In this document: positions 1-64,000 of the stretch, one piece after another
Numbering within the stretch: position 1 is the first letter of the stretch
How the letters are laid out: each line of letters begins with the position of its first letter
DNA from: Vicinamibacterales bacterium
GTDB lineage: Bacteria > Acidobacteriota > Vicinamibacteria > Vicinamibacterales > 2-12-FULL-66-21
DNA length: 64,000 nt
Direction of reading: 5' to 3'
Assembly (NCBI GenBank): GCA_048594885.1
Contig: JBMDXB010000082.1
Location: 18,237-82,236 of the forward strand
Translations under genes and position numbers: made by a program
The notes under the pieces: generated by a model
What the model was told of the DNA's origin: nothing
Databases searched by the model: none
The model's input: only the letters and a program-made list of their open reading frames with translations

Positions 1-1649
1 CGCCCACCACCGCGCCGATCGACATCATGGCCCAGCCGCCCGTCGTCGTCGCCGGCGGCGAGGTGATGCTGCGCGGCTCCAGCCTGACGCTGAAGGATCT
101 GACGACGGTGCGGATCGAGATTCAGCCGCCGAAAGGCGCAGTGGAGAAGCTCGAAGCCCGTCTCGACAAGAACGATTCGTACTCGGTGAAGTATCGGCCG
201 CGCGCGGTGGGAAAGCATGTTGTCACCGCGTTCTCGCCGGGCGGCAAGAGCCAGGCGAAGGCCACGTTCGACGCGGTGACGGCGGGCGGAGCGTCGGACC
301 GGAGCACGAAGGCGTTGAGCGCGATGGCCACGGCCACGCGCGGCCTGGCCGATGCGGTCTGCAAAGCGGCGAAGAGCCTGCCGCCCTCGCCGCCGCAGCA
401 GAAGCTGGCCACGGACGGCTGCGCGCTCGTCACCGAGCTGGAGACGGTGCCCGCCGCGATCGAGTCGTTTCGCAAGGCGCTGACCGAGGTGGACAAGACC
501 GTCGAGGCGCATCCCGAAACGCTGATCGAGCTCGGCGTGGCCTACGTCGATCTCGCCGAGATCGAGGTCACGGCCAAAACAGCCGAAACCGATCTCAAGG
601 AGCGCACCCAGAAGCTGAACGCGGGCATCACGACCTGCGATTCACTGGATCTGCTCGTCGACGCGTACGAGTTCATCGGGCTGGTGTGGAACATCCCGAC
701 GCAGGGGCTGAAGCGGATCAACGATCTGATTGCGGACCGGCTATTGCCCGAGCGCGTCACCGGCCAGTTCCCGCAGCTCGCCTCGACCCCGATCTGGAAG
801 CGTTTCGTGGACATGGGCATCCCCACGCTGATGACGGCGGCGCGCGGCGTCATGACCAAGTGGCAGTACGTCACGGACCGCGCGACCAACATCGCCGCCG
901 GCGCGGCCGACGTGGCCATGCGCGCCTTCTGCGAGAAGTTCGTGGGGCCGATCGAGGGGCGCCTCGACCTCGAGTACTTCGAGGGGAACAGCCGGTGGCT
1001 CGCCTACACGATCGTCCTCGACGGGTTCGTAACGCTGCGGTACGAGAAAGGGAAAGCCCTCGCCGGAGGAACGCCGGTCACCGGAGAGTTCGAGGGGGTC
1101 GCGCGTTTTCCGACCCTGCGCGAAGATCTGCGCGCGATTCAACCCGCCGTGGCGCCGCACGTTTTCGCGCGCAAGGCCTGGACGCCTGCGCTCGGGTCGC
1201 TGCCCTTCGCCCAGCCGGAACTCGGCAAGTTCGGGCGCGCCGCGGCGGGCGCGCTCAGGGCGGCGCCGGGATATTTCTTCGTTCCTGTGGAAGGATTGCT
1301 CCGGGACAAGACGCTGATGCTGAAGTTCAAGCCGGCGAACGTCGACTATCCGAAGCGCGCGCTCGGCAAGATCGGCTACGTCCTGTGGAGCCCGCAGATG
1401 CTGTTCCCGCAGGTGTTCAAGTTCGACGTGGAGTTCCAGGGGGCTCACTACATCCTGTCGCGCGCCGTCCAGAAGAAGCGCGGCGCGAGCGCCGAGCCCT
1501 TCCCCCTCACCGTTGTGGTGGACGAGGCGAGGAAGATCTCACTCATCGAGCAGAAGTTCACGCGCACGGAGGAGGACCCGGGAAGCTTCAGGCTGCGCTG
1601 GAACCTGCAGGTCAAAGCGTGCAATCCCTCATGCCCGCCGGGATCGTGA
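1..1649 (+). CDS. Hypothetical protein, probably 5'-truncated; Ig/filamin-like N-terminal part, helical middle, beta-rich C-terminus
   Basis: 540-aa ORF from ATG 27; the frame is open back to the window edge (PTTAPIDIM). No family motif recognised. Confidence 0.6.
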   Translation, partial: PTTAPIDIMAQPPVVVAGGEVMLRGSSLTLKDLTTVRIEIQPPKGAVEKLEARLDKNDSYSVKYRPRAVGKHVVTAFSPGGKSQAKATFDAVTAGGASDRSTKALSAMATATRGLADAVCKAAKSLPPSPPQQKLATDGCALVTELETVPAAIESFRKALTEVDKTVEAHPETLIELGVAYVDLAEIEVTAKTAETDLKERTQKLNAGITTCDSLDLLVDAYEFIGLVWNIPTQGLKRINDLIADRLLPERVTGQFPQLASTPIWKRFVDMGIPTLMTAARGVMTKWQYVTDRATNIAAGAADVAMRAFCEKFVGPIEGRLDLEYFEGNSRWLAYTIVLDGFVTLRYEKGKALAGGTPVTGEFEGVARFPTLREDLRAIQPAVAPHVFARKAWTPALGSLPFAQPELGKFGRAAAGALRAAPGYFFVPVEGLLRDKTLMLKFKPANVDYPKRALGKIGYVLWSPQMLFPQVFKFDVEFQGAHYILSRAVQKKRGASAEPFPLTVVVDEARKISLIEQKFTRTEEDPGSFRLRWNLQVKACNPSCPPGS

Positions 1650-1663
1650 TTTCAGTCCGATGA

Positions 1664-4609
1664 CTACGTACCGGTGAGCGCGTCGATGCGCCGGCGGGCG
1701 TCAGCAAGCAGCGGATCGCTCGTGCTGGCGTTTCTGATTTGTATGTAGCGCTCGAACATCTCTCGCGCCGCCGCCCGGCGATTGCCACCCTCGTGCGCTC
1801 GGCCGAGCCAGTAGTAGATCTCGGGCAGATAGCGCAGCGTCGGCGTGTTCGAGAACATCAGATCGGTCGCAAGTCCCTTGCGGGTCAGGCACCATTCGAG
1901 CTCGTCGCTCGCCTGCGCGACGTGCGCGGGGGATCCCGCGAACGCACGCGCGAGCAGGTAGCGGCCGATCCACGAATTGTGCAGCTTGCGCGCTTCGCGG
2001 ATGGCCGTCACGGCTTCCTCGCGTCGGCCGGCCAGCAGCGCCGCCTCTCCCTCGATCAGCAGCGCATATGCGGTTGTCTGGCTCTGCAGCATGGAACGCA
2101 GCGTACCCGCGACGCGCAGCGCATCTGCCTCGCGTCGCGACGCGAGCAGCACGCGCGCGGCGGGATACAGCACGCTCTCGTGCTTCGCCGCGAGCGCCTG
2201 TCTCGCGAGCGCACCCGCCTGATCGGTGCGGCCGAGCGCGAGCTGCGACTCCGCCGCGGCGATCTGTTTCTGGTGCAGGTCCCACGGATCCTCGATTGGC
2301 TTTGGCCCAACGTACGGCTGAAGGATGTCGAGCGCGGCTGAGTAGTTCCCCCGGTACATCGCGAGGTCGGCGCGACCGATCGCGGCGATGGACCTGCCGA
2401 GCGGATTCAGCTTTTCGACGGCGGCGTAGGCGGCCTCCGTCTCGTCCATCCGGCCTGCCATCGCCAGCGACGGCGCGAGCGGGATATACGCGAACGCGTA
2501 CTTCGAATTCTCGCCGAGGATCTTCCGAGCCTCGCTCACCGCCACGTCGAATTTCCCGCCGTACATCGCGTACATCGAGTAGTTCACCCGCTGCAGCAGG
2601 TTCTTCGGGCTGATCTCTATCGCTTGGCGGCCGTTCTCGACGGCCTTGTCGACGTTCCCGGCATAGAGGTGGGCGAGCGCGAGGTTCGCCATGCCCGCGC
2701 CGTCCGCAGGGTACTTCCCGGCCAGCAGCTCGAAGTTCTCGATCGCCTTTTCGTAGTCGCGCGCGATGTGCAGATAGTAGGCGCCGAGCGTCCGGTAGCG
2801 CTCGCGCTCCGTCATGTGATCGAGCAGTTCCATCGCGCGCTTGTAGTACTTCGTCGCGTTGTCGATCTGCCCGAGGTTGCCGTAGATGACGCCCATGCCC
2901 GAATAAGCGCGGCCGAAGCGCGGATCGTGCTGGACCGCTCGCGAGAACGCCTTCAGCGCGTCCTCGTTCCTGCCCTCCTGGAGCGCTCGCTGGCCCTCGT
3001 CGTACTCGTGCATGGCCTCGAGCGATCCCACTGTCAGGGTTTCGCTCGAGGCGTCGAGCGAGGCCGCCGTGTCGCCGAGCCTTCGCCGGAGCTGCTCCGC
3101 GAGGTTGGCCACCGCGGGAAGCACGCGCGCCTTGTCGGCGACCGTTTCGGACACCCGCGCGATCTCCCTGGCGCCGCCCGGATCCTCGACGACGACTTCG
3201 AGGCGGTAGCCGCCGTCCGCGCGCGAGATACTGCCGGCGACGAGCACCTCAACGCCCTCGCGCCGCGCCACGAGACGTCCGGTCGTGACGTCGATGCCCC
3301 TCGCGTCCTTGACAATCTGCGCCGCCACACGCGCGGCATCACGCCGCGGGAAGATGTTGACGAACGACGCGCCCTCCAGGGCGATCCCGAGCGCCTGCTC
3401 GAGCGCACCGTCGAACACGGTTTCGTTTGCCTGATTGTCGAAGTCGGTGATGAGCACCGAGACGGGTTCGCGCGGCGCCGGCGCGGGCGCGCCGCCGCGG
3501 CTCGACGACCACCACCAGCCGCCAGCCACACCGAGCGCGAGCAGGACGACGATCGACGCCGCCGTTGCCGCGAGCCGCCAGCGTGCCGGCCGCACCGGAG
3601 CAATGGCGCGTCCCTCGCCATCGAGCGCACCGAGTGCCGCGGCAAGCTCCGCGGCGGTCTGATACCGCCGCTCGGCGTCCGGGTCGACGCACTTCGCGAC
3701 GATTGCTTCGAGCGCCGCGGGCACGTGCGGCACGCGCGTCCGCAGCGTCGGCGGCGGCTGCGTCATGCGCGACATGAGTTCCGCGACCGCGCTCTCGCTC
3801 GTCAGCTGCCGCTGCCGGCCCGCCAGCATGTCGTACAGCATCAGGCCGAACGAGTAGATGTCGGAGCGCTGATCGGCAGCGATCCCGCGCCCCTGCTCCG
3901 GCGACATGTATTCGAGCGTCCCCACCACGGCCCGCATGACCGTTCCGGCGCCGGTGCCGGTGACCGACCGCGAGATGCCGAAGTCCATGATCAGCGCCTG
4001 ATCGTCGGCGTCGATCATGATGTTCTCCGGCTTGAGGTCTCGATGGACAACGCCCGCGTCGTGCGCCGCCTGCAGCCCGGCGACGATCTGCTTCGCGAAG
4101 CGCAGCGCGCGCGGCACCGGCAGCGTGCCGCTCTCGCGCAGGATCGACGCGAGATCGCGGCCGTCGACAAACGGCATCGTCAGGTACTTGATGCCGTTCA
4201 CTTCGCTGATGTCGTGGATGCGGACGACGTTCTTGTGCGTGACCTGGCGGGCGAGCAGCAGCTCGCGCTTGAAGCGGCGCTCGACGTCGTGCGCGCTCGC
4301 GGGATCCGTCATCGCCTCGGGCCGAATGACTTTCAGCGCGACGGCGACGCCGAGCTCGTCGTCCCACGCCTGGTAGACGACGCCCATGCCGCCGGCGCCG
4401 AGCACACGCAGGATGCGGTAGCGATCGCCGAGCGGGTCACCCGGCTGGAGCGCGGTCGCCACGCGCGGCGGCGCGGCGCCCGATCCGGCCGTGAACGCAG
4501 CTATGGTTGCTGCCGCGTCACCTGATGACGCGGGCACAATCGACGCCTTGCAGGAGGAACAGCGGCCGGCGACAGCAGCGGTGTCGGCGCCGCAGTGGGG
4601 GCAGAGCAT
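1664..4609 (-). CDS. Membrane-anchored Hanks-type Ser/Thr protein kinase with N-terminal zinc ribbon and C-terminal TPRs
   Basis: LGAGGMGVVY, VALKVI, HRDLKPEN, DFG and GTLEYMSPEQ motifs; CPHC..CSSC ribbon; TM helix, then TPR-like helices. Start placed at ATG 4609. Confidence 0.92.
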   Translation of the reverse strand: MLCPHCGADTAAVAGRCSSCKASIVPASSGDAAATIAAFTAGSGAAPPRVATALQPGDPLGDRYRILRVLGAGGMGVVYQAWDDELGVAVALKVIRPEAMTDPASAHDVERRFKRELLLARQVTHKNVVRIHDISEVNGIKYLTMPFVDGRDLASILRESGTLPVPRALRFAKQIVAGLQAAHDAGVVHRDLKPENIMIDADDQALIMDFGISRSVTGTGAGTVMRAVVGTLEYMSPEQGRGIAADQRSDIYSFGLMLYDMLAGRQRQLTSESAVAELMSRMTQPPPTLRTRVPHVPAALEAIVAKCVDPDAERRYQTAAELAAALGALDGEGRAIAPVRPARWRLAATAASIVVLLALGVAGGWWWSSSRGGAPAPAPREPVSVLITDFDNQANETVFDGALEQALGIALEGASFVNIFPRRDAARVAAQIVKDARGIDVTTGRLVARREGVEVLVAGSISRADGGYRLEVVVEDPGGAREIARVSETVADKARVLPAVANLAEQLRRRLGDTAASLDASSETLTVGSLEAMHEYDEGQRALQEGRNEDALKAFSRAVQHDPRFGRAYSGMGVIYGNLGQIDNATKYYKRAMELLDHMTERERYRTLGAYYLHIARDYEKAIENFELLAGKYPADGAGMANLALAHLYAGNVDKAVENGRQAIEISPKNLLQRVNYSMYAMYGGKFDVAVSEARKILGENSKYAFAYIPLAPSLAMAGRMDETEAAYAAVEKLNPLGRSIAAIGRADLAMYRGNYSAALDILQPYVGPKPIEDPWDLHQKQIAAAESQLALGRTDQAGALARQALAAKHESVLYPAARVLLASRREADALRVAGTLRSMLQSQTTAYALLIEGEAALLAGRREEAVTAIREARKLHNSWIGRYLLARAFAGSPAHVAQASDELEWCLTRKGLATDLMFSNTPTLRYLPEIYYWLGRAHEGGNRRAAAREMFERYIQIRNASTSDPLLADARRRIDALTGT

Positions 4610-4733
4610 GGTTCGGTTGGCGGCAGCCCGCCACGCCGGGTCTCCGGCGGCCATTATGCCCTGAACCGCGCGTGCGTGTTAGAATTTCCGGTCCAGCCTG
4701 ACGGGCGGTCAGCCCGCCGCGCCCGGAGGTGCC

Positions 4734-6437
4734 ATGGCCGCCCGCCTCACTGCCTACGTTGTCGTTGCCATTGTCTCGATCACGATCGTCGCCGGCTTCA
4801 TCGTCGGCGCGCAGCGCGATGACGATGGACCGGTGGACCTGATCGTCCACAACGCGCGGATTTACACGGCTGACGAGGATGGCGCGATGGCCGAAGCCGT
4901 CGCCATTCGCGGCAACCAGATTCTCCGCGTCGGCAGCAACCGCGAGATCAACCGCCTGCGCCGGCCGCAGACGATCGTCATCGACGCCCAGGGCGCCGCC
5001 GTCGTCCCCGGCTTCAACGACGCGCACGTGCACCTGATCGACGGCGGGCTCGAGCTGCAGGCGCTCGATCTTCAGGACGCCGTGACGGTGGAGGATATTC
5101 AGGCGCGGCTCAAGTCGTGGGCCGAGGCGCATCCGGCGCATGGCTGGATCCGCGCGCGCCGCTGGGCCGATGCGAGCCTCGACGTCGCGCCGACACGGCA
5201 GCTTCTCGACGCCGCGGTTCCGGATCGGCCGGTGCTGATCGTCTCCGACGATCGGCGCACGTCGTGGGTGAACACGAAGGCGCTGAGCGCCGCCGGCATC
5301 ACGCGGCGCACCCCCGCCCCCGACGATGGAAGCATCGTCAAGGACAAGCGCGGCGAGCCGACCGGTGTGCTGAAGGACGCCGCCGGCGATCTGGTGACGC
5401 GCGTGCTGCCGCCGCCCACGCGCGAGATGCGGGCGCAGGCGTTGCGCGCCGCGGTGGAAGCCGCGGTGCGGCAGGGCGTGACGAGCGTGCAGACGGCTGC
5501 GGACACGGCTGACGATCTGGAGCTGTACGACGAAGCACGACGCGCCGGCGACCTGAACATCCGCGTCTACGGCTCGCTCGCGGTCGGCGCCGCGCGCCTC
5601 GCCGACACCGACATCGATCGGCTCAGCAGCTTCACGACGAAGTATCCGGACGATCCCAAGTTCAAGACCGGTGCGGTCACGCTGGCGGTCGACGGTCCGA
5701 TCGAGTCGCACGCGGCCGCGACGCTCGAGCCTTACGCCGACGACGGCGAAACGACGGAACCGCTGGTCGATCCCGACACGCTGAATCGCACCGTCCGCAT
5801 CCTCGATTCCTATGGCTGGCAGGTGAAGTCGGAGGCGCGGGGCGATCGCGCCGTCCGGATGGCATTCAACGCCTACGCGCATGCGGTGCGATCGAACCGC
5901 GCGCCCGCGCGGGAGCGCCGCCATCGCATCGAGCACGCCGAGCTGGTCGCGGATGACGATCTGCCGCGGTTCTCGGCGTTGAACGTGATCGCCTCGATGC
6001 AGCCGGACAACGCACTCTCGGAGGTTCGAGCGAAGTATCTCGGCCAGGAGCGCACGACACGGATCGCTCCGGCCCACGCCGTCGTCCGGGCGAAGGGCCG
6101 TGTGGCGTTCGGCAGCGACTGGCCGGAGCAGCCGCTGGATCCGCTCGACGTGCTGCAGGCTGTCGTCGAACCGCCGGCGCAGGATCGCCCAGCGGAGACG
6201 CCCGCCGCGGGACGCCTGCGGCTCAAGGCGGCGATTGATGCTTACACGTCCGGCGCCGCTTACGCCTCGTTCGACGAACAGCGGAAAGGGTCGATCACGC
6301 CCGGCATGCTCGCCGACATCGTCGTCCTCACTGAAGACATCTTCGATCCCGATGTCACGCTGGCGAAGGCGAAGGTGGCGGTGACGATCTTCGACGGCAA
6401 GATCGTCTACCGGCGAGGTCAGCGGACGACGAACTGA
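4734..6437 (+). CDS. Amidohydrolase family 3 (YtcJ-like)
   Basis: PGFNDAHVH, RHRIEHAE, FGSDWP and GSITPGMLADIVVL motifs; N-terminal signal/anchor. Confidence 0.88.
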   Translation: MAARLTAYVVVAIVSITIVAGFIVGAQRDDDGPVDLIVHNARIYTADEDGAMAEAVAIRGNQILRVGSNREINRLRRPQTIVIDAQGAAVVPGFNDAHVHLIDGGLELQALDLQDAVTVEDIQARLKSWAEAHPAHGWIRARRWADASLDVAPTRQLLDAAVPDRPVLIVSDDRRTSWVNTKALSAAGITRRTPAPDDGSIVKDKRGEPTGVLKDAAGDLVTRVLPPPTREMRAQALRAAVEAAVRQGVTSVQTAADTADDLELYDEARRAGDLNIRVYGSLAVGAARLADTDIDRLSSFTTKYPDDPKFKTGAVTLAVDGPIESHAAATLEPYADDGETTEPLVDPDTLNRTVRILDSYGWQVKSEARGDRAVRMAFNAYAHAVRSNRAPARERRHRIEHAELVADDDLPRFSALNVIASMQPDNALSEVRAKYLGQERTTRIAPAHAVVRAKGRVAFGSDWPEQPLDPLDVLQAVVEPPAQDRPAETPAAGRLRLKAAIDAYTSGAAYASFDEQRKGSITPGMLADIVVLTEDIFDPDVTLAKAKVAVTIFDGKIVYRRGQRTTN

Positions 6438-7088
6438 TTACCTGCGCGAAGAGGCCCGGGCAAGCCCGGGCCCTACTGAGCCAGAATCTTCCGTAGGGGC
6501 CGGGCTTGCCCGGCCCGCGGCTGAATCCGGATCGTTGTTCGTAGGGGCCGGGCTTGCCCGGCCCGCGGCTGAATCCGGATCGTCGTTCGTAGGGGCCGGG
6601 CTTGCCCGGCCCGCCGCTGTAGGCGCCGGGCTTGCCCGGCCTGCAGCCGTCATCTTCTCAACCAACGCCGCGGCTTCCGCCATCGGATTCTCCTGGATGT
6701 ACTTCCGAATCCGCTCCAGCTCGGCGTCACTTCGAATGACCCGATCGTAATAACTACGCTGCCAGAGCCGCGAGGCGACGAGCCCTTCGCGCCGCGCGAG
6801 AATCGTCGTTCGTGATTTGCACGCCCGCATGACGTCAGGCAGCGACACGGCGACGCCGTCGAAGAGGAAGATCGCGTGCACGTGATCCGTCATGATCACG
6901 TGGTAATCCACTGTTACCGTGAGGAACCGTTGTTCGACTGCACACAGTTCCCGTTCGGCAAGAGCGGCGAGCGAGCCCTGCAGGATGGGACGGCGGTCGT
7001 GTGTGCAGACGGTGATGAAATACGCGCCTGGGGACTTATAGTCAAAGGTGGCGAGGCGAATGCGCCGCATGTTCCGATGACGTCGCAA
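6438..7088 (-). mobile_element. REP-associated tyrosine transposase (RAYT/TnpA-REP, HUH Y1)
   Basis: YFITVCT, MTDHVHAI (HUH), LWQRSYYDRVIR and YIQENP motifs; flanked by GTAG REPs. The start could be ATG 7070. Confidence 0.9.
6453..6642. repeat. GTAG-REP family 1 cluster, consensus GTAGGGGCCGGGCTTGCCCGGCCC (5 copies)
   Basis: Inverted copy at 6453-6476; direct copies at 6493, 6541, 6589 (48-bp period) and 6619. Confidence 0.92.
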
Positions 7089-7216
7089 GGCGGATACCGC
7101 AGGCCGTCACATGGATTCCTGGCCCATTTTCTCGTCAGCCATGCACGTGCATTGCAGCAGCGGCGTCAACCGCAGGTTTCAGCCATTGCAGCATCTGCGA
7201 TCGCGGCAAGCCCGCA

Positions 7217-7240
7217 GGCCCGGGCAAGCCCGGGCCCTAC
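7217..7240 (-). repeat. GTAG-REP family 1 copy upstream of the RAYT; its TAG is the stop codon of the peptidase gene
   Basis: ggcccgggcaagcccgggccctac, identical to 6453-6476. Confidence 0.9.
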
Positions 7241-8586
7241 TTCAGTACCAGTTCGACTCTGTACTTCCCGCCCTCCGCGGGTTTGAGGAGCGCAATGCGG
7301 GACGGCTGCCCCGGCGCGATCGTCACGTCCAGCCTGCGCCGCCAATCCGGCAGATCCACCATTCCTCCTTCGCGGTAACCCGTATCGGGCACGGCGAACA
7401 CGCCTGACGCATCGATCTCGCGCAGCGCGCCGGAGGTGCGTAGATCGCCGAGGTCGTCCACCGAGGTGGCTATCACGATTTCACGGCGGCCGTCCACTGT
7501 CCGCACGCGGCGGTTGGCGACAATGCCGATGTCGGCGGTGAAGGGCGGCGCGCCAGCGCCGTTGATGAGCGTCGCGTTGCGGATCGCGATGTAGAACATC
7601 TGCGATTCGTTCACCGGCAGCGACTCGTAGCGTTTGGCATTCGCGCGCGTGACGCGGCCGGTCGCCAGGGCATCGAGCGCCGAGACGATCGCGACGAAGT
7701 TCAGGCGCACCAGATGCGGGTCGGGCGTCTCGGACGGCCATGGACCAGTCTCGATCAGCACCACAGGCGTGCCCCACAGCGTCAGGTTGTCGCCAAACGC
7801 CCGCACCTCGAACTCGTCGTCGTACCGGCCGATCTGCCCGGAGGCGAACGGCTCGAGCGAGTCGCGGATGACGGCGCACAGCTTCTTCGTCAATTTGCGT
7901 CCGGCGTTCTCCGTCCGCTTCTCGTCGTACGCCACCGACAGCAGCGAGATCGAGGCGGGCTTCGGCGGGTCGCCGACCGACGTGCGCCAGCTCTGGTTGT
8001 GGAGGTTGAATCCGATCTGCGGCTTCACACGGTCGCGGAGTGCTTTGAGGATCTGCCCTTCGCGGGTCTGCAGCCTGAGCGCGTCGCGGTTGATGTCGAT
8101 GTTCTGCGTGTTCCGGCGCTGAAAGCGCTCGGCGCCGTCCGGATTCAGCATCGGAACGAAATGCAGGGTGAGAGCCGAGAGAATGCCGCGGACGGCCGGC
8201 TCGTCCCGATGGCGGCGGAAGTACTCGAACACGTCGAACAGTGCCGACGTGGCCGTCGGTTCATCGCCGTGCATCTGGGACCACAACAAGATGTGCGTCG
8301 GGCCGGCGCCAGCCTGCACATGATTGACCGAGCGGCCTTCCAGCGACTCGCCGATCGTTTCGAGCGTAAAGAGGTCCGGCGAGGCCGAGGCGACCGCCGC
8401 GAGCCGGCGCACGACCTCCGCGTGGTCCACGAGCGGCGGCAACGGCGGCGAGACGTGCTCAGCGTCCCAGATTCTCGCGAGCTCCTGAGGTGTGACGGTG
8501 GGGGATCGTTGAGCGGCGGCAGAAAACACGAGCGCGGTGCACAGAGCTGCCGCAAGCGTTGCCGTCCGGACGAAAGGCTGTGGCAT
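7237..8586 (-). CDS. Secreted M14 zinc carboxypeptidase family protein
   Basis: WSQMHGDE, PMLNPDG, DINRD and NLHNQ motifs; signal peptide ending AAA-Q. Start at 8586 or 8595. Confidence 0.88.
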   Translation of the reverse strand: MPQPFVRTATLAAALCTALVFSAAAQRSPTVTPQELARIWDAEHVSPPLPPLVDHAEVVRRLAAVASASPDLFTLETIGESLEGRSVNHVQAGAGPTHILLWSQMHGDEPTATSALFDVFEYFRRHRDEPAVRGILSALTLHFVPMLNPDGAERFQRRNTQNIDINRDALRLQTREGQILKALRDRVKPQIGFNLHNQSWRTSVGDPPKPASISLLSVAYDEKRTENAGRKLTKKLCAVIRDSLEPFASGQIGRYDDEFEVRAFGDNLTLWGTPVVLIETGPWPSETPDPHLVRLNFVAIVSALDALATGRVTRANAKRYESLPVNESQMFYIAIRNATLINGAGAPPFTADIGIVANRRVRTVDGRREIVIATSVDDLGDLRTSGALREIDASGVFAVPDTGYREGGMVDLPDWRRRLDVTIAPGQPSRIALLKPAEGGKYRVELVLK

Positions 8587-8637
8587 GGCCGACATTATCG
8601 CTCCATCGAACATCTCGCGCCGGCTCCGCCGGCGTCA

Positions 8638-8789
8638 GGAAACGTCGAGGGAGCAGAGATCGCCGAGGGCGCCGAGAGATCCGGCCAACTTGGAGACTGC
8701 AGCCCGTCGGGCCGCGCTTCGCGCGGTGTGGATCGAGACAGCTTGATCCCTCGGCGTCCTTCGCGTCCTCGGCCGCCTCGGCGTTTTCC
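8638..8789. repeat. Imperfect inverted element with ~9-bp tandem units (CGCCGAGGR-like) and a central hairpin
   Basis: Left arm 8638-8681 matches the reverse complement of right arm 8745-8789; central ccgcgc-ttc-gcgcgg. Confidence 0.65.
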
Positions 8790-8890
8790 CGCCGCGCCGT
8801 CGAGTCGTCGTGACGTCGTGTCAGTGGCCGTGCGGCCGGCGCTGAGCGTGTGGAAACACCCGCATCGGATTTGACGGACAATACCGCGCG

Positions 8891-9640
8891 ATGCCCCCAA
8901 TCGAGACGCCCACCTTCACTGCGCTCGACGTCGCCACGCAGGCGCTCGCCGGCGTCCTCTACCTCGCCGTCGGCATCGCGGCGTGGCTGAAGCTGCGGCA
9001 CGACATCCGGACGCGGCTGTTCCTCGGCGTCGCGCTGGCGAACGCCGGTGGGTTCGCGGTGCCGATTGTGGCATGGACGTCCGGCACGAAAGACATCCTC
9101 TCACTCGACCGCGTGCTGCTCGGCACGATGCTCGTATCTATCGTGCTCGGCTCGCTGCTGCTGTTTCACTTCTGCCAGGTGTTCCCGCGGCGCCGGCCCT
9201 GGATCCAGCGATTCCGGCGATGGCTCATTGCCGGCTACGCCGTCGCGCCGCTCGCAACCTTCGGACTCATCGCCGCGGCTCCGTCACAAGAAGACCTGCA
9301 GAACCTTGGCCTGTTTCTGCTGGCACTCGTCGCGATCGGACTTCCGCTGATCCTGCTCGCCGGCATCGTGTTGCCCATCGGCGGCATCATCTCGCTCGTC
9401 AAGAGCTATCGCGACTCGAAGGATCGCGAGACCGCGCGCGTGAGGACACCGCTGCTCTGGTTGCTGGTCAGCCAGATCGCCGGCGGCACGATCGCGTTGA
9501 TCTTCGCGCCTGTGCTCGCGGTGGTTGCGCCGACGCCGGACGTGCAGACGGGCCTGAAGATCGTCGTCGTGGCATTCGGCATCATGACGCCGGCGGCGTT
9601 CGTGCTGGCGGTGTGGAAGTACGGTCTTCCGGAGCCCTAG
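8891..9640 (+). CDS. Hypothetical integral membrane protein (~7 TM)
   Basis: 249-aa hydrophobic ORF with an FHFCQVFP segment resembling 7TM sensor modules. Confidence 0.7.
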   Translation: MPPIETPTFTALDVATQALAGVLYLAVGIAAWLKLRHDIRTRLFLGVALANAGGFAVPIVAWTSGTKDILSLDRVLLGTMLVSIVLGSLLLFHFCQVFPRRRPWIQRFRRWLIAGYAVAPLATFGLIAAAPSQEDLQNLGLFLLALVAIGLPLILLAGIVLPIGGIISLVKSYRDSKDRETARVRTPLLWLLVSQIAGGTIALIFAPVLAVVAPTPDVQTGLKIVVVAFGIMTPAAFVLAVWKYGLPEP

Positions 9641-10992
9641 CGGCGTCGCTGCCCGCTCACCGTAATCAGATACAACACGGCGCCCGCGATGAGCGCACCG
9701 GCGCCGGCGAGCAACTGCAGCTCGGTCGCGCCCGCGAGAATGCTCAGCGAGATGACGATTGCGGCAGCGGGAATGGCCGCGCCGAAGGGGAGTGTGAAGG
9801 TTGCCGGCCGGACCACGCTGGCGAAGGCGGAACGGCGCAGGCGAATCGTGGACCCGCACGTGGCCACGTAGACGAGCAGTCGGCTGACCGCGCTCGCCGC
9901 TGCGAGCGCTGCAAACGTGCCCGACAGCGCGAGCGCGAGCGCCACGCCCGCGGTGAAGAGAATCGCCACCGCCGGCGTCCGAAAGCGCGGATGGACGTAG
10001 CCGAAGAGAGCCGGCAGGTCGCCCTGTTCCGCGAGCGCGTACAAGTTGCGCGATCCGGAGAGCGCCTGCCCGAGGTTGTTGCCGGACGTCGAGACGAGGA
10101 CGCCAATCGTGATGAGCGCGGCACCCATCGGACCGAGGAACAGGCTGGCGGCATCGGCGAGCGGCGTCTTCAACGACGTCTCGAGCGAGGGATGCGTGCC
10201 GAGCGCCACGACCTGCACCAGCACGGTAATCGCCGCAACGATGACGATCGTCATGATCAATGCGAAGGGCACGGCCGTGCGAGGGCTCTTGGCCTCCCCC
10301 GCCGGCACCGGCACGACCTCGTAGCCGCCGAACGCAAAGATCAGTTGCAGCGCGCTCGCGGTCAGCGCCGTCACCGGGACTTCTCCTCCGGGACCGAGCC
10401 GCGCCGGCTCGATGTAGAACAACCCGGCGACGACGAAGATCGCCAGCGGAAGCACTTTGCCGATCGTGAACGCGTTCAGCACGAAGGAGCTCAGCCTGAT
10501 GCCACGCACATTGATGAGCGCGACCGCGGTGATGATCGCGGTGATGAGCGCAGCCCGCGGAAGCCCGCTGGTGAGCCCTGGCCGGTAGAAGCCGACGCCA
10601 TTGACGAGAACGTTGATCACCGCCGCCCAGCTCGCGGCGCGCGTGAACCACAGCATCCAGCCCACTTCGAACGCCGGGAAGCGGCCGAACGCGGCGCGCG
10701 TGTAGAGGTACGAGCCACCGGTGCCTTCGAAGCGGCTGCTCACCTCGGCAAACGACAGCGCGATCAGCAGCGAAGCGAACGCGACGGCGGCGACGAGCCA
10801 CGGACTCCATCCGCCGATCGAAGCGGCCAGCACTCCGGGCAGCGCAAAGACGGCGCTGCCAATCACCTGGTTGACGCCGATGGCTGTGAGATCCCATTTG
10901 CCGAGCTCCCGGCGAAGCGCCGGCGGTGACGAAACAGCGGACGCAGTCGGAGTGTCAGCCACGCGCGGCGTTGTATCATTCTTTGCGGTCAT
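9637..10992 (-). CDS. APC family amino acid permease
   Basis: LRRELG, NQVIGSAVF, GGSYLY, FAFGGYE and HPRFRTP motifs; start at ATG 10992. Confidence 0.9.
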   Translation of the reverse strand: MTAKNDTTPRVADTPTASAVSSPPALRRELGKWDLTAIGVNQVIGSAVFALPGVLAASIGGWSPWLVAAVAFASLLIALSFAEVSSRFEGTGGSYLYTRAAFGRFPAFEVGWMLWFTRAASWAAVINVLVNGVGFYRPGLTSGLPRAALITAIITAVALINVRGIRLSSFVLNAFTIGKVLPLAIFVVAGLFYIEPARLGPGGEVPVTALTASALQLIFAFGGYEVVPVPAGEAKSPRTAVPFALIMTIVIVAAITVLVQVVALGTHPSLETSLKTPLADAASLFLGPMGAALITIGVLVSTSGNNLGQALSGSRNLYALAEQGDLPALFGYVHPRFRTPAVAILFTAGVALALALSGTFAALAAASAVSRLLVYVATCGSTIRLRRSAFASVVRPATFTLPFGAAIPAAAIVISLSILAGATELQLLAGAGALIAGAVLYLITVSGQRRR

Positions 10993-11001
10993 TTCAAACC
11001 C

Positions 11002-12144
11002 GTGCAGCACTCCGACGTCATCGTCAAGCCTCGCGACGTGATGCCGCCGGGCGCCATGACGCTCCCGGCACCCTACTACGTCGATGCGCGCTACTTCGCG
11101 CGCGAAAAGGAGCTGCTGTTCGGCCGCATGTGGGTGTGTGCCGGGCGCCGCGAGCAGATCGAGCCGGCGGGCCGGTTCGTCGTCCGCGAGCTGCTCGGCG
11201 AGAGCATCATCATCACGACGAACGCCGATGGCCGCGTGCAGGCCTTCTACAACGTGTGCCGCCATCGCGGCACGCGGCTGTGCACCGAAGCAGAGGGCGC
11301 GTTCCCCGGCAGCATCCAATGCCCCTACCATGCGTGGACGTACGACCTGAGCGGCCGGCTCATTGGCGCCCCGCACATGGACGAAGTGCCGCACTTCAGG
11401 AAGGACGACTACCCGCTCCACCAGGTGCACGCGGACGAATGGGACGGCCACGTCTTCATCACGCTGGCGGAGGATCCGCCGCCGCTCCGCTCGCAGCTTG
11501 CGGATCTTCCGGACAAGTTCCGCGCGTGGCGGATGCAGGACCTTCGGCTCGGACACCGGATCGTCTACGACATCCAGGCGAACTGGAAGCTGATCGTGCA
11601 GAACTACAACGAGTGCCTGCACTGCCCCAATCTGCATCCGGCGCTGAACAAGCTGTCGCACTATCTGAGCGGCGAGAACGAGCCGCTGCGGCCGACCTAC
11701 ATGGGCGGCCGTATGGATCTGCGGCCAGGAGTGGAGACGCTGTCGATCGACGGCAAGTGCCCGCGGGCGTTGCTACCGGGCGTGGCTGCCGAAGACCTCC
11801 GGCGCGTCTACTACTATGCGATCTTCCCGAACATGTTCCTGAGCCTGCACCCGGACTACATGCTCGTGCACACTCTCTGGCCGCTCGCGCCGGATCGCAC
11901 CATCAACATCTGCGAGTGGCACTTCCATCCGCAAGAGCTCTCGCGCCCCGGGTTCCGGGCAGACGATGCGATCGAGTTCTGGGACATGACGAACCGGCAG
12001 GACTGGCACGTGTGCGAGCTGTCGCAGGCGGGGATCTCGTCGCGCGCGTACACGCCGGGACCGTACTCGAACCGCGAGGAGCTGCTCTACGCGTTCGATC
12101 GGATGATCGTCGCGCTGCACGAAAGCGCGAGCGCCGCGCCGTGA
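11002..12144 (+). CDS. Rieske non-heme iron oxygenase alpha subunit (choline monooxygenase/GbcA-like)
   Basis: NVCRHRG and CPYHAW Rieske ligands; NWK..NYNECLHCPNLHP and QDWHVCE mononuclear Fe site. Confidence 0.9.
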   Translation: MQHSDVIVKPRDVMPPGAMTLPAPYYVDARYFAREKELLFGRMWVCAGRREQIEPAGRFVVRELLGESIIITTNADGRVQAFYNVCRHRGTRLCTEAEGAFPGSIQCPYHAWTYDLSGRLIGAPHMDEVPHFRKDDYPLHQVHADEWDGHVFITLAEDPPPLRSQLADLPDKFRAWRMQDLRLGHRIVYDIQANWKLIVQNYNECLHCPNLHPALNKLSHYLSGENEPLRPTYMGGRMDLRPGVETLSIDGKCPRALLPGVAAEDLRRVYYYAIFPNMFLSLHPDYMLVHTLWPLAPDRTINICEWHFHPQELSRPGFRADDAIEFWDMTNRQDWHVCELSQAGISSRAYTPGPYSNREELLYAFDRMIVALHESASAAP

Positions 12145-12247
12145 CGCCCGCGGCATTCCGCAATCACGGCATCTCTATCGCCGGAATCGCCGCGCACGGC
12201 TGAATGCGACGGCGTCCGACGATCGCGTTCTGGCCCACGTGACGCAG

Positions 12248-12490
12248 CTCACAGGAGAAACAGGGAAGAGGAGAACAAGTTCTTTGCTCGAGATCGATTT
12301 CAGCGTCGTCATCCGCTCGCGATCCCCGACTCGTAGCGCGGCAGGCAACAAAGAGTTCTCCGCTTCTTCGGTGCTCGGAAATGAGAGCCGCTGGACGGGC
12401 AGACGGCCGGCTGCGCGATCAGGAAGGCACGAAGCCACGAAGACACGAAACCAACAGGGCTTCGTGCCTTCGCGCCTTCGTGTCTTCGTG
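12248..12490. repeat. Two intergenic inverted elements: degenerate purine/pyrimidine arms (12248-12385) and octamer arms CACGAAGN x4 / CTTCGTGN x4 (12420-12490)
   Basis: caggaaggcacgaagccacgaagacacgaaa ... cttcgtgccttcgcgccttcgtgtcttcgtg read directly from the sequence. Confidence 0.75.
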
Positions 12491-12640
12491 GGAGCCGCAG
12501 GCTGGCGTGGCCGCGGACTTTTCATGCTGCGGGGTGAGCGGAGCTCATGGTGACTCGTGTGAATGCGAGTCGCAGCAAGCACGAAACCCGGCGCGCCCGT
12601 GCCGCAACGTCGCAACTGACGAGCAGGTCTCGAGCCAACG

Positions 12641-13840
12641 TCACGCAGGCGGGATCGCCGTCTTCCTCTTCGGATTGAAGAACGGCGTGCTCACGACGGT
12701 GGCCGGCACACGATGCCGCACGGATTCCACGGTCACTTCCATCTGCAGCGTCGTGCCTTCGGCGTAGTGCGGCCGCTCGATCGTGGCGAGGGCGATCGTC
12801 TTCTTCAGCACCGGCGACCACGTCGTCGACGTCGCTTTCCCCACCTGACGGCCCGATTTGTAGACCGGAACCGCTACGCGTGAGGCGGTGGCGGCGACGG
12901 TTGGCGCCAGGCCCACAGCGTCGTAGATCTTCTCGACCTGGGTCCAGTCCACTTCGAGGCCGACGACCTGGCGCGCGTGGCCGCGCGCGCGCTCGTCGCG
13001 CAGCGCGCGCTGGCCGACGAACCGCGCCTTGTCTAGGCTGACGAGTCGCCCGAGCCCCATCTCGTACGGCGAGTACATCTGCGACGCGATCATGGCTTTC
13101 TTGCTGCTGAAGAAGTCGACCTCGATGAGCAGCAGGCCGGCCTCGATGCGCGCGACGTCGAGCGCCAGCATGCCGGCCGGCTTGATGTCGAACGCGCGGC
13201 CGCTTGCCATCAGCGCGTCCCACACGCGGACCGCGTCGCGGGCGGGGATCCAGATCTCGTAGCCGAGATCGCCGGTGTATCCCGTCCTCGAGATGTCGAC
13301 GTTGACACCGGCGATCGTCCCGTTCGTGACGCGGAAGTACTTCAGGCTGTCGATGTCCGCTCGAGCGACGGCGCGAAGAAGCCGCGCCGACGTCGGTCCC
13401 TGCAGCGCGAGCGCGGCGACGTCTTCCGAGATGTCCTCGATGTTGACCTCGAGACCCGCCGCGTTCTGCGTGAACCACCGCACACTCGGATCCGCAGCCG
13501 TCCACCGAAAGGTCTGCTCACCGAGTCGCGACACCGTTCCGTCATCGATGACCTTGCCGTGCTCGTCGCACCAGGGCGTGTAGAACACCTGCCCGATCGC
13601 CATCTTCGACACGTCGCGGGTGATCAGGCGATCGACGAGGCGCGCCGCGTCGGGCCCGGTGACCAGGTATTTGAAGAGCGGCGACACGTCGATCAGTGCC
13701 GAGGCGTTGCGGATCGCGTTGTATTCGTGCTCGTGATGGCTCTCGAAGGCGCTGACCGCGTAATAGCCGGACCATTCGCGATAGTTGAGGCTCTCGCACA
13801 GCGCGAACGTCCGCTCGTGGACGGCAGTTCCGATCGGCAT
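12641..13840 (-). CDS. GcvT-like aminomethyltransferase (folate-binding) family protein
   Basis: LIDVSPLFK, GKVIDDG, LQGP, SRTGYTGDLGYEIW and ARIEAG motifs. Confidence 0.9.
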   Translation of the reverse strand: MPIGTAVHERTFALCESLNYREWSGYYAVSAFESHHEHEYNAIRNASALIDVSPLFKYLVTGPDAARLVDRLITRDVSKMAIGQVFYTPWCDEHGKVIDDGTVSRLGEQTFRWTAADPSVRWFTQNAAGLEVNIEDISEDVAALALQGPTSARLLRAVARADIDSLKYFRVTNGTIAGVNVDISRTGYTGDLGYEIWIPARDAVRVWDALMASGRAFDIKPAGMLALDVARIEAGLLLIEVDFFSSKKAMIASQMYSPYEMGLGRLVSLDKARFVGQRALRDERARGHARQVVGLEVDWTQVEKIYDAVGLAPTVAATASRVAVPVYKSGRQVGKATSTTWSPVLKKTIALATIERPHYAEGTTLQMEVTVESVRHRVPATVVSTPFFNPKRKTAIPPA

Positions 13841-13857
13841 GCGCTCAGTCTACCGCC

Positions 13858-13995
13858 TGGAAGGAGCCTCGGCGCACCTGCTCATCAACGCCCCCCCGGC
13901 GCCACCGAGGCCCGCTCGGCGGTCTCGCGATGCCCTCCGTTTCTCCGTTTCTCCGTTTCTCTTTTTCAGCATTCAGCATTCAGCATTCAGCATTG
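13858..13995 (+). repeat. Composite repeat copy 1: ~75-bp core + (CTCCGTTT)n + (CAGCATT)n
   Basis: Direct-repeat similarity to 16540-16701. Confidence 0.8.
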
Positions 13996-14069
13996 ACCGC
14001 CGTAAACCTCCAACCTCCGCTTTCCGTCCAATCGGCGAGGACGGCCACCCCACTCGCGGAGGCTTTCGA

Positions 14070-16466
14070 ATGCTCGCCGAGATCATGCGCGATAGCCACT
14101 ACGCCATCCGTCAACTGCTGAAGAGCCCTGGGTTCGCCGTCGTCGCAATTCTGACGATTGCGCTCGGCACCGGCGCGACCAGCGCGATGTTCAGCGTCAT
14201 CAACGGCGTGCTGCTGCGGCCGCTGCCCTACCCGGAGCCTGACGCGCTCGTGCGCATCAACGAGATCCTGCCGCGTTTCGGCCGCTTCTCCGTTGCGCCG
14301 GCGACGTTTCTCGACTGGCGGTCGCAGAACACGTCGCTCGAGCACACCGTAGCGATGACGTCCGGCTCGGCGGCGCTGATGACGCGCGACGGCCCGGAGC
14401 GCGTAACGAACGCCGCCGTGTCATGGGACTTCTTTCAGATGCTCCGGGTGGCCCCAGCGCTCGGCGGCACGTTCGGCGCCGAGCACGACGTGCCGGGCAA
14501 GACCGACGTCATCGTTTTGAGCCACGGGATGTGGCAACGCCGCTTTGGCGCCGACCCGGCCATCGTCGGGCAGGCCATCACGCTCAACGGCACGCCGATG
14601 ACGATCCTCGGCGTGATGCCGGCCGGCTTCCAGATACCGAGGGACGCCGAGTACTGGACGCCGCTCGCCTTCACCGCGGCGAAGGCATCGCGGGGCGGGC
14701 ATTTCCTCGCGGTCTTCGGCCGTCTGAAGCCCGGCGTGACGGTACAGCAGGCGAACGCCGAGCTGAAATCAGTCAGCGAACGGCTGGCGGCGCAGTATCC
14801 GGACAGCAGCGCCGACGAGTCCGCCGAAGTCGTTCCGGTGCTCGATCAAATCGTCGGCGGCATCCGCGAACCGCTCCTCACGCTGCTCGCCGCCGTCGGC
14901 GTCGTCGTGCTCATCGCCTGCGCGAACGTGGCGAACCTGCTGCTGGTCCGCGCGTCGGTGCGCGAAAAGGAGCTGGCGATCCGCAGCGCCCTCGGCGCCG
15001 GCCGACTGCGAATCGTACGGCAGCTGCTGTGCGAGAGCCTCGTCCTGGCTCTGGCGGGCGGTGCGCTCGGTGTGATGCTCGCGTACGCCGCCATCCCGGT
15101 GATCAAAGAGCTGAGTGCCGGCAGCATTCCCCGCGTCCAGGACGTGTCAATCGACGGCCGGGTCCTGTTCTTCGCCTTCGGTGTTTCGATTGCCACGGGC
15201 CTGGCGTTCGGGCTCGCGCCTGCCTGGCAGGCGTCGCGCAACCGCGAGGCGTCGGCGCTGAAGGAAGGCGGCCGATCGTCGGTGACCAGCGGCCGGTGGA
15301 TGCGCGGCATCCTCCTCGTCGCCGAGGTCGCGCTGTCGATCGTCCTGCTCGTCGGCGCGGCGCTGCTGCTGCGAAGCTTCGCGCGCGTCACGAATATCGA
15401 CCCGGGCTTCCGAGCCGAGCGCGTGCTCGCGTTCCGCGTGGCTCTCCCGCAGACGTCGTACCCCGATCGCGCGGCCCGCCTCGCGTTTTTCGATCGTCTC
15501 CTCACCCGCCTGCGGTCGCTGCCGCAGGTTCGCTCCGCCGCCGCCACGCAGACGCTGCCGATGCGCGGGGACTATTACCTGTCGTTCGAGATCCAGGGCC
15601 GCCCGAAGCCCAGACCCGGAGAGGGCTTTTCGGCCAGCTATCGCGTGGGCAGCCCCGGATACTTCGAATCGCTGGGCGTCCCGCTCAAGCGCGGGCGCAC
15701 GTTCACCGAACGCGACGCCGAGAAGGCGCCGCTGGTGGCGATCATCGACGAAGCGTTCGCGGCGCGGCACTTCCCGGGTGAAGATCCGATCGGCCGCGGC
15801 CTCGACATCGGCAACGGCACCGACGGCTTTTTCGAAATCGTCGGCATCGTCGGCGACGTGCGGCACAGCGGTCTCGACGCGAAGCCGACACCGACGATGT
15901 ACGTGCCGTACACACAGGACGTCTTCGGCTCGCTGTGGGTGCTGGCGCGAACCGACGGGAATCCGGCCAGTCTTGCGCCGCTGGCGCGGCAGACCGTGCG
16001 CGAGATCGACCCGGCGCTGCCCGCCTTTTCGATCGCCCCGCTGCTCGACACCGTCTCGGAATCCGTCGGGCAGCGCCGGTTCAGCCTGCTGCTGCTGGCG
16101 GCGTTCGCGGCCATCGCGCTGGTGCTTGCATCGGTCGGCATCTACGGCGTCGTCGCCTATGCCGTCAGCCAGCGGACGCAGGAGATTGGCGTGCGGATGG
16201 CGATTGGTGCCGAGCGCGGCGACGTGCTGCGACTGATTGTCGGCGGCGGGATGAAACTGGCGCTGGCGGGCGTGGGCATCGGAGTCGCTGCCGCGCTGGC
16301 GCTGTCACGCTATATTGCCACGATGCTGTTCGAGACGGAGCCGTTCGATCCGGTCAGCTACGGTGCCACGATCGCCGTGCTGCTCGCCGTCGCGCTGGCG
16401 GCCTGCTACGTGCCCGCGCGGCGCGCCATGAACCTCGATCCGGTCAGGGCCATCCGGCAAGAATAA
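14070..16466 (+). CDS. ADOP-type duplicated ABC transporter permease (MacB/FtsX domains)
   Basis: KSPGFAVVAILTIALG, LIACANVANLLL and RTQEIGVRMAIGA motifs; GGAGG RBS before ATG 14070. Confidence 0.92.
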   Translation: MLAEIMRDSHYAIRQLLKSPGFAVVAILTIALGTGATSAMFSVINGVLLRPLPYPEPDALVRINEILPRFGRFSVAPATFLDWRSQNTSLEHTVAMTSGSAALMTRDGPERVTNAAVSWDFFQMLRVAPALGGTFGAEHDVPGKTDVIVLSHGMWQRRFGADPAIVGQAITLNGTPMTILGVMPAGFQIPRDAEYWTPLAFTAAKASRGGHFLAVFGRLKPGVTVQQANAELKSVSERLAAQYPDSSADESAEVVPVLDQIVGGIREPLLTLLAAVGVVVLIACANVANLLLVRASVREKELAIRSALGAGRLRIVRQLLCESLVLALAGGALGVMLAYAAIPVIKELSAGSIPRVQDVSIDGRVLFFAFGVSIATGLAFGLAPAWQASRNREASALKEGGRSSVTSGRWMRGILLVAEVALSIVLLVGAALLLRSFARVTNIDPGFRAERVLAFRVALPQTSYPDRAARLAFFDRLLTRLRSLPQVRSAAATQTLPMRGDYYLSFEIQGRPKPRPGEGFSASYRVGSPGYFESLGVPLKRGRTFTERDAEKAPLVAIIDEAFAARHFPGEDPIGRGLDIGNGTDGFFEIVGIVGDVRHSGLDAKPTPTMYVPYTQDVFGSLWVLARTDGNPASLAPLARQTVREIDPALPAFSIAPLLDTVSESVGQRRFSLLLLAAFAAIALVLASVGIYGVVAYAVSQRTQEIGVRMAIGAERGDVLRLIVGGGMKLALAGVGIGVAAALALSRYIATMLFETEPFDPVSYGATIAVLLAVALAACYVPARRAMNLDPVRAIRQE

Positions 16467-16539
16467 CGCTCGTGACCGGCTGCTCCAATCGGCAGTCTAC
16501 GCGCCAGCGCTGATGTAGAATCACGAAACCATGCGCGCA

Positions 16540-16701
16540 TGGAAGGGAGCCTCGGCCCACCTGCTCATCCACGCCCGCCTCGGCGCCAACGAAGCCCGCT
16601 CGGCCGGCCTCTGATCTCCCTCCGTTTCCTCCTCCGTTTTCTCCGTTTCTCCGGTACTCCGTTTCTCTGTTTCAGCATTGAGCATTCGGCATTCAGCATT
16701 G
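16540..16701 (+). repeat. Composite repeat copy 2; the last CAGCATT-G supplies a TTG start for the next gene
   Basis: tggaagggagcctcggcccacctgctcatccacgcc... followed by CTCCGTTT and CAGCATT units. Confidence 0.8.
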
Positions 16702-18282
16702 CCTCACTACGACGTCATCGTCATCGGCGGTGGCCACAACGGCCTGACGGCGGCCGCGTATCTCGCGAAGGCCGGCCGCAAAGTGCTGGTGCTCGAGCGC
16801 CGCTACGTGCTGGGCGGCGCGGCGGTGACGGAGGAGATCTTTCCCGGCTTCAAGTACTCGGTCGCGTCGTACGTAGTCTCGCTGCTGCGGCCGGAGATCA
16901 TCCGCGAGCTCGATCTGCCGCGGCACGGCCTGGAGATCCTGCCGCTCGACGGCACGTTCACGCCCATGCCGGACGGCAACCACCTGTGGCGCGTCAACGA
17001 TCACGCGAAGACACGGCGGGAGATCGCACGCCACTCGAAGGTCGATGCGGAGGCGTACGACGAGTACGGCAAGGCGATGGTCGAGATGGGCCGCTTCGTG
17101 AAGCCGATCCTCGACATGACGCCGCCCGACCCCACGTCGCTCGATCCGCGCGGCCTCATGGATCTCTTGTTCCTGGGCCGCCGCTTCCAGGCGCTGTCCG
17201 ACCGCGACAAGTACAACCAGGTCCAGCTCATGACGATGAGCGCGGTCGATTTCCTCGACCAGTGGTTCGAGACGGACGTCCTCAAGGCGACGATGTCCGC
17301 GTCCGGGATCATCGGCACGTTTCTCGGCGTGCGGTCTCCCGGCACGGCCTACGTGCTGCTGCACCACTACATGGGAGAGATCGACGGCGCGTTTCGATCC
17401 TGGGGGCTGTCGCGCGGCGGAACCGGCGCCATCTCGAACGCCATCGCCGACGCTGCGCGTGAGGCGGGCGCCGAGATCCGTACGGAGGCTCCCGTCTCGA
17501 AGATCATCGTCAAGGACGCAGCGGCCGGGGGCGTCATCCTCGCGAACGGCGACTACGTCACCGCGAACGCGATCGCGTCGAGCGTCGATCCCAGCCTCAC
17601 CTTCCTGAAGATGGTGGGCGAGGAGCATCTCCCCGGCGAGTTCGTCGAGGACATCCGCCGCTACAAGTTCCGCGGCTCGTCAGGGAAAGTGAACCTGGCG
17701 CTCGACACGCTGCCGGACTTCACGTCGATGCCGGGCCCCGGCGCTCACCTGCGCGGGGCGATCTCGATTTCACCGGCCGTCGACTACATGGAACGCGCAT
17801 ACGACGATGCGAAGTACGGGCGGTACTCGCGACGTCCATATATCGACATCGTCATTCCGAGCCTGACGGACCCGTCCGTGGCGCCGCCCGGCAAACACGT
17901 GATGTCGTGCTTCGTGCAGTACGCGCCGTATCACCTGAAGGACGGCACGTGGGACGAGCACAGCGAGGCGTTCGGCGACACCGTGATCGACACGATTGCG
18001 GAGTACGCGCCGAACATCCGCGACATCATCCTGCACCGCCAGGTCGTGACGCCGCTCGACCTCGAGCGCGAGTGGGGACTCACCGAAGGCAACATCTTCC
18101 AGGGTGAGCTCACGCTGGAGCAGCTCTTCTTCCTCCGCCCCGCGCCCGGTTGGGCTCAGTACCGGACGCCAATTCGCAACCTCTATATGTGCGGATCCGC
18201 GACCCATCCCGGCGGCGGAATCATGGGCGCGCCGGGGAGGAACGCGGCGCGGATGATGCGGCGCGAAGGAGTTAGGAGTTAG
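16699..18282 (+). CDS. Phytoene desaturase-like (CrtI/PYROXD2 family) FAD oxidoreductase A
   Basis: VIGGGHNGL FAD motif, GNIFQGE, LYMCGSATHPGGGIMG. Start TTG 16699 inferred. Confidence 0.88.
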   Translation: MPHYDVIVIGGGHNGLTAAAYLAKAGRKVLVLERRYVLGGAAVTEEIFPGFKYSVASYVVSLLRPEIIRELDLPRHGLEILPLDGTFTPMPDGNHLWRVNDHAKTRREIARHSKVDAEAYDEYGKAMVEMGRFVKPILDMTPPDPTSLDPRGLMDLLFLGRRFQALSDRDKYNQVQLMTMSAVDFLDQWFETDVLKATMSASGIIGTFLGVRSPGTAYVLLHHYMGEIDGAFRSWGLSRGGTGAISNAIADAAREAGAEIRTEAPVSKIIVKDAAAGGVILANGDYVTANAIASSVDPSLTFLKMVGEEHLPGEFVEDIRRYKFRGSSGKVNLALDTLPDFTSMPGPGAHLRGAISISPAVDYMERAYDDAKYGRYSRRPYIDIVIPSLTDPSVAPPGKHVMSCFVQYAPYHLKDGTWDEHSEAFGDTVIDTIAEYAPNIRDIILHRQVVTPLDLEREWGLTEGNIFQGELTLEQLFFLRPAPGWAQYRTPIRNLYMCGSATHPGGGIMGAPGRNAARMMRREGVRS

Positions 18283-18308
18283 GAGTTAGGAGCTAGGAGC
18301 TAGGAGGA
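18267..18308 (+). repeat. Left arm: (AGGAGYT) x5 + AGGAG
   Basis: aggagtt x3, aggagct x2, aggagga; contains the stop of the upstream gene and the RBS of the next. Confidence 0.95.
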
Positions 18309-18311
18309 GAG

Positions 18312-18686
18312 ATGGACCGCGAACCGGCGCGAAGATTCGAAGATCTCGTCGTATGGCAGAAGGGACACGCGCTCGTTCTGCGCGTGTACAAGCTGACCAA
18401 GGAGTTTCCTCGCGAAGAGTTGTTCGGTCTCGTCGACCAGATGCGCCGCGCAGCAGTCTCGGTGCCAGCAAACGTCGCGGAAGGCTTCTCAAAGAGAGGA
18501 CGGACGGACAAGGCACGGCTGATGAACGTTGCCCAGGGGTCGCTCGAGGAACTCAGGTACTACTTCATTCTCGCGCGCGACCTGGCATACCTCCCGGCCG
18601 AGACGAAGTGGCCGGACCTCGATGAGGTTGGCAGGTTGCTCGGAGCGTACGTCCGCGCGTTGCGAGCAGCAGCTCCTAGCTCCTAG
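18312..18686 (+). CDS. Four-helix-bundle protein (23S rRNA IVP / TIGR02436-like family)
   Basis: FEDLVVWQK, FPREELFGLVDQMRRAAVSVPANVAEG and AQGSLEELRYY motifs. Confidence 0.93.
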   Translation: MDREPARRFEDLVVWQKGHALVLRVYKLTKEFPREELFGLVDQMRRAAVSVPANVAEGFSKRGRTDKARLMNVAQGSLEELRYYFILARDLAYLPAETKWPDLDEVGRLLGAYVRALRAAAPSS

Positions 18687-18726
18687 CTCCTAGCTCCTAG
18701 CTCCTAGCTCCTAGCTCCTAGCTCCT
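18671..18726 (-). repeat. Right arm: (AGCTCCT) x8, reverse complement of the left-arm unit
   Basis: Eight perfect heptamers ending 3 nt before ATG 18730. Confidence 0.95.
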
Positions 18727-18729
18727 GAC

Positions 18730-20247
18730 ATGGACCCAGCGATCATCATCGGCGGCGGCCCCAACGGTTTGACGGCGGCGTTCTACCTCGCAAGCACCGG
18801 CCTGAAGACGCTCGTGCTCGAAGCGCGCGAGACGCTCGGTGGCGCGGCGACGCTCGCGCATGCGATTGGACCGATACGCCCCGCGATCGTGCGGGAGATG
18901 CGGCTCGAGCAGCACGGCGTCGAGTTCGTGCAGCCGGAGCCGCGGCTCACGGCGCTCACCGCCGACGGCCGCGCGCTCGTGTTCAGCAGCGACGTGGCGC
19001 GAACCGCAGACGCAATCCGCGCCTTCTCGGCGAAGGACGCCGATCGCTATCCGGAGTTCTGCGACACGCTGGCGCGGCTCGGCGCGTTCTTCGCCGGCAT
19101 CCTCGATCGTACGCCTCCATCGCTGAATCCTTCGTCGCCCGGCGAGGCCTGGGACCTGCTCCGCACCGGACGCCGATTCCGATCGCTCGGCCGCAAGAAC
19201 GGCTTCCGGCTGCTGCGATGGGCGCCGATGGCTGCCGCGGATCTCGTCGGCGAGTGGTTCGAGACCGACGTCCTGCAGGCGGCGATCGCGGCTCGCGGCG
19301 TCTACGGCACCGCGCAGGGTCCGTGGTCGGCAGGGACGGGCGCGGTGATGCTCCTTCAGGCCGCGGCGGATCCGTTGCCTGGCGGCAGCAGCCTGACGGT
19401 GAACGGAGGGGCCGGCGCGCTGATGAAGGGCATGGCCGCGGCCGCGCAATCGGTGGGCGCCGAGATTCGGACCGGCGCGACGGTATCGCGGATCCTCTGC
19501 AAGGATGGACGCGCGTCCGGCGTGGTGCTCAACGATGGCACCGAGATCGCCGCACGCGCCGTTGCGTCGAGCGCGGATCCGAAGCGCACGCTGCTCGATC
19601 TGCTGGATCCGTTCGAGCTCGATCCCGACTTCACGACGAAGGTCCGCAACTATCGCTGTCCGGGCAGGGCGGCGCACGTCCTTCTGCGGCTCGCCGCCGC
19701 GCCGGCATTTCCCGGTATCGAGGGGGCCGCCGCGCCGTTCAGCGGGCGGCTCCACATCGGGCCGTCGATCGACTACCTCGAGCGCGCGTTCGACGCATCC
19801 AAATACGGCGAGCTTCCGCAGGAGCCATATCTCGACGCCGCAATGGTTGAACCCGATTTGCTGTCGGTCGCCGCGCACTTCGTGCCCTATCGGCTCGCGC
19901 GCGACCTGGACTGGAGCACCAAGCGCGACGAGCTCATCACTATCGTCCTGCGCACCCTCGAGGCGCACTCCCCCGGCATCAGCCGGCTCATCCAGGATTC
20001 GCTGGTGAGGACGCCTGTGGATCTCGAACGCGAATTCGGGCTGACGGGTGGCCACATTTTTCACGGCGAGCCGTCGCTGGACCAGTTGCTGACGATGCGA
20101 CCGATTCTCGGATGGGCGCAGTACGCGACGCCGATACGGAATCTCTATTTGTGCGGCGCCGGGACGCACGGCGCGCTCGGCATCACGGGCGGTCCTGGCC
20201 GTAACGCGGCGCGCGAAATCGTCCGGCACCTCCGGTCCTTACGATAA
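18730..20247 (+). CDS. Phytoene desaturase-like FAD oxidoreductase B (paralog of 16699-18282)
   Basis: IIGGGPNGL, GHIFHGE and LYLCGAGTH motifs. Confidence 0.88.
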   Translation: MDPAIIIGGGPNGLTAAFYLASTGLKTLVLEARETLGGAATLAHAIGPIRPAIVREMRLEQHGVEFVQPEPRLTALTADGRALVFSSDVARTADAIRAFSAKDADRYPEFCDTLARLGAFFAGILDRTPPSLNPSSPGEAWDLLRTGRRFRSLGRKNGFRLLRWAPMAAADLVGEWFETDVLQAAIAARGVYGTAQGPWSAGTGAVMLLQAAADPLPGGSSLTVNGGAGALMKGMAAAAQSVGAEIRTGATVSRILCKDGRASGVVLNDGTEIAARAVASSADPKRTLLDLLDPFELDPDFTTKVRNYRCPGRAAHVLLRLAAAPAFPGIEGAAAPFSGRLHIGPSIDYLERAFDASKYGELPQEPYLDAAMVEPDLLSVAAHFVPYRLARDLDWSTKRDELITIVLRTLEAHSPGISRLIQDSLVRTPVDLEREFGLTGGHIFHGEPSLDQLLTMRPILGWAQYATPIRNLYLCGAGTHGALGITGGPGRNAAREIVRHLRSLR

Positions 20248-20260
20248 GATCCGCTTGCCT

Positions 20261-22855
20261 ATGGCTCATCGCGGGGCGATTGTCGCGCTCGTCCTCGCGT
20301 CTGCCGCGGCCGCCCACGCCGCGACGCCATCGGCTCGCGGTGCCATCGCGCTGCCCGCGCCCGCCGCCACGATCGCCGAGACGCTCTCGATTCCAACCGT
20401 CGATCGCAGCCGCATCCTGCTCCATGCCATCCGTTCGATATTCGATCCCGCGGAAGCCTCCCCTGCGTCGGTGACCGAGCTCGTTGCGCTGCTGCGCAGG
20501 CCTGCCGCCGCGACGCACGAGACGGTTCCACTGCCGCTGACGCCGAAGATCTGGCGTGAGGCGATCTTCACCGTTCCGGTGGAAGAGAAAGACGTCCTCG
20601 CGGGCGTGTTCGAAAACCGATCCGCGGCGCTGATGTACTACGGCTTGTCGGCCATGGACGACGAGACGCTGCAGTGGCTGGCGGAGCGCCGCGATGTACT
20701 CGGGCATCTCACGAAGCACGCTGGTGCGTTCGCGGCATTCGGGCGCAGCGTGCGCATCGCCGCCGGCCGCGTCGCCGTTCCCGGCGGTGCTGCTGCGGAG
20801 GCGATCTGGCGCGAAGTCGCCGGCGGCAATCCGGCGGAGCCGGGTGCGTTCATCAAGGGACTCTTTCGAAACGACCGGGGAAGGCTCGCGTTCTTCTACG
20901 ACACCGTCGCGCACGTCGACATTCCCCGGCAACGCTTCGCGCTGCAGAATCTCGACCGCGTGCGTGCGCTGGCCGGCGTGTTTCAGAGCTTCGCGAGCGA
21001 CTGGGACGTCGAGGCCCGCCCGTTCTCGCGCCCGCAGCTCGATCCGATGCTGCTGCTCGACACGGTGCGGCTGTCGCCTGACGGCGCGCTCGCGGAACCC
21101 GCGGACGAAGCGCTGTGGAGCCGCGTGTTTCGCGACGACATGGCGAACGACGTCGAATTCCGGGAGATCGAGGCGTGGAGGGCAGGCGACCCGCAGCGGA
21201 TCGACGCGGCGTGGCTCGCGTCGAGAGTTCATGCCGTCCCGTACCACGTCGGCCGGCGCCGGCTCGACACCTTCCTCTTCACGCAGCGCGCGTTCGCGAA
21301 GAGCCGCGCCACGCCGCACGTCATGGCCACCGTCGCGCGCGCGTTCCTCGCAATGCCGTCGCTGATGCTGACGCTGGAGCGCATGCAGATGGATGCGGCA
21401 GCCGTAATGCTGCCCGCGGTGCGCCACGCACACGCGCTGAACGCCATCGGCGGCACCGACACGCGCGATATGGCGGTGTCACTGTTTCAGTCGGCGCTCG
21501 GCCTCCTCGAGCGCGGCCGCAGATCGCGCGCGCTTTCGCACGAGCAGACGCAGGATCTGATGCTCTCGCTGACGGCGCTTCGGGTGGACGGCGGGCATGG
21601 GTACGACCGGCGGGTCGCCGAGTGGCTGCGCACTGCGCTCTTCCGCGGCTCGCCGCAGCCGCCGCTCGAGGCCTCTGATCCCGTCGAGATGGCGGTGCTG
21701 GCGCTGAGGGCGGGCGCGCGCGACGACCGGGCGATGCCAATCGTGGAGTGGGAGGGACACCGCTATCGCCTGGATCATGCCGGTGCCGAGCTCGCGCGTC
21801 TGCGGCGCGTGCGCGAGCTGCAGGACAGCGAGACGCTCGATGCGGTCATCACGCGGCTCCAGGCGGCCAAGCCCGGGTCCGGCGACTACCAGCGTGCGCA
21901 GCGCGCGTTCGTCGACGTCGTCGTGTCGGTTCTCTACGCGGCCCACATCGGCGCTCCCGACACTCCGGCGCTTGCCGCCGGCAACGTCGCGCTGAAGCAT
22001 GACCTCGGCGGACGGGAGCGTCCCGGTCAGCCGGTCTCGTCGGCCTGGAAGCTTCCCGGGGAACTACTGGGCCGCGCCGGCGGAAGAGGCTGGCACGTGC
22101 AGGGGTCGCTGCTGGGCCTGGACGTCGCGCTGCGCCGGCTCGCCCTGCGGCGTCTCGACTCGGCGCGCTTGCCGGCCGGTCCCAAGGTCGCACTCCTCGA
22201 GCGGCAGATCGCGACGATGACGATCGGTCTGATGAACCCCTACGCGATCACTGACGAGGACGGCCAACGCATCGCCGGTGCGCTCGCGCGCGGCCAGGAT
22301 CGCGTCGAGGCGCTGCTGCGGGACCCCTCGACGATCGACGCCGTGGCCGCGGACGCCGGCCTCGGTGAGTGGCGGCGCGAGTCGCTGCGATGGGCGCTCG
22401 TGCACGCGCCGTCGGAAGCGGCGACGTACTTCAACCCGCTCGAACTGTTCTGGCTCGGCGCAGGCGCGGCCGCCGGAGAATTCCACGAGTGGGGCGGACC
22501 GGCGCTGCCGTCGATGGGCTGCCTGTGCCTGCAGATGCCGCGACCGTCGCCGTCGGAGAACATCGCCGGGCGGCCGACATCCGGGCTGCTGGCAACGCGC
22601 GCGGTGGACGCCCACTTGAGAATCGTCTCCGTACTGGCGACGCTGAAGCTGTCCGCCACGCTCACGCCGGCCGTACTGGCCTTTGCACTGCAGGACGTGC
22701 TGGACGAGTCGCAGCCCGCCTACCTCGACGACTGGCAGGCCTTCGGCGCAGCGGCGAAGGCGCTGTCCACGGAGCGGATTGTGGATTACATTGCTGCCTT
22801 GACCGCCGACGGTCCGCTCGTTCCGGTCTCCGCGAGCGCTCCCGAGCGGCATTGA
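20261..22855 (+). CDS. Large secreted hypothetical protein
   Basis: ~865-aa ORF with a signal peptide ending AHA; directly upstream of the VWA genes. Confidence 0.7.
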   Translation: MAHRGAIVALVLASAAAAHAATPSARGAIALPAPAATIAETLSIPTVDRSRILLHAIRSIFDPAEASPASVTELVALLRRPAAATHETVPLPLTPKIWREAIFTVPVEEKDVLAGVFENRSAALMYYGLSAMDDETLQWLAERRDVLGHLTKHAGAFAAFGRSVRIAAGRVAVPGGAAAEAIWREVAGGNPAEPGAFIKGLFRNDRGRLAFFYDTVAHVDIPRQRFALQNLDRVRALAGVFQSFASDWDVEARPFSRPQLDPMLLLDTVRLSPDGALAEPADEALWSRVFRDDMANDVEFREIEAWRAGDPQRIDAAWLASRVHAVPYHVGRRRLDTFLFTQRAFAKSRATPHVMATVARAFLAMPSLMLTLERMQMDAAAVMLPAVRHAHALNAIGGTDTRDMAVSLFQSALGLLERGRRSRALSHEQTQDLMLSLTALRVDGGHGYDRRVAEWLRTALFRGSPQPPLEASDPVEMAVLALRAGARDDRAMPIVEWEGHRYRLDHAGAELARLRRVRELQDSETLDAVITRLQAAKPGSGDYQRAQRAFVDVVVSVLYAAHIGAPDTPALAAGNVALKHDLGGRERPGQPVSSAWKLPGELLGRAGGRGWHVQGSLLGLDVALRRLALRRLDSARLPAGPKVALLERQIATMTIGLMNPYAITDEDGQRIAGALARGQDRVEALLRDPSTIDAVAADAGLGEWRRESLRWALVHAPSEAATYFNPLELFWLGAGAAAGEFHEWGGPALPSMGCLCLQMPRPSPSENIAGRPTSGLLATRAVDAHLRIVSVLATLKLSATLTPAVLAFALQDVLDESQPAYLDDWQAFGAAAKALSTERIVDYIAALTADGPLVPVSASAPERH

Positions 22856-22864
22856 GCCACGTCC

Positions 22865-24013
22865 ATGTCCTTCCGGACCGCGCGCCTGTTCGCGATGGTG
22901 GCGATAGCGGCGGCGACCCTGGCCGCGCAGGAGCCGGCGCCGGTCGTGCGCATCGCCTCTCCGTCGGCTGACGCCTACCTCAGTGGTCCCGTGCGGCTGG
23001 TCGCGCATGTCGATCCCCCGGCGTCCGAGAGGCTCGTCTCGCAGATCACGTTCTTTGCCGGCGGCCACCAGGTCTGCACGATTGCCAGGCCGCCGTTCGA
23101 GTGCAACTGGGACGCCGGCGATCGCATCGTCGAGCAGCAGATTCGCGCCGTCGCGCAGATGCGCGATGGCAGCCGTCTCGTCGGCAACGTGCGGACGCGC
23201 GGCCTGAAACACGCGGAGGTGACGCACGTCGACGTGATTCAGGTGACGGCTGTGGTCACCGACAGCGGCGGACGGTTCGTCCGCGATCTGAAGGAAACGG
23301 ACTTCCAGATCTACGAGGACGACAAGCCGCAGAAGACGACGCTCTTTGCGGCGGAGAACATCCCGCTGGAGCTGGTCGCCGCGATCGACATCAGCTCGAG
23401 CATGGGGGACGCACTGCCGTCGGTGAAGCAGGCGGCCAAGCAGTTTCTCGCCGGTCTGCAACCGGCCGACCAGGTGACGGTACTTGGATTCAACGAGAAC
23501 CTCTTCACGCTGGCGCGCCGCTCGACGGATCAACCCGCGCGCGAACGCGCCGTCGATCTCATGGAGCCCTGGGGCGGAACCGCCTTGTACGACGTCATCC
23601 TGCGTTCGATCGCTCTGCTCGGACGGCAATCGGGACGACGCGCGATCGTGCTGTTCAGCGATGGCGACGACCAGTCGAGCCACGCAACGCTGCAGACGGC
23701 GATGACCAAGGCGGAAGGCAGCGACGCGACCATCTATTCGATCGGCCAGGGACGCGCGGTGCGCTCGCAGGAGCTGCAGCGCCTGCTGCGGCGGCTGGCG
23801 GACGTCAGCGGCGGCCGCGCGTTCTTCAGCGACGACCAGGTGTCGCTGCACGCGACGTTCAACGACATCCTCGAGGACCTTCGCAGCCAGTACCTGCTGG
23901 CCTACGCCTCGCCGCCGAACAGCCGCGACGGCAACTGGCATCGGATCAAAGTCGTCACGAGCAAGGGCCACAAGGTGCGCGCGCGTCAGGGATACCGGCT
24001 TCCCAAGGCATGA
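22865..24013 (+). CDS. Ig-like + VWA domain protein (VWFA-related acidobacterial domain)
   Basis: DISSSM MIDAS, GGTALYD, FSDGDD, QYLLAY and RARQGY motifs. Confidence 0.88.
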   Translation: MSFRTARLFAMVAIAAATLAAQEPAPVVRIASPSADAYLSGPVRLVAHVDPPASERLVSQITFFAGGHQVCTIARPPFECNWDAGDRIVEQQIRAVAQMRDGSRLVGNVRTRGLKHAEVTHVDVIQVTAVVTDSGGRFVRDLKETDFQIYEDDKPQKTTLFAAENIPLELVAAIDISSSMGDALPSVKQAAKQFLAGLQPADQVTVLGFNENLFTLARRSTDQPARERAVDLMEPWGGTALYDVILRSIALLGRQSGRRAIVLFSDGDDQSSHATLQTAMTKAEGSDATIYSIGQGRAVRSQELQRLLRRLADVSGGRAFFSDDQVSLHATFNDILEDLRSQYLLAYASPPNSRDGNWHRIKVVTSKGHKVRARQGYRLPKA

Positions 24014-26787
24014 CCATGCTCAAGTCATCTCTCGCAATCCTCGCGACGATGGCGGTCTCGGGCCTCGCCGCCGTCGCGGTCCTCGCGGCGCAGGACCAGC
24101 CGCAGACGACGTTCCGTTCGTCGATCGATCTCGTCCGCGTCGATGTCAACGTCCTCGACGGCAGCGGACGTCCGGTCCAGGGACTCACCGCGGGCGACTT
24201 CGTGGTGAGCGTCGAAGGCGGCACGCGGCGGGTCGTCACCGCGGAGTACGTCGCGGCGGCCACGCCCGGAGCGCAGCCGAGACCGGCGGAAGCTCCGCGA
24301 CTCTACAGCACCAATGAAGATGCCGTCGGCGGGCGGCTCATCATGCTCGTCGTCGACCAGGGAACGATCGGCGCCGGACGCGGCCGGCAAACGGCGATGG
24401 CTGCCGAGCGGTTCATCTCGCGCCTGCCGGCCTCCGATCGCGTCGGGCTGATCACGATTCCCGGGACGCACCAGCTCGATTTCACCAGCCGGCACGAGAA
24501 CGTCCGCGCGTCGCTGAAGCAGATCGTCGGCTCGGCGCCGACGCACGTCGGCATGCGGCAGGTAGCCGTCTCGGAAGCGCTGGCGATGAGCCGCGGCGAT
24601 CAGCGTGTCACCGATGCCGTCATCTCGCGCGAATGCGCGGGCCTGGCGAACGATTTCGAGCGCCGCATGTGCCGTCAGGAGGTGATGACGCACGCGTCGA
24701 TGACGCGCGCCGAGATCCAGGACCGCGCGCAGACCGCCGTGATCGTGCTGCGCACGCTGCTGCAGCGCCTGGCCGAAACGCCGGAGCCGAAGACGGTGAT
24801 CTTCATCTCCGGCGGTCTCGTGGTCGATCAGGACTACTCCGTATTCTCGTGGTTCGGACAGCTCGCGGCGCGCGGCCACGTGACGCTCTACTCGATCATG
24901 ATCCCGCCGGCGGATTTCGAGGCGTCGCTGCAGCGCATGCCGGTCGCGTATCGCGAGGATCTGCTGCTCGCCGAGCAGGGACTCGGCCACATCTCCGGCC
25001 TGGGGCGGGGAACGATGTTCAGGCTGGCGACGGACCCGGAGCAGATCTTCGGCCGGCTCGAGCTCGAGCTGTCCGGCTACTACATGCTGGGATTCGAGGC
25101 GCAGCCCGCGGACCGCGCCGACAAGGCGCGGCGCATCAACGTGGACGTGCCGGGACGCTCCGGCGTCGAGATCCGCGCGCGCCCGGAATTCAACGTCGAC
25201 ACGCCGGCGACGAAGACGGTCGACGCGATCCTCGGCGAGACCCTGCGGGCGCCGCTGCCTGCCACCGAGATCCGCCTGAAGGTCGCGACCTACACGGTCG
25301 GCGATCCGCGCACCGAACGCCTTCGTGTCATCGTCGGCACCGAGATCGACCGGCCGCGCGACAGCGCGGGCAGGCTCGCGCTCGCGTTCGGGCTGTACGA
25401 CTCGAACGGAAAGGCGGTCGCCAGTTACATCGAGCGCGAGGTCACCACGCGCATCAACCCGCGGACCGGCGCGCATCAGTTCTTCAGCGGCGCGATCGCG
25501 AACGGCCCAGGGACGTACACGCTGAAGCTCGCGGTCACCGACGATCTGCGCCGGCGCGGCAGCGTCGAGCACACCTTCGACGCGAAGCTGACGGCGGCCG
25601 GGCAGGTCCGCGTGAGCGATCTGATGCTCGCCGAGCACACCGGCACGGGCAACGCCGAGGACACCGAGCCCATGGTGTCAGCCGACTACACGAGTCCGGT
25701 CCTGCACGCGGCGCTGGCGCTCTACGGCGGCACCGCGGACGCGATCGAGGGCACGTCGGTCACGTTCGAAGTCGCCGATGCCGGCGAGAGCCGCGCGATC
25801 GCATCAGCCCCGGGCGTGGCAACGGGCAGCGCCGATCCGGTCACCCGCACGGTGCAGGCGTCGCTCCCGATTGACGTGCTGCCGCCGGGAGAGTACGTGG
25901 CGCGCGCGATCGTCACGGCTGGCGGGCGCAAGACAGGCGAGGTGACACGCTCGTTCCGCATCGCTCGCCCGACGCTCGTCACGGACGCGAGCCGATCGAC
26001 CACGCTCTTCCCCGGGCTCCTGGCGACGCAGCTCGAGCGCTTCGATCGAAAGGCGGTGCTCGGGCCGGATGTCGTCGGCTACTTCCTCGATCGGCTGACG
26101 CAGAAGAATGCTGCGACCGGATCCGCGGCGATGGCCGAGGCGCGGAGCGGACGATTCGAAGCCGTCCTCGACGCGCTGAAGTCGTCCAAAGACGACGAGT
26201 TGTCGTCGGCGTTCCTGGCAGGCCTCGCGCTGTATGCGAACGGCGAGCTCGATGCGGCGATGCGGCGCTTCCGCGACGCCTTGCGCGTGGACTCCGAGTT
26301 CTTCCCCGCCGCGTTCTATCTCGGCGCGTGCTACGCGGCTGGCGGCCGCGATCGCGATGCGGCCAACGCCTGGCAGACGTCGCTCGTGACGGAGAGCGGC
26401 GCCAGCTTCATCTATCCGCTGATCGGCGACGCGCTGCTGCGCGCGCGCGATCCGCAGAGGGCGGCGGCGATTCTCGCCGAGGCTGCGGAGCGCTGGCCGT
26501 CCGACGATCAGGTCCAGCTCAGGCTCGGGCTCGCCTATGCCGCTGCCGGCAAGCCAGCCGATGCCGTCAGGGCGATGGACGCGTATCTCGCCACGCATCC
26601 GAACGATCACGAGCGGCTGTTCATCGCGCTCCGGGCCATCTACGAGGCCCGCAACAAGGGCGCGTCGATCGAAACCCCCGAAAAGGATCGGCAGCGGTTC
26701 GAGCGGTATGCCGCGGCGTACGCGGCGGCCGGCGGAACGCAACAGGTGCTCATCGCCAGATGGAAGAGGTTCCTCGACGGCAAGTGA
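24010..26787 (+). CDS. VWA-related domain protein with C-terminal TPRs
   Basis: TFRSSIDLVRVDV, KTVIFISGG and YYMLGF motifs; TPR-like C-terminus; ATGA overlap with the previous gene. Confidence 0.82.
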   Translation: MTMLKSSLAILATMAVSGLAAVAVLAAQDQPQTTFRSSIDLVRVDVNVLDGSGRPVQGLTAGDFVVSVEGGTRRVVTAEYVAAATPGAQPRPAEAPRLYSTNEDAVGGRLIMLVVDQGTIGAGRGRQTAMAAERFISRLPASDRVGLITIPGTHQLDFTSRHENVRASLKQIVGSAPTHVGMRQVAVSEALAMSRGDQRVTDAVISRECAGLANDFERRMCRQEVMTHASMTRAEIQDRAQTAVIVLRTLLQRLAETPEPKTVIFISGGLVVDQDYSVFSWFGQLAARGHVTLYSIMIPPADFEASLQRMPVAYREDLLLAEQGLGHISGLGRGTMFRLATDPEQIFGRLELELSGYYMLGFEAQPADRADKARRINVDVPGRSGVEIRARPEFNVDTPATKTVDAILGETLRAPLPATEIRLKVATYTVGDPRTERLRVIVGTEIDRPRDSAGRLALAFGLYDSNGKAVASYIEREVTTRINPRTGAHQFFSGAIANGPGTYTLKLAVTDDLRRRGSVEHTFDAKLTAAGQVRVSDLMLAEHTGTGNAEDTEPMVSADYTSPVLHAALALYGGTADAIEGTSVTFEVADAGESRAIASAPGVATGSADPVTRTVQASLPIDVLPPGEYVARAIVTAGGRKTGEVTRSFRIARPTLVTDASRSTTLFPGLLATQLERFDRKAVLGPDVVGYFLDRLTQKNAATGSAAMAEARSGRFEAVLDALKSSKDDELSSAFLAGLALYANGELDAAMRRFRDALRVDSEFFPAAFYLGACYAAGGRDRDAANAWQTSLVTESGASFIYPLIGDALLRARDPQRAAAILAEAAERWPSDDQVQLRLGLAYAAAGKPADAVRAMDAYLATHPNDHERLFIALRAIYEARNKGASIETPEKDRQRFERYAAAYAAAGGTQQVLIARWKRFLDGK

Positions 26788-26835
26788 GCCGGGTGCGTTT
26801 TCAACCCGGTTCGTCATCCGTCGGTCTAAGCTGAC

Positions 26836-28377
<1,542 letters not shown>

Positions 28378-28384
28378 GGACGTA

Positions 28385-29623
28385 ATGATCTCGAGGCGCG
28401 TATTCCTCAAAGACGGCGGGCTGGCGCTCGTCAGCCTCGGCTTCGCTCCTGCGTTCCTCGCGCGCGCGGCTGCGCAGGCGAAGACGAAGCAGCGTGTGCT
28501 GATCGCCATCTTCCAGCGTGGCGCCGTCGACGGACTGAACATGATCATCCCGTTCGGCGAGCGCGAGTACTACGCGGCGCGGCCATCGATTGCCATCGCG
28601 CCGCCAGGCTCGGGCGCTGACGCCGCCATCGATCTCGACGGCTTCTTCGGCCTGCATCCGCGTCTTGCGCCGCTCAAGCCGCTCTACGACGCGAAGCAGT
28701 TGGCGATCGTGCACGCGTGCGGCTCGCACGACGGCACGCGCTCGCATTTCGACGCGCAGGACTACATGGAGAGCGGGACCCCAGGCGTCAAGAGCACGCG
28801 CGACGGCTGGATGAACCGGTATCTCCACGCGAAGGAACACGAGCGCGCGACGCCGTTCCGCGCCGTCGCCGTCGCGCCGCAGCTGCCGCGTGCGCTGCAA
28901 GGGCTCGCGCCGGCGCTGGCGATCGGGCAGCTCGATCGCTTCGGCATCCGCGACGGGCAGAACGGCATGATGCAGCCGTCGTTCGAGAGCGAGTACGCGG
29001 CCGCCGCGAACGCGCTCCTGCGCAACACGGGACGCGAGGCGTTCAACGCGATCAAGATGCTGAAAGAGGCGGACCCGCTGCGCTACACGCCCGCCAACGG
29101 CGCCGACTATCCGCGGTCGGCCTTCGGCGAGGCGCTGCGCCAGATCGCGCAGCTCGTGAAGGCGGACGTGGGGCTCGAGATCGCGTTCGCCGAGTCGGGC
29201 AACTGGGACCATCACGCCAACGAGGGCGGAGCCACCGGCACGCTGGCCGGCCGTCTCGACGACCTCGCCCGCGGCATCGCCGCGCTCACCCGCGATCTCG
29301 GCGACCGCATGCAGGACGTCATCGTCATGACGATGTCGGAGTTCGGACGGGCGGTGACGGAGAACGGCAGCCGTGGAACGGATCACGGGCACGGCAACGC
29401 GATGACGATCGTCGGCGGCGGCGTGCGCGGTGGAAAGGTGTACGGGCGCTGGCCCGGCTTGGCTCAGGACCAGCGCTACGAGGGGCGCGACCTTGCGATC
29501 ACGACCGATTTCCGCGGCGTGTTCAGCGAGGTCGTCCGCGGGCACCTGGGCCTGCACGACACCCGCTCCGTGTTCCCCGGCTTCCCCGAAACCGTGACAC
29601 TCACCGTTTTACGAAACCCGTAA
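28385..29623 (+). CDS. DUF1501 family protein with Tat signal
   Basis: SRRVFLK Tat motif; RGAVDGLN, RSHFDAQ, SEFGR and GTDHG motifs. Confidence 0.92.
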   Translation: MISRRVFLKDGGLALVSLGFAPAFLARAAAQAKTKQRVLIAIFQRGAVDGLNMIIPFGEREYYAARPSIAIAPPGSGADAAIDLDGFFGLHPRLAPLKPLYDAKQLAIVHACGSHDGTRSHFDAQDYMESGTPGVKSTRDGWMNRYLHAKEHERATPFRAVAVAPQLPRALQGLAPALAIGQLDRFGIRDGQNGMMQPSFESEYAAAANALLRNTGREAFNAIKMLKEADPLRYTPANGADYPRSAFGEALRQIAQLVKADVGLEIAFAESGNWDHHANEGGATGTLAGRLDDLARGIAALTRDLGDRMQDVIVMTMSEFGRAVTENGSRGTDHGHGNAMTIVGGGVRGGKVYGRWPGLAQDQRYEGRDLAITTDFRGVFSEVVRGHLGLHDTRSVFPGFPETVTLTVLRNP

Positions 29624-29700
29624 AACCGTGACACTCACCGTTTCTCAAAACGGAACACGCGAGGTGGCAATATCTGCAAACGGTGAGTGTCACGGTTTTT
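29589..29700. repeat. REP family 2 triplet A (AAACCGTGACACTCACCGTTT: direct, direct, inverted)
   Basis: Three copies of a 21-nt hairpin core; same architecture as 38531-38644 and 40446-40561. Confidence 0.93.
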
Positions 29701-29715
29701 CGCTACACTCGCAGG

Positions 29716-30840
29716 GTGCGCCTCCAGGATCTTCGAACTCCAGCCGTCCTGGTCGAACAGTCACGCGTCGAGCGCAACGTCGCCCGCATGCAGGAGGCGG
29801 CGACCGCGCGCGGCATGCGTCTGCGCCCGCACGCCAAGACCCATAAGAGCGTCGCGCTGGCGCGGATGCAGATCGGCCGCGGCGCAGGTGGCATCTGCTG
29901 CGCGAAGCTCGGCGAGGCCGAAGTGTTCGCCGACGCCGGCATCGAGGACATCCGCCTCCCCTATCCGCTCAATCCCGCCAACGCGGACCGTGTGCTCGCG
30001 CTGCTCGATCGCACGCACCTGTCGTTCATCATCGACGACCTCGACGTGGCGCGCGGCTGGTCGGACGTCATGCGTGAGGCCCAGCGTGACGTGGACGTCT
30101 TGGTCAAAGTCGACGTCGGTCTACACCGCTGCGGCATCGATCCGGACGCTCCGGGCGCGGCGGAGCTCGTCGCGCGCGTCGCGGAGCTGCCGGGGCTGCG
30201 ATTCCGCGGCCTCTTGAGCCACGCCGGACACAGCTACGGCGCGACGTCGGATGCGGAAACGGAAGCGATAGCCATCGCGGAGGCACGGCTGCTTCGCGAT
30301 CTCGCCGCCGAGGTGACTCGGCGCGGTGCTCCCGTTGACGAAATCAGCGTCGGCGCGACGCCGACCGCGCGTTACAGCCTGCAGCAGGACGGCATCACCG
30401 AGCTGCGCCCGGGCAACTACGTCTACTACGACCGCACGCAGGTCGCGCTCGGCTCCGCCACATGGTCCGACTGCGCGCTCACCGTCCTCGCTCGCGTCGT
30501 CAGCCGCCCGGCCGCCGATCGCGTCATCTTCGACTCGGGCAGCAAGACGCTCACCAACGATCTGGCGCGCGGCGCAGGCGACGTTGCCGGCCATGGCGCC
30601 GTCATGCAGGCGATCGACAGCGACGCGCCGGACACGTCGCTGCTGATCGAGCGGCTGTCAGAGGAGCACGCCGCGGTGCGCGTGCGCCAGGGCGAGTGCT
30701 CGCTGCGCATCGGCGACCTCGTGCGCATCGTGCCGAACCATTCGTGCGTCGTGTCGAATCTCGTCGACGACGTGTGGCTGGTGGACGGCGAGACGGTCGT
30801 CGATCGGATGGAAGTTTCGGCGCGCGGCCGAATCACGTAG
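29716..30840 (+). CDS. PLP fold-III D-threonine aldolase / D-serine dehydratase-like enzyme
   Basis: LRPHAKTHK (PLP Lys), HRCG, RPGNYVYYD, LSEEH and PNHSC motifs; GTG start inferred. Confidence 0.88.
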   Translation: MRLQDLRTPAVLVEQSRVERNVARMQEAATARGMRLRPHAKTHKSVALARMQIGRGAGGICCAKLGEAEVFADAGIEDIRLPYPLNPANADRVLALLDRTHLSFIIDDLDVARGWSDVMREAQRDVDVLVKVDVGLHRCGIDPDAPGAAELVARVAELPGLRFRGLLSHAGHSYGATSDAETEAIAIAEARLLRDLAAEVTRRGAPVDEISVGATPTARYSLQQDGITELRPGNYVYYDRTQVALGSATWSDCALTVLARVVSRPAADRVIFDSGSKTLTNDLARGAGDVAGHGAVMQAIDSDAPDTSLLIERLSEEHAAVRVRQGECSLRIGDLVRIVPNHSCVVSNLVDDVWLVDGETVVDRMEVSARGRIT

Positions 30841-30928
30841 TAGACTGTGCGAGCGTAGTGGAGCGGGCGACGACGCGCCCGCGTAACGGAGTGAGCTTGG
30901 CGGGGCGCAGGCGTCCGCCGTTCAAACA

Positions 30929-31219
30929 ATGATGGCCAGGGAACTGCCGGGTGAAGCGCTCGGCCTCGTCGAAACGCGGGGTCTCGTCGGCATGATCGAA
31001 GCGGCTGACGCGATGGTCAAGGCGGCGAACGTCGTGTTCGTCGGCTGGCAGAAAGTCGATGCCGGACTGGTCACGGCGATCGTGCGCGGCGATGTCGCGT
31101 CGGTGAAGGCAGCGACGGACGCAGGGGCCGCGGCAGCGCGGCGCGTCGGAGAGCTCGTCGGCGTTCACGTCATTCCGCGACCGGCCGACGGCCTCGACAA
31201 GATCTTCCCTATCGGCTGA
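30929..31219 (+). CDS. Bacterial microcompartment hexameric shell protein (BMC-H, PduA/EutM-like)
   Basis: [35 protein letters not shown] and HVIPRP motifs. Confidence 0.95.
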
Positions 31220-31694
31220 CCGCCGGTTTCTTCCTCACACTTTTTCGTTTCGCCGTTCGCGCCCGCGCGCTCAGCGCGCGAAGCTCCGGCAAATCGCCGA
31301 CCACGAGCAGCGCCTGATCGGGATCGCGGAGGAGATTGAACAGCTCGCCGGAGGTGGTGCGCGCGAAGATCTCGCGGCCGTCGGTGAGGAGCGTCAAAGA
31401 GCCGGCTCCGCCGATGGCGTCGAACAGGCGCATGCCGAAGCGTTCGCGCAGCGTCTCGAGAAGCTGGCGGATGCGGCCGACCGACAGACCGTGGCGGCGC
31501 AGGTCGGCGAGCACCATCAATTCCAGCAGATCGACCGGCGTGTAGCGGCGTTCGGTGAAGCCGCCCGCTGCCGTGCGTTTCGGCGCGATGGCGGGCGTGA
31601 ACAGCCGGCGCGAATCCCACCACTGAAGCTGGCGCGCCGTCAGCCCGGTCAGGGCGGCGACCTCACGGGCGCTGTAGGTGTTTTTCAGCTGCAT
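31209..31694 (-). CDS. MerR-type HTH transcriptional regulator
   Basis: [21 protein letters not shown] and RRYT motifs. Confidence 0.82.
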
Positions 31695-31950
31695 GCGCGC
31701 CCGCGAAATCCTTGTCCGTCAAGCCGCCTTCGCTATGCGTGCTGTAGGTCAGCGTCACCCGCCGGTAATTGATGAGCACGTCCGGATGATGATCCGCCGC
31801 TTCGGCCTCGAACGCCAGCCGCACCAGAAAGGCGACGGCGTCGGGGAAATCGTTGAAGGTGAACTGTTTCCGGATCGCGTCTCCGGCGAGCTCCCACCCC
31901 GGCAGTTTCTGCAATCGGCCCTGCACGTCATCCGCTGCAAGTCTTGCCAT
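31663..31950 (-). CDS. phhB: Pterin-4-alpha-carbinolamine dehydratase
   Basis: AEAADHHPD and STHSEGGLTDKD motifs; start at ATG 31950. Confidence 0.88.
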   Translation of the reverse strand: MARLAADDVQGRLQKLPGWELAGDAIRKQFTFNDFPDAVAFLVRLAFEAEAADHHPDVLINYRRVTLTYSTHSEGGLTDKDFAGAHAAEKHLQRP

Positions 31951-32008
31951 GTCTATAGGATACGCCAGCTGTGGAACCTCTGGGTTGGTTTCGGCGTCAA
32001 ACGCTGTT

Positions 32009-32036
32009 AGTCTGTTGAACACTGTTCAATCAGACT
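32009..32036. promoter_or_regulatory. Palindromic operator, probably bound by the adjacent TetR
   Basis: AGTCTG-TTGAACA-C-TGTTCAA-T-CAGACT just upstream of the tetR RBS. Confidence 0.7.
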
Positions 32037-32050
32037 TCCAGGAGGCAGCG

Positions 32051-32695
32051 GTGGGCGTCAAGGAACGGCACGAGCGCGAGCGCGAGGCGATGACCAGAAC
32101 GATTCTGGACGCCGCGCGCGAGCTGTTCGTCGCGGAGGGGTATCACAACGTCACGATTCGCAAGCTCGCCGAGCGGATCGAGTACAGCCCCGCCGCCATC
32201 TACAGCTACTTTCCCAGTAAGGATGACATCTTCCTCGCGCTCGCCGAAGAAGGATTCCGAATCCTGTTCAATGCGGCGCACTGCCAGCGCACGGCCGTGA
32301 GCCGCATCGATGCGATTCGCTCGATGTTCTGGTGCATCTACGAGTTCAGCAAGTCACACCCCGAGTACTACGCGCTGATGTTCGTCGATCGCACGGTGCC
32401 GCTCATCAGCCAGGACTGGCAGCGGTTCGGCTTCGTCCGCGAGATGAAGGCAAACGTTGCCGCGTTCATCCAGCAAGCCATCGACGCCGGCGACTTTCCG
32501 CCCGATACCGATCCGAACACCGTCTTCCATTGCCTGATGGCGCCAATCCAGGGCATCGCCATCGCCAACCTGTGCCAGCGTCTCGTGCCCGGCGAAAGCG
32601 CAGACACGATTGCGCGCGACGTGCTCGAAGCCGCGCTGACCGGACTGCGCACCGGGTTTCCGCGTACGTCAAATCATCCCGTCTGCTGTGAGTGA
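32051..32695 (+). CDS. TetR/AcrR family regulator
   Basis: ILDAARELF..TIRKLAERIEYSPAAIYSYFPSK; GGAGG before GTG 32051. Confidence 0.92.
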   Translation: MGVKERHEREREAMTRTILDAARELFVAEGYHNVTIRKLAERIEYSPAAIYSYFPSKDDIFLALAEEGFRILFNAAHCQRTAVSRIDAIRSMFWCIYEFSKSHPEYYALMFVDRTVPLISQDWQRFGFVREMKANVAAFIQQAIDAGDFPPDTDPNTVFHCLMAPIQGIAIANLCQRLVPGESADTIARDVLEAALTGLRTGFPRTSNHPVCCE

Positions 32696-33885
32696 GGATT
32701 CAAATGAAGGCCGCCCTCGTCATCGTTGCCAGTTCATTCCTGGTATCCGCCTGCTCGACCCCGAACGCCACCGTGAGCGCGGCGGCGGCGCCCGAGCCGC
32801 TTGCCGTCACGACCGCCGTCGTCGAGAGCAGGACCATCGATCGGTTCCTTCGCGTGTCGGGCTCGCTTGCCGCCGACGAACAGGCCGAAGTCAGCGCCGA
32901 AGTGGGCGGCGCGGTCGTCGGCACGCCCGTCGAGCGCGGCACACGCGTCTCGCGTGGCGCGGCGCTCGTCACACTCTCCGCATCCGAAGCCGCGGCGCAG
33001 TTGCAGGAAGCCGACGCGAACGCCGCTCAAATCGAAGCGCGGCTCGGACTCACGCCGGGGCAGCCGTTCGACGTGCGCATGGTCCCCGACGTCATGAACG
33101 CGAAAGCGGCGCTCGATCTCGCCGACGCGGAATTCGCGCGCATCAAGTCGCTGCTCGATCAGAAGGTCGTGTCGCAGAGTGAGTACGACCAGCGCCGGAT
33201 GCAGGTCGAAGCGGCGCGGCAGCAGTACCGCATGGCGCAGAACGGCGCCGAGCAGTCGTTCCGCGCGCTGCAGGCGGCGCGCGCGCGTGTGGCGCTCGCG
33301 CGCAAGGCCACCTCGGACACCGTCGTTCGCGCGCCGTTCGACGGCATCGTCGCGGAGCGTCTCGTCGGCGTCGGCGACTACGTGTCGCGCGGCACGCGTG
33401 TCGCGACGGTGGTGCGCATCCATCCGATGCGCGTCGAGCTGACCGTGCCGGAGCAGTGGGTGCCGCTGATTCAGGTCGGCCAGGACGTCCGGCTCACGGT
33501 CGACGCGTGGCCGGGGCAGGAGTTCACGGCGCGTGTCCGCTACGTCTCTCCATCGCTGCGCGCCGATCAACGCGCGCTGACCGTCGAGGCGCTGGCTCCG
33601 AATCCGGATGGACGCCTGAAGCCGGGACTCTTCGCAACCGCCGCCATCCGTCAGCAGGCGCAGGCGCCCGCGCTGCTCGTGCCGGCGACGGCGGTGGAGA
33701 CGACCGCCGGCACCAGCCGGGTTTATGTTGTCGTCGGCGGACAGAAGGCCGAAGAGCGCATCGTCACGGTGGGCGAGAAGGTTGACGACCGTCTCGAGAT
33801 CACGAGCGGTCTGTCGAGCGACGACGTGGTCATTGCGCAGCCGAACGGGAAGATTGCCGACGGCGCAGCCGTGAAGGTGGGCTAG
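32692..33885 (+). CDS. RND efflux periplasmic adaptor (MFP), lipoprotein
   Basis: VSAC lipobox; VRAPFDG and LKPGLFA motifs. The start may be ATG 32704. Confidence 0.92.
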
Positions 33886-33887
33886 CC

Positions 33888-36800
33888 ATGCAGTGGCTGT
33901 CAGCAATTGCGGTACGCCGGCCGGTCTTCGCCAGCGTCCTGATTCTCACGCTCACGGTGATCGGCGCCGTCGCGTTCACGCGCCTCGGCATCGATCGCTT
34001 CCCGAAGGTCGACTTCCCCACCGTCGTCGTCATGACGCAATTGCCGGGCGCCGCGCCCGAGGAAGTCGAGACCGAGATCACCGACAAGATCGAAGAGGCG
34101 GTGAACACGATCAGCGGGATCGACGAGCTGCGGTCGACGTCGAGCGAAGGGTTCTCCCTCGTCATCGTCTCGTTTCTGCTCGAAAAGGATGCCGACGTCG
34201 CCGCGCAGGAAGTCCGCGACCGCGTCAACCGCGTGCTGCCGTTGCTGCCGCGGACCGTCATCCAGCCGACGGTCGAGAAGTTCGACCCTGATGGCGCACC
34301 GGTTCTCACAGTGTCGGTGTCGGCGAAGAAGCCGATCCGCGACATCACGGAATACGCCGAGAAGACGCTGCGCCGTCAGCTCGAGAGCATCGCCGGCGTC
34401 GGGCAGGTCACCGTCGTCGGCGGACGTGAGCGCCAGGTCAACATCTGGCTCGACGCTGCACGCCTGCGCGCCTACAACCTGACGGTCACGGAGGTCGCGC
34501 GCGCGCTGCAGTTGCAGAATGCCGAGATTCCCGGCGGCCGTGTGGAGCAAGGCGCCACGGCGCTCACCCTTCGCACGCGCGGCCGGGTCGAGTCTGTCGC
34601 CGACTTCGGCAACATCGTCGTGAGCCAGAGGGGCACGCACTCGATCAGGCTGGGAGACGTCGGCCGCATCGAGGACGGCATGGCGCGAGCGGAAAGCGCG
34701 TCGAACCTGAACGGCGAGGCCGCGGTCCTGCTGATGGTGCGACGCCAGTCAGGCACGAACACCGTCCAGGTCGTCGACGCGGTTCGCGAACGCCTGGAAG
34801 AGCTCCGGCCGCTCGTGCCGGCCGGCTACGACATTCGCGTCGTTCGCGACATGTCGGAGTTCATCCGCGCGTCGATTACGAGCGTCAACGAGCACCTCGT
34901 CGTCGGCTCATTCCTCGCGGCAGCGGTCGTCCTCGTCTTCCTCTGGAACTGGCGGTCGACGATCATCGCCGCGATCGCGATCCCCACGTCCATCATCGCG
35001 ACGTTCGGACTCATCTGGCAGCAGGGCTTCACGCTCAACTCGATGACGATGTTGGCGCTGACGTTGGCTGTCGGGATCGTGATCGACGATGCGATCGTCG
35101 TATTGGAGAACATCTACCGGTTCGTCGAGGAGAAGGGGCGCACGCCGATGGAGGCGGCGGTCGAGGCGACGCGCGAAGTCGGGCTCGCCGTGCTGGCGAC
35201 CACGCTGTCGCTTGTCGCCATCTTCGTGCCCGTCGCCTTCATGGGAGGCATCGTCGGACGCTTCATGACGAGCTTCGGTCTGACGATGACCTTCTCGGTA
35301 CTGGTATCGATGCTGGTGAGCTTCACGCTGACGCCGATGCTCGCGGCGCGCTGGATTCGCACGAAACCTCGAGAAGGAACGGCCTCAGGACACGGCTCGA
35401 AGGATTCGGCGGTTTTTCGGCCGCTCGATCGCCGGTACACGTCGATTCTGCGCTGGGCGCTCGGTCATCGGACGGCGATCGTCGGCCTGGCGGTACTGGT
35501 CCTGCTGAGCAGCGTGCCGCTGTTCATCGTGGCCAAGAAGAACTTCCTGCCCGACGATGACATGTCCGAGTTCGAGGTCGGCCTTCGGGCGTCTGAAGGC
35601 ACGAGTCTCGAGGCGACGGAACTGATCGCGAACCGGATTGCGGCGCGGATTCGACAGATCCCCGACGTCGCGTATACGCTCGTGTCGATAGCCGACGATC
35701 CGAGCCGCACGTCGAACCTCGGCTCCGTGTACGTGCGCCTGAAGCCGCTCGGCGAGCGACAACGCGACCAGTTCCGCGTGATGAACGACGTGCGTGAGCT
35801 GCCGGAGCTCAACACGCGCGATCTGCGCGTCGGTGTGCGGCCGGTGGCGATGTTCGGCGGCGGCGGCAATCAGAATGCGGAGATCCAGTTCACAATAAGC
35901 GGACCGGATCTGAAGGCGCTCGAGCGGTACGGTCAGGCCGTGGCCGAAGCCGCACGGAAGGAGCCGGGCGTCGTCGACGTCGATACCTCGATGAACGTCG
36001 GCAAGCCGGAAGTCTCTGTTCACATCGATCGATTGAAGGCTGCCGACCTCGGCGTCCAGATCTCTGACGCGGCCGAGGCGTTGCGCCTGCTGGTGGGAGG
36101 CGACCAGGTGACGACCTACAACGAAGGCGGCGAGCAGTACGAGGTGCACGTTCGCGCCGTGCAGACGGACCGCGAGTCGCTGCAGGCGATCGGCCAGCTG
36201 ACGGTGCCGTCGGCGCGCATCGGCAGCGTGCCGCTCGAGAACCTCGCGCAGCTCACGCCCGGATCGGCGCCGGCGGAAATCAACCGCCTGAACCGGCAGC
36301 GGCAGGTCACGGTCTTTGCGGGCCTGATGCCTGGCGTCTCGCAAACCCCCGCGATGGCGGCCATTCAGAACGCGGCGGAATCGCTGAAGATGGGGCCGGG
36401 CTACGGCATGCGCTTCGCGGGACGGTCGAAGGAGCTCGGGCGCGCGGCGGAGAACTTCCTGCTCGCATTCGTGCTGTCGCTCGTCTTCATGTATCTGATT
36501 CTCGCGGCGCAGTTCGAGTCGTGGCTGCATCCGATCACGATCCTGCTGTCGCTGCCGCTGACGCTGCCGTTTGCGCTGCTGTCCATCATCATTACCGGGC
36601 AGTCGCTGAACATCTTCTCGGCGCTGGGACTACTCGTGCTGTTCGGCGTCGTCAAGAAGAACTCGATCCTGCAGATCGATCACGCCAACCAGCTCAGGGA
36701 GCGCGGCATGGATCGCGACGAGGCGGTCCTGCAGGCGAGCCGCGACCGGCTGCGGCCCATTCTGATGACGACGTTCGCGTTCGTCGCCGGGATGGTGCCG

Positions 36801-38531
36801 CTGGTGCTCTCGAGCGGGGCGGGTGCGGCCACGAACCGCGCGATTGGATTCGTCATTATCGGAGGGCAATCACTCGTGCTGCTGCTCACGCTTGTCGTTA
36901 CTCCCGTTGCCTACTCGCTGTTCGACGATCTGTCGCGCGTCCGGTTGTGGCGCTGGGGCCGAGCCACCGGCGCGGTGACGGCCACGGCATCGCTGCTGGT
37001 GCTTGCGCTGCTGCTGCCGGCGCCGGCCGGCGCGCAGACGGCGCCGCCGTCGATCCAGCAGCCTGCGGCGCCCGAACAGCTGCTGCGGCTGTCGCGCGAC
37101 GAGGCGGTGCGGATGGCCGTCGACAACAACCCGGAGCTCGCCGTCGTCCGCTTCGAGCCCGCGGCCAACGATGCACGCGTCGCGGCGGCGCGCGCGGTCT
37201 TCGTGCCGACGTTCTCGTCGTCGGTGCTGCGCAACCGAGACGTCGCGCCGTCTGCGAACCTGTTTGGCGGCGATCGATCGACTGAGACCGCGTTCTGGTC
37301 GGGGACGGCCGGACTCGCGCAGCAGCTCCCGCGGTACGGAACGTCCTACGACGTGTCGTACACGACCGCCCGCACCACGACGACGAGCCCGTTCACAAGC
37401 TTCCTGCCGTCGCTGACGTCGTCGATGCAGGCGGTCGTCTCGCAGCCGCTGATGCGGAACTTCAGGATCGACTTCGCGCGCGCGCAGCTCGATCTGACGC
37501 GCCGCAATCGCGAGATCGCGGACGTGCAGGTGCGCGATCGCGCGGCGCAGGTCGTGGCGTCGGCCGAAGCGGCGTATTGGGCGCTCGTCTCGGCGCGGGC
37601 CGCGGTGGCCGTGCAGCAGCGATCGCTCGATCTCGCGCTGGAGCTCGAACGGACGAATCGCGCGCGCGTCGACGTCGGCCAGTCGCCGCCGCTCGATCTC
37701 GTCGCCGCACGCGCGGAAGTGGCGCAACGGCGCGAGAGCCTGATCGTCGCGCGCACGCAGGTGCTGCAGGCGGAGGATCAGTTGCGGACGCTCGTCATCG
37801 ATCCGAAGCGCGACGACTACTGGCGTATCCGCGTCGAACCCGCCGATTTGACGCCGGCGATGGCGCCGCTGCCGGACGTCGATGGCGCCGTGCGACGCGC
37901 GCTCGAGCAGCGCGCGGATCTCATCACCGCGCGCAAGCAGATCCAGAACGCCGACACGAGCGTGGAGCTCGCCAAGAATCAGACGATGCCGGACTTGCGG
38001 GCGCAGGCAACGTATCTGACGCGAGGCCAGGGTGGATCGCGGCTGATTCGCGAAGGCGGGTTCCCCGGAACGATCATCGGCTCGCAGGACACGTCGTTGG
38101 CGTCGGTCATCGGCCAGGTCCTGACGTCGGATTTCCCGACGTGGAGCGTCGGCCTGTCGCTGTCGTATCCGATTGGCAACAGCGTCGAGGAGGCGAACCT
38201 GGCACGTGCGCGCATCGAGCGCGACCAGGCGGCTGCGCGCGTCAGGAGCCTGGAGCTGGAGATCGTCCGCCAGGTGCGCGAAGCGGCGTTGCGGCTGGAG
38301 CAGAATCGCCAGCGCATCGAGACGGCACGGCTTGGCCGCGAGCTCGCCGAGCAGCGGGTCGACGCCGAGCAGAAGCGGTTCGAGGTGGGGATGTCGACGA
38401 GCTTTCTGGTGATCCAGGCGCAGCGCGACCTGGCGATTGCGCGCGACAACGAGCTGCGCGCGATGCTGGATCACCAGCTGGCGGCCGTCGCGTTCGAGGC
38501 GGTGCAGCAGACCGGCACGCCCATCCGCTGA
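33888..38531 (+). CDS. AcrB-family RND permease fused to a TolC-like outer membrane factor
   Basis: [19 protein letters not shown] and RLRPILMTT in the first ~1015 aa; then a signal-like linker and OEP-like repeats ([18 protein letters not shown]). No stop between the two parts. Confidence 0.9.
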
Positions 38532-38644
38532 AAACCGTGACACTCACCGTTTTTCGATTTACGTAAAACCGTGACACTCACCGTTTCTCGAAACGAGACA
38601 CGGTGGTGTTGCAGAAAGTGCAAACGGTGAGTGTCGCGGTTTTT
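38531..38644. repeat. REP family 2 triplet B
   Basis: Two direct copies and one inverted copy between convergent stop codons. Confidence 0.93.
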
Positions 38645-39749
38645 ATGGGGCGAGCTGGGACAGCAGCGGATCGACGCGGCTCTCGAGAACGGCGTCGGCG
38701 ATGAGCTGCGCCGTGAGCGGCGCGAGCAGGACGCCGTTGCGGTAGTGACCCGTCGCGTAGGCGACGTGCGGCAGATCCGGCGATCGCCCGATCACCGGCA
38801 GTCCGTCCGCGGTGGCCGGCCTGAGCCCCGCGCGCGCCTCGACGAAGGTCGCGCCCCACGCCTCCGGCAGCAGCTCGCAGACGGCGTCGAGTAGATCGCG
38901 CACGCCGGCGGCCGTCGTCCGCTCATCGAACCCGACGTCCTCCACGGTCGCGCCGACAAGGACATGCCCGTCCTCCCAGGGCACGACGTAGCAGTTCGGA
39001 CCCCAGATCACTCGGGACAGCGGCGTCCCCTTCCACGTCATCTTCAACAGCTGTCCTCGGATGGGGGTGATCGCGGCACGGCTCGGCGCTCGGATGTTCA
39101 ACTGAACGTCGGCAAGCCAACTGCCCGTGCACAGAATCACTTCCCCGGCACTCCAAGTCGTCCCATCCTCGGCGACGACGGTGGCGCCCGACGGGTCGGA
39201 GCGGGTTGCCGCAACGCGGTGGCCGGTTTCCAGCTGCGCGCCATGGCGAACGGCTCCCCAGGCGAGCGCGTCGGTCAACGCGCCGGCGGCGACGTAACCG
39301 TGCGTCGGAATCAGCAGCGCGCCTCGCGTCGATGCCGACAGTGCAGGTTCCAGCGCCCGCGCGGCGGGTCCATCAAGCCACTGCGCGGCGCCGGCAGGCT
39401 GGTCCCGTTGCCGCAGCCGCTCCGCCGCGGCATCGTCCGGCGCAACTTCCAGCGTCCCGCAGCGCCTGTATTCGACGGGAAGGCCTGAATCCTCCGACGC
39501 CTTCGCGACGAATGCATCGTAGAGATCCAGCGACCGCGCACCGAGCTCACGCAACAGCGGGTGCCCGTGACCCTCAATGAACGGCGCCAGCACGCCAGCC
39601 GACGCCTGCGTCGCGCCACCTGCCACCGTACGCGCCTCGATGACGCGTACGTTGGTGCCACGCCGTGCGCACTCATGCGCGATCGCGCAGCCGATGATCC
39701 CCGCACCAACGACGATGACGTCTGGTGCCGCCATGACGATCCCCATCAT
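38643..39749 (-). CDS. thiO: Glycine oxidase (ThiO/DAO family)
   Basis: VVGAGIIG, ASAGVL, PIRGQ, AGLRP and GHYRNGVLLAP motifs. The start could be ATG 39734. Confidence 0.82.
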   Translation of the reverse strand: MMGIVMAAPDVIVVGAGIIGCAIAHECARRGTNVRVIEARTVAGGATQASAGVLAPFIEGHGHPLLRELGARSLDLYDAFVAKASEDSGLPVEYRRCGTLEVAPDDAAAERLRQRDQPAGAAQWLDGPAARALEPALSASTRGALLIPTHGYVAAGALTDALAWGAVRHGAQLETGHRVAATRSDPSGATVVAEDGTTWSAGEVILCTGSWLADVQLNIRAPSRAAITPIRGQLLKMTWKGTPLSRVIWGPNCYVVPWEDGHVLVGATVEDVGFDERTTAAGVRDLLDAVCELLPEAWGATFVEARAGLRPATADGLPVIGRSPDLPHVAYATGHYRNGVLLAPLTAQLIADAVLESRVDPLLSQLAP

Positions 39750-39795
39750 AGCTGCGCCGGCGGCACGCGGCTTGTGATCGTAAAGGAGGCTTCAC

Positions 39796-40457
39796 ATGCC
39801 GCGAATCCGCCGCGTCTTTCCGCCCGGGGCTGCCCATCACGTGATCAATCGTGGTAACAAACGGCGAACGATCTTCCAGAAAGATGGTGATTACAAAGCA
39901 TTTCTGCGATTGATGGCGCAGGCGCAACAGCGGTTCCCGTTGAAGATCTTTCGTATTGCCTGATGCCGAACCACTTTCACTTTCAGGTCTGGCCGGCGAA
40001 CGAGGGCGAGGTTCCTGCGTACATGCACTGGCTGATGAATGCGCACGTTCGGCAATATCAGCAGCACTACGAAATCGTCGGCACCGGTCACGTTTACCAG
40101 GGGCGCTACAAGAACTTCGCGATTCAGTCCGACCATCACCTGCTGACGGTGTGGAGATACGTCGAGGCAAATCCGCTTCGGGCATCTCTCGTCCGGCGCG
40201 CCGAACAGTGGCGATGGTCGAGCCTGTCGGAGGACACCACTGTCGATCGTCCGGAGCTGTGCGACGGACCGGTATCGCGGTTTGCGCAGTGGACGGAGTG
40301 GGTCAATGAATCGCTGCCGAAGGAGCAGCTGACGGCGATCAGGTACAGCGTCAGAAAGGGCGCGCCGTTCGGCGACGACGCGTGGACGGCGTCAATGGTG
40401 GAGCAGTACGGCCTCCATTTCACCCAGCGCGGAGGAGGCCGCCCCAAAAAACCGTGA
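39796..40457 (+). pseudogene. Second RAYT-type HUH transposase with a 1-nt frameshift near 39950
   Basis: AGGAGG + ATG 39796 gives MPRIRRV..HHVINRGN..FPLKIF; the next frame gives YCLMPNHFH, GHVYQGRY, YVEANP, WRWSS. Stop lies inside REP triplet C. Confidence 0.88.
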
Positions 40458-40561
40458 CACTCACCGTTTGCAGGAAATGCAACATCTCGGTGTTGCATTT
40501 CGAGAAACGGTGAGTGTCACGGTTTTACGAAATTCGAAAAACGGTGAGTGTCACGGTTTTT
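40446..40561. repeat. REP family 2 triplet C (inverted relative to A and B)
   Basis: Its reverse complement aligns colinearly with triplet B; it supplies the stops of both flanking ORFs. Confidence 0.93.
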
Positions 40562-43547
40562 GGCGCGAGCTGGTGGTCGTCTGGCGCGGCGCGGACCGGC
40601 CGGCGTCGAGATCGTTCCAGTTCAGGATCGCGTTGAACCCGAGGAAGAACGTCCCCTGCGTCTGCCAGCGCCAGAACGGACGGATGGCAAACGACACGAC
40701 GTGGCCCTGACCGAGCGGCGCGTCGATAACCTGCGCACGGCCGGCCAGCGCCTGGCCGCCGACCAGTACGCCGGAGAGCAGCATCTCGTCGGGATTCGAC
40801 GGGAACGTCACGATCACGCGCGGACGCGTTTCAGCGCTGTCGCCACCGCCGAATCCGCCGAACCCGCCGCGACCACCGCCGCGGCCGCCACCGAACCCGC
40901 CCTCGGCTGCACCCTGTCCACGACCGCCGCGCGCCGGCGCCGGCGCAGCCTGCGGATTCTCCGGATCGAACGGCGACAGCACGTTCTGCCGGTTCGCCAT
41001 CGGACTGACGTTCATGCCGACGCCCGGCAGCGCATCGCCGCCTCGGCCGCCGCCAAACCCGCCGAAGCCGCCACCACCGCCGCCGCCCGCGTTCAGCACC
41101 GGCGACTGGCTGAAGTACACCGGCACCTGCGCGTCGTACCCGTACGCGATCGGGCTCGCACGATCCGCGACGATGCCGCGCATCACCGAGCCACGGACGA
41201 ACAGCCCCTGCGGTTCCTCGACGGTGACGCCGGTCGTGAATTTGTACTCGGGGAAGATCACCGCGGTCGATCCTTCGGTGATGAGCGTGCCGCCCTGCTC
41301 GACGAACTTCCGCAGCTCGAGGAGCCCTTCCCAGCCCATGCCGCCGCGGATGTCGTCGGCCTGATCCTGCGCGCCGAGGTTCGGCGATTCAGCGGTCTTC
41401 TTGTACGGCAGCGGCGCACCCGATCCTTTCGGAATCCCGGCGACCTGCGACTGCGCATTGCCGCCGACGTGCGGGTAGACAATGACGTCGTACTTCTGCC
41501 GCAGGCTGCCCTCGCGCAGCTTGGTATCGGCGAAATAGGTGTAGGGCACGCCGTAGGTGTCGAGCGCCGCGCGCACCCAGCCTTCGTCCTGCGTCCGCGC
41601 CCAGCTGTGGACGTAACCGACTCGCGGCACGTCGAGGTCGTGCGTCCGTACCGTGGGCGCTGAAGCCACCGCGTACCCGGAGAGCCCGAGCTGCTTCAAC
41701 GACGCGTCGAGCGCGGCGCGGTCGGCCGCCGGAATGATGAACGATCCGGCGCGGAACTTCCGCCCGCCCGCCTCGAACTCCGCCTGCGCCGCCTGCATCT
41801 TCACGCTCGCGTGCTTGAAACGGAACGTGACGAGATTCGCATCCGTCGTGTGGTCGACGATGACTACGGGGCCGCTGCCCTCGAGGCCGCCGGGCGCCTT
41901 CACGTCCGCCGCGATCAGGGCCATCTGCTGCGTCAACGCGTTCTTCTCGGTGATCGGCTTGATCACCAGGTTGCGCATGTACTGGAACGTCCAGCCGGTG
42001 TCGTCGTACGGCCGCGGATTCGACGGCGCGTAGTTCTGAATCGCGAAGTACATGTCGGCAATCGTGCGGTACGGCTGATCGCCGCGGATAACGTAGTCGC
42101 CAGGCTTCACGTCGACGGTGCCGGCCTTGAACGCGGCCGACGCGGTGTGCACTTCGAGGCCCTGCGCGCGGAGATCGTTCACGGCCTGCGCGGCGTCGGA
42201 CTTCCGCTTCTGCCCCGCCGGGATCACCCAGCCGTAGGTCGGGCCATCCGTGCCCTTCTTCACCGCGTTCCTGTTCTTGAGCCAGTAGTTCTCGAGATAC
42301 GTCTCGCGGTTCTTCGCAACGTGGTTCAGCGCGATGAGGATCGCCGACTGCTGGATGTTGGTGTTGTTGCGCGGACCCCACTGGATGGTCGGGAGCGCGG
42401 GATTCGGCCGATACCACTCCCGGCTGGTGGCGCCGCCGCCGCTGACACTGCGGTTGTCCGGTCCGTAGCCCATGACCTCGTAGAAGCGCCCGATCGAGTT
42501 GTGCGCGTGCGCGATGAAGAACATGTAGTTCGGCACCCAGCCGTCGTAGAACCCGTAGGTCCAGACGCCCGGGACACCCCGCTTCGTCATCTCCATCACT
42601 TCGGTCTTCGCCAGCAGCCACCACTCGTCGATCGTGATCGGATCGATCTGCTCGTTGTAGGGGCCAGTGCCGGTCGACGCGTAGAGATACGTGGACTGCT
42701 CGTGCAGGTCGTGCATGACGGTCGGCTTCCAGTCGAGGAACGCCTTCGTCACGTTCTTCGTCAGCGCGAGGAACTGCCCCATGCCGTCGCGGTTGTTGTC
42801 GTGCGCGACGTATTTGCCCCAGTACATGAGCGGCAGCCGCGAATCCCCCTGCGCCCGCTTCTTGTTGAAGTAGTAGGTATCGACCTGCTTCTCGCGCCCG
42901 TCGACCTCGATCACCGGCGTGATCAGCGTGATGACGTTGTTGCGAATCTGCTGGATGAAGGGGGTCTCCGAAACGGCCAGCCGGTACGGCAGCTCGATCA
43001 GCATCTCGGGGCCGCCGTTCTCGGTCGAATGCATGCCGCTCGTGATCCAGTACAGCGGCTTCGCCGTCTTGATCAGTTGCTGCGCTTGCGCGTCGGTCGT
43101 CTTCCGCGGATCGGTGAGCGACGCGATCATCGCCTTGTACTTGTCGATCTGCTTGATGGTGGCCTCGTCGGCGACCGCGAGGATCACCATGTCGCGGCCC
43201 TCTTCGGTTTTGCCGATCGTCCACATGGCGATGCGGTCCGACGCTTTGTCGATCGCCTCGTAATAGCGATAGATGTCCTTCGCGTAGGTCAGCTCGCCAG
43301 GCGTGCCGACGATGCGGCCGAGGAACTTCAGCGGCGTGGGCACGGCGTCGGACGCGGGCAGGTGGTCGACCAGCTCCGTCGAGATGCGCGAATCCTGCAG
43401 GTACTCTTTGATTTTTGCCGTGTATTCCTGGTCGTTCTTCTGCGGCCTGGCGGCGCCTTGCGCGGCCGGCCGCTGCGCCGGCGCGGCGGCAACCGCCAAA
43501 GCCAGCGCGAGCGCGAAGCGGAGAAATGGACTTCGCAGTCGGGTCAT
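40551..43547 (-). CDS. Large secreted M14 zinc carboxypeptidase-family protein with a Gly/Arg-rich insert
   Basis: SGMHSTE, HDNNRD and HDLHE motifs; signal peptide. Confidence 0.85.
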   Translation of the reverse strand: MTRLRSPFLRFALALALAVAAAPAQRPAAQGAARPQKNDQEYTAKIKEYLQDSRISTELVDHLPASDAVPTPLKFLGRIVGTPGELTYAKDIYRYYEAIDKASDRIAMWTIGKTEEGRDMVILAVADEATIKQIDKYKAMIASLTDPRKTTDAQAQQLIKTAKPLYWITSGMHSTENGGPEMLIELPYRLAVSETPFIQQIRNNVITLITPVIEVDGREKQVDTYYFNKKRAQGDSRLPLMYWGKYVAHDNNRDGMGQFLALTKNVTKAFLDWKPTVMHDLHEQSTYLYASTGTGPYNEQIDPITIDEWWLLAKTEVMEMTKRGVPGVWTYGFYDGWVPNYMFFIAHAHNSIGRFYEVMGYGPDNRSVSGGGATSREWYRPNPALPTIQWGPRNNTNIQQSAILIALNHVAKNRETYLENYWLKNRNAVKKGTDGPTYGWVIPAGQKRKSDAAQAVNDLRAQGLEVHTASAAFKAGTVDVKPGDYVIRGDQPYRTIADMYFAIQNYAPSNPRPYDDTGWTFQYMRNLVIKPITEKNALTQQMALIAADVKAPGGLEGSGPVVIVDHTTDANLVTFRFKHASVKMQAAQAEFEAGGRKFRAGSFIIPAADRAALDASLKQLGLSGYAVASAPTVRTHDLDVPRVGYVHSWARTQDEGWVRAALDTYGVPYTYFADTKLREGSLRQKYDVIVYPHVGGNAQSQVAGIPKGSGAPLPYKKTAESPNLGAQDQADDIRGGMGWEGLLELRKFVEQGGTLITEGSTAVIFPEYKFTTGVTVEEPQGLFVRGSVMRGIVADRASPIAYGYDAQVPVYFSQSPVLNAGGGGGGGFGGFGGGRGGDALPGVGMNVSPMANRQNVLSPFDPENPQAAPAPARGGRGQGAAEGGFGGGRGGGRGGFGGFGGGDSAETRPRVIVTFPSNPDEMLLSGVLVGGQALAGRAQVIDAPLGQGHVVSFAIRPFWRWQTQGTFFLGFNAILNWNDLDAGRSAPRQTTTSSRQKP

Positions 43548-43631
43548 GTTGAAGCCTCCAAAGAAGCGGCGGGAAACACGGCGTTATACCACGAATGGCG
43601 GGCTGGCAGCCGGCTTGCTGGATCCGACAAC

Positions 43632-44777
43632 GTGTTGGCCAACTTCAAGATGCCGCTCGACTGGGGCGAGCTCGTCAAGCGGACCGCCAAGGACGCGATC
43701 GCCGACGACATCATGAACCTGTCGGCGCAACAGGCGTACTACCTCTTCTTCGCGCTCTTTCCCGCGCTGCTGACGCTCATCTCCATCGCCAGCTTCTTCA
43801 ACCTCGCGAACGTCGTCGAGCAGGTCGTCCAGAACGTGGGGACGGTGGCGCCCAGGGACGTGCTGACCATCGTCGAAACTCAGCTTGCGGAGATCGGGAA
43901 GAGCGGCCGGGGGGGCATCCTGACCGGCGCCTTCCTGCTGACCATCTGGAGCAGCTCGACGGCGATGGTCTCGATCACCACGACGCTCAATGCCGCCTAC
44001 GACATCGAGGAAGGGCGGCCATGGTGGAAGGTCAGGCTGACCGCGATTGCGCTCACGGTCGGCATGGCCCTCTTCATCATCGTCTCGATGGCACTCGTGC
44101 TGCTCGGCCCGACGGCGGCGGAACACCTCGCCACCCGGATGAACCTCGGCGAAGCGTTCAAGTGGACGTGGCTCGTGCTGCAGTGGCCCGTCGTGCTCAC
44201 GCTGGTCGCGACAGGCATCGCGATCGTCTACTACTTCGCGCCGGACGCTGAGCAGGAGTGGGTCTGGATCACGCCAGGCTCGGTCCTCGCGACGTTGCTG
44301 TGGCTGGGCGTGTCGCTGGCGCTGAAGATCTACATCGCCAACTTCGCGAACTACAACGAGACCTACGGGGCGATCGGCGGCGTGATCGTCCTGCTGCTGT
44401 GGTTCTGGCTGTCAGGCATGGCGATCCTGATTGGCGCCGAGTTCAACGCGGAGATCGAGCACGCGTCGCCGCACGGCAAGGACGTCGGCGAGAAAGTGCC
44501 GGGCGAAAAGAAAAAGATCGGCGTGCTCGCGGCGCGAGCCTACGAGGAAAAGCGCGCGCGAGGAGAGATTCCGGTGCGCGCGTTCGACGAAGGCGTGAAC
44601 TGCGATCTCGAGCGAGAGGCGGCGGCTGAATCCGGGCCGGGCAAGCCGGGGCCGGGCAAGCCCGGCCCCTACGAGGTCCGGCCGAGCGATCTCATCATCG
44701 GCACGGCCGCACTCATACCTGCGGCAATCAAGATCGGCAAGGACATCAAGAAGAAGATCGGCCGCGACGCAGCCTAG
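43632..44777 (+). CDS. YihY/virulence factor BrkB family membrane protein
   Basis: AYYLFFALFP, LNAAYDIEEGRPWWK, YNETYGAIGGVI and GAEFNAE motifs. Start GTG 43632 or ATG 43650. Confidence 0.9.
   Translation: MLANFKMPLDWGELVKRTAKDAIADDIMNLSAQQAYYLFFALFPALLTLISIASFFNLANVVEQVVQNVGTVAPRDVLTIVETQLAEIGKSGRGGILTGAFLLTIWSSSTAMVSITTTLNAAYDIEEGRPWWKVRLTAIALTVGMALFIIVSMALVLLGPTAAEHLATRMNLGEAFKWTWLVLQWPVVLTLVATGIAIVYYFAPDAEQEWVWITPGSVLATLLWLGVSLALKIYIANFANYNETYGAIGGVIVLLLWFWLSGMAILIGAEFNAEIEHASPHGKDVGEKVPGEKKKIGVLAARAYEEKRARGEIPVRAFDEGVNCDLEREAAAESGPGKPGPGKPGPYEVRPSDLIIGTAALIPAAIKIGKDIKKKIGRDAA
44622..44672 (-). repeat. GTAG-REP family 1 copy (plus a partial copy) inside the yihY coding sequence
   Basis: 44649-44672 is the exact reverse complement of 6493-6516; preceded by the gcggctgaatccgg spacer also seen at 6517-6530. 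Confidence 0.9.
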
Positions 44778-45295
44778 CGCTGCTGCTGCTTCCAGTACGG
44801 CGGATCGGACGTCGGCTTGGGCGGCGGCGAAGACAATCCGAGCCGCGACTGCGGCAGACCGATCGTCGAGAACGGCACGATCGGCCGCGACGTGCCGTGG
44901 CGCGGAATGTAGACGGGCACGTAGACCGGCACCGGCACGGCGACCTCGCGCACCGCGCTCTCGTGGTGATCGATCACGATGACGCGGGGCTCCGGCGCTG
45001 GCTCGACGGCGGGAGCCGGCGGCGGCGCCGGGGCGGCCGGCTCGACGGGCTGCGCCGTGCGACCGCTCTTCACCATCGCGAGAATCACGCGCTCGCTGAC
45101 GCCGGAATCCTTCAACAGCTTCAGCGTCGCGGGATCGACCGGAAACACCTTCCGCTCGGTGTCGATGATCGCCAGCAGGATTTCGTCGCTCAACCCCGTC
45201 TTCGACAGCTCGATGATGTCGCGGACGGTGATCGCCTGGGCCGGGCTCGCGCTCAGGACGGTAACGGCAAGCAGAAGCAGGACGATACGGCGCAT
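44774..45295 (-). CDS. Secreted Pro-rich hypothetical protein
   Basis: Signal peptide ending AQA; DIIELSKTGLSDEI..LKDSGVSERVI repeated helices; GGAGG RBS. Confidence 0.75.
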   Translation of the reverse strand: MRRIVLLLLAVTVLSASPAQAITVRDIIELSKTGLSDEILLAIIDTERKVFPVDPATLKLLKDSGVSERVILAMVKSGRTAQPVEPAAPAPPPAPAVEPAPEPRVIVIDHHESAVREVAVPVPVYVPVYIPRHGTSRPIVPFSTIGLPQSRLGLSSPPPKPTSDPPYWKQQQR

Positions 45296-45338
45296 CGACG
45301 GCCTCCCGAGGACTTCAACGTGTCAGCAACCCGTCGGC

Positions 45339-45354
45339 TGCAACGAGAGTACCA
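45339..45354 (-). promoter_or_regulatory. Putative sigma54 -24/-12 promoter
   Basis: Minus strand TGGTACTCTCGTTGCA (GG-N10-GC). Confidence 0.55.
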
Positions 45355-45385
45355 CGGCCGGACCGGTGAAAATCGCGGTCGGGCA

Positions 45386-45417
45386 AGGGCCGAGGGCCAA
45401 AGGCCAACGGCCAACGG
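45386..45417 (+). repeat. Short degenerate heptamer array (AGGGCCG/AAGGCCA/ACGGCCA), single arm
   Basis: agggccgagggccaaaggccaacggccaacgg. Confidence 0.5.
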
Positions 45418-45534
45418 TCTCCCGGGGTCCTGCGTCGAGGACACGAGTGTCCCCGCCAGGCGCGGCTGGCACCTCGATGTCGCGGCAAACCGCGCCGGAA
45501 CCGCTACATATGGGGAGTCCCATGACGAAATGAA

Positions 45535-45550
45535 GGGCATGGCAATTGCT
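45535..45550 (+). promoter_or_regulatory. Putative sigma54 -24/-12 promoter
   Basis: GGGCATGGCAATTGCT (GG-N10-GC) about 30 nt before ATG 45579. Confidence 0.55.
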
Positions 45551-45578
45551 CGAACGTCATCCGTCCAGGGAGCAGTTC

Positions 45579-46574
45579 ATGATGTCTAAAGTCCTCGCAT
45601 TCAGCCTGATAGCGGCAGGATGCGTCGTCGCAGCGGCGGGCGGGGCCTATGTGGCCGTGCGCCAGAGCGCGGCGCCGGCCCCCGTCGAATTCGTGGCCCA
45701 GCCGGCGCAGCCTGCGGCAGTGCCGGATCCGGCCGCTGCCGGGCAGCCGGTTTCCGAAACCGAAGCGATCGTCGAGAAGCCTGCAGCCGTCGACCCGCCG
45801 GTTCAGCATGCGGCCGAGCCGCGGCGGTCGGGTACCGTTGCCGCCGGCAGCCGTCGTGGCGCCAGTGCCGGCCTCCCTGGTGGCCGTCGGGCAGCGCCCG
45901 CTGCCGCGGAAGCAGCGCAGACCCCGGCAACCGCGCCTGAGCGCGCCGCCGCGGAACCCGTGACACCTGCGGTCGTGCCGGCAGTCGAAACGGTCCCGGA
46001 GCCGCAGCGTCCTCAGGATCCTCCGGCGCCGCCGGTGCCCGAGTACGAAGAAGTCACGATCCCGGCCGGCGCCGTCATCGGACTCCAGGTGACGACGGCG
46101 TTGTCGAGCGAGCGGACGCAGGTTGAAGATCGCGTGGAGGCGCGCGTGACGCGCGACGTCACGGCGGCCGGCCACGTCGCGATTCCCGCCGGCTCGCGCG
46201 CGATCGGCGCCGTCACCGTCGTCGAGCGCGGCGGCAAGATGAAGGAGCGCGCGCGCCTCGGCGTCCGGTTCCACACCCTGGTGCTCGCCGATGGCAGCGA
46301 GCTTCCGCTGCGCACCGACGCGATCTTCCGCGAAGGGGAATCACCCTCAGGCGAAAGCGCGCGCAAGATCGGCGGCGCGGCCGTCGGGGGCGCAATCCTC
46401 GGCGCGATTCTCGGCGGCGGCAAAGGGGCGGCAATCGGCGGCGCGACCGGCGCAGCCGGCGGTACCGCCGTCGTGATGGCGGGCGGACGCAACGCGGCTG
46501 TTCTCGCCGCCGGCGAAACGGTCACCGTGCGCCTCACCTCGCCGGTCTCGATCGAAGTCCGCAAGGACAAATAG
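45579..46574 (+). CDS. Membrane-anchored hypothetical protein with Pro/Ala linker, beta domain and glycine zipper
   Basis: IPAGAVI and IPAGSRAIG motifs; GGAAVGGAILGAILGGGKGAAIG. Confidence 0.75.
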   Translation: MMSKVLAFSLIAAGCVVAAAGGAYVAVRQSAAPAPVEFVAQPAQPAAVPDPAAAGQPVSETEAIVEKPAAVDPPVQHAAEPRRSGTVAAGSRRGASAGLPGGRRAAPAAAEAAQTPATAPERAAAEPVTPAVVPAVETVPEPQRPQDPPAPPVPEYEEVTIPAGAVIGLQVTTALSSERTQVEDRVEARVTRDVTAAGHVAIPAGSRAIGAVTVVERGGKMKERARLGVRFHTLVLADGSELPLRTDAIFREGESPSGESARKIGGAAVGGAILGAILGGGKGAAIGGATGAAGGTAVVMAGGRNAAVLAAGETVTVRLTSPVSIEVRKDK

Positions 46575-46606
46575 GCGGCGAAGCCCCTCGGAGTAAAATC
46601 GAGGGC

Positions 46607-47116
46607 ATGATGCTGATGCTCATGCTCTCGATGGTTCTGCTCGCGCAGTCCCCCACCAAAGTCGATCTTCCCGGCGCGCGCAACGTGACGCGTGTCGACG
46701 CGACGATCATGTGCGCCGGCGCGACGACTCCGGAGACGTCCGCCGAGCTGAAGAAGCTCGGATTCAACTCGATCGTCAACCTGCGCCGCGACAACGAACC
46801 GGGCGTCGACATCGCCGCCTCGAAGACGGCCGCCACCGCCGCCGGTCTCAGGTACATCCACATTCCCGTCGACGGCACGAGTCCGGACGCGAAGTCCGTG
46901 GAGACGTTTCTCGCCGCCGTCACCGACAAGGCAAACCAGCCGGCATACATCCACTGCGGCTCCGCCAACCGCGTCGGCGCCATGTGGCTGATCAAACGCG
47001 TCGTCGTCGACGGCTGGGACATTCCGAAGGCGACCGACGAAGCGGTCGCGATCGGCCTCACGAGCGAGCCGCTGAAGAAGTTCGCGATCGACTACGCGAC
47101 CGCGCACAAGAAGTAG
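46607..47116 (+). CDS. Secreted phosphatase-fold protein (DUF442/PTP-like, CX5R)
   Basis: IVNLRRDNE, YIHIPV and HCGSANR motifs. Confidence 0.82.
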   Translation: MMLMLMLSMVLLAQSPTKVDLPGARNVTRVDATIMCAGATTPETSAELKKLGFNSIVNLRRDNEPGVDIAASKTAATAAGLRYIHIPVDGTSPDAKSVETFLAAVTDKANQPAYIHCGSANRVGAMWLIKRVVVDGWDIPKATDEAVAIGLTSEPLKKFAIDYATAHKK

Positions 47117-47121
47117 CGGCG

Positions 47122-48579
47122 ATGGCGGACGTCGCCGGCGACATGGATCCGGAGGCGTTCCGGCGCGAGGCGCACCGGATCGCCGACTGGATCGCCGACT
47201 ACTTCAAGGATCCCGGCCGCTACCCCGTCCTCGCACAGGTCCGGCCGGGCGCCGTTCGCGAGGCGCTGCCCGCCGACGCGCCGGCCGCGGGCGAACGCTT
47301 CGACGCGATCTTCGCGGACTTCGAGCGGATCGTGCTGCCGGCGATCACGCACTGGAACCACCCCGGTTTCTTCGCCTACTTCGCCATCAGCGGCAGCGCG
47401 CCGGGCGCGCTGGCGGAATTCCTCTCGGCCGCGCTGAACGTGCAGGCGATGCTGTGGCGCACGTCGCCTGCCGCCACGGAGCTCGAGGACGTCGCGCTGG
47501 CGTGGCTTCGCCGGCTGCTCGGCCTGCCCGAGTCGTTCGAAGGCGTCATCTACGACACCGCGTCGATCTCCACGCTGCACGCGCTTGCGGCCGCGCGCGA
47601 GACCGCGGTGCCGCAGGTGCGCACGGCGGGGCTGGCCGGGCGCCCTGAACTGTCGCGACTGCGCGTCTACTGCTCCGATCAGGCGCACTCCTCTGTCGAC
47701 AAGGCGGTCATTCTGCTCGGCCTCGGCCACGATGCGCTGCGGAAAATCCCGAGCGACGGCGAATTCCGTGTCCGTCCCGACGCACTGTCGCGCGCGATCG
47801 CGGAGGACCGCGACGCGGGAATCACGCCGATTGCCGTCGTCGCGACCGTGGGAACGACATCGTCAACGAGCGTCGATCCAATCGAGGCCGTCGCCGGCGT
47901 CTGCGAGCGCGAGCGGCTCTGGCTTCACGTCGACGCGGCGTACGCCGGCGTCGCGGCGATGGTGCCCGGCTACGAGTGGATCCTTCGCGGCGCCGATCGC
48001 GCCGACTCGCTTGTCGTCAATCCGCACAAGTGGCTGTTCACGCCGTTCGATCTCAGTGCCTTTTACTGCCGCCGCATGGATGTCATCCGCAGGGCGTTCG
48101 CGTTGACGCCGGAGTACCTGAAGACGCTGGAGTCGGCGCCCGTGAAGAACCTGATGGACACGGGCGTGCAGCTCGGACGCCGCTTCCGCGCGCTCAAGTT
48201 ATGGATGGTGCTGCGTCACTTCGGCGCTGACGGAATCCGCGCCCGGCTCGCCGAGCACATGCGCCTCGCGCAGCTCTTCGCATCGTGGGTCGACGCCAGC
48301 GACGTGTTCGAGCGCGTTGCGCCCGTTCCCTTCAGCGTCGTCTGTTTTCGCATTCGCGACGAATCGCTGACCCCGACAGCGGCGGACGCCCTCAACGAGC
48401 AACTGCTCGACGCCGTCAATCGCACCGGCGAGATCTTCTTGTCCCATACCCGACTCGACGGGAAGTACGTGCTGCGCCTCGCCATCGGCAATCTGCACAC
48501 GACCGAGGCGCACGTCGCCCGCGCCTGGGCGCTGTTGCAGCAGAAGGCGCACGAGCTTCAGCTCACCTCGACCACATAA
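47122..48579 (+). CDS. Group II PLP decarboxylase (aromatic L-amino acid decarboxylase-like)
   Basis: THWNHPGFFAYF, SPAATELE, HVDAAYAG, NPHKW and GRRFRALK motifs. Confidence 0.92.
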   Translation: MADVAGDMDPEAFRREAHRIADWIADYFKDPGRYPVLAQVRPGAVREALPADAPAAGERFDAIFADFERIVLPAITHWNHPGFFAYFAISGSAPGALAEFLSAALNVQAMLWRTSPAATELEDVALAWLRRLLGLPESFEGVIYDTASISTLHALAAARETAVPQVRTAGLAGRPELSRLRVYCSDQAHSSVDKAVILLGLGHDALRKIPSDGEFRVRPDALSRAIAEDRDAGITPIAVVATVGTTSSTSVDPIEAVAGVCERERLWLHVDAAYAGVAAMVPGYEWILRGADRADSLVVNPHKWLFTPFDLSAFYCRRMDVIRRAFALTPEYLKTLESAPVKNLMDTGVQLGRRFRALKLWMVLRHFGADGIRARLAEHMRLAQLFASWVDASDVFERVAPVPFSVVCFRIRDESLTPTAADALNEQLLDAVNRTGEIFLSHTRLDGKYVLRLAIGNLHTTEAHVARAWALLQQKAHELQLTSTT

Positions 48580-48587
48580 CCTCCTGC

Positions 48588-48603
48588 GGGCAAGGCGCTT
48601 GCA
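48588..48603 (+). promoter_or_regulatory. Putative sigma54 -24/-12 promoter for the OMP pair
   Basis: GGGCAAGGCGCTTGCA (GG-N10-GC). Confidence 0.45.
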
Positions 48604-48703
48604 CCCGTGGGAAGCCGTGACGGCCTCGAGCATTCGCGCCCGCGGACCGTCCGCACAACCTCACGCCGGCGGCGGTCGCCGGTCTATTGAAGAGGGAGAG
48701 GCA

Positions 48704-49333
48704 ATGCGTAAGTTGGTATTGGCAGGATCGCTCGTGTGCTTCATGTCGGCGGTGGCGCCGGCAGCCGCGTCAGCCGACTGGCTGTTCACGCCGTTCATCG
48801 GCGGCAACTGGGGGGGCTCGGCCACGTTCTCGGATGACTTCGGCGACTTCGAGGATGAGTTCGAGCGCAAGGTGAACTTCGGCGCGTCGCTCGCCTGGAT
48901 GGGCGGCGGCATCGCTGGCTTCGAGCTGGACTTCGGCTACTCGCCGAACTTCTTCCAGGACACGACCGGCGACGCGGACTTCGAGTTCGGCGACAGCAAC
49001 GTGACGACGCTCATGGCGAACGTCATTCTCGGAGCGCCCGCTGGCGGACAGGTGGGGCGCGGCATCCGGCCGTATGCGTCGGGCGGACTCGGCCTGATCC
49101 GTCACCGCGTCAGCAGCCCCGAGAACTTCTTCGACGTGAGCAGCAACGACTGGGGCTTCAACGTGGGCGGCGGCCTCGCCGGCTTCTTCAGCGACAACGT
49201 CGGCATCCGCGGCGACGTCCGCTACTTCCGCTCGCTCCAGGACAACGAGCCCGATGACGAGCTCGACGTCGCGCTGAGCGACTTCAAGTTCTGGCGCGGA
49301 ACGGTCGGCCTCGTATTCCGTTTCGGCGGATAG
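48704..49333 (+). CDS. Outer membrane beta-barrel protein (copy 1)
   Basis: Signal peptide; amphipathic strands; RPYASGG; C-terminal VGLVFRF. Confidence 0.85.
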   Translation: MRKLVLAGSLVCFMSAVAPAAASADWLFTPFIGGNWGGSATFSDDFGDFEDEFERKVNFGASLAWMGGGIAGFELDFGYSPNFFQDTTGDADFEFGDSNVTTLMANVILGAPAGGQVGRGIRPYASGGLGLIRHRVSSPENFFDVSSNDWGFNVGGGLAGFFSDNVGIRGDVRYFRSLQDNEPDDELDVALSDFKFWRGTVGLVFRFGG

Positions 49334-49377
49334 GTTCGGAAGCCGTCTTGTTCAGTCGCACACGGGAGGTGACGACA

Positions 49378-50007
49378 GTGCGAAAGTTGCTGGTACCGGG
49401 GATTCTCGTGCTCACGATGTCAGCCGCGGCGCCTGCGCCGGCGTCGGCCGACTGGCTGTTCACGCCGTTCATCGGCGGCAACTTCGGCGGGGCTGCCACG
49501 TTCGCCGATCAGTTCGACGATTTCGACGATGAGTTCGAACGCCGACTGAACGTCGGCGCATCGCTCGCCTGGATGGGCGGAGGGATCGCCGGCTTCGAGG
49601 TGGACTTCGGCTACTCGCCGAACTTCTTCCAGAACACGAGCGGCCCCGCCAACTTCGAGTTCGGCGACAACCACGTGACCACGCTGATGGCCAACGTCAT
49701 CTTCGGCGCGCCGGGGGGCGGTCAGGTGGGGAGGGGCGTTCGTCCCTACGCGTCGGGCGGCATCGGTGTGATCGATATGCGGATCGACGAGGAGGACCCA
49801 TTCGGCGGATTCAACAACACGAACCTGGGCTTCAACGTCGGCGGCGGCGTCGCCGGGTTCTTCACTGACAACATCGGGCTGCGCGGTGACGTCCGCTTCT
49901 TCCGCGCGCTGGAGGACAAGGAGCCCGATGATGACTTGGACGTCGGGATGACCGGCTTCAAGTTCTGGCGCGGAACGGTCGGGCTCGTATTCCGTTTCGG
50001 CGGGTAA
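49378..50007 (+). CDS. Outer membrane beta-barrel protein (copy 2, tandem paralog)
   Basis: Same length and long near-identical blocks with copy 1; GGAGG + GTG. Confidence 0.85.
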   Translation: MRKLLVPGILVLTMSAAAPAPASADWLFTPFIGGNFGGAATFADQFDDFDDEFERRLNVGASLAWMGGGIAGFEVDFGYSPNFFQNTSGPANFEFGDNHVTTLMANVIFGAPGGGQVGRGVRPYASGGIGVIDMRIDEEDPFGGFNNTNLGFNVGGGVAGFFTDNIGLRGDVRFFRALEDKEPDDDLDVGMTGFKFWRGTVGLVFRFGG

Positions 50008-50015
50008 CCGCTGAG

Positions 50016-50082
50016 GGCGGAACTGAAGTTCCGCCCTACGTACAATGCGGCGGCTTCCGTAGGGCGGAACTTCAGTTCCGCC
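50016..50082. repeat. GTAG-REP family 3 inverted doublet (GTAGGGCGGAACTTCAGTTCCGCC)
   Basis: Copies at 50016-50039 (-) and 50059-50082 (+), between convergent genes. Confidence 0.9.
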
Positions 50083-50508
50083 TTACGTCAGCCGAAACCG
50101 CTCGAACCACACACCACCTTCGTCTTCAAGCGCGACCAATCCATGCTGCGGGAAGTCACCGGTCCGCGCGAGCAGCGTCAGAATCCGCGGCATGCTCGGC
50201 ATGTGGCCGACGAGCATCAGCTCGCGCGATTCACCCGTGAGTAGATCTCTGATCCATGCGGATGGATCGGTCGGCTGCAATCCCCGGATCGCCGAAAACT
50301 CAGCAAGCGGATTACAGATGCGCCAGAACGCCTCGGCCGTTTGACGCGCGCGCAGCTTGCCGCTGTGCCAGATGACGACAGGCTGAACGCCGCGCTCCTT
50401 CGCGGCGAGCGCCAGCCGGTCGGCGTGCAGCCTGCCGGCCACTGACAGCGGACGTTGCGGATCGACCTCGGGGCCGACGGCTTCCGCGTGATGCACCAGG
50501 TAGATCAT
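50083..50508 (-). CDS. sixA: SixA-like phosphohistidine phosphatase
   Basis: YLVHHAEA (RHG-like), RPLS, HSGKLRARQTAE and LVGHMP motifs. Confidence 0.78.
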   Translation of the reverse strand: MIYLVHHAEAVGPEVDPQRPLSVAGRLHADRLALAAKERGVQPVVIWHSGKLRARQTAEAFWRICNPLAEFSAIRGLQPTDPSAWIRDLLTGESRELMLVGHMPSMPRILTLLARTGDFPQHGLVALEDEGGVWFERFRLT

Positions 50509-51893
50509 CGCGCGCCGATCCAGCGACGCAGTTCGGCAATTGCTTCACGAACGGCTTCCGGCTGCGTCGACTGCGGCGTCCGCTTGCGCCGCACCGAAGC
50601 CGCCGGCGTGATGGCCTCACGCACGTCGGCCTCGAACAGCGGTGAATGCGCGCGCCACTCATCGAAGGTGAGCGAGTCGAACGACCGCTGCTCCTGCACG
50701 AGCCGGCGAACGAGCGCGCCGACGATCTCGTGCGCGTCACGAAACGGAACTCCCTTCGCCACGAGGTAGTCGGCGACGTCGGTCGCCAGCAGCAGGCCGG
50801 CCGCCGCACGCGTCGAGACAGCTTCGCGCAGCGTCAGGCCTTCGACGACTGAAGCGACCGCCCGCAAGGATGCGAGCAGCGTATCTTCGGCCTCGAACAA
50901 CGCCTCCTTGTCCTCCTGCAGATCCTTGCTGTACCCAATCGGCAGCCCCTTCATCGTCGTCAGCCAGCCGGTGAGCCTGCCGATGACACGCCCGGACTTG
51001 CCGCGAACGAGCTCGAGAGGATCGGGGTTCTTCTTCTGCGGCATCAGGCTGCTGCCGGTGGCCGCCGTGTCGGCGATGTCGAAGAATCCGAATTCCTCGG
51101 TGGTGAAGAGGATCGAATCCTCCGCAAGCCGGCTCAGATGCACCATCGTCAGCGCGCACGCGTGCAGGAAGGACGCGACGAAGTCCCGATCGCCGGTCGC
51201 GTCGATGCTGTTGCGGACGATGCGGGAGAAGCCGAGGCGAGTGGCGAGCGCGTGGACGTCGATGGTGTAGCTGGTGCCGGCGATGGCGCCGGATCCGAGC
51301 GGCAGCTCGTCGGCTTCGTCCAGCACCGCGGCGAGCCGCGCGTGGTCACGCCGCAGCGCGGCGACATGCGCGAGGAAGAAGTGAGCGACGAGAATCGGCT
51401 GCGCGCGTCGCAGATGCGTGTAGGACGGCATCAGCGCGTCGCCGGCGCGCGCGGCCTGATCCGCCAGCCCCTGGATGAGCGACACGATGGCGCGCTGCAA
51501 TGCGGGGATGCGGCGCTTCAGATAGAGGCGGAGATCGACGGCGACCTGCTCGTTGCGCGAGCGGCCGGTGTGGAGCCGCCGGCCCGCGTCGCCGACGCGC
51601 GATACGAGCTCGCGCTCGACAAAGGCGTGGACGTCCTCGTCCTCGCCCGCCGCCTCGGACGTGAAGAAGCCGGCATCGGACGTGCCGCGAGCGAGAATCT
51701 CCTCGAGACCTCCGCGAATCAGCGTGGCGTCCACGTCGGAGAGCACTCCCGCGCGCGCCAGCCCTTCCGCCCACGCAAGGCTGCCGGTCACGTCGTCTTC
51801 GAACAACCGCCGATCGAAGGCGAACGAGGCGCCGAACTCGAACAGCGCGGCATCGGGATCCCCGTCGAACCGTCCTGACCACAAATGAGCCAT
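50505..51893 (-). CDS. argH: Argininosuccinate lyase
   Basis: LWSGRF, HTGRSRNEQV and GSSLMPQKKNPD motifs. Confidence 0.96.
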   Translation of the reverse strand: MAHLWSGRFDGDPDAALFEFGASFAFDRRLFEDDVTGSLAWAEGLARAGVLSDVDATLIRGGLEEILARGTSDAGFFTSEAAGEDEDVHAFVERELVSRVGDAGRRLHTGRSRNEQVAVDLRLYLKRRIPALQRAIVSLIQGLADQAARAGDALMPSYTHLRRAQPILVAHFFLAHVAALRRDHARLAAVLDEADELPLGSGAIAGTSYTIDVHALATRLGFSRIVRNSIDATGDRDFVASFLHACALTMVHLSRLAEDSILFTTEEFGFFDIADTAATGSSLMPQKKNPDPLELVRGKSGRVIGRLTGWLTTMKGLPIGYSKDLQEDKEALFEAEDTLLASLRAVASVVEGLTLREAVSTRAAAGLLLATDVADYLVAKGVPFRDAHEIVGALVRRLVQEQRSFDSLTFDEWRAHSPLFEADVREAITPAASVRRKRTPQSTQPEAVREAIAELRRWIGAR

Positions 51894-51900
51894 GGCGTCC

Positions 51901-53061
51901 CTAGAAACTCTTGAAGAACTTGATGAAGCCTTCAGCGGCGCGGTGATCGAACCGATCGCCCGTATCGAACGACGCCACCGCCGGATCGTAGAGCGCATGC
52001 GGCGACGCGCGTCCGACGATGCGGCAGTCGCCTTTGAAGAGCTTGAGCCGGACGCTGCCGGTGACGCGCGGCTGGATCGACTTGACGAGCGCGTCGAGCG
52101 CGTCGCGCGTCTGCGAGAACCAGTGCCCGTTGTAGACGAGGTCGGCGTAGACGATCGACAACTGGCGCGTGAGCCGTTCGAGATCGCGCGCAATCACGAA
52201 CTTCTCCAGCTCGCGGTGGGCGAGGTGCAGCGGCACGGCGGCGGGCGCCTCGTAGATTTCCCGAGACTTGATGCCGACGAGGCGGTTCTCGACCATGTCG
52301 ATCCGCCCCACGCCGTGCGCGCCGGCAATCGTCTCGAGGCTTTCAATCAGCTCGAGCAGCGACATTTCGACGCCGTTGGCCTTCACCGGGACGCCGCTCT
52401 CGAACGCGATCTCGACGTAGGCGGGCTCGTCGGGGCACTGCTGCGGCGCGCGGGTCAGCGTATAGATGTCCTCCGGCGCCTCGACCCACGGATCGTCGAG
52501 CACGCCGCATTCGATTGAGCGGCCCCACAGGTTCGAGTCGATGGTGTACGGCCCCGCGACGGTGGCGGGAATCGGAATGTTGCGGGCCTTCGCGTATTCG
52601 ATCTCTTCGGCGCGCGACATGCCCCATTCGCGCGCGACGGCGATGATGCGGAGCGAGTCATCGAGCGCGCGGGCGGCGACCTCGATGCGCACCTGGTCGT
52701 TGATCTTGCCGATGCAGCCGTGCGCGATGGCGGCAGCGCCCTCCATGCGCGCGATCTCGACGAGCCGCCTGGCGATGAGCGGACGGCCAAGCGCCGTCGC
52801 GAGCGGGTAGCGATCTTCGTAGATCGCGCCCGCCTGGAGCGCGGGCAGCACGTAGTCCCGGGCGAACTCCTCGCGCGCGTCGATGACGTGCGCGCGGACG
52901 GCGCCGCTGGCGAGCGCCCGTTCCCGGACGTCGACGAGCTCGCGCCCCTGGCCGATGTCGAGCGTCACGGTGACGACTTCGGCGCCGTACTTGTCGGCGA
53001 GCCACGGGATCGCCACCGAGGTGTCGAGCCCGCCCGAATACGCGAGAACGATCCGTTCCAC
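51901..53061 (-). CDS. argG: Argininosuccinate synthase with a divergent aspartate-binding motif
   Basis: LAYSGGLDTS, NLWGRSIECG and ENRLVGIKSREIYEAP; HGCIGKINDQVRI replaces HGCTGKGNDQVRF. Confidence 0.9.
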   Translation of the reverse strand: MERIVLAYSGGLDTSVAIPWLADKYGAEVVTVTLDIGQGRELVDVRERALASGAVRAHVIDAREEFARDYVLPALQAGAIYEDRYPLATALGRPLIARRLVEIARMEGAAAIAHGCIGKINDQVRIEVAARALDDSLRIIAVAREWGMSRAEEIEYAKARNIPIPATVAGPYTIDSNLWGRSIECGVLDDPWVEAPEDIYTLTRAPQQCPDEPAYVEIAFESGVPVKANGVEMSLLELIESLETIAGAHGVGRIDMVENRLVGIKSREIYEAPAAVPLHLAHRELEKFVIARDLERLTRQLSIVYADLVYNGHWFSQTRDALDALVKSIQPRVTGSVRLKLFKGDCRIVGRASPHALYDPAVASFDTGDRFDHRAAEGFIKFFKSF

Positions 53062-53068
53062 CGCCCCG

Positions 53069-53521
53069 TTACCTCCGCATCGCCTCGAAGCGCTTCGCCA
53101 GCGTCGCGGCGGCGTCCGCCGACCGGCAAATGACGAGAATCGTGTCGTCGCCGGCAATCGTCCCGGCGATCTCCGCGAGCTGAATCCGATCGAGCGCCAC
53201 GGCCATCGGCTGCGCCTGCCCGGGACCGGTCTTCAGCACGAGCAACTGCTGAATGGGCTCCTCGCTGCGCAGGTATTCATCGACCGCGCGCCGCAGGACG
53301 GCGTCCGGGTCCGCGACCTCCACGCTCTCGCCCGCCGCGGGTCGCCGGTAGGCGCCGTCGGCCGGCCGTTTGATCAGCCCCAGCTCCCGAACGTCGCGAG
53401 ACAGCGTCGCCTGGGTCGCCGTCACGCCGCGGGCACGGAGCCGATCGCGGAGCATTTCCTGACTGGTCACGGCTTCCCGATCGATCAGTTCGAGGATGAG
53501 GGCCTGTCGATAGGACTTCAT
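53069..53521 (-). CDS. argR: Arginine repressor
   Basis: TQATLSRD and GTIAGDDT motifs. Confidence 0.95.
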   Translation of the reverse strand: MKSYRQALILELIDREAVTSQEMLRDRLRARGVTATQATLSRDVRELGLIKRPADGAYRRPAAGESVEVADPDAVLRRAVDEYLRSEEPIQQLLVLKTGPGQAQPMAVALDRIQLAEIAGTIAGDDTILVICRSADAAATLAKRFEAMRR

Positions 53522-53645
53522 AACTATGCAGCGAACGGCTGATTATACATCCTATGCATCTTGGCGGACATCTCTTGATAGGACAAAGGGTTGACCGGCA
53601 GTCCGCATTGCCGTATAAATAAAGGCTCTGATGAATAAGTATTCT
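53517..53645. promoter_or_regulatory. Divergent argR/argC control region with ARG-box-like sites and a sigma70 promoter
   Basis: TTGACC (53591)-N17-TATAAA (53614); box-like TTCATAACTATGCA (53517), TACATCCTATGCA (53546) and TGAATAAGTATTCT (53632). Confidence 0.72.
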
Positions 53646-54626
53646 CCAGTCAGGGTCGGTGTGGCGGGGGCGACGGGTTACGCCGGCCTCGAGCTGCTGC
53701 GCCGCCTTGCCCGGCATCCCCATACCGACGTGCGCTGCGCGATGGCCTCCGGCGCCTCCGAGGCGAAGCGGCTGCCCGCGTTGAAGCGCATCTGGGACGC
53801 ACCGGTCGAGCCGCTCGACGTGGACCGCCTCGCGGCGGATACCGACGCGGTCTTCCTCGCGCTGCCGGACACGCTTGCTGCCGAGCTGGGTCCCGCGATC
53901 GCCGCGCGCGGTCCGCGCGTGTTCGACCTGTCGGGCGCGTTCCGGCTGCGCGATGCCGCGAGCCGGCAGAGGTGGTATCCGCACACCGGCGACGTCTCCG
54001 TCCCGGTGGCCTACGGACTGCCCGAACGCTATCGCGAGGAGCTGAACGACGCGCAGTTGATCGCGTGCCCTGGCTGCTATCCCACCGCCGCCGTGCTCGC
54101 GCTGCACCCGCTCGTCGCGCAGGGGCTCGTCGAGCCCGGCGTGATCATCGATGCGAAGTCCGGCGTCTCCGGCGCCGGGAAGACGCCGACCGAGCGCACG
54201 CACTTCTCCGAGTGCCACGGCAGCATCTCGGCCTACGGCGTGTTCTCGCATCGGCATGCGGCCGAGATCGAGCAGGAGCTCGGCGTCCCGGTGACGTTCG
54301 TGCCGCATCTCGTGCCGCTCGATCGCGGGATCTTCGAGACGATTTACGCGCGGCTGCGACCCGGCGTCGACGCCCACTCCATCGGCGCGGCGCTGAGTTC
54401 CGCCTACGGCCACTCGCCGTTCGTTCGGCTGACGGGGGCGGATCTGCCGGAGATCAAGCACGTCGCGCACACGAACTTCTGCGACATCGGCTGGAGGGTC
54501 GATCGGCCGGGCGGCCAGCTCGTGATGGCCGTGTGCATCGACAACCTCGTGAAGGGCGCGGCGGGTCAGGCGATTCAGGTGTTCAACGTCGCGTTCGGAT
54601 TCGACGAAACGACCGCGTTGAATTAG
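53631..54626 (+). CDS. argC: N-acetyl-gamma-glutamyl-phosphate reductase
   Basis: GATGYAG, PGCYPT, SGVSGAG and DNLVKGAAGQA motifs. Confidence 0.96.
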   Translation: MNKYSPVRVGVAGATGYAGLELLRRLARHPHTDVRCAMASGASEAKRLPALKRIWDAPVEPLDVDRLAADTDAVFLALPDTLAAELGPAIAARGPRVFDLSGAFRLRDAASRQRWYPHTGDVSVPVAYGLPERYREELNDAQLIACPGCYPTAAVLALHPLVAQGLVEPGVIIDAKSGVSGAGKTPTERTHFSECHGSISAYGVFSHRHAAEIEQELGVPVTFVPHLVPLDRGIFETIYARLRPGVDAHSIGAALSSAYGHSPFVRLTGADLPEIKHVAHTNFCDIGWRVDRPGGQLVMAVCIDNLVKGAAGQAIQVFNVAFGFDETTALN

Positions 54627-54628
54627 CG

Positions 54629-54731
54629 GGATCTCGCGAGGGACAGGAGCAGGGGAGAACGGGAGAACACTTTTCAAGGAAGAGGAAGAGAATGCTCCCC
54701 TTCTCTCTTTCTCCTGTTAATCCGAGATCTC
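54629..54731. repeat. Imperfect inverted element with purine-rich left arm and pyrimidine-rich right arm, inside the arg operon
   Basis: gatctcgcgagggacaggagcaggggagaacgggagaac ... ttctctctttctcctgttaatccgagatc. Confidence 0.6.
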
Positions 54732-54741
54732 ACAATTAGAG

Positions 54742-55545
54742 ATGCTGACGGCACTGAAACTCGGTGGCGAATTACTCGAGGATGGCCCGGCACTGAAGAG
54801 CGCCGCCGCCGCGATCGTTCGCCTCGCGAATCGCCAGCCGGTCGTCGTCGTGCACGGCGGCGGACGCGCTATCGACGCGGAGTTGCGCGCGCGGAACATC
54901 GAGCCGCAGTTCGTCGACGGCCTGCGGATGACTGACGCGGCGACGCTCGAATCGGTGCTGGCGGTGCTCGCGGGGCGCACGAACACGGCACTCGTCGCGG
55001 CGATCGGCGCAGCCGGCGGGCGGGCAGTGGGATTGACGGGCGCTGACGGGTCGATCGGACTGTCGAGCAGGGCGCCGGTGTTCACGGCCGTGTCCGGCGA
55101 CCGGGTGGACCTCGGGCTGGTCGGGCGGCCGGACGGCGCTGACGTGGCGCTGCTTCGCGACCTGCTGCGGCTCGGCTACATCCCGGTCGTCGCGAGCATC
55201 GGCGTGAGCCGCGACGGCGAGCTGCTCAACGTGAACGCGGACACCCTCGCGGGCCACCTGGCAGCGACGCTTGCGGCATCGCGCCTCGTGATCGCCGGGG
55301 GCACGGCAGGCGTGCTGGATACGGAAAACCGCACGATCGCGCGGCTGACGCTGCAGGAGATCGACGTGATGATCGCGGCTGGCACCGCGCACTCCGGCAT
55401 GGTCGCCAAGCTCGCGGCCTGCCGCCGCGCGCTGGCGGCAGGCGTGATGGAAGTGGCGGTCGTATCGGGAAGAAACGTCGAGGATTACGAGACGGCAACA
55501 GGGACGCGGATCGAGGCGGAAGCGCTGCAGACGGATCGGCCATGA
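54742..55545 (+). CDS. argB: Acetylglutamate kinase
   Basis: KLGG, VHGGG, DGLRMTD, NVNAD and GMVAK motifs. Confidence 0.94.
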   Translation: MLTALKLGGELLEDGPALKSAAAAIVRLANRQPVVVVHGGGRAIDAELRARNIEPQFVDGLRMTDAATLESVLAVLAGRTNTALVAAIGAAGGRAVGLTGADGSIGLSSRAPVFTAVSGDRVDLGLVGRPDGADVALLRDLLRLGYIPVVASIGVSRDGELLNVNADTLAGHLAATLAASRLVIAGGTAGVLDTENRTIARLTLQEIDVMIAAGTAHSGMVAKLAACRRALAAGVMEVAVVSGRNVEDYETATGTRIEAEALQTDRP

Positions 55546-56759
55546 ACACGATGACGACGACGGATGTTTTCAATATCGAGGCGGAACACGTCCTCCAGGT
55601 ATACCGGCGCGGGCGCGTCGTCTTCACCAGCGGACGCGGCTGCCGCCTGTTCGACGCTGCCGGGCGCAGCTACCTCGATCTGATTTCCGGCGTCGGCGTC
55701 GCCGCGCTCGGCCACGCGCATCCGCGCATCGCCGACGCCGTCGCCGCGCAGGCGGGCGAGCTGCTGCACACGTCGAACCTGTTCTTCCATCCGCTGCAGG
55801 GCGAAGTGGCGACGCGGCTGGCGCAGCTCTCGGGCCTGCCGCGTGCGTTCTTCTGCAACAGCGGCACGGAAGCCGTCGAGGCGTCGCTGAAGTTCGCGCG
55901 GAAGTTCTGGCGCTCGCAGGGCGAAGCCGCACGCACGCAGTTCGTCGCGCTCGAGCACTCGTTCCACGGCCGGACGATGGGGTCCTTGTCGGTGACGTGG
56001 GACGACCACTATCGCGCGCCGTTCGCACCGCTGGTACCCGACGTCGTGTTCGTGCCGAACGACAACCCGCAGGCGCTGCGGGCCGCCGTGACCTCGAAGA
56101 CGGCGGCGATCATCGCCGAGCCGATTCAGGGGGAAGGCGGCGTCCGTCCGTTGTCCGCCGCGATGGCTGCCGGGATCAACGACGCGTGCCGAGAGACGGG
56201 CGCGCTGCTGATCGCCGACGAGATCCAGTGCGGCCTCGGCCGCACGGGACGTCCGTTCTATTCGGCGGCGCTCGGCCTGAGGCCCGACCTGATGACGGTC
56301 GGCAAGGCGCTCGGCTCCGGCGTGCCGGTGGCCGCCGCGCTGTTCAGCGAACGGGTCGCCAAGGCCGCGGCGTTCGGCGATCACGGCAGCACGTACGGCG
56401 GCAACCTGCTCGCGTGCCGCGCGGCGCTCGTGTTTCTCGAGGAACTGATCGACGGCGGCGTGATGGACAACGTCGCCCGGGTGGGCAAACACATCGGCGA
56501 GAAGCTTCGCGCGCTCGCCGCTTCACGTCCCTTCATCCGCGAGGTTCGCGGCGAAGGGGTCATCTGGGGCATCGAGCTCGATCGTCCGGCGCTCACGGTG
56601 GTCGATGCGGCGCTGGACCTCGGCTTGCTCGTGAATCGCACGGCCGAGACCGTCGTGCGGCTGCTGCCACCGTTCGTGATCACCGAATCCGAGGTGGACG
56701 AGGGAATCGAACTTCTGGATCGCGCGTTCGGGGTCGCGATGTCGCAGGCAAACCGATGA
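55542..56759 (+). CDS. argD: Acetylornithine aminotransferase
   Basis: NSGTEA, SFHGRT, EPIQGEGG, DEIQCG and HGSTYGGN motifs. Confidence 0.94.
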   Translation: MNTMTTTDVFNIEAEHVLQVYRRGRVVFTSGRGCRLFDAAGRSYLDLISGVGVAALGHAHPRIADAVAAQAGELLHTSNLFFHPLQGEVATRLAQLSGLPRAFFCNSGTEAVEASLKFARKFWRSQGEAARTQFVALEHSFHGRTMGSLSVTWDDHYRAPFAPLVPDVVFVPNDNPQALRAAVTSKTAAIIAEPIQGEGGVRPLSAAMAAGINDACRETGALLIADEIQCGLGRTGRPFYSAALGLRPDLMTVGKALGSGVPVAAALFSERVAKAAAFGDHGSTYGGNLLACRAALVFLEELIDGGVMDNVARVGKHIGEKLRALAASRPFIREVRGEGVIWGIELDRPALTVVDAALDLGLLVNRTAETVVRLLPPFVITESEVDEGIELLDRAFGVAMSQANR

Positions 56760-57331
56760 TCACATTCCGTGAAGCCACCGTCAGCGATGCTCCGGCCATC
56801 CATGGCCTGATCAACGCCAACTTGGAGGTCGGGCACCTGCTGCCTCGGACTCTGGACGATGTGACCACACATGCGCGGCGTTTCGTTGTCGCGGAGATGG
56901 ACCGCGCCGTCGTCGCATGCGCGGAGCTGGCGCCGCTCAGCGCGACGGTCGCCGAAGTGCGCTCGCTCGTGGTCGACGAACCGGTGCGCGGCCGCCAGAT
57001 CGGCCCGCGTCTCGTCGCCGAGCTGGCCGACCGCGGCAACGCGCGCGGCTTCGCGACGTTGTGCGCCTTCACGCACCAGCCGTCGCACTTCGTGAAGATG
57101 GGCTTCACGATCGTGCCGCACATGTGGATCCCGGAGAAGATCGCGCACGACTGCACCGGTTGCCCGCTGTTCCGGAGATGCGGCCAGTACGCGGTCACGC
57201 TGCCGCTGCGCGCGGGCGTCGTGCTGCGGCCCGAGCAGCCCGCTGCCGTCATCTATGCAGGGCGCGCGGTCGCGGCGCGGCGGCCCAATGTCGAGCGGCT
57301 GCACCTGAACGGCGACGCGGTGCCGGCGTGA
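56756..57331 (+). CDS. argA: Short GNAT N-acetylglutamate synthase (ArgA-like)
   Basis: LLPRT, AEVRSLVV and PEKIAHDCTGC motifs; ATGA-coupled within the arg operon. Confidence 0.75.
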   Translation: MITFREATVSDAPAIHGLINANLEVGHLLPRTLDDVTTHARRFVVAEMDRAVVACAELAPLSATVAEVRSLVVDEPVRGRQIGPRLVAELADRGNARGFATLCAFTHQPSHFVKMGFTIVPHMWIPEKIAHDCTGCPLFRRCGQYAVTLPLRAGVVLRPEQPAAVIYAGRAVAARRPNVERLHLNGDAVPA

Positions 57332-58542
57332 CGGAGGCGTCCGTTCGGTCGATTGACGGCGGCATCACGGCGCCGGAAGCGTTCCGGGCGTCGGGTGTGT
57401 CGTGCGGCATCAAGGCGAAGGGGCTGGATCTCGCGATCGTCGTGTCCGACGAGATCGCCAGCGCCGCGGGCGTCTTCACCACCAACCTCGCGCAGGCCGC
57501 CCCCATCGTCGTCTCCCGCCGTCAACTGGAGCGCTCGGGCGGCCGCGCCGTCGCGATCGTCGTGAACAGCGGCTGCGCGAACGCCTGTACCGGTGAGGAG
57601 GGCCTCGGGAACGCCTGGGACATGGTGCGCCGCACCATCGACGCGCTGCGCTGCGACGCCGACCACGTGCTCGTCGCCTCGACGGGCGTCATCGGCGTCC
57701 AGCTCGACATGACGAAGGTGGACGCCGGCATCGCGGCGGCGGCCGGCACGCTCGCGCGCGCAGGCGCCCACGACGCTGCGCTCGCCATCATGACGACCGA
57801 CCCGTTTCCGAAGGAGGCGTCGGTCGAAGTGACGTCCGCCGCGGGCACGTTTCGCGTCGGCGGCATCGCCAAGGGCTCCGGAATGATCGAGCCGATGATG
57901 GCGACGATGCTCGGGTTCGTGACGATGGATGCCGCCGTCGAGCCGCCGCTGCTGCAACGCGCGTTGCGCGCCGCGGCCGACGAGACGTTCAACGCGATCA
58001 CCGTCGACGGCGAGTGCTCGACGAACGACTGCGTGTTCGTGCTCGCCAATGGCGCCAGCGGGGTGCGCCTCGGCGATGGCGACTACGACCTGCTCGTCGA
58101 CGCACTCCGCCGTGTCTGCGAGCCGCTCGCCGTCGGCATCGTCCGCGGCGGCGAAGGCGCGACGAAGCTGATCACCGTCAATGTCATGGGCGCGGCGTCG
58201 AAGGAGGATGCGCGGCGCGCGGCGCGGGCGATCGCGAACTCGCCGCTCGTCAAGACGGCCATTCACGGCGGCGACCCGAACTGGGGCCGGCTCGTAGCGG
58301 TCGCCGGCCGCTCGGGATCGGCGTTCGTGCTCGACAAGGCAGCGGTGCACATCGGCCCGGTCGAGCTGTTCAGCAACGGCGCGCCGCACGATGAGCGCGC
58401 TCCCGAGGCGGCCGACTACCTGACGAACACGGACATCGAGGTCGCGGTCGATCTGGGAACCGGCGGGAACGGACAGGCACGCATGTGGACGTGCGACCTG
58501 ACCGCCGAATACGTGCGGATCAACGCGGAATACAGGACCTAA
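57328..58542 (+). CDS. argJ: Ornithine acetyltransferase
   Basis: NSGCANACTG, MTTD, KGSGMIEPMMATML, STND, DPNWGR and NAEYRT motifs. Confidence 0.95.
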   Translation: MTEASVRSIDGGITAPEAFRASGVSCGIKAKGLDLAIVVSDEIASAAGVFTTNLAQAAPIVVSRRQLERSGGRAVAIVVNSGCANACTGEEGLGNAWDMVRRTIDALRCDADHVLVASTGVIGVQLDMTKVDAGIAAAAGTLARAGAHDAALAIMTTDPFPKEASVEVTSAAGTFRVGGIAKGSGMIEPMMATMLGFVTMDAAVEPPLLQRALRAAADETFNAITVDGECSTNDCVFVLANGASGVRLGDGDYDLLVDALRRVCEPLAVGIVRGGEGATKLITVNVMGAASKEDARRAARAIANSPLVKTAIHGGDPNWGRLVAVAGRSGSAFVLDKAAVHIGPVELFSNGAPHDERAPEAADYLTNTDIEVAVDLGTGGNGQARMWTCDLTAEYVRINAEYRT

Positions 58543-58546
58543 GACG

Positions 58547-59533
58547 ATGAGCAGAACAGCGCGCGTGCCGTTTGGGCCGCGGATCGCGGTCCCCTCGCAG
58601 TTCCTCTCGGTGCTCGACTTCGATGACGGGATGCTCGTCGCCTGCCTCGATCTCGCGGCCCAGATGAAAGCGGCGCGCGCGGCCGGCATCGCGCACGACA
58701 AGCCGCTGTCTGGTCTGCACATCGGGCTCCTGTTCGAGAAGCCGTCGCTGCGGACGCGTTCGACGTTCCAGATCGCGGTGCACGAGCTCGGAGGCGACGT
58801 CATCGAGCCGCCCGCCAACGTCGTCCTCGGCGGCCGCGAGACGATCGAGGACGTCGCGCGCAACCTGGAACGCTGGGTGTTCGGCGTCGTGATGCGGACG
58901 TTCGCGCAGTCGAAGCTCGAGGCGTTCGCCGCGGCGGCGCCGCGTCTGAAGGTCGTCAACGCGTTGACCGACGAGGAGCATCCGTGTCAGGCGCTCGCCG
59001 ACTGTCTCACGCTCATCGAAAAGCTGGGGGGTCTGCGGGGCCGCACGATCGCCTACGTCGGCGACGGCAACAACGTCGCGACTTCGCTGGCGCAGGCGGC
59101 GCTGATGCTCGGCGCCAACGTCCGCATTGGATCGCCGCGCGGCTGCGAGCTGCCGGCAACCGTCGTCGACGCCGCTCTTGCCGGTGCGGCGACGGGGGCC
59201 ACGCTCGTCCAGACGAACGATCCGGTCGAGGCGGTGCGCGGCGCCGACGCGGTCTACACCGACGTGTGGACGTCGATGGGCCAGGAGGCGGAGGCCGCTC
59301 GGCGCCGGGCGCTGTTCGTGCCGTATCAGGTGAACAGCGAGCTGATGGCGCACGCGGCGGACGGCGCGCTGTTCATGCACTGCCTGCCGGCGCACCGCGG
59401 CGACGAAGTCACCGACGAGGTGATCGACTCGGGGGCGTCCGTCGTCTTCGATCAGTCGGAGAACCGGCTCCACGTGCAGAAGGCGTTGCTCGCGCTGCTC
59501 GCTGGCCGCTGGCCGCTGATCGCTGATCGCTGA
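58547..59533 (+). CDS. argF: Ornithine carbamoyltransferase
   Basis: FEKPSLRT, HPCQ, DVWTSMG and HCLP motifs. Confidence 0.94.
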   Translation: MSRTARVPFGPRIAVPSQFLSVLDFDDGMLVACLDLAAQMKAARAAGIAHDKPLSGLHIGLLFEKPSLRTRSTFQIAVHELGGDVIEPPANVVLGGRETIEDVARNLERWVFGVVMRTFAQSKLEAFAAAAPRLKVVNALTDEEHPCQALADCLTLIEKLGGLRGRTIAYVGDGNNVATSLAQAALMLGANVRIGSPRGCELPATVVDAALAGAATGATLVQTNDPVEAVRGADAVYTDVWTSMGQEAEAARRRALFVPYQVNSELMAHAADGALFMHCLPAHRGDEVTDEVIDSGASVVFDQSENRLHVQKALLALLAGRWPLIADR

Positions 59534-59551
59534 TCGCTGATCGCTGATCGC
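59501..59551 (+). repeat. Heptamer array GCTGGCC x2 + GCTGATC x5 supplying the argF stop
   Basis: Read directly; TGA 59531-59533 lies inside a unit. Confidence 0.9.
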
Positions 59552-59582
59552 CGCCGTCCTATAGACTACGGCCAGACAACAC

Positions 59583-60599
59583 ATGCGGCAGGCTGTGATC
59601 CCTCGGCATGGACCGCCGGACGTGTTCGAGATCCGCGAGCGGCCGGATCCCGTTCCGGGCGACGGCGAGCTGCGCGTGCGCGTGCGCGCGATCGGCGTCA
59701 ACTTCGCCGACGTTCTCGCGCGGCTCGGGCTGTACCCGGACGCGCCGCGGCCGCCCGTCGTCGTCGGCTACGAAGTCGCCGGCCACGTCGATGCGACGGG
59801 AGACGGCGTCACCGGCTTCAGCGCCGGTGATCGCGTCGTCGCGCTGACGCAGTTCGGCGGCTACTCCGACAGTGTCGTCGTTCCCAGCCGGCAGGCGTTT
59901 CACTTCCCGGAGAATCTCAGCGACGCGGAAGCGGCGGCCGTGCCGATCAACTACCTGACGGCCGCGATCGCGCTCTACAAGATGGCGGCGCTGGCGCCCG
60001 GCGAGACCGTGCTCGTGCACAACGCGGGCGGCGGCGTCGGCATCGCCGCGACGCAGCTCGCGCGGCTGCGGCGCGCCACCGTCATCGGCACCGCGTCGAC
60101 GCACAAGCACGCCGCGCTGCGGTCGTTCGGCATCGAGCATCCGATCGACTATCGCCACGCGAACGTGGCGGAGGAAGTCCGCAAGCTGACGCGCGGCCGC
60201 GGCGTCGACGTCGTGCTCGATCCGATTGGCGGCACCAGCTTCATCACGAGCTACCGGCTGCTCGCGCCGCTGGGGCGCCTCGTGATCTTCGGCCTCTCCG
60301 ACGCCGCACCCGGCGAGCGCTACAACGCGTGGCGCGCGTTCCGCGCCTGGTGGTCCACGCCTCGCTTCGACCCGATGTCGCTCATCAACCGCAACCGCGG
60401 CGTGTTCGGCCTGCACATCGGCCACCTGTGGAGCGAACGCGCGCAGCTCGTGCCGCTCATGGAGATGCTGATCGCCGAACTCCGCGCCGCCCGCCTCAAG
60501 CCCGTCGTCGCACGGACCTTCCCCCTCGACCGAACAGCCGATGCCCACCGGTTCATCCAATCACGCCAGAATATTGGTAAGGTCGTTTTGACGACATAG
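59583..60599 (+). CDS. MDR-family NADPH:quinone oxidoreductase-like protein (VAT-1-like)
   Basis: GVNFAD, GYEVAG, AGGGVG and NIGKVVL motifs. Confidence 0.9.
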   Translation: MRQAVIPRHGPPDVFEIRERPDPVPGDGELRVRVRAIGVNFADVLARLGLYPDAPRPPVVVGYEVAGHVDATGDGVTGFSAGDRVVALTQFGGYSDSVVVPSRQAFHFPENLSDAEAAAVPINYLTAAIALYKMAALAPGETVLVHNAGGGVGIAATQLARLRRATVIGTASTHKHAALRSFGIEHPIDYRHANVAEEVRKLTRGRGVDVVLDPIGGTSFITSYRLLAPLGRLVIFGLSDAAPGERYNAWRAFRAWWSTPRFDPMSLINRNRGVFGLHIGHLWSERAQLVPLMEMLIAELRAARLKPVVARTFPLDRTADAHRFIQSRQNIGKVVLTT

Positions 60600-60734
60600 A
60601 TCGATTTCGGATTGCCGATCGTCGAGTGCGGATTGACGGGATTGGCGATTGGGGATTGGGATTGAGGGATTGGGGATTGGATTGACGGTTGACGATTGGG
60701 GATTGGATTGACGATTGACGATTGGCGATTGGCG
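60597..60734 (+). repeat. Left arm of a GATTG-based heptamer array (terminal inverted repeat)
   Basis: 60597-60664 matches the reverse complement of 62628-62695 at 66 of 68 positions. Confidence 0.95.
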
Positions 60735-60771
60735 TAGATGCGGTCTCAATCACACGATCGGCGCACGGTTC

Positions 60772-62517
60772 ATGCCTGCCTTGGCATGCCTGGTGTTGGC
60801 AGGCTCCTTACTCCGCGCGGCGCCGCTACGGAACGAGACGCCTCTCACGACGGCTCCGGCCGGACCGTTAACCGTCGTACTGGCACATCGCGACAGCCCG
60901 TACCGTTCACTCGCTCAACAGATTGCCGCGCTCGAGTCCATTCCTGTTGTGGAGTCGCTCACTGAGGCGCTCACACTGGAGCCTGCCTTTCTCCTGTGGG
61001 TGGTTGCACCAACGGAGCTGTCCGACGTAGCCGTCACGGCCTTCAACCGCACGCTCGAACGGGCGTCACCACGTCCTGCGGCAGGGCTCATCACGGCATC
61101 GACGGTCGCTCGCGCCCGCGGTCTCTATGAACGCGCGCGCGTAGCCAGGGGCGACCGGACCGCGACGGTGCTCGGGGAGGACGTCTTCACTGCGGCTGCA
61201 CTCGTCGTGGAGACGACAGCCGACCGCCGACAATCGCGCCCGCTCGCCCGGACAGCAGACATCCTGGGGTTTCTCACGAACGTCGATTACGTCCATTACT
61301 CCGGCCACGGCGGCAACGGCTACTGGCGACCTGTCCCGAACGAGCGATTCGCCGCTCACGATGTGCCGCGCCTAGGGCCGGTCATCGTCAGCACCATGGC
61401 CTGCCAGACGACACGCATGTGGGAAGGCGGTTCGATCGCGCTACGAATGGTCGACGAAGGAGCCGCCGCGTATTCAGGCTTCTATTACAGTCCAATGGCC
61501 GGGTTCCAGATAGGCGAGGAGGACGGGCCGTTCCGCTACAGTTGGCCGCAGGTCCCAATCGGGTACGTCATTGAGGCGATGAACGTCGGGGCTGGGAAAG
61601 GCTACGCGAGGACTCCATTTCATCTGCTCCTCGGAGATCCGCGTATCGCCCTCCGGGAGCAGCCCCCCTGCCGCTTGCTGGACCACGGCGAGTCGGACGG
61701 CGTGCGGCGGGTCTCATGTTCGGATGCACCTGCAGGACTGGTCCCTCTCCGCATTTGGGGAGGAGCCCGGTACGCCTTCGTCGAGATTCCGGGCGTTACG
61801 GCCGTGTGGCGCCAGGAACCGTTCTACAACCGGCGCGTGCAGATGGCGCCGATTGGCGAAGATCTCATCGTCCTCGTGGCCCATCGTGGCGGTGACGTGC
61901 GGATGGCGTTACGGCGCCGCCCACCGCTTGCCTGGCTTGCCGTGGATCCACTGCGAGATGCCCTCGATGATCTCTTGGTCAGCAAGGCTGACCGGCGGCA
62001 CGGCGGGGATGCAATCGCGCTCTTCCTGGCCGCGGTGGCGGCGACAGGCACGGTCCTGCGCGTCAGGCGGAAGCAATTGGGGCGGGCCCATATGGCCGCC
62101 GCCGGCGCACTCGGCGTCGTCGCGGGCCTCCTGCATGCCGCGTACGCGCTCGCGCGGCAGCCGGACGTCGTCGTCGTGGCAAAGGACTTGGTCTTCAGCC
62201 CGCTCGCCGCGGTAGGAACGGGCGTGCTGGCCGCCTGCGGGGCGCTGCTGTTTCAGGCCGCTGCATCGTGGCGCGGACGTCTCCTCGGACTCGTGACCGC
62301 GACATCGGTCGGCTGGATCGGAGGGCTCATCGCCGTGGTCATGGTAAGCATGACGAACAGCGTCATCGCCGCGAGAACGGGCATCGGCGTATGGATCTAC
62401 AGAGCCGACCTCCACCCCTTCATTCTCTCCGCTCTTGGATGCGGCCTCTACGCCCTCGTATTCCTCGCGGCAGCGCGACTGACGGGAAAGGCGCCTATCG
62501 ACTGCAGCGGTCGATAA
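60772..62517 (+). CDS. Putative clan CD (gingipain/C25-like) cysteine peptidase with C-terminal multi-TM domain
   Basis: Signal peptide; YSGHGG (His), TMACQT (Cys) and LLLGDP; ~5 hydrophobic C-terminal helices. Confidence 0.68.
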   Translation: MPALACLVLAGSLLRAAPLRNETPLTTAPAGPLTVVLAHRDSPYRSLAQQIAALESIPVVESLTEALTLEPAFLLWVVAPTELSDVAVTAFNRTLERASPRPAAGLITASTVARARGLYERARVARGDRTATVLGEDVFTAAALVVETTADRRQSRPLARTADILGFLTNVDYVHYSGHGGNGYWRPVPNERFAAHDVPRLGPVIVSTMACQTTRMWEGGSIALRMVDEGAAAYSGFYYSPMAGFQIGEEDGPFRYSWPQVPIGYVIEAMNVGAGKGYARTPFHLLLGDPRIALREQPPCRLLDHGESDGVRRVSCSDAPAGLVPLRIWGGARYAFVEIPGVTAVWRQEPFYNRRVQMAPIGEDLIVLVAHRGGDVRMALRRRPPLAWLAVDPLRDALDDLLVSKADRRHGGDAIALFLAAVAATGTVLRVRRKQLGRAHMAAAGALGVVAGLLHAAYALARQPDVVVVAKDLVFSPLAAVGTGVLAACGALLFQAAASWRGRLLGLVTATSVGWIGGLIAVVMVSMTNSVIAARTGIGVWIYRADLHPFILSALGCGLYALVFLAAARLTGKAPIDCSGR

Positions 62518-62524
62518 TCTGAGA

Positions 62525-62695
62525 TCGCCAATCGCCAATCGCCAATCGTCAATCCCAATCGCCAATCCCAATCGCCAATCGTCAATCCAATCGCCAATCG
62601 TCAATCATCATTCCAATCAGCAATCGCCAATCCCAATCCCCAATCGCCAATCCCGTCAATCCGCAATCGACGATCGGCAATCCGCAATCGATCTA
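62525..62695 (-). repeat. Right arm of the heptamer array (CAATCGC/CAATCCC/CAATCGT)
   Basis: Inverted relative to 60597-60734; ends on the TAG of the S9 gene. Confidence 0.95.
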
Positions 62696-64000
62696 GCTCG
62701 TAATCTTCGCCCCCCCTGCCCCGAGGAACTTGGCGAGAAACTTCTCCATGCGGTCCAGGGTGTAGATCCAGCGGCTGTGGAGCATCGACTCGTGGGTGTC
62801 GTCCGGAAACACGATCAACTCGTGATAGACGTCCCGCGCGCGGAGCAGTTGCACCAGGCCCGTCGTCTGCTGGAACGCGACGTTGCGGTCGTCGTCTCCG
62901 TGCACGAGCAGGACGGGCGACTTCCAGCCGTCGACGGCGCCGATGACCGACGATTTGTATGACGTCGCCTCCGGATCGAGCGAGCTGCCCCACAGGTGCA
63001 CGCCGGCGAGATCGACGCCGGCCTTGAAGATGTCCGAGTTGCGCGCGAGCGCCTGTGCGGTGAGCACGCCGCCGTACGACAGGCCCCAGATGCCGACGCG
63101 GTTCGGATCGACGTCCGGCCGCGACTGCAGGTACTTCCCGCCGGCGACGACGTCCTGGTATTCGGCGTTGCCGCTGCCGCCGGTGTTCGGCGCGTTGCGG
63201 AACGAGCGGCCGTAGCCGACGCCGCTGCGGAAGTTCACCGACAGCACGACGTAGCCCTGGCTCGCCAGCCATTGATTGATGCCGTACGCCCAATGATAGA
63301 AGTGCATGTAGTGATACCCGAGCAGCATCTGCCGCACGGGACCGCCGTGCACGAACACGATCGCCGGCCGCCGCTCGCCAGGCTTGATGTTCTTCGGCAG
63401 GAAGAGCTGGTTGTGGATCTCGAGGCCGTCGGCCGCTTTCGTGATCACCAGCTCCGGATCGACGTGCAGGTCCGCCGGGAATCCCTTCATCGTCGCCGGG
63501 AAGATCACCTTCTGCGCGCCCGCGACCGGCGCGACGCCATGTTGCGCGCCGCGTACGGGCTTCAACGAAGCGGATCCTGACGACAGCGGCCACAGCCCAA
63601 TCGATTGCGGCAGCCTCCAGTCAGCGCTCAGCGTCGCGAGCAGCTTGCCGGACGCGAGCGGCGTCGGATAGGTTTCGATGCCGCGGCCGGTCGTCACCTG
63701 CGCCGGCGTGCCGCCGGAGACCGCGACCGCCCAGATGTGCCGCCGCTCGATATCCTGCGCGTTCGTGCAGTAGTACAGCGTCCTGCCATCGGGTGAGATC
63801 GAGACATCCGTCTGCGCCTCGATCATTCCGTTCGTCGTCGTCAGCAGCACGGGCCGCGACGACGGTGAGGAGATGTCGAGCGAATAGTACCGTTCCCACT
63901 CGTCGGGCGGCGCGGACGGCGTTTCGGTCTGCGCGCCGCGGCCGCCACGCCCGCCGAAGCCGACGTTGAACGGGAAGATGACGAAATTGCCGGTGAGCCG
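62693..64000 (-). CDS. S9 prolyl oligopeptidase family protein (5' part outside the window)
   Basis: VHGGP, GLSYGG, HGDDDRNV and DTHE triad motifs; frame open to the window end. Confidence 0.92.
   Translation of the reverse strand, partial: RLTGNFVIFPFNVGFGGRGGRGAQTETPSAPPDEWERYYSLDISSPSSRPVLLTTTNGMIEAQTDVSISPDGRTLYYCTNAQDIERRHIWAVAVSGGTPAQVTTGRGIETYPTPLASGKLLATLSADWRLPQSIGLWPLSSGSASLKPVRGAQHGVAPVAGAQKVIFPATMKGFPADLHVDPELVITKAADGLEIHNQLFLPKNIKPGERRPAIVFVHGGPVRQMLLGYHYMHFYHWAYGINQWLASQGYVVLSVNFRSGVGYGRSFRNAPNTGGSGNAEYQDVVAGGKYLQSRPDVDPNRVGIWGLSYGGVLTAQALARNSDIFKAGVDLAGVHLWGSSLDPEATSYKSSVIGAVDGWKSPVLLVHGDDDRNVAFQQTTGLVQLLRARDVYHELIVFPDDTHESMLHSRWIYTLDRMEKFLAKFLGAGGAKITS

Follow-up and report, generated by a model that had tools for sequence, protein, structure and literature searches.

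Inverted short-unit arrays around four-helix-bundle genes in the operon spacers of a Vicinamibacterales genome: a probable family of intervening-sequence-type elements

Described relatives of the elements

PF05635 is the family of the protein that 23S rRNA intervening sequences encode, and it is homologous to Avd, an accessory protein of retroelements. The intervening sequence described in Coxiella has an S23p ORF, a stem that RNase III cuts, and strain-variable tandem heptamers just upstream of the ORF; its authors regard the gene as decaying (PMC4990558). Intergenic heptamer repeats have been named in other bacteria: STRR in heterocystous cyanobacteria, GGGAATC in Xanthomonas, and TAACTGA in Beggiatoaceae and cyanobacteria. 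In these repeats the sites are conserved while their length varies, Xanthomonas has 70-75 convergent inverted pairs, and an identical heptamer occurs in distant lineages with "no mechanism evident"; the terms "four-helix", "helix bundle", "S23" and "intervening" have zero occurrences in the main texts (PMC4692102, PMC4679880). Our literature search found heptamer repeats and rRNA intervening sequences each described apart, and no link between them.

Here, we analyzed a 64,000-nucleotide stretch of a Vicinamibacterales genome (the window) that holds, at 18267-18726, a PF05635 gene for a four-helix-bundle (4HB) protein between inverted heptamer arrays. Like the 23S rRNA intervening sequences of Coxiella, Leptospira and others, this cassette places a PF05635 ORF in the loop of a stem with complementary termini; unlike them, it lies in a spacer of a protein-coding operon rather than in rRNA (the assembly of this genome includes no 23S gene), and it has long array arms and dispersed gene-less sister copies. 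Its 4HB gene is under purifying selection, whereas the Coxiella gene is described as decaying (PMC4990558). The arrays resemble the known heptamer repeats in their 7-nt units and their intergenic positions near ORF ends, but the main texts on those repeats mention no associated gene, while the arrays here are tied to PF05635 cassettes (PMC4692102, PMC4679880). With MITEs and other dispersed palindromic intergenic repeats (REP/BIME, Correia elements) they have in common numerous short copies that lack a gene and are bounded by conserved terminal inverted repeats, a few longer, gene-bearing copies with the same termini, and positions that are intergenic and co-transcribed; they differ in having no target-site duplication, in their tandem-array arms and in a partner gene that is not a known transposase.

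We consider it likely that the window contains members of one system, namely palindromic elements of the intervening-sequence type in operon spacers, together with MITE-like gene-less derivatives. A full element of ~0.45-0.9 kb would consist of a small 4HB gene (PF05635) enclosed by two inverted short-unit tandem arrays. Units of 7 nt are by far the rule, with 6, 8 or 9 nt in some cases, and each family would be marked by a unit and conserved outer termini peculiar to it. Gene-less derivatives, either array hairpins around a 0-60-nt loop or lone arms, would make up most copies in the genome, and the elements would sit between genes, typically beginning no more than a few bases from a stop codon.

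Filled and gene-less elements in the window

The original prediction had noticed short-unit arrays at nine named loci, and TRF together with direct reading of the window found them at all nine (9/9). In the 4HB cassette, the 5' arm (18267-18306, + strand) consists of 5.7 copies of AGGAGTT/AGGAGCT (7 nt, 96% matches by TRF), and the 3' arm (18671-18726, + strand) of eight copies of its reverse complement, AGCTCCT (7 nt, 100%). Between them lies the 4HB gene (18312-18686, + strand), whose 124-aa product matches Pfam PF05635 (E 3.9e-33), TIGR02436 (E 1.4e-30) and PDB 2GSC (E 2.9e-19). As had been proposed, the arms supply their neighbors' stops: the TAG of the upstream FAD oxidoreductase (18280-18282) lies inside the 5' arm, which also carries a Shine-Dalgarno-like run ahead of the 4HB start, and the final 4HB codons and stop (18684-18686) are encoded inside the 3' arm; 3 nt separate the end of this arm from the ATG (18730) of the downstream FAD oxidoreductase. 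Comparison with orthologues revealed pN far below pS and a dN/dS of about 0.07-0.09 in the comparisons that allowed an estimate of dS, demonstrating purifying selection on the 4HB protein. Protein identity across genera is 66-70%, and the cassette's array family is tiny, with one other exact array in the genome; the cassette is old and vertically kept and thus shows no recent mobility of its own, which counts against the reading proposed above.

Folding of the cassette RNA predicted a 40-bp stem formed by the 18267/18726 arms (z = -7.05), and the genome has an RNase III gene. The arms may thus pair in the transcript to form this long perfect stem, and RNase III, by analogy with rRNA intervening sequences, could cut it. 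The cut would free the 4HB mRNA and part the cistrons on either side. From the 5' arm the upstream gene would gain its stop and the 4HB gene its ribosome-binding site.

A larger element of a second family (GATTG) occupies 60603-62689. Its 5' arm (60603-60734, + strand; TRF array 60640-60734, 7 nt x 14) starts 3 nt past the TAG stop of an alcohol-dehydrogenase-like gene, and its 3' arm (62524-62689, + strand; TRF array 62524-62690, 24.6 ATCGCCA-type heptamers, inverted relative to 60640-60734) abuts the stop of a convergent peptidase S9 gene. The outer 43 nt of the 5' arm match a non-repetitive-looking terminus kept at 88-100% identity in 60 places of the genome, and the outer terminus of the 3' arm is 100% identical to it. 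This terminus bounds 16 complete inverted pairs, 13 of them gene-less (236-573 bp), and the gene-bearing pairs hold a 4HB gene (881 bp), the window cargo (2087 bp) and an IstB/DnaC-like ORF on contig C174. No target-site duplication was seen at copies of the family. The window cargo (60739-62517, + strand) is atypical: it encodes a 592-aa hypothetical protein that is weakly peptidase-C25-like, and its GC3 is 0.75, compared with a median of 0.86 for the genome.

Two family members with non-4HB genes, one of them the 592-aa gene that was found in 0/40 relatives, would suit the original prediction of general microsatellite-hairpin cassettes whose cargo varies and whose movement depends on HUH (RAYT) transposases acting in trans, and the genome does encode five Y1 transposases, two of them in the window. 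We regard this as very unlikely. Genome-wide, same-unit pairs at gene-sized spacing (800-3000 nt) were inverted in 37 cases and direct in 39, and at least 15 array families with differing termini stand against about five Y1-transposase genes. None of these five genes (0/5) has a heptamer array within 800 nt, so that RAYT mobilization lacks positional support. The gene at 6438-7088, part of a true REP/RAYT pair (REP array 6476-6619), sits instead amid ordinary REP palindromes and cores. REP units are likewise intergenic palindromes, but those in the window are ~25-nt, GC-rich, with a GTAG head and a 48-nt tandem period, and are not heptamer arrays; nor do RAYT genes adjoin heptamer arrays. Finally, flanking heptamer arrays were found at 0/16 metagenome loci encoding homologues of the 592-aa protein. 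This cargo is a one-off.

The other loci in the window hold gene-less copies. The hairpin at 12420-12490 has 33-nt arms of 8-nt GAAGCCAC-type and CTTCGTGC-type units around a 5-nt loop (inverted TRF arrays 12423-12453 and 12460-12490, 8 nt x 3.9 each) and belongs to a dispersed 8-mer family. The "empty pairs" at 8640-8786 and 54643-54717 are degenerate, yet real inverted repeats: the first, with 9-nt-type units, has 42-nt arms (8640-8681 and 8745-8786; 76% complementary) with 63 nt between them, and the second, purine-rich/pyrimidine-rich, has 33-nt arms (54643-54675 and 54685-54717; 76% complementary) and sits between argC-like and argB-like genes. Among the arrays originally listed as single arms, an imperfect heptamer array at 45380-45417 (+ strand; 7 nt x 5.4, 80% matches by TRF; no inverted partner within 45330-45520) and a CGCTGAT array at 59493-59551 (+ strand; 7 nt x 8.4) are indeed single, the latter overlapping the 3' end of an ornithine-carbamoyltransferase gene and representing the fourth commonest array family of the genome (54 arrays). 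Those at 13935 and 16620, however, are the left and right copies of a single direct duplication of ~140 nt, between which a MacB-like gene has been inserted. The left copy (13935-13994, + strand) is a half element in which an 8-nt CTCCGTTT array precedes a 7-nt TTCAGCA array ending in the family terminus; the right copy (16619-16700, + strand), again an 8-nt then a 7-nt array, lies directly 5' of the first FAD oxidoreductase gene.

Association of arrays with 4HB genes

Across the 7.46-Mb genome (176 contigs, an estimated 96% complete), TRF returned 752 rows of period 7, 224 of period 8 and 18 of period 6, an excess beyond chance in which period 7 is dominant. After merging, 709 period-7 arrays remained. 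Only 33/709 were mid-ORF by crude ORF calls, nearly all of the 709 lay between genes, and 267/707 started -20 to +10 nt from a gene stop codon. Arms are up to ~170 nt long within the window and up to 336 nt in the rest of the genome. The original prediction, which had called the unit sequences unrelated, was right that architecture rather than sequence is held in common, but genome-wide the units form recurrent families: 76 canonical heptamers cover all 709 arrays, and the commonest accounts for 124. Stop codons are present in units, as it had noted, with mild enrichment (47% of arrays versus 40% of composition-matched random heptamers).

The genome has 11 PF05635 matches. Arrays stand on both sides of 10 of these, with flanking units that are plainly reverse complements in nine of the 10 (the relation is less plain on contig C157); the remaining match is a truncated gene that has a single arm. 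Inverted-flank scores of at least 30 were obtained for 18/20 4HB loci of relatives versus 3/40 controls, and for 56/70 4HB loci from Acidobacteriota, Nitrospirota, Planctomycetota, Verrucomicrobiota, Chloroflexota, Cyanobacteria, Bacteroidota, Patescibacteria and others versus 0/130 positional controls; the arm period in these 56 was 7 in 50, 8 in five and 6 in one. Direct reading found the same anatomy on conjugative plasmids of Nostoc punctiforme PCC 73102 and Trichormus variabilis ATCC 29413, and in the cyanobacterial genome that carries locus L068 a triple of that cassette's unit gave 119 matches, against 0 for the reversed control. These results demonstrate that the association of gene and arms holds within the genome, among relatives and across phyla. 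PF05635 is the only enriched cargo, and the four-helix-bundle link, originally named merely as a candidate, proved central. The original interpretation is supported as to architecture and the 4HB link and not supported as to varied cargo and RAYTs.

The arrays could instead arise in place, by replication slippage with a preference for 7-nt steps and hairpin-templated (quasipalindrome) copying, which would build array hairpins at terminator-like spacers and keep them homogeneous. The 4HB genes would be independent, small, selfish genes for which hairpin loops, like rRNA helices, are the best place to survive; there would then be no element family, and the protein would have no part in making arrays. 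Polymerase slippage has been proposed for heptamer excess (work cited in PMC4692102 and PMC4679880). Copy number at one site does differ among relatives, units are perfect outside and degenerate inside, and array density does not scale with 4HB copies, since genomes with six (G035), seven (G011) and four (G031) copies each have one array per 100 kb. We nevertheless think this explanation unlikely. Slippage in place would not lead one to expect the 43-nt terminus of the GATTG family, nor the stereotyped arm length and fixed polarity of each family (for example, 35/35 and 23/23). It is further opposed by co-variation of 4HB protein and arm unit across phyla: the correlation of protein and unit distance is weak (Mantel, 51 loci, r = 0.16) yet was equaled in 0/2000 permutations, and the unit is shared in 51% of pairs below 35% protein distance versus 3-4% of distant pairs. 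Moreover, heptamer arrays are restricted to 4HB-carrying genomes among the 16 relatives sampled, with 0 in 647 kb from seven relatives that lack 4HB genes and have similar G+C content, versus 54 in 900 kb from nine that carry them, a contrast that overstates independence because the sampled genomes are kin.

Decay and possible spread of the elements

Filled and gene-less copies have termini in common and thus form one family, which also argues against arrays made in place. On contig C73, a 4HB cassette shares its termini and its arm length with the gene-less hairpins of the TTCAGCA family. An exact match to a 4HB cassette arm exists for 11 of the 25 commonest array families, and one within a single mismatch for seven more, a result also expected if the gene enters pre-existing hairpins at a rate proportional to their abundance; for the other seven, including the 8-mer family to which the 12420-12490 hairpin belongs, the 176-contig assembly holds no 4HB partner within one mismatch. 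In the spacer between the two FAD oxidoreductases, compared across 23 genera, seven sites are filled (four read, three by coordinates), two keep both arms with the gene internally deleted, two have only the hairpin and 12 are clean, short spacers. A filled site therefore decays to a hairpin at one orthologous site, and the presence/absence polymorphism originally foreseen is seen, as are insertion between operon genes without disruption and filled, empty and one-armed forms as states of the same thing. Units at one and the same spacer can differ between genera, which fits repeated insertion but also fast concerted drift in place.

Families of the proposed kind may spread by copying of their DNA, in a process that depends on the hairpin and either requires the cognate 4HB protein or takes guidance from it, probably with neither a classical transposase nor a reverse transcriptase, and array length would drift afterwards by slippage. 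We know of no transposition mechanism for any 4HB protein. Avd of diversity-generating retroelements belongs to the same four-helix-bundle superfamily, and the window protein matches bAvd (E 5e-8) and the Avd NCBIfam model (E 1.9e-10). By this homology the 4HB protein could be a reverse-transcriptase cofactor, the excised hairpin RNA being converted to DNA and reinserted and the arrays arising by template slippage of the enzyme; PF05635 is reported as the commonest neighbor family of diversity-generating retroelements (PMC10053308). We consider such an RNA route, a version of which had been suggested originally, very unlikely for this genome: despite 709 heptamer arrays and 11 4HB genes there are 0 PF00078 reverse-transcriptase matches in an assembly estimated as 96% complete, and, unlike retroelements with Avd, the examined cassettes hold the 4HB gene alone and no reverse-transcriptase gene. 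Hairpin elements built around a 4HB gene may account for bacteria whose genomes are full of seven-base repeats.

Heptamer arrays in the window and the genome

The original prediction held that gene boundaries in this region carry arrays of 7-9-nt units arranged as filled, empty or one-armed cassettes. TRF and direct reading revealed short-unit arrays at all nine of the named loci. The "empty pair" at 12420-12490 is a clean hairpin with 33-nt arms, and those at 8640-8786 and 54643-54717 are degenerate, yet genuine, inverted repeats. We then considered the whole assembly (7.46 Mb in 176 contigs, 66.8% G+C; the window is C158:18237-82236), in which TRF returned 752 rows of period 7, 224 of period 8 and 18 of period 6. 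Merging reduced the period-7 rows to 709 arrays. Their placement was scored against crude ORF calls, which span 76% of the genome, over-extend 5' ends and miss low-GC3 genes, and which served only for stop-codon positions and the contrast between coding and non-coding DNA. By this measure, 408 of the 709 arrays lie wholly outside ORF calls. The array midpoint falls within a call in 162 cases: 86 are in the opening tenth of the call, where starts are over-extended, 29 are in the final tenth, and only 33 of the 709 are mid-gene; in contrast, 335 of 401 period-12 arrays are within genes. Furthermore, 267 of 707 arrays start between -20 and +10 nt from a stop codon. As in STRR sequences, these are tandem 7-nt units that are over-represented and intergenic.

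The units had been described as unrelated in sequence. Instead, 76 canonical heptamers account for all 709 arrays, the four largest families comprising 124, 89, 64 and 54 arrays. Same-unit arrays no more than 6 kb apart form 237 inverted and 89 direct pairs, and about 150 of the inverted pairs have a gap of at most 100 nt (150 when binned, 151 in a hairpin re-count). Hairpin polarity is uniform inside each family (e.g., 35/35 and 23/23), and the copies are stereotyped and dispersed, conserved at their outer ends and degenerate inside. Beyond 800 nt the two orientations are equally common (37 inverted vs 39 direct same-unit pairs genome-wide at 800-3000 nt), and therefore the predicted gene-sized "filled" pairs, as a class, occur at chance level.

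Two of the putative single arms, at 13935 and 16620, proved to be copies of one ~140-nt segment that contains a small conserved upstream ORF and arrays. This direct duplication (13860-13995 and 16540-16701; small ORF ending ...ARSAGL, TAGAAT-like promoter box) brackets a MacB/FtsX-type permease gene (13785-16466) that is missing from this spacer in five relatives, relative to which it is inserted. Separately, the 12420-12490 hairpin has a near-identical copy at C144:4409-4476 with near-identical flanks (compared with window positions 12380-12530); either the segment was duplicated or a second strain made the assembly redundant. The 8-mer family of this hairpin has no four-helix-bundle partner within this assembly; two planctomycete loci of Phycisphaerae type (L125 and L130) hold four-helix-bundle cassettes whose 8-nt arm units resemble it.

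PF05635 cassettes and their gene-less copies

The ORF at 18312-18686 (+) encodes a four-helix-bundle protein matching PF05635 at 114.3 bits (cut-off 33.8) and TIGR02436 at 105.7 bits (cut-off 24). XCC0516 (PDB 2GSC) is the closest relative of known structure, and the nearest titled record found with the protein, at 73% identity, comes from an Acidobacteria subgroup-6 metagenome-assembled genome. RNA folding of the cassette (18267-18726) predicted that the arms form a 40-bp uninterrupted stem around the ORF (-238 kcal/mol, z = -7.05). The stop codon of the upstream gene falls within the 5' arm, a Shine-Dalgarno-like run precedes the start codon, the ORF terminates within the 3' arm, and the downstream gene starts 3 nt past the end of that arm. 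DNA contigs from four sequencing runs of one study covering 8000-21000 were short, of low depth and broken at arrays, and loose ends were numerous at the TTCAGCA array; none of their joints deletes the cassette, an observation that bears on neither excision, expression nor population polymorphism. Rfam at gathering thresholds returned 0 matches in the whole window, and the conserved leader upstream of the FAD-oxidoreductase gene is therefore not a known riboswitch.

A PF05635/TIGR02436 ORF and stem-forming termini are both also parts of the rRNA intervening sequence with an S23p ORF. That element is inserted into a 23S (or 16S) rRNA helix, whereas the window cassette lies between two FAD-oxidoreductase genes; a search for the 23S gene was blank, as it is not assembled in this genome. 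Intervening sequences in rRNA are cut by RNase III, and the one in Coxiella is reported with its heptamers (PMC4990558). An RNase III gene is found in this genome, and by analogy with the rRNA elements, which are built from the same parts, the arm stem would be cleaved by RNase III in the operon transcript.

Of the genome's 11 PF05635 matches, all of which have protein-coding neighbors in the crude ORF calls, ten are flanked on both sides by short-unit arrays, with a different unit in each; the remaining one is a truncated gene that has a single arm. When the 25 commonest array families were compared with the cassette arms, 11 matched exactly, 7 matched within one mismatch and 7 were unmatched. 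The correspondence extends to whole termini. A cassette on contig C73 has termini and arm length identical to those of gene-less hairpins of the TTCAGCA family. Likewise, the 43-nt terminus of the window element at 60603-62689 recurs at 60 places (88-100% identity) and forms 16 complete inverted pairs, 13 of them gene-less and one four-helix-bundle-bearing; this last, on contig C35, shares its termini with the 13 gene-less copies and with the window element. Elements with this terminus often start 3 nt past a stop codon, and none of the 16 complete elements has a target-site duplication: their flanks extend the palindrome (…ATC / element / GAT…) rather than forming direct repeats.

On the basis of these shared termini, filled and gene-less copies appear to be a gene-bearing element and its miniature derivatives. 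In both the GATTG and TTCAGCA families, conserved terminal inverted repeats are common to many short copies and to a longer copy that bears a gene, as in a MITE with an autonomous partner. The sole conserved gene of the candidate partner is PF05635, and no Pfam transposase domain was matched; we know of no enzymatic activity for this family. The predicted arrays are real, and the architecture was read correctly. The system fits best among intervening-sequence-type elements, here situated outside rRNA and accompanied by miniature derivatives.

Varied cargo had also been proposed. The window element encloses a 592-aa ORF (60739-62517; GC3 0.75) that is weakly peptidase-C25-like and whose 45 database relatives are, every one, unnamed hypotheticals. 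It was found in none of 40 related genomes. Scanning metagenomes with this protein alone gave no confirmed relative, and scanning with an alignment recovered 16 homologous loci, 0 of which have flanking heptamer arrays. Because its arms carry the termini of the four-helix-bundle-bearing family, the ORF looks like a foreign gene housed in a hairpin element. Elsewhere, at C174:17061-18350, a GATTG-family terminus pair surrounds a minus-strand ORF of 315 aa, named IstB/DnaC-like ATPase from its translation.

Orthologous sites and possible routes of mobilization

Presence/absence polymorphism at orthologous loci had been anticipated, and we observed it in the spacer between the FAD-oxidoreductase paralogues across 23 genera. 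The spacer is filled in four genera by direct reading and in three more by coordinates at contig ends; both arms surround an internally deleted gene in two (251 and 224 nt); abutting arms alone are present in two (52 and 53 nt); and the spacer is short (-1 to 44 nt) in 12. The short class includes G001, a member of the same genus as the source genome, with a 27-nt spacer and traces of the unit. From genus to genus, the cassette proteins encoded here share 66-70% identity, and the gene is under purifying selection (pN 0.07-0.22 vs pS 0.58-0.79), so the cassette here is old and vertically kept. The visible change at this site is loss.

Other spacers differ in content from genus to genus. Two genera have a plain convergent ADH|S9 spacer, one has a simple hairpin there and three more have heptamer-array hairpins of three different units; in the source genome this spacer holds the 2087-bp element at 60603-62689. 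The OTC-ADH, permease-gcvT and gcvT-oxidoreductase spacers likewise carry different units in different genera. Within the window, array hairpins or single arms occupy spacers of an arginine-biosynthesis row (53631-59533; argC-like gene 53631-54626, argB-like gene 54742-55545, argF-like gene 58547-59533), where other genera have other units.

How might such copies spread? RAYTs, which the original prediction named as candidates, are disfavored because none of the genome's five Y1-transposase (Y1_Tnp) genes has a heptamer array within 800 nt. A REP-associated tyrosine transposase-like gene is present at 6438-7088 (-) (Y1_Tnp 40.4 bits; REP_Tyr_transpos 75.8, under the cut-off of 80), accompanied by REP palindromes that are GC-rich, have a GTAG head and recur with a 48-nt tandem period (6476-6619 and 7205-7235). 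The REP cores are another sequence class than the heptamer arrays, and the arrays do not belong to a REP/RAYT system. A second Y1_Tnp-like gene (39963-40457, +) is followed by about three copies of a further palindromic repeat (40440-40560), different from the REP near the first gene. A reverse-transcriptase route is disfavored because PF00078 has 0 matches in the genome; by the same result, the window protein lacks the adjacent reverse transcriptase of a diversity-generating retroelement (Avd). A literature search for a link to a HEPN-type nuclease produced nothing of relevance. We infer that the families may spread as DNA copies, with the cognate four-helix-bundle protein as guide.

Distribution across relatives and phyla

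PF05635 is present in 34 of 41 related genomes, the source genome included. Aligning each upstream flank to the reverse complement of the downstream flank gave an inverted-flank score of at least 30 at 18 of 20 loci from 19 related genomes, compared with 3 of 40 controls. The association extends well beyond these relatives. From 598 relatives (one genome per species) we took the best 80 loci, which span at least ten phyla; of the 70 with full flanks, 56 scored at least 30 and 14 lower, compared with 0 of 130 positional controls. Of these 56, 50 have arms with a 7-nt period, five with an 8-nt period and one with a 6-nt period. Protein distance correlates with arm-unit distance (Mantel r = 0.16; 0 of 2000 permutations as high), and with cross-phylum pairs included, the unit is identical in 51% of pairs below 35% protein distance vs 3-4% of distant pairs. 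In one cyanobacterial genome (that of locus L068), the tripled cassette unit has 119 matches at a dozen or so loci (reversed control, 0).

A relative of the window protein occurs in 41 plasmid records, chiefly from Nostoc and Calothrix, 18 of which are typed conjugative; the phage collection yielded none. At the two plasmid loci read directly (Nostoc punctiforme PCC 73102 and Trichormus variabilis ATCC 29413), purine-rich heptamers precede the gene and their complement follows it, within co-directional gene rows. The Trichormus plasmid cassette (L257) lies one gene from a TrbI/VirB10 gene, and the window encodes a TrbI/VirB10-like protein at 45546-46574 (+), which may be coincidence.

Array density was sampled in 16 relatives, with 57-100 kb taken from each. 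Seven of them lack a PF05635 match and had 0 period-7 arrays in 647 kb, compared with 54 in 900 kb (1 to 15 per 100 kb) for the nine with a match; the corresponding density in the source genome is 9.5. These figures contrast presence with absence among genomes that are kin and do not prove cause, and density does not scale with PF05635 copy number in the sampled relatives.

Repeated reports describe an excess of intergenic heptamers (cyanobacteria, Xanthomonas and Beggiatoaceae), and inverted heptamer pairs are also described; the portions of these reports available to us name no associated gene and no mechanism (PMC4692102, PMC4679880). Where rRNA intervening sequences and the S23p protein come from, and what they do, is still called unclear (PMC4990558), and PF05635 genes have been observed within cas operons (PMC3936711). 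Our search of openly accessible main texts linked PF05635 genes to flanking heptamer arrays only in the single Coxiella description. We consider it possible, though not probable, that PF05635 is the signature gene of pan-bacterial hairpin mobile elements whose spread involves neither a classical transposase nor a reverse transcriptase, with each protein lineage recognizing its own 7-nt unit, with rRNA intervening sequences, cyanobacterial STRR and the Xanthomonas and Beggiatoaceae heptamers all among its products, and with conjugative plasmids among the interphylum vehicles.

Protein-dependent spread, if true, would be new. Heptamer repeats and rRNA intervening sequences are two old puzzles that would share one testable answer if they belong to the same system. 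Because the Nostoc and Trichormus strains are genetically tractable cultured hosts with plasmid cassettes, direct testing is possible. If these are all the same system, DNA spread without a known transposase would be open to experiment, and hundreds of intergenic features per genome would gain an annotation rule. A very common "hypothetical" gene family, for which "four helix bundle protein" is the sole annotation, would gain a role, and long perfect intercistronic stems right after stop codons would be likely to shape operon RNA processing.

Follow-up and report, generated by a model that had tools for sequence, protein, structure and literature searches.

A small gene of the PF05635 family that lies between two inverted heptamer arrays at positions 18267–18730 of the window (the whole 64,000-nucleotide stretch analysed) points to a widespread, little-described mobile cassette akin to the inserts of 23S rRNA. 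The host is an acidobacterium (subgroup 6) with a 7.5-Mb, 96%-complete genome. We put at about even the chance that the cassette belongs, as an old resident copy, to a widespread foldback-type selfish class, built like the ORF-bearing intervening sequences (IVS) of 23S rRNA, in which each member would comprise one PF05635 gene between two inverted arrays of short tandem repeats, nearly always with a 7-nt unit. A single anatomical rule, in which the gene lies between inverted heptamer arrays, few arrays occur without the gene, and gene-less copies share the termini of gene-bearing ones, ties together PF05635, the IVS and the heptamer repeats.

To our knowledge, structures of PF05635 proteins have been available since 2006 without a function, and the family is among the commonest unexplained small proteins of Bacteroidota, Cyanobacteria, Acidobacteriota and candidate phyla. 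How the rRNA IVS arose and spread has, as far as we know, been an open question since the early 1990s, and likewise the meaning of the cyanobacterial heptamer repeats. The searchable literature, which leaves aside subscription journals and database family comments, yielded only a heptamer note on the IVS of a single species, Coxiella, and an earlier description of the cassette may exist.

Anatomy of the cassette, its protein and its predicted transcript

The cassette is located at the junction of two oxidoreductase genes, A and B, with the following features:

16678–18282, plus strand: gene A, an FAD oxidoreductase of the CrtI/CrtO kind (ORF list; 534 aa as listed)
18267–18306, plus strand: left (5′) arm, (AGGAGYT) x5.7 (Tandem Repeats Finder, inverted repeat, sequence)
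18302–18307, plus strand: AGGAGG, likely ribosome-binding site of the cargo gene (sequence; predicted function)
18312–18686, plus strand: cargo gene P, 124 aa, PF05635 / TIGR02436 (Pfam, NCBIfam, AlphaFold2 model, Foldseek, pN/pS)
18671–18726, plus strand: right (3′) arm, (AGCTCCT) x8.0 (Tandem Repeats Finder, inverted repeats, RNA fold)
18730–20247, plus strand: gene B, 505 aa, paralogue of A (ORF list, Pfam)

The left array is scored by Tandem Repeats Finder as 5.7 copies of AGGAGTT with 96% matches, and consists of three AGGAGTT units, two AGGAGCT units and a final AGGAG; the right array comprises 8.0 copies of AGCTCCT with 100% matches. The layout given in the initial annotation, with a heptamer array, a 124-aa ORF and an inverted heptamer array between two operon genes, is confirmed by Tandem Repeats Finder and the ORF list, although its description of the arms as perfect holds for the right arm and not for the left. 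The left arm is purine-rich and contains TAG in all frames together with the Shine-Dalgarno-like AGGAG, and the right arm is the reverse complement of the left unit and pyrimidine-rich, with a CTCCT that resembles the anti-Shine-Dalgarno sequence. Because seven is not a multiple of three, tandem copies of a unit with TAG and AGGAG place a stop in every frame and also supply a ribosome-binding site.

Gene A terminates within the left arm at a TAG (18280–18282), P begins just inside that arm with an ATG at 18312 located 4 nt after the AGGAGG (18302–18307) at the arm's inner end, and P ends in the right arm at a second TAG (18684–18686). Gene B starts at an ATG (18730) 3 nt past the right arm, and the sequence before it contains neither a purine-rich stretch nor a Shine-Dalgarno sequence of its own. 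All of this agrees with the earlier proposals that the left unit both ends the upstream gene and carries the Shine-Dalgarno sequence of the cargo, that the right unit ends the cargo, and that the downstream gene starts 3 nt later without its own ribosome-binding site. The left junction is crossed unchanged by contigs from four public DNA runs (one study, which may include the source sample), and there is no rRNA match within positions 17000–20000.

No second ORF is present in the cassette, which encodes only the PF05635 protein and no transposase or recombinase of a known family. P scores above the curated cut-offs of both PF05635 (E 3.9e-33; 114.3 bits, cut-off 33.8) and TIGR02436 (E 1.4e-30; 105.7 bits, cut-off 24), and its AlphaFold2 model (pLDDT 92.9) has four helices (residues 4–29, 40–59, 64–90 and 103–120), as anticipated from its first description as a four-helix-bundle protein of the 23S IVS family. 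Foldseek places 2GSC (TM 0.78, 40% identity; phmmer 2.9e-19) nearest to the model, followed by 2RLD (TM 0.65), each with five chains, and then by the Avd structures 4DWL and 8UB7 (TM 0.63–0.65); Avd is present in the DGR RNP. With pN of 0.16–0.29 versus pS of 0.66–0.83 among the orthologues compared, P is under purifying selection.

The arms form a 40-nt inverted repeat that is 93% complementary, with several registers possible, and within the cassette (18267–18726) they align through 37 Watson-Crick and three G·U pairs, all three mismatches being G·U in the sense RNA. The RNA from 18230 to 18760 is predicted to fold with a 40-bp stem in both the MFE and centroid structures (z = −6.04, matched by 0 of 100 shuffles), in line with the stem of about 40 bp suggested earlier. 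The arm pairs of 117 loci comprise 3956 Watson-Crick, 116 G·U, 155 A·C and 307 transversion positions; since the mismatches have no excess of G·U, there is no sign of sense-strand selection on an RNA helix, and the mismatch pattern fits a DNA-level process at least as well.

The two strands of the arms are not equivalent. Read in the direction of the P gene, the 5′ arm is rich in purines at 58 of the 65 diverse loci that depart from 0.5 (66 scored), a Shine-Dalgarno-like motif occurs in 36/99 5′ arms versus 7/99 when read antisense, and stop codons are mildly enriched (73/99 versus 61/99 antisense). The asymmetry in purine content and Shine-Dalgarno-like motifs argues for a function at the transcript level. 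The ends of upstream genes and the starts of P genes fall inside the arms, and the genome has a gene for RNase III (G000:C160:49847-50230). The locus was found in no RNA run. Preserving operon coupling cannot be the general purpose of the cassettes, since only eight of the 34 loci (out of 38 in this and related genomes) at which rough GC3-based gene calls recovered both neighbours are co-directional with both; 13 lie between convergent genes, nine between divergent genes, and three are antisense to both.

Heptamer arrays around PF05635 genes

The genome contains 883 arrays of period 7 or 8, ranging from 3.5 to 48 copies, so that a single array is not rare. All six inverted pairs of neighbouring arrays that are 364–553 nt apart contain a PF05635 match, and all 11 PF05635 loci of the genome adjoin tandem arrays; ten are flanked by an inverted pair, with ten different units among them, and the eleventh, a remnant, has a clear array on one of its sides. 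The position of PF05635 genes between inverted arrays is more than chance.

The same arrangement is found well beyond this genome. Tandem Repeats Finder arrays are present on both sides at 23, on one side at five and on neither side at two of 30 PF05635 loci in this and related genomes, and the corresponding numbers for 80 loci spanning about 20 phyla are 53, 22 and 5. The inverted-repeat score exceeds the highest of 67 displaced controls at 66 of these 80 loci, 133 of their 147 arrays have a period of 7, and array density near them is nine times that beyond 400 nt. The objection considered in the initial annotation, that homologous genes may generally not be repeat-flanked, thus fails, with arrays on both sides at 23/30 and 53/80 loci. 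None of 20 other loci checked lies inside an rRNA gene.

Eight plasmid loci were also read. Heptamer arms are present on both sides in Nostoc punctiforme, Trichormus variabilis, Calothrix brevissima, Picosynechococcus (in which the cassette is located between cas10 and cmr3), Azospirillum and Riemerella, and the copies of Nostoc PCC 7120 and Gemmatirosa have an array on the downstream side only.

Array abundance was compared with PF05635 content in seven genomes (240–400 kb sampled from each except the window's own genome). Four genomes with 17, 4, 5 and 11 PF05635 matches have 148, 68, 65 and 118 arrays of period 7 or 8 per Mb respectively, and the values are 2.5, 0 and 10 in three genomes that belong to the same order and lack PF05635. 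P identity and the similarity of the arm units are correlated (r = −0.28; reached by 0 of 2000 label shuffles), and an acidobacterial MAG and Trichormus have an identical arm unit at 72% P identity. The pattern of one P per repeat family was not significant in a test (p = 0.069).

The oxidoreductase junction and mobility of the class

Gene A matches Pfam Amino_oxidase (7.2e-17) and, under the curated cut-offs, the NCBIfam models CrtO-like (4e-94) and crtI_fam (3e-36); orthologues with 84–89% identity are present in 57 of the 61 genomes of the family. Gene B matches Pfam DAO (1.9e-14) and Amino_oxidase (9.8e-11) and is 42% identical to A in a search with A.

Among 30 A–B junction loci examined, five contain an intact cassette gene, one a gene in two frames and three a remnant, and at 19, including a same-genus genome, A and B are adjacent (−4 to 35 nt apart), with arm scraps retained at some. 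The adjacency of the two oxidoreductases in relatives, proposed earlier as a check, is therefore observed, and fixation of the cassette in all relatives, which would have counted against a mobile element, is not (5/30 intact). P orthologues with 64–73% identity occupy the junction in L033, L050, L054 and L057, remnants are present in L032, L039 and L046, and a sister species is without the cassette at this site. The arm units covary between orthologues (AGGAGCT/AGCTCCT, AGGAGAC/GTCTCCT and GGAAGTC/GACTTCC). The arms match only two to three places in the genome, taken to be the cassette's own arms, and one array in the genome has an identical unit. Because there are no other copies of the arms in the genome and the same site is occupied in several genera, the mobility of this particular cassette is historical; judging from these sequences it is an old resident and no recent insertion, and has decayed or been lost in most lineages.

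Other gene-bearing cassettes of the genome are accompanied by dispersed copies. Places matching their termini number 107–117 for the C73 cassette, 54–56 for C35, 112 for C137 and 29 for C83. Thirty-three short elements of about 96 nt carry the GTC..GAC ends of the C73 cassette, the GATTGCG family has a specific terminal signature in common with the C35 cassette, and there are hundreds of derivatives without the gene. The arms are part of the element and move together with the gene, and copies that lack the gene but retain the same termini multiply within the genome.

The C83 site, at the junction of a kinase and a regulator gene, is a clean empty site in G001, of the same genus, and in G003, G005 and G011; in G010 a sister cassette with the same AGTAGGC arms is found one gene further on, after the regulator gene. 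A single intergenic site is occupied by a different element in each of three genera. Target-site duplications were not detected in the 26 of 33 AATGCTG elements (exact GTC..GAC ends) tested, in which a 2-nt direct repeat occurs in only two, as by chance, and no transposase or reverse transcriptase could be recognised. The A–B cassette has the terminal inverted repeats of MITE/foldback-type elements and their presence/absence polymorphism (A and B adjacent at 19/30 loci; clean empty sites for the sister cassette C83), and lacks the dispersed same-termini copies that C73, C137, C35 and C83 have. Mobility of the cassette class is supported by these comparisons. The earlier suggestion of a mobile element accordingly stands for the class, through the empty C83 sites, the relocated copy in G010 and the multi-copy gene-less derivatives, but not as a recent insertion at the A–B junction.

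Known systems and alternative explanations

Like the ORF-bearing 23S rRNA IVS of Leptospira and Coxiella ('S23p' ORF), the cassette contains a PF05635-family ORF inside a stem of about 28–40 bp, and the IVS-like architecture put forward initially, with the ORF enclosed by a long stem of terminal inverted repeats, is upheld. Unlike the IVS, it is located between protein-coding genes, outside rRNA and thus not in a 23S rRNA helix, it has a long arm of pure tandem repeats on either side, the arms give stop and start signals to neighbouring genes, and there are hundreds of gene-less derivatives. Passages of a report on Coxiella describe tandem heptamers (GACAGAT x2–3) just before the start of the IVS ORF, with a copy number that varies between strains, and cutting of the stem by RNase III at the first heptamer; they attribute to Ralph and McClelland 1993 the view of the IVS as a mobile element whose ORF serves mobility (PMC4990558).

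The cassettes are similar to eukaryotic FB transposons in having inverted terminal repeats built of variable-number short tandem repeats, and to bacterial MITEs and REP-BIME as short multi-copy hairpin elements with fixed termini, but differ from FB and MITE elements in having no known transposase, no target-site duplication and an all-helical bundle of 120 aa as the sole protein. FB transposons have long inverted repeats of short tandem repeats in variable number, and most copies are gene-less with few bearing genes. Mazel et al. are said to have described, in 1990, the STRR of heterocystous cyanobacteria as tandem 7-nt intergenic repeats present many times per genome. The heptamers described here may be comparable, and the plasmid PF05635 genes of Nostoc punctiforme, Trichormus variabilis and Calothrix are heptamer-flanked; however, the 883 arrays of period 7 or 8 are those of an acidobacterium, and the units seen around PF05635 genes presumably differ from the classical STRR1–3 units. 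STRR might be arms or derivatives of such cassettes. The searchable STRR literature has no report linking STRR to a gene or to inverted pairs.

If the A–B cassette is an old copy of a foldback-type class, its insertion between the two oxidoreductase genes, which are translationally coupled paralogues, would date to a common ancestor of several genera of the family. Pairing of the arms in the transcript would give a 40-bp helix that brings the stop codon of A beside the start of B, and by analogy with the rRNA IVS this helix may be a substrate of RNase III. Loop-out of the cassette, masking of its own ribosome-binding site and coupling across the stem, as suggested initially, are likewise hypothetical. 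The boldest step concerns P, which probably assembles as a pentamer, as do its crystallised relatives and the nucleic-acid-binding Avd, and may be a trans-acting factor that recognises the repeat arrays, possibly with one 7-nt unit per subunit. Spread or tolerance of the arrays would depend on P, and this dependence would account for both the purifying selection on P and the near-absence of arrays where P is lacking. A wider proposition is tentative and we regard it as somewhat unlikely, namely that PF05635 is the signature and sole protein of a large unrecognised class of prokaryotic foldback elements with tandem-heptamer inverted termini, that its pentamer reads one 7-nt unit per subunit and drives or licenses gene-less spread without a classical transposase or reverse transcriptase, and that the 23S rRNA IVS, the cyanobacterial STRR and the hundreds of genome hairpins are products of one system.

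The inverted arrays could instead act only in DNA, as single-stranded hairpins or cruciforms in transposition, replication slippage or gene conversion, comparable to hairpin-ended IS200/IS605, REP/RAYT or integron attC sites, such that the RNA stem is a by-product and P acts on DNA. This explanation accommodates the lack of a G·U excess among arm mismatches (116 G·U versus 155 A·C), the joint change of both arms between orthologues, as intrastrand gene conversion would give, the lack of target-site duplications, as with single-strand transposons, the occurrence of cassettes in every orientation to their neighbours, and the wide variation in array length (3.5 to 48 copies). We consider it unlikely, because the 5′ arms are strand-asymmetric (purine-rich at 58/65 loci; Shine-Dalgarno-like motif in 36/99 sense versus 7/99 antisense), the arms contain the ends of upstream genes and the start of P, the cassettes have no associated HUH or other recombinase, and the rRNA IVS stem is, in passages of PMC4990558, a demonstrated site of RNA processing.

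The recurrence of the same architecture around the PF05635 genes of about 20 phyla, with units that are unrelated, and of an identical unit with a 72% identical P in Acidobacteriota and Cyanobacteria, is difficult to reconcile with a domesticated host feature, in which slippage-grown arms make a hairpin for regulation or stabilisation, P is an ordinary gene of the host, and nothing is or was mobile. Such a feature would be compatible with the single copy of the A–B cassette, its presence at the same site in several genera, the purifying selection on P, and the similarity of the left unit to the native gene A end of relatives without the cassette (e.g. gggaggagttag in L045), but is already strained by the clean empty sites, the relocated sister cassette, the multi-copy families with termini common to gene-bearing copies and the nearly array-free genomes without P, and is improbable. 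That P is the Avd accessory protein of a DGR, with the repeats as template and variable regions, is scarcely credible. The structural relation to DGR Avd noted at the outset does hold, P being a four-helix bundle of about 120 aa like Avd (TM up to 0.65) with weak matches to bAvd PF22296 (33.8 bits, cut-off 40) and Avd NF033474 (41 bits, cut-off 80). Both Avd models are nonetheless under their cut-offs, the neighbours are oxidoreductases, the repeats are 7-nt tandem arrays with no template/variable pair, and the reverse transcriptase profile PF00078 has 0 matches in the 96%-complete genome, in which control profiles were detected; DGR membership is refuted for this genome by the absent PF00078 matches and the Avd scores.

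For genome annotation, a foldback-type cassette would explain both the PF05635 genes wedged in conserved operons (two oxidoreductases, kinase/regulator and cas10/cmr3) and the neighbouring genes that end or start inside repeats.

The cassette at the junction of genes A and B

The cassette belongs, as an old member, to a widespread class of foldback-type elements that is built like the ORF-bearing intervening sequences (IVS) of 23S rRNA. It lies between two paralogous FAD oxidoreductase genes of the CrtI/CrtO kind (A and B) and contains a gene, P, coding for a PF05635 / TIGR02436 four-helix-bundle protein, which is bracketed by inverted tandem arrays, the left (5′) and right (3′) arms. The features are as follows, with repeat values from Tandem Repeats Finder (TRF):

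16678-18282, + strand: gene A, with its TAG stop within the left arm
18267-18306, + strand: left arm, AGGAGTT x5.7, 96% matches
18312-18686, + strand: P, a 124-aa ORF, with its ATG 4 nt past AGGAGG and its TAG stop within the right arm
18671-18726, + strand: right arm, AGCTCCT x8.0, 100% matches
from 18730, + strand: gene B, starting 3 nt past the right arm

The two arms form 40-nt inverted repeats that are 93% complementary, with several registers possible, and the full 40-bp stem is present in the predicted RNA fold of the region (z = -6.04). No purine-rich stretch is seen in the sequence preceding the gene B start. The arrays, inverted arms, 124-aa ORF and stop and start placements agree with their description in the initial annotation. 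The only Rfam match within 17000-20000 is a sub-threshold sRNA away from the arms. A search of sequencing runs for 17800-19300 returned four DNA runs, all from one study, and no RNA runs; their contigs cross the left junction unchanged, and none of the pieces, which are short and of low depth, spans the cassette or joins A to B without it.

Gene A is present in 57 of the 61 genomes of the family, and the A/B junction was surveyed at the 30 best loci. The two oxidoreductase genes adjoin in relatives as anticipated: at 19 of the 30 loci, including that of the same-genus genome, they are separated by -4 to 35 nt, often overlapping (GTGA, TTGA), and the cassette is therefore not fixed among relatives. 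Intact P is found at five junctions (our own, L033, L050, L054 and L057), the four other copies having 64-73% identity to the P of the window. P is split over two frames at one locus, situated at a contig end (L040), arms and a piece of P are retained at three (L032, L039, L046), and two loci contain other inserts with no similarity to P. Scraps of arm sequence remain at several empty sites (e.g. 'ctcctga ctcctgc ctcct'). The arm units vary among orthologous cassettes yet remain complementary (AGGAGCT/AGCTCCT, AGGAGAC/GTCTCCT, GGAAGTC/GACTTCC), and P is under purifying selection, since comparison of its orthologues gives pN of 0.16-0.29 versus pS of 0.66-0.83. The cassette is old at this junction. 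These pS values are higher than those of the adjoining end of gene A (0.48-0.64), which could reflect weaker codon bias in P or exchange of the cassette for a related one.

Tandem arrays and PF05635 genes in this and other genomes

The genome containing the window (7.46 Mb in 176 contigs, 66.8% G+C) has 883 non-overlapping tandem arrays of period 7/8, which fall into 112 unit classes and amount to 118 arrays per Mb. The closest relative with a name is a MAG labelled 'Acidobacteria bacterium gp6'. Arrays no more than 5 kb apart form 526 neighbouring pairs, 168 of them inverted; 131 of the inverted pairs are gene-less hairpins with 0-249 nt between the arms, and all six with a gap of 364-553 nt enclose a PF05635 gene. 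The PF05635 model has 11 matches in this genome, every one adjoining tandem arrays. Inverted arrays flank ten of them, with a different unit at each (AGGAGYT, AGTAGGC, GGTCCCK, AATGCTG, GATTGSG, GGGTAAA, CCAAGGG-type, CGCTGAG, GGGAGCCG and one 9-mer), and the 11th is a remnant that retains a clear array on only one side. The copy with GGGTAAA arms (G000:C107:73577-73873), whose unit is shared by 63 arrays of the genome, is probably a pseudogene because of an in-frame TAG. The notion of one master gene per repeat family was discarded as evidence: the 11 loci do fall in 11 exact-unit classes, but 6.9% of 100,000 class-size-weighted trials match this by chance, which is not significant.

Among 30 PF05635 loci of this genome and 20 relatives, TRF identifies arrays on both sides of 23, on one side of five (two of these at contig ends) and on neither side of two. 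Scanning a single genome for each species gave 592 confirmed relatives, the best 80 of which span ~20 phyla, and arrays are present on both sides at 53 of these 80 loci, on one side at 22 and on neither at five. Both counts speak against the possibility that homologues generally lack flanking repeats. Within the same best 80 loci, the inverted-repeat score is over the maximum of 67 displaced controls at 66, the period is 7 in 133 of 147 arrays, and array density adjoining the PF05635 gene is 9x that more than 400 nt away. Units of 10 and 11 nt occur at two Bacteroidales loci. The inverted-score threshold of 28 was set with 300-nt flanks and gap penalties of -5/-2, and since the arm alignment of 117 loci used longer flanks and gap penalties of -7/-3, its count of relatives with scores above 28 (23 of 28) is indicative only. 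Twenty other PF05635 loci (16 from candidate phyla) have no Rfam match at gathering score, and none of them is in an rRNA gene.

Three same-order genomes without a PF05635 match (G014, G015 and G017; samples L149-L188 and L209-L228) have one, zero and four period-7/8 arrays in 400, 320 and 400 kb, and the counts are 36 in 243 kb, 27 in 398 kb and 26 in 400 kb for genomes with 17, 4 and 5 matches, respectively. That tandem arrays accompany the PF05635 gene is suggestive only, because the comparison comprises seven mutually related genomes, all but the window's own represented by samples. Across 91 loci, P identity and arm-unit similarity are correlated with r = -0.28, a value reached by none of 2000 label shuffles, with base composition uncontrolled; the unit TCAGAAT is common to an acidobacterial MAG and Trichormus, with P identity of 72%.

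Protein matches include 40 plasmid records, 17 of them from Nostoc. Eight plasmid loci were examined; copies in Nostoc punctiforme, Trichormus variabilis, Calothrix brevissima, Picosynechococcus, Azospirillum and Riemerella have heptamer arms, and those of Nostoc PCC 7120 and Gemmatirosa have only a downstream array. The N. punctiforme PCC 73102 copy is at 1617-1982 of pNPUN01, and that of T. variabilis ATCC 29413 is at 60378-60743 of plasmid C. The plasmid copy of Picosynechococcus sp. PCC 7003 (L273; NZ_CP016476.1, 126543-126899) has GGAGATA-type arms and is located within a type III-B CRISPR operon, between cas10/cmr2 and cmr3, with the cmr3 ATG directly 3′ of the right arm.

Mobility and gene-less derivatives

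The proposal that the cassette is a mobile element is supported for the class, which has empty sites, a relocated sister and multi-copy termini, but less so for the cassette under study, which is old and whose arms match only 2-3 places in the genome. The 45-nt termini of other gene-bearing cassettes of this genome have 107-117 (C73), 112 (C137), 54-56 (C35), 29 (C83) and 15 (C107) genome matches. The ends of 33 short elements of ~96 nt (GTC-AATGCTG...CAGCATT-GAC) are identical to those of the C73 cassette, and the GATTGCG family and the C35 cassette have a non-repeat terminal signature in common. An AGTAGGC-armed cassette occupies a kinase/regulator junction that is clean and tight in four other genomes, namely G001 of the same genus ('cagTAAgaagATG'), G003, G005 and G011, and G010 has a sister cassette with AGTAGGC arms after the regulator gene. 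The arms belong to the mobile unit; no target-site duplication was seen at the elements examined.

A 532-nt intergenic site in the window (12124-12655) contains an octamer hairpin at 12423-12490, (GAAGCCAC)x3.9 / (CTTCGTGC)x3.9. Its counterpart is ~60 nt in G001 and G003, containing a small AAGGGTG hairpin in G001; G005 has a gene-bearing PF05635 cassette with CGATAAG-type arms at this site, and no array is present there in G003 or G011.

Other repeats are scattered through the window. The same compound array, (CTCCGTTT)n + (TTCAGCA)x4.3 + GAC, follows two similar segments at 13935-13994 and 16619-16700 and looks like a second repeat fused to half of an AATGCTG-family element. Long inverted arrays at 60640-60734, (GATTGGC)x14, and 62524-62690, (ATCGCCA)x24.6, surround a 1.8-kb stretch that includes a 600-aa ORF (60715-62517) whose sole match is a sub-threshold Peptidase_C25; the pair may flank one large cargo or be two independent elements. 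A (CGCTGAT)x8.4 array at 59493-59551 lies exactly where an ORF (58547-59533) meets a zinc alcohol dehydrogenase gene (59583-60599). At 6476-6619 there are ~3 tandem copies of a 48-nt repeat, each with a G+C-rich palindrome (GGGGCCGGGCTTGCCCGGCCC); this repeat is REP-like and has no relation to the heptamers.

Possible roles of the arms and of P

Besides the predicted stem, several features favour a role of the arms in RNA. On the strand that encodes P, purines predominate in the 5′ arm at 58 of the 65 diverse loci that depart from 0.5 (66 scored; mean 0.68). Among 99 5′ arms, SD-like motifs are present in 36 versus seven in the antisense reading, stop codons are weakly enriched (73 versus 61), and all three frames are closed in 33 versus 19. 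Neighbouring genes terminate, and P begins, within the arms. An RNase III gene is present in the genome, and RNase III cleavage at the first heptamer is described for the Coxiella IVS stem in PMC4990558.

The cassette would, as first proposed, loop out in the transcript, mask its own RBS and keep A and B coupled across the stem. The 5′ arm was aligned to the reverse complement of the 3′ arm at 117 loci with mismatches scored equally (L092 was omitted as its right flank is too short, and the remnant C136 is outside the arm statistics), giving 116 G.U, 155 A.C and 307 transversions; selection on a sense-strand RNA helix is unsupported by these mismatches, which show no G.U excess. All three arm mismatches in the cassette under study are G.U. 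Cassettes are found in every orientation relative to neighbouring genes by rough calls (stop-to-stop ORFs, GC3 >= 0.75; diverse loci excluded from the count). We infer loop-out, masking and coupling rather than observe them, because of the lack of wobble excess, the occurrence of all orientations, the weak stop enrichment and the absence of the locus from RNA runs.

The predicted structure of P is a confident four-helix bundle, nearest to 2GSC and to 2RLD from Bacteroides thetaiotaomicron (five chains each) and then to Avd, the accessory protein of diversity-generating retroelements (DGRs), alone and in the DGR RNP. P is not part of a DGR, since Avd models score below their cut-offs on P and a PF00078 search of the genome returned no reverse transcriptase. 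P could bind the arrays, with one 7-nt unit per subunit.

The overall interpretation in the initial annotation is partly supported: it stands as to the likeness of the class to ORF-bearing rRNA intervening sequences, but there is no wobble excess and co-directional placement is not general. Those intervening sequences have the same build as the cassette class, the reach of which extends beyond rRNA. The class rule, this reach, the gene-less derivatives and the array-gene link appear to be absent from the searchable literature. Full-text searches found no paper with a general link between PF05635 genes and inverted heptamer arrays, except for the Coxiella IVS paper, in which the ORF of the IVS is described as preceded by two or three heptamers (PMC4990558). 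A DGR review, in its treatment of PF05635, mentions the resemblance to Avd and nothing further (PMC10053308), and a table of a Nostoc paper (PMC8491059) includes alr0549, annotated there as four helix bundle protein.

Follow-up and report, generated by a model that had tools for sequence, protein, structure and literature searches.

The 64,000-nucleotide window, the whole stretch of DNA analysed here, belongs to the genome of a soil acidobacterium of the Vicinamibacterales (G000; 7.46 Mb, 176-contig assembly). Within this window, a 2.1-kb element is placed between two convergent genes. The left neighbour encodes a medium-chain dehydrogenase/reductase (MDR; 59583..60599, + strand; Pfam ADH_zinc_N, E 3.4e-22, and ADH_N, E 1.4e-15), and the right neighbour encodes a hydrolase of the S9 prolyl-oligopeptidase family (62693..63850, − strand; Pfam Peptidase_S9, E 6.3e-36), whose open reading frame stays open to the window end at 64000. 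The element starts with a 138-bp arm of GATTGNN units (forward arm, 60597..60734, + strand), which is followed by a 37-nt spacer (60735..60771, + strand), a single gene for a 581-residue gingipain-like membrane protein (C25, clan CD; 60772..62517, + strand), and an inverted 172-bp arm of NNCAATC units (reverse arm, 62524..62695, − strand). A TTG at 60715 falls within the left arm, and the loop gene is taken to start at the ATG at 60772.

Both ends of the unit (TAGATCGATT...AATCGATCTA) fall exactly on the TAG stops of the convergent neighbours, in line with the description in the earlier note. The MDR stop (60597-60599) forms the first three nucleotides of the unit, and the complement of the S9 stop (62693-62695) forms the last three nucleotides of the right arm. 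The MDR C-terminus (KVVLTT, then stop) has the same length as in the relatives G007, G011, and G012, which terminate with TGA. The S9 C-terminus (...AKITS, then stop) is two to four residues short compared to G001 (...AVITER) and G007 (...KITTEDK). A promoter scan of 60400-62900 gave no sigma-70-like promoter, and a terminator scan of the same interval returned a single terminator-like site, located within the ORF.

The arms are regular tandem arrays. TRF detects period-7 repeats at 60640-60734 (14.1 copies) and at 62524-62690 (24.6 copies), and the motif GATTGNNGATTG occurs 21 times in the window compared to 0.09 expected from shuffles, with seven matches on the + strand (within 60640-60731) and 14 on the − strand (within 62529-62689). 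The GATTGNN arms of about 140 and 170 bp reported before are thus confirmed. The longest inverted pair, 60591-60664 against 62628-62701, extends over 74 nt (95%) and is slightly longer than the 68 bp with two mismatches noted previously. At their inner ends, the arms are likewise symmetric, with 15 nt in register and 22 nt upon a one-unit offset; the inner-end 15-mer has only 14 occurrences in the genome.

This arrangement is not unique to the locus: the MDR–S9 unit belongs to a resident family of multi-copy, heptamer-repeat hairpins (“foldback” elements). In the contigs of the source genome, 29 pairs of a GATTG arm and a CAATC arm are found, all oriented forward then reverse as at MDR–S9, and in 26 of them the arms are less than 200 bp apart. 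Facing outward at both ends, they carry the consensus terminus (R)TC-GATTGCGGATTGCC-GATCGTC-GATTGCGGATTGACGG, with a common stretch of about 45-65 nt, so that the same terminal inverted repeats recur in many copies at unrelated sites. The exact 19-mer core of this terminus is listed at 46 places in the genome. A pattern search gave 108 hits here and 16 in G001, which belongs to the same genus. A scan of 185,579 species genomes with an exact 22-mer, a pattern too strict to delimit the range of the family, matched a single other MAG (L013). Normally, the loop of the hairpin is nearly empty: it measures 2-181 nt in 20 of the 23 copies examined and is long only in the MDR–S9 copy (1789 nt), in C174 (1001 nt), and in C35 (534 nt). 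Lone arms also occur, 12 at internal positions and six at contig ends; since these six coincide with contig ends, the family evidently breaks assemblies. In several cases the terminus of a lone arm lies beside a stop codon, for instance at a groEL-type gene (C57) and at C151.

Placed against this family, the likeness of the two MDR–S9 arms finds a simple explanation. The right outer terminus equals the family consensus without any difference, and the outer ~65 nt of the left arm equal it apart from two private changes (GATTTCGG and GAGTGCGG); the 22-mer core accordingly has no substitution at the right end and one at the left. The near-identity over 68 bp therefore reflects a terminus common to all copies of the family. 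In their inner arrays, the two arms show no significant preference for each other over other copies of the family: the partner ranks fifth of 23 in one comparison and first of 23 in the reverse comparison, and across copies such ranks fall anywhere from 1 to 23. The notion that one arm arose as a copy of the other is thus not upheld. Nor is the proposed TA target duplication confirmed: in the flanks of 24 copies no fixed direct repeat is evident, and an inspection by eye places TA after about 6 of 16 right ends, with element boundaries uncertain by 2-9 nt. None of the loops contains a transposase; what they do contain is an IVP gene, an IstB/DnaC-type ATPase gene, the C25-like gene, or an unrelated stretch of 2-181 nt. 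Moreover, none of the four genes of the transposase family searched (Y1_Tnp) has an array within 1.5 kb, which gives no indication of a RAYT/Y1 link. In a comparison of G000 and G001 with a 20-kb query containing two elements (C69), the neighbouring genes differ at the sole alignable site. Inverted pairs with large loops in other unit families were considered as further loaded elements and dismissed: for same-unit pairs 0.7-6 kb apart, counting arrays with no close partner, inverted pairs are not enriched over direct ones (10 versus 11).

The loop gene at MDR–S9 encodes a protein with a signal peptide, a C25-like catalytic domain, a beta-sandwich, and a C-terminal helical membrane domain. Its AlphaFold2 model (pLDDT 88.1, pTM 0.87) predicts a caspase-like alpha/beta fold combined with an Ig-like domain. 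The best five Foldseek matches are the gingipains Kgp and RgpB (E 1.3e-9 to 7.6e-8, probability 1.00 each), followed by CHAT, separase, and legumain. At the sequence level, the only Pfam match is a weak one to PF01364 (21.0 bits, below the 23-bit cut-off), the precomputed PF01364 tag is attached to 4 of 22 homologues, and searching PDB sequences with a profile of the family retrieved no gingipain and only chance-level matches. All 23 aligned homologues share invariant GHG (H179), C211, GAAAYxGF, and GDPR motifs; together with the Foldseek matches, they bear out the clan CD motifs recognized in the earlier note. Judged by motif conservation, H179 and C211 are candidates for a catalytic His/Cys dyad. 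The protein thus shares with the gingipains (MEROPS C25, clan CD) the predicted fold of the catalytic and Ig-like domains, the histidine within a GHG motif, and the cysteine following a beta-strand. In contrast, sequence identity amounts to only ~10-13% with a sub-threshold Pfam score, the C-terminus is a multi-helix membrane domain where gingipains carry adhesin and T9SS domains, and the host, unlike that of the gingipains, is a soil acidobacterium.

This gene is compositionally foreign and was acquired horizontally. Its GC3 of 0.747 is below that of MDR (0.891) and S9 (0.896), as had been suspected, and its CAI-like score lies at the 0.1 percentile. It is single-copy in the genome and occurs in 1 of 41 relatives, 1 of 401 genomes of the class, and 4 of 401 genomes of the phylum, the source genome being counted each time; in the 400 other genomes of the class it was not found. 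Among 31 metagenomic loci with homologues, not one is armed on both sides, and neither MDR nor S9 adjoins any of the homologues. The site itself has a history of its own. In G007, MDR and S9 are convergent and ~185 bp apart with no GATTG element between them, and the spacer holds an unrelated small heptamer palindrome; a differently filled allele, anticipated earlier, is hence present in relatives. In G001, the adjacency of MDR and S9 is lost, and a 28-nt hairpin comes after the S9 stop, a relic that consists only of the two outermost termini of the element. Within the source species, no MDR–S9 allele with an empty GATTG hairpin was found.

The two other long loops show which genes the arms can enclose. 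GATTG arms surround a PF05635 (23S_rRNA_IVP) gene in six genomes (C35 in G000, L013, G004, G008, G013, and G014), and the units of G004, G008, G013, and G014 reside in non-syntenic contexts. Between the syntenic loci of C35 and L013, the orientation of the loop is flipped. A tblastn search with the C35 protein against all loops matched C35 alone. Beyond the GATTG arms, 10 of the 11 PF05635 genes of the source genome have short-period arrays on both sides, six genes passing an automated test for inverted same-unit pairs, and the array–PF05635–array layout recurs in 16 of 28 PF05635 loci of relatives. The family is therefore best classified with heptamer-repeat hairpins that, when complete, contain a 23S_rRNA_IVP four-helix-bundle (IVP/Avd-like) gene in an rRNA-IVS-like build. 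What is new is the loop content, as the arms of one family surround both a protease-like gene of foreign origin (1.75 kb) and the gene of a core AAA+ ATPase.

The ATPase, of the IstB/DnaC type, lies between GATTG arms in the source genome (C174), G011, and G013, beside a single small arm in G001, and at a locus with no arms in G012, G005, G029, G032, and G016. This core gene occurs as a single copy and was found in 29 of 31 genomes; its flanking genes are identical at all seven loci compared, and the synteny spans genera. A function of this IstB protein as a transposition helper was considered and ruled out on these grounds. Since the locus is syntenic with or without arms, arms come to bracket genes that do not move. 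The three loaded GATTG copies (IVP, ATPase, and C25-like) all follow the same layout, with one arm ~40-110 nt away from the start codon and the other within 0-6 nt of the stop codon.

In RNA, the arms of the MDR–S9 unit have a strong potential to pair. The calculated duplex energy is −238 kcal/mol compared to −78 ± 7 kcal/mol with a shuffled right arm, and in the minimum free energy fold of the 2.1-kb RNA 129 of the 138 left-arm nucleotides are paired to the right arm. In the explanation we favour, to which we assign a probability of about 55%, a GATTG hairpin was already resident between the convergent MDR and S9 genes, and the horizontally acquired protease-like gene later came to sit at its apex; the arms would not have been the vehicle that delivered it. 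In a transcript across the unit, the arms would form a stem of ~135 bp with the gene looped out, and cleavage of this stem by an RNase III-type enzyme, by analogy to rRNA IVSs, may process the message of the loop gene or insulate it from its neighbours. At the DNA level, the inverted arms would also permit flipping of the loop. Rather than serving as transposon ends, the arms probably act as an RNA stem. Since arms also appear at the ATPase locus around a gene that did not move, those at MDR–S9 could equally postdate the arrival of the protease-like gene.

An unlikely variant of this history is that the foreign gene entered between MDR and S9 by another route and that arms were recruited around it afterwards. 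The core ATPase, armed only in some genomes at an otherwise unchanged locus, and the uniform layout of the three loaded copies speak for such bracketing in place. It would, however, require two coordinated arm gains, for which no mechanism that adds inverted arms on both sides of a gene is known, and the relic hairpin of G001 together with the symmetric inner ends fits a single pre-existing hairpin better. The earlier note had instead regarded the element as a transposase-free cassette that captures genes and is mobilized in trans. The many copies with conserved termini at unrelated sites, the strong variation in copy number within the genus, the non-syntenic IVP units, and an S9 gene that ends two to four codons early at the terminus, the expected effect of an insertion, are all in accordance with mobility. 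Of this proposal, the part that stands is that the arms bracket IVP, ATPase, and C25-like genes. As a vehicle, the cassette is improbable: the protease-like gene is single-copy with no doubly armed homologue locus among 31, no loop contains a transposase, none of the four Y1_Tnp genes lies near an array, no consistent target duplication is evident, and the ATPase copy is syntenic across genera. Thus, the hairpins can bracket ordinary genes, and nothing shows that they ferry them.

Two further readings are much less probable still. If MDR and S9 each happened to have an unrelated lone arm at the 3′ end, the gene between the arms would be a coincidence. Twelve internal lone arms exist, several with their terminus beside a stop codon, and the distant same-unit pairs of other families are no more often inverted than direct. 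Yet 12-16 arms placed at random would yield only 0.009-0.017 forward–reverse pairs within 2.1 kb, and the probability of two or more is ~4e-5 to 1.4e-4, compared to two non-IVP pairs observed (C158 and C174), in a uniform-placement model that is crude inasmuch as arms favour gene ends; the symmetric inner ends likewise speak against chance. Very improbable, too, is an assembly artefact in which a common repeat threaded the gene between MDR and S9 in a metagenome assembly, even though the assembly comprises 176 contigs with six lone arms at contig ends, the gene is atypical in composition, and the right terminus is multi-copy, with a 10-50x word depth over 62528-62775 in Logan contigs. These contigs, which stem from four runs of one study, possibly of the source sample, and are hence not independent, connect MDR with the left arm (60068-60656), the left arm with the loop gene (60635-60790 and 60693-60891), and the loop gene with the right arm (61788-62554). 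In addition, the left arm has single-copy word depth (~4-5x) like its flanks, and the common terminus of ~46 nt is shorter than one read. Among the Logan contigs listed, no piece spans the right terminus to S9, and no joint points to an inversion or an empty site. A joint of 62555 to 62653 via 27 other letters was examined as a possible allele and rejected, as it matches the arm of an L013-like organism instead.

Several known systems resemble the GATTG hairpins. Drosophila foldback (FB) transposons possess long inverted arms of short tandem sub-repeats with variable arm length and conserved outer ends; their arms often abut, and unrelated DNA occasionally lies in the loop. These elements are eukaryotic, share no sequence relationship with the GATTG family, and are documented to transpose and to duplicate their target sites. 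Bacterial MITEs, REP/REPIN/BIME, and Correia-type elements are non-coding multi-copy hairpins at gene ends that can supply stops or processing sites. For the GATTG family, in contrast, neither a transposase-bearing parent nor a RAYT link nor a consistent target duplication was found, and its arms are tandem arrays whose length depends on the copy.

A close counterpart is the ORF-bearing 23S rRNA IVS of Coxiella burnetii and Leptospira, which likewise combines a stem of inverted repeats with a gene in the loop. The Coxiella IVS is described as a terminal-inverted-repeat stem whose loop contains an S23p ORF, with heptameric repeats that vary and with excision by RNase III (PMC4990558); tandem heptamers of variable number within the element are a feature shared with the GATTG family. 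The IVS loop gene and the usual loop gene of the GATTG family belong to the same Pfam family, PF05635. The MDR–S9 unit has the inverted same-unit arrays of IVS/IVP elements and lacks a PF05635 loop gene. It further differs by lying between protein-coding genes instead of in rRNA, by arms of 138 and 172 bp that consist almost entirely of heptamers compared to a 28-bp stem, and by a 581-residue C25-like membrane protein in place of a loop protein of ~120 residues. Intergenic arrays of 7-nt units are also known from cyanobacteria and from Xanthomonas, where two GGGAATC arrays on opposite strands are described as facing one another 70 times in Xcc and 75 times in Xac, with unknown function; the portions of that report considered here mention no conserved terminus, loop genes, or link to PF05635 (PMC4692102).

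Intergenic heptamer arrays, as in Xanthomonas and cyanobacteria, and the 23S-rRNA-IVS protein family have both long been puzzling, and the GATTG arms are now seen to enclose genes other than IVP. A core gene that acquired arms and never moved argues for a bracketing or processing device and not only for the ends of a mobile cassette, and the position of a foreign gene precisely at the apex of a hairpin suggests that foreign DNA may use long palindromes as entry sites. A single genome offers IVP-bearing, core-gene-bearing, foreign-gene-bearing, and ~26 empty copies of one family. It is conceivable, if doubtful, that heptamer-repeat hairpins constitute a general and portable gene-bracketing module of bacteria that does more than package IVP genes, combining IVS-like excision, flipping, and an apex that serves as a preferred landing site for foreign DNA, with the IVP protein as a putative trans-acting builder or maintainer of the arms. 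If so, resident arms could enclose any gene, be it a core replication ATPase or a newly acquired protease, the message of the enclosed gene would be excised by RNase III, and the gene itself would be able to flip its orientation.

The unit between the convergent MDR and S9 genes consists of a left arm of GATTGNN units (138 bp, forward strand, 60597-60734) and a right arm of complementary units (172 bp, reverse strand, 62524-62695). GATTGNNGATTG has 21 matches in the 64-kb window, 21 of 21 within the two arms (shuffle expectation 0.09). The unit starts on the TAG of the zinc-type dehydrogenase (MDR) gene and ends on the TAG of the convergent S9 hydrolase gene, so that the two heptamer arms and the stop-codon abutment described in the earlier note are both seen. 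Further, the outer arm ends are inverted over 74 nt with 95% identity. The arms are able to pair over almost their entire length: the arm-arm duplex energy is -238 kcal/mol, versus -78 ± 7 with a shuffled right arm, and 129 of 138 left-arm nucleotides are paired with the right arm in the MFE fold of the 2.1-kb RNA. The segment they enclose contains a single ORF with a probable ATG start at 60772; the resulting 581-aa form is the one found in the protein collection and the one aligned with all homologues. A scan of the unit for a consensus promoter or terminator found neither.

The arms represent a resident, IVS-like hairpin family and not private inverted repeats. A scan of the genome under study (G000; 7.46 Mb, 66.8% GC, 176 contigs, the window lying on contig C158) for runs of at least four units yields 78 GATTG/CAATC arrays, including 29 neighbouring pairs, always in the order GATTG then CAATC, and 18 lone arrays (six at contig ends, 12 internal). 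The arms are less than 200 bp apart in 26 of the 29 pairs; thus, the typical copy is an imperfect palindrome of 200-570 bp. Among 23 copies examined, 14 have a loop of 2-26 nt. Both ends of the copies share an outward-facing terminus, (R)TC-GATTGCGGATTGCC-GATCGTC-GATTGCGGATTGACGG-GATTGGGGATTGGGGATTGGGATTG, whose 22-nt core has 114 matches in G000 at up to four substitutions; the 19-mer of this core is listed at 46 exact places, and a control pattern has 0 matches. This terminus accounts for the outer 68 bp with two mismatches, irregular units included, from which the arms had been judged to be copied from one another: the right end equals the family consensus, and both mismatches come from changes found at the left end alone. 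The copying claim does not follow: with the outer 60 nt taken away, an arm resembles its own partner no more than it resembles the arms of other copies (partner similarity ranks 1 to 23 of 23 across copies; 5 and 1 for the unit's own arms).

Stop-codon abutment is a trait of the GATTG family, too. By a rough, heuristic ORF test, 21 of 48 ends of 24 copies lie within ~50 nt of a gene 3' end, and by this heuristic the stop precedes the first GATTG by 2-4 nt in 12 of those 21. On contig C57 (42853-43013), a lone GATTG arm begins on the TGA of a gene ending in ...GGMGGMY, which we take to be GroEL-like; a hairpin plus T run resembling an intrinsic terminator comes after it, placing the arm inside the 3' UTR. 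Different unit families meet on C103 (14860-15140), where a GATTG arm is nested in an outer GCTGAAT/ATTCAGC palindrome, and on C109 (9416-9660), where a long CCAAAGG/CCAAGGA array adjoins a lone CAATC arm.

Different genes sit in the loops of this family. Besides the unit, two G000 copies have long loops: the 534-nt loop on C35 holds a 23S_rRNA_IVP four-helix-bundle (IVP) gene (PF05635, E 2.4e-14), and the 1001-nt loop on C174 an IstB/DnaC-type AAA+ ATPase gene (PF01695, E 2.4e-15). The three loaded copies share a layout, with ~40-110 nt from arm to start codon and 0-6 nt from stop codon to the other arm. A PF05635 gene lies within GATTG arms in six genomes (G000:C35, locus L013 of another MAG, and the relatives G004, G008, G013, and G014), and the encoded IVP proteins are 42-55% identical. 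C35 (L092, G000:C35:6000-14500) and L013 have flanking genes in common (65-80% identity), between which the IVP gene is reversed. Consequently, the loop has flipped, presumably via recombination between the arms. The flanks of the four other cassettes differ.

The C174 ATPase is a core gene: 29 of the 31 genomes searched carry it, as do 25 of 25 high-quality genomes, mostly in one copy each, and the same genes flank it on both sides in all seven loci compared. GATTG arms occupy both spacers in G000 (L103), G011 (L105), and G013 (L109); G001 (L111) has one small GATTG arm, and no such arms occur in G012, G005, G029, G032, or G016. At this locus, then, the gene within the arms has not moved. The arm-bracketed ATPase lies in a conserved three-gene block in three genera. 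Its outermost arm units are not the same in all genomes: G013 and G011 have GATTGCA, and G000 has the GATCGTC-type terminus, a pattern suggestive of arm homogenisation within each genome.

In G007 (same family, different genus), the MDR (75% identity) and S9 (69%) orthologues are convergent and ~185 bp apart, so their adjacency is probably ancestral and the arms plus cargo were probably inserted. The earlier note proposed a search for differently filled alleles in relatives; the G007 spacer (L004 2519-2700, G007:C18) holds, without the cargo, a small unrelated heptamer palindrome, CGTGGTT.../...AACCACG, with ~90 nt between its arms. Heptamer hairpins from different families are attracted to this site. 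In the same-genus genome G001, the gene opposite the S9 orthologue (81% identity) is a different one, and a few nucleotides past the S9 stop lies GTCGATTGCGGATCG-A-CGATCCGCAATT, the two outermost GATTG-element termini folded together and nothing more, in our reading what is left of a hairpin that sat at this same end of the gene. The S9 C-terminus in G000 is 2-4 residues shorter than in the G001 and G007 orthologues; MDR length is unchanged, and its stop is TAG versus TGA in three relatives. Both features would be compatible with termini inserted at, and now supplying, the stop codons.

The inner arm ends of the unit are mirror images, with the 15-mer GATTGGCGATTGGCG on both sides and a match of 22 nt at a one-unit offset; this 15-mer occurs only 14 times in G000. 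Such symmetry, absent in C35 and C174, is the trace expected if DNA had been inserted into the apex of a single hairpin. Alternatively, two lone arms might have come to flank the cargo by chance, which is unlikely, as a random scatter of 12-16 lone arms predicts 0.009-0.017 pairs of a left-type arm followed by a right-type arm within 2.1 kb, a figure to be read with the preference of arms for gene ends in mind.

The cargo gene looks foreign. It is single-copy in G000. A search of 40 relatives, G001 (100% complete) among them, did not find it, nor did one of 400 further genomes from the class; 400 further genomes from the phylum gave three carriers (36-37% identity, three different families). 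The weaker GC3 bias noticed earlier is confirmed (0.747 vs 0.891 and 0.896 for the neighbours), and among long ORFs the CAI-like score ranks at the 0.1 percentile, a figure exaggerated by filtering the reference at GC3 > 0.75. Short-period arrays flank the gene on both sides at none of 31 homologue loci fetched from metagenomes (GC 0.40-0.70), and hence the cargo gene family does not travel with the arms; L042 and L053 each have one 5-6-nt array just upstream of the homologue. MDR or S9 is a neighbour at none of the 31. The unit's arms belong to the host.

The 22 metagenomic homologues of the cargo protein (37-65% identity, 547-601 aa) and the cargo itself share GHG (H179), C211, GAAAYxGF, and GDPR, invariant in 23 of 23 aligned sequences. 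The AlphaFold2 model (pLDDT 88.1, pTM 0.87) comprises a signal peptide, an alpha/beta domain, a beta-sandwich, and seven long helices (residues 386-571). Its best five Foldseek matches are the gingipains Kgp and RgpB (E 1.3e-9 to 7.6e-8), followed by CHAT, separase, and legumain of clan CD, in agreement with the gingipain-like, clan CD call of the earlier note. Sequence-level support for the assignment is weak: Pfam PF01364 scores 21 bits, under the 23-bit cut-off, and searching PDB sequences with a profile of the cargo family found nothing.

PF05635 has 11 matches in G000, and 10 of these genes are flanked on both sides by short-period arrays whose unit differs per locus (for example AGTAGGC/ACTGCCT, GGGTAAA/TTACCCT, and AATGCTG/CATTCAG). 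An automated test (periods 6-9, at most one mismatch) identifies six G000 loci as inverted same-unit pairs. Of 28 further loci fetched from 30 relatives of the order, 16 carry inverted same-unit arrays, several of the other 12 being interrupted by contig ends. The window holds a second heptamer-armed unit (18267-18726), this one with the usual IVP form of the element class, in which TRF arrays (AGGAGTT)x5.7 (18267-18306) and (AGCTCCT)x8 (18671-18726) enclose an ORF at ~18312-18686 with its PF05635 match at 18339-18605. Across G000, TRF detects 1004 arrays of period 6-9 and at least 3.5 copies, 60 kb in total; same-unit neighbours separated by less than 200 bp comprise 130 inverted pairs and one direct pair.

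The commonest unit family in G000 is TTCAGCA/AATGCTG (117 arrays). In the window, composite arrays of CTCCGTTT then TTCAGCA lie in direct orientation ~2.6 kb apart (13935-13994 and 16619-16700). (CGCTGAT)x8.4 (59493-59551) lies directly upstream of the MDR start codon (59583), and this unit also adjoins a lone GATTG arm at G000:C74:12440-12490. Additionally, (GAAGCCAC)x3.9 followed directly by (CTTCGTGC)x3.9 forms an octamer hairpin with a near-zero loop (12423-12490), and a 48-bp tandem repeat (6476-6619; 2.7-3.1 copies, 97% identity) has a GC-rich palindromic core (GGGGCCGGGCTTGCCCGGCCC). One of four Y1_Tnp (IS200/RAYT-type) matches in G000 lies at 39948-40169 (G000:C158:58184-58405; 31.8 bits); no short-period arrays lie within 1.5 kb of these four genes.

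Work on Xanthomonas and Nostoc heptamer repeats gives 70-75 convergent array pairs per genome (PMC4692102). The Coxiella IVS is described as having an inverted-repeat stem whose loop carries an S23p ORF, heptameric repeats that vary, and excision by RNase III (PMC4990558). PF05635 is set beside the DGR protein Avd in a review (PMC10053308). Full-text searches, covering main texts, found no paper that ties heptamer arrays to PF05635 genes or that places other genes in such loops.

Four runs from a single study, possibly of the source sample and thus not independent, yield short Logan contigs that span three joints: MDR with left arm, left arm with cargo, and cargo with right arm. By Logan depth, the left arm is single-copy and the right terminus multi-copy. 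These joints and the single-copy left arm indicate that the gene-in-arms layout is real; the placement beside S9 rests on the assembly.

We propose that a transcript from MDR, or one begun in the spacer, would fold into an IVS-like stem-loop, whose loop message RNase III or a similar enzyme may release or insulate. The apex of the long palindrome may have been a fragile site where foreign DNA was joined, by a mechanism that has left no trace. From the gene-capture vehicle envisaged in the earlier note, the part that stands is that IVP, ATPase, and cargo genes occupy such loops, whereas the single-copy cargo, its homologues, none of which has arms on both sides, and the unmoved ATPase speak against capture and movement. 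Overall, the evidence speaks more for gene bracketing by a hairpin than for gene capture and transport by a vehicle.
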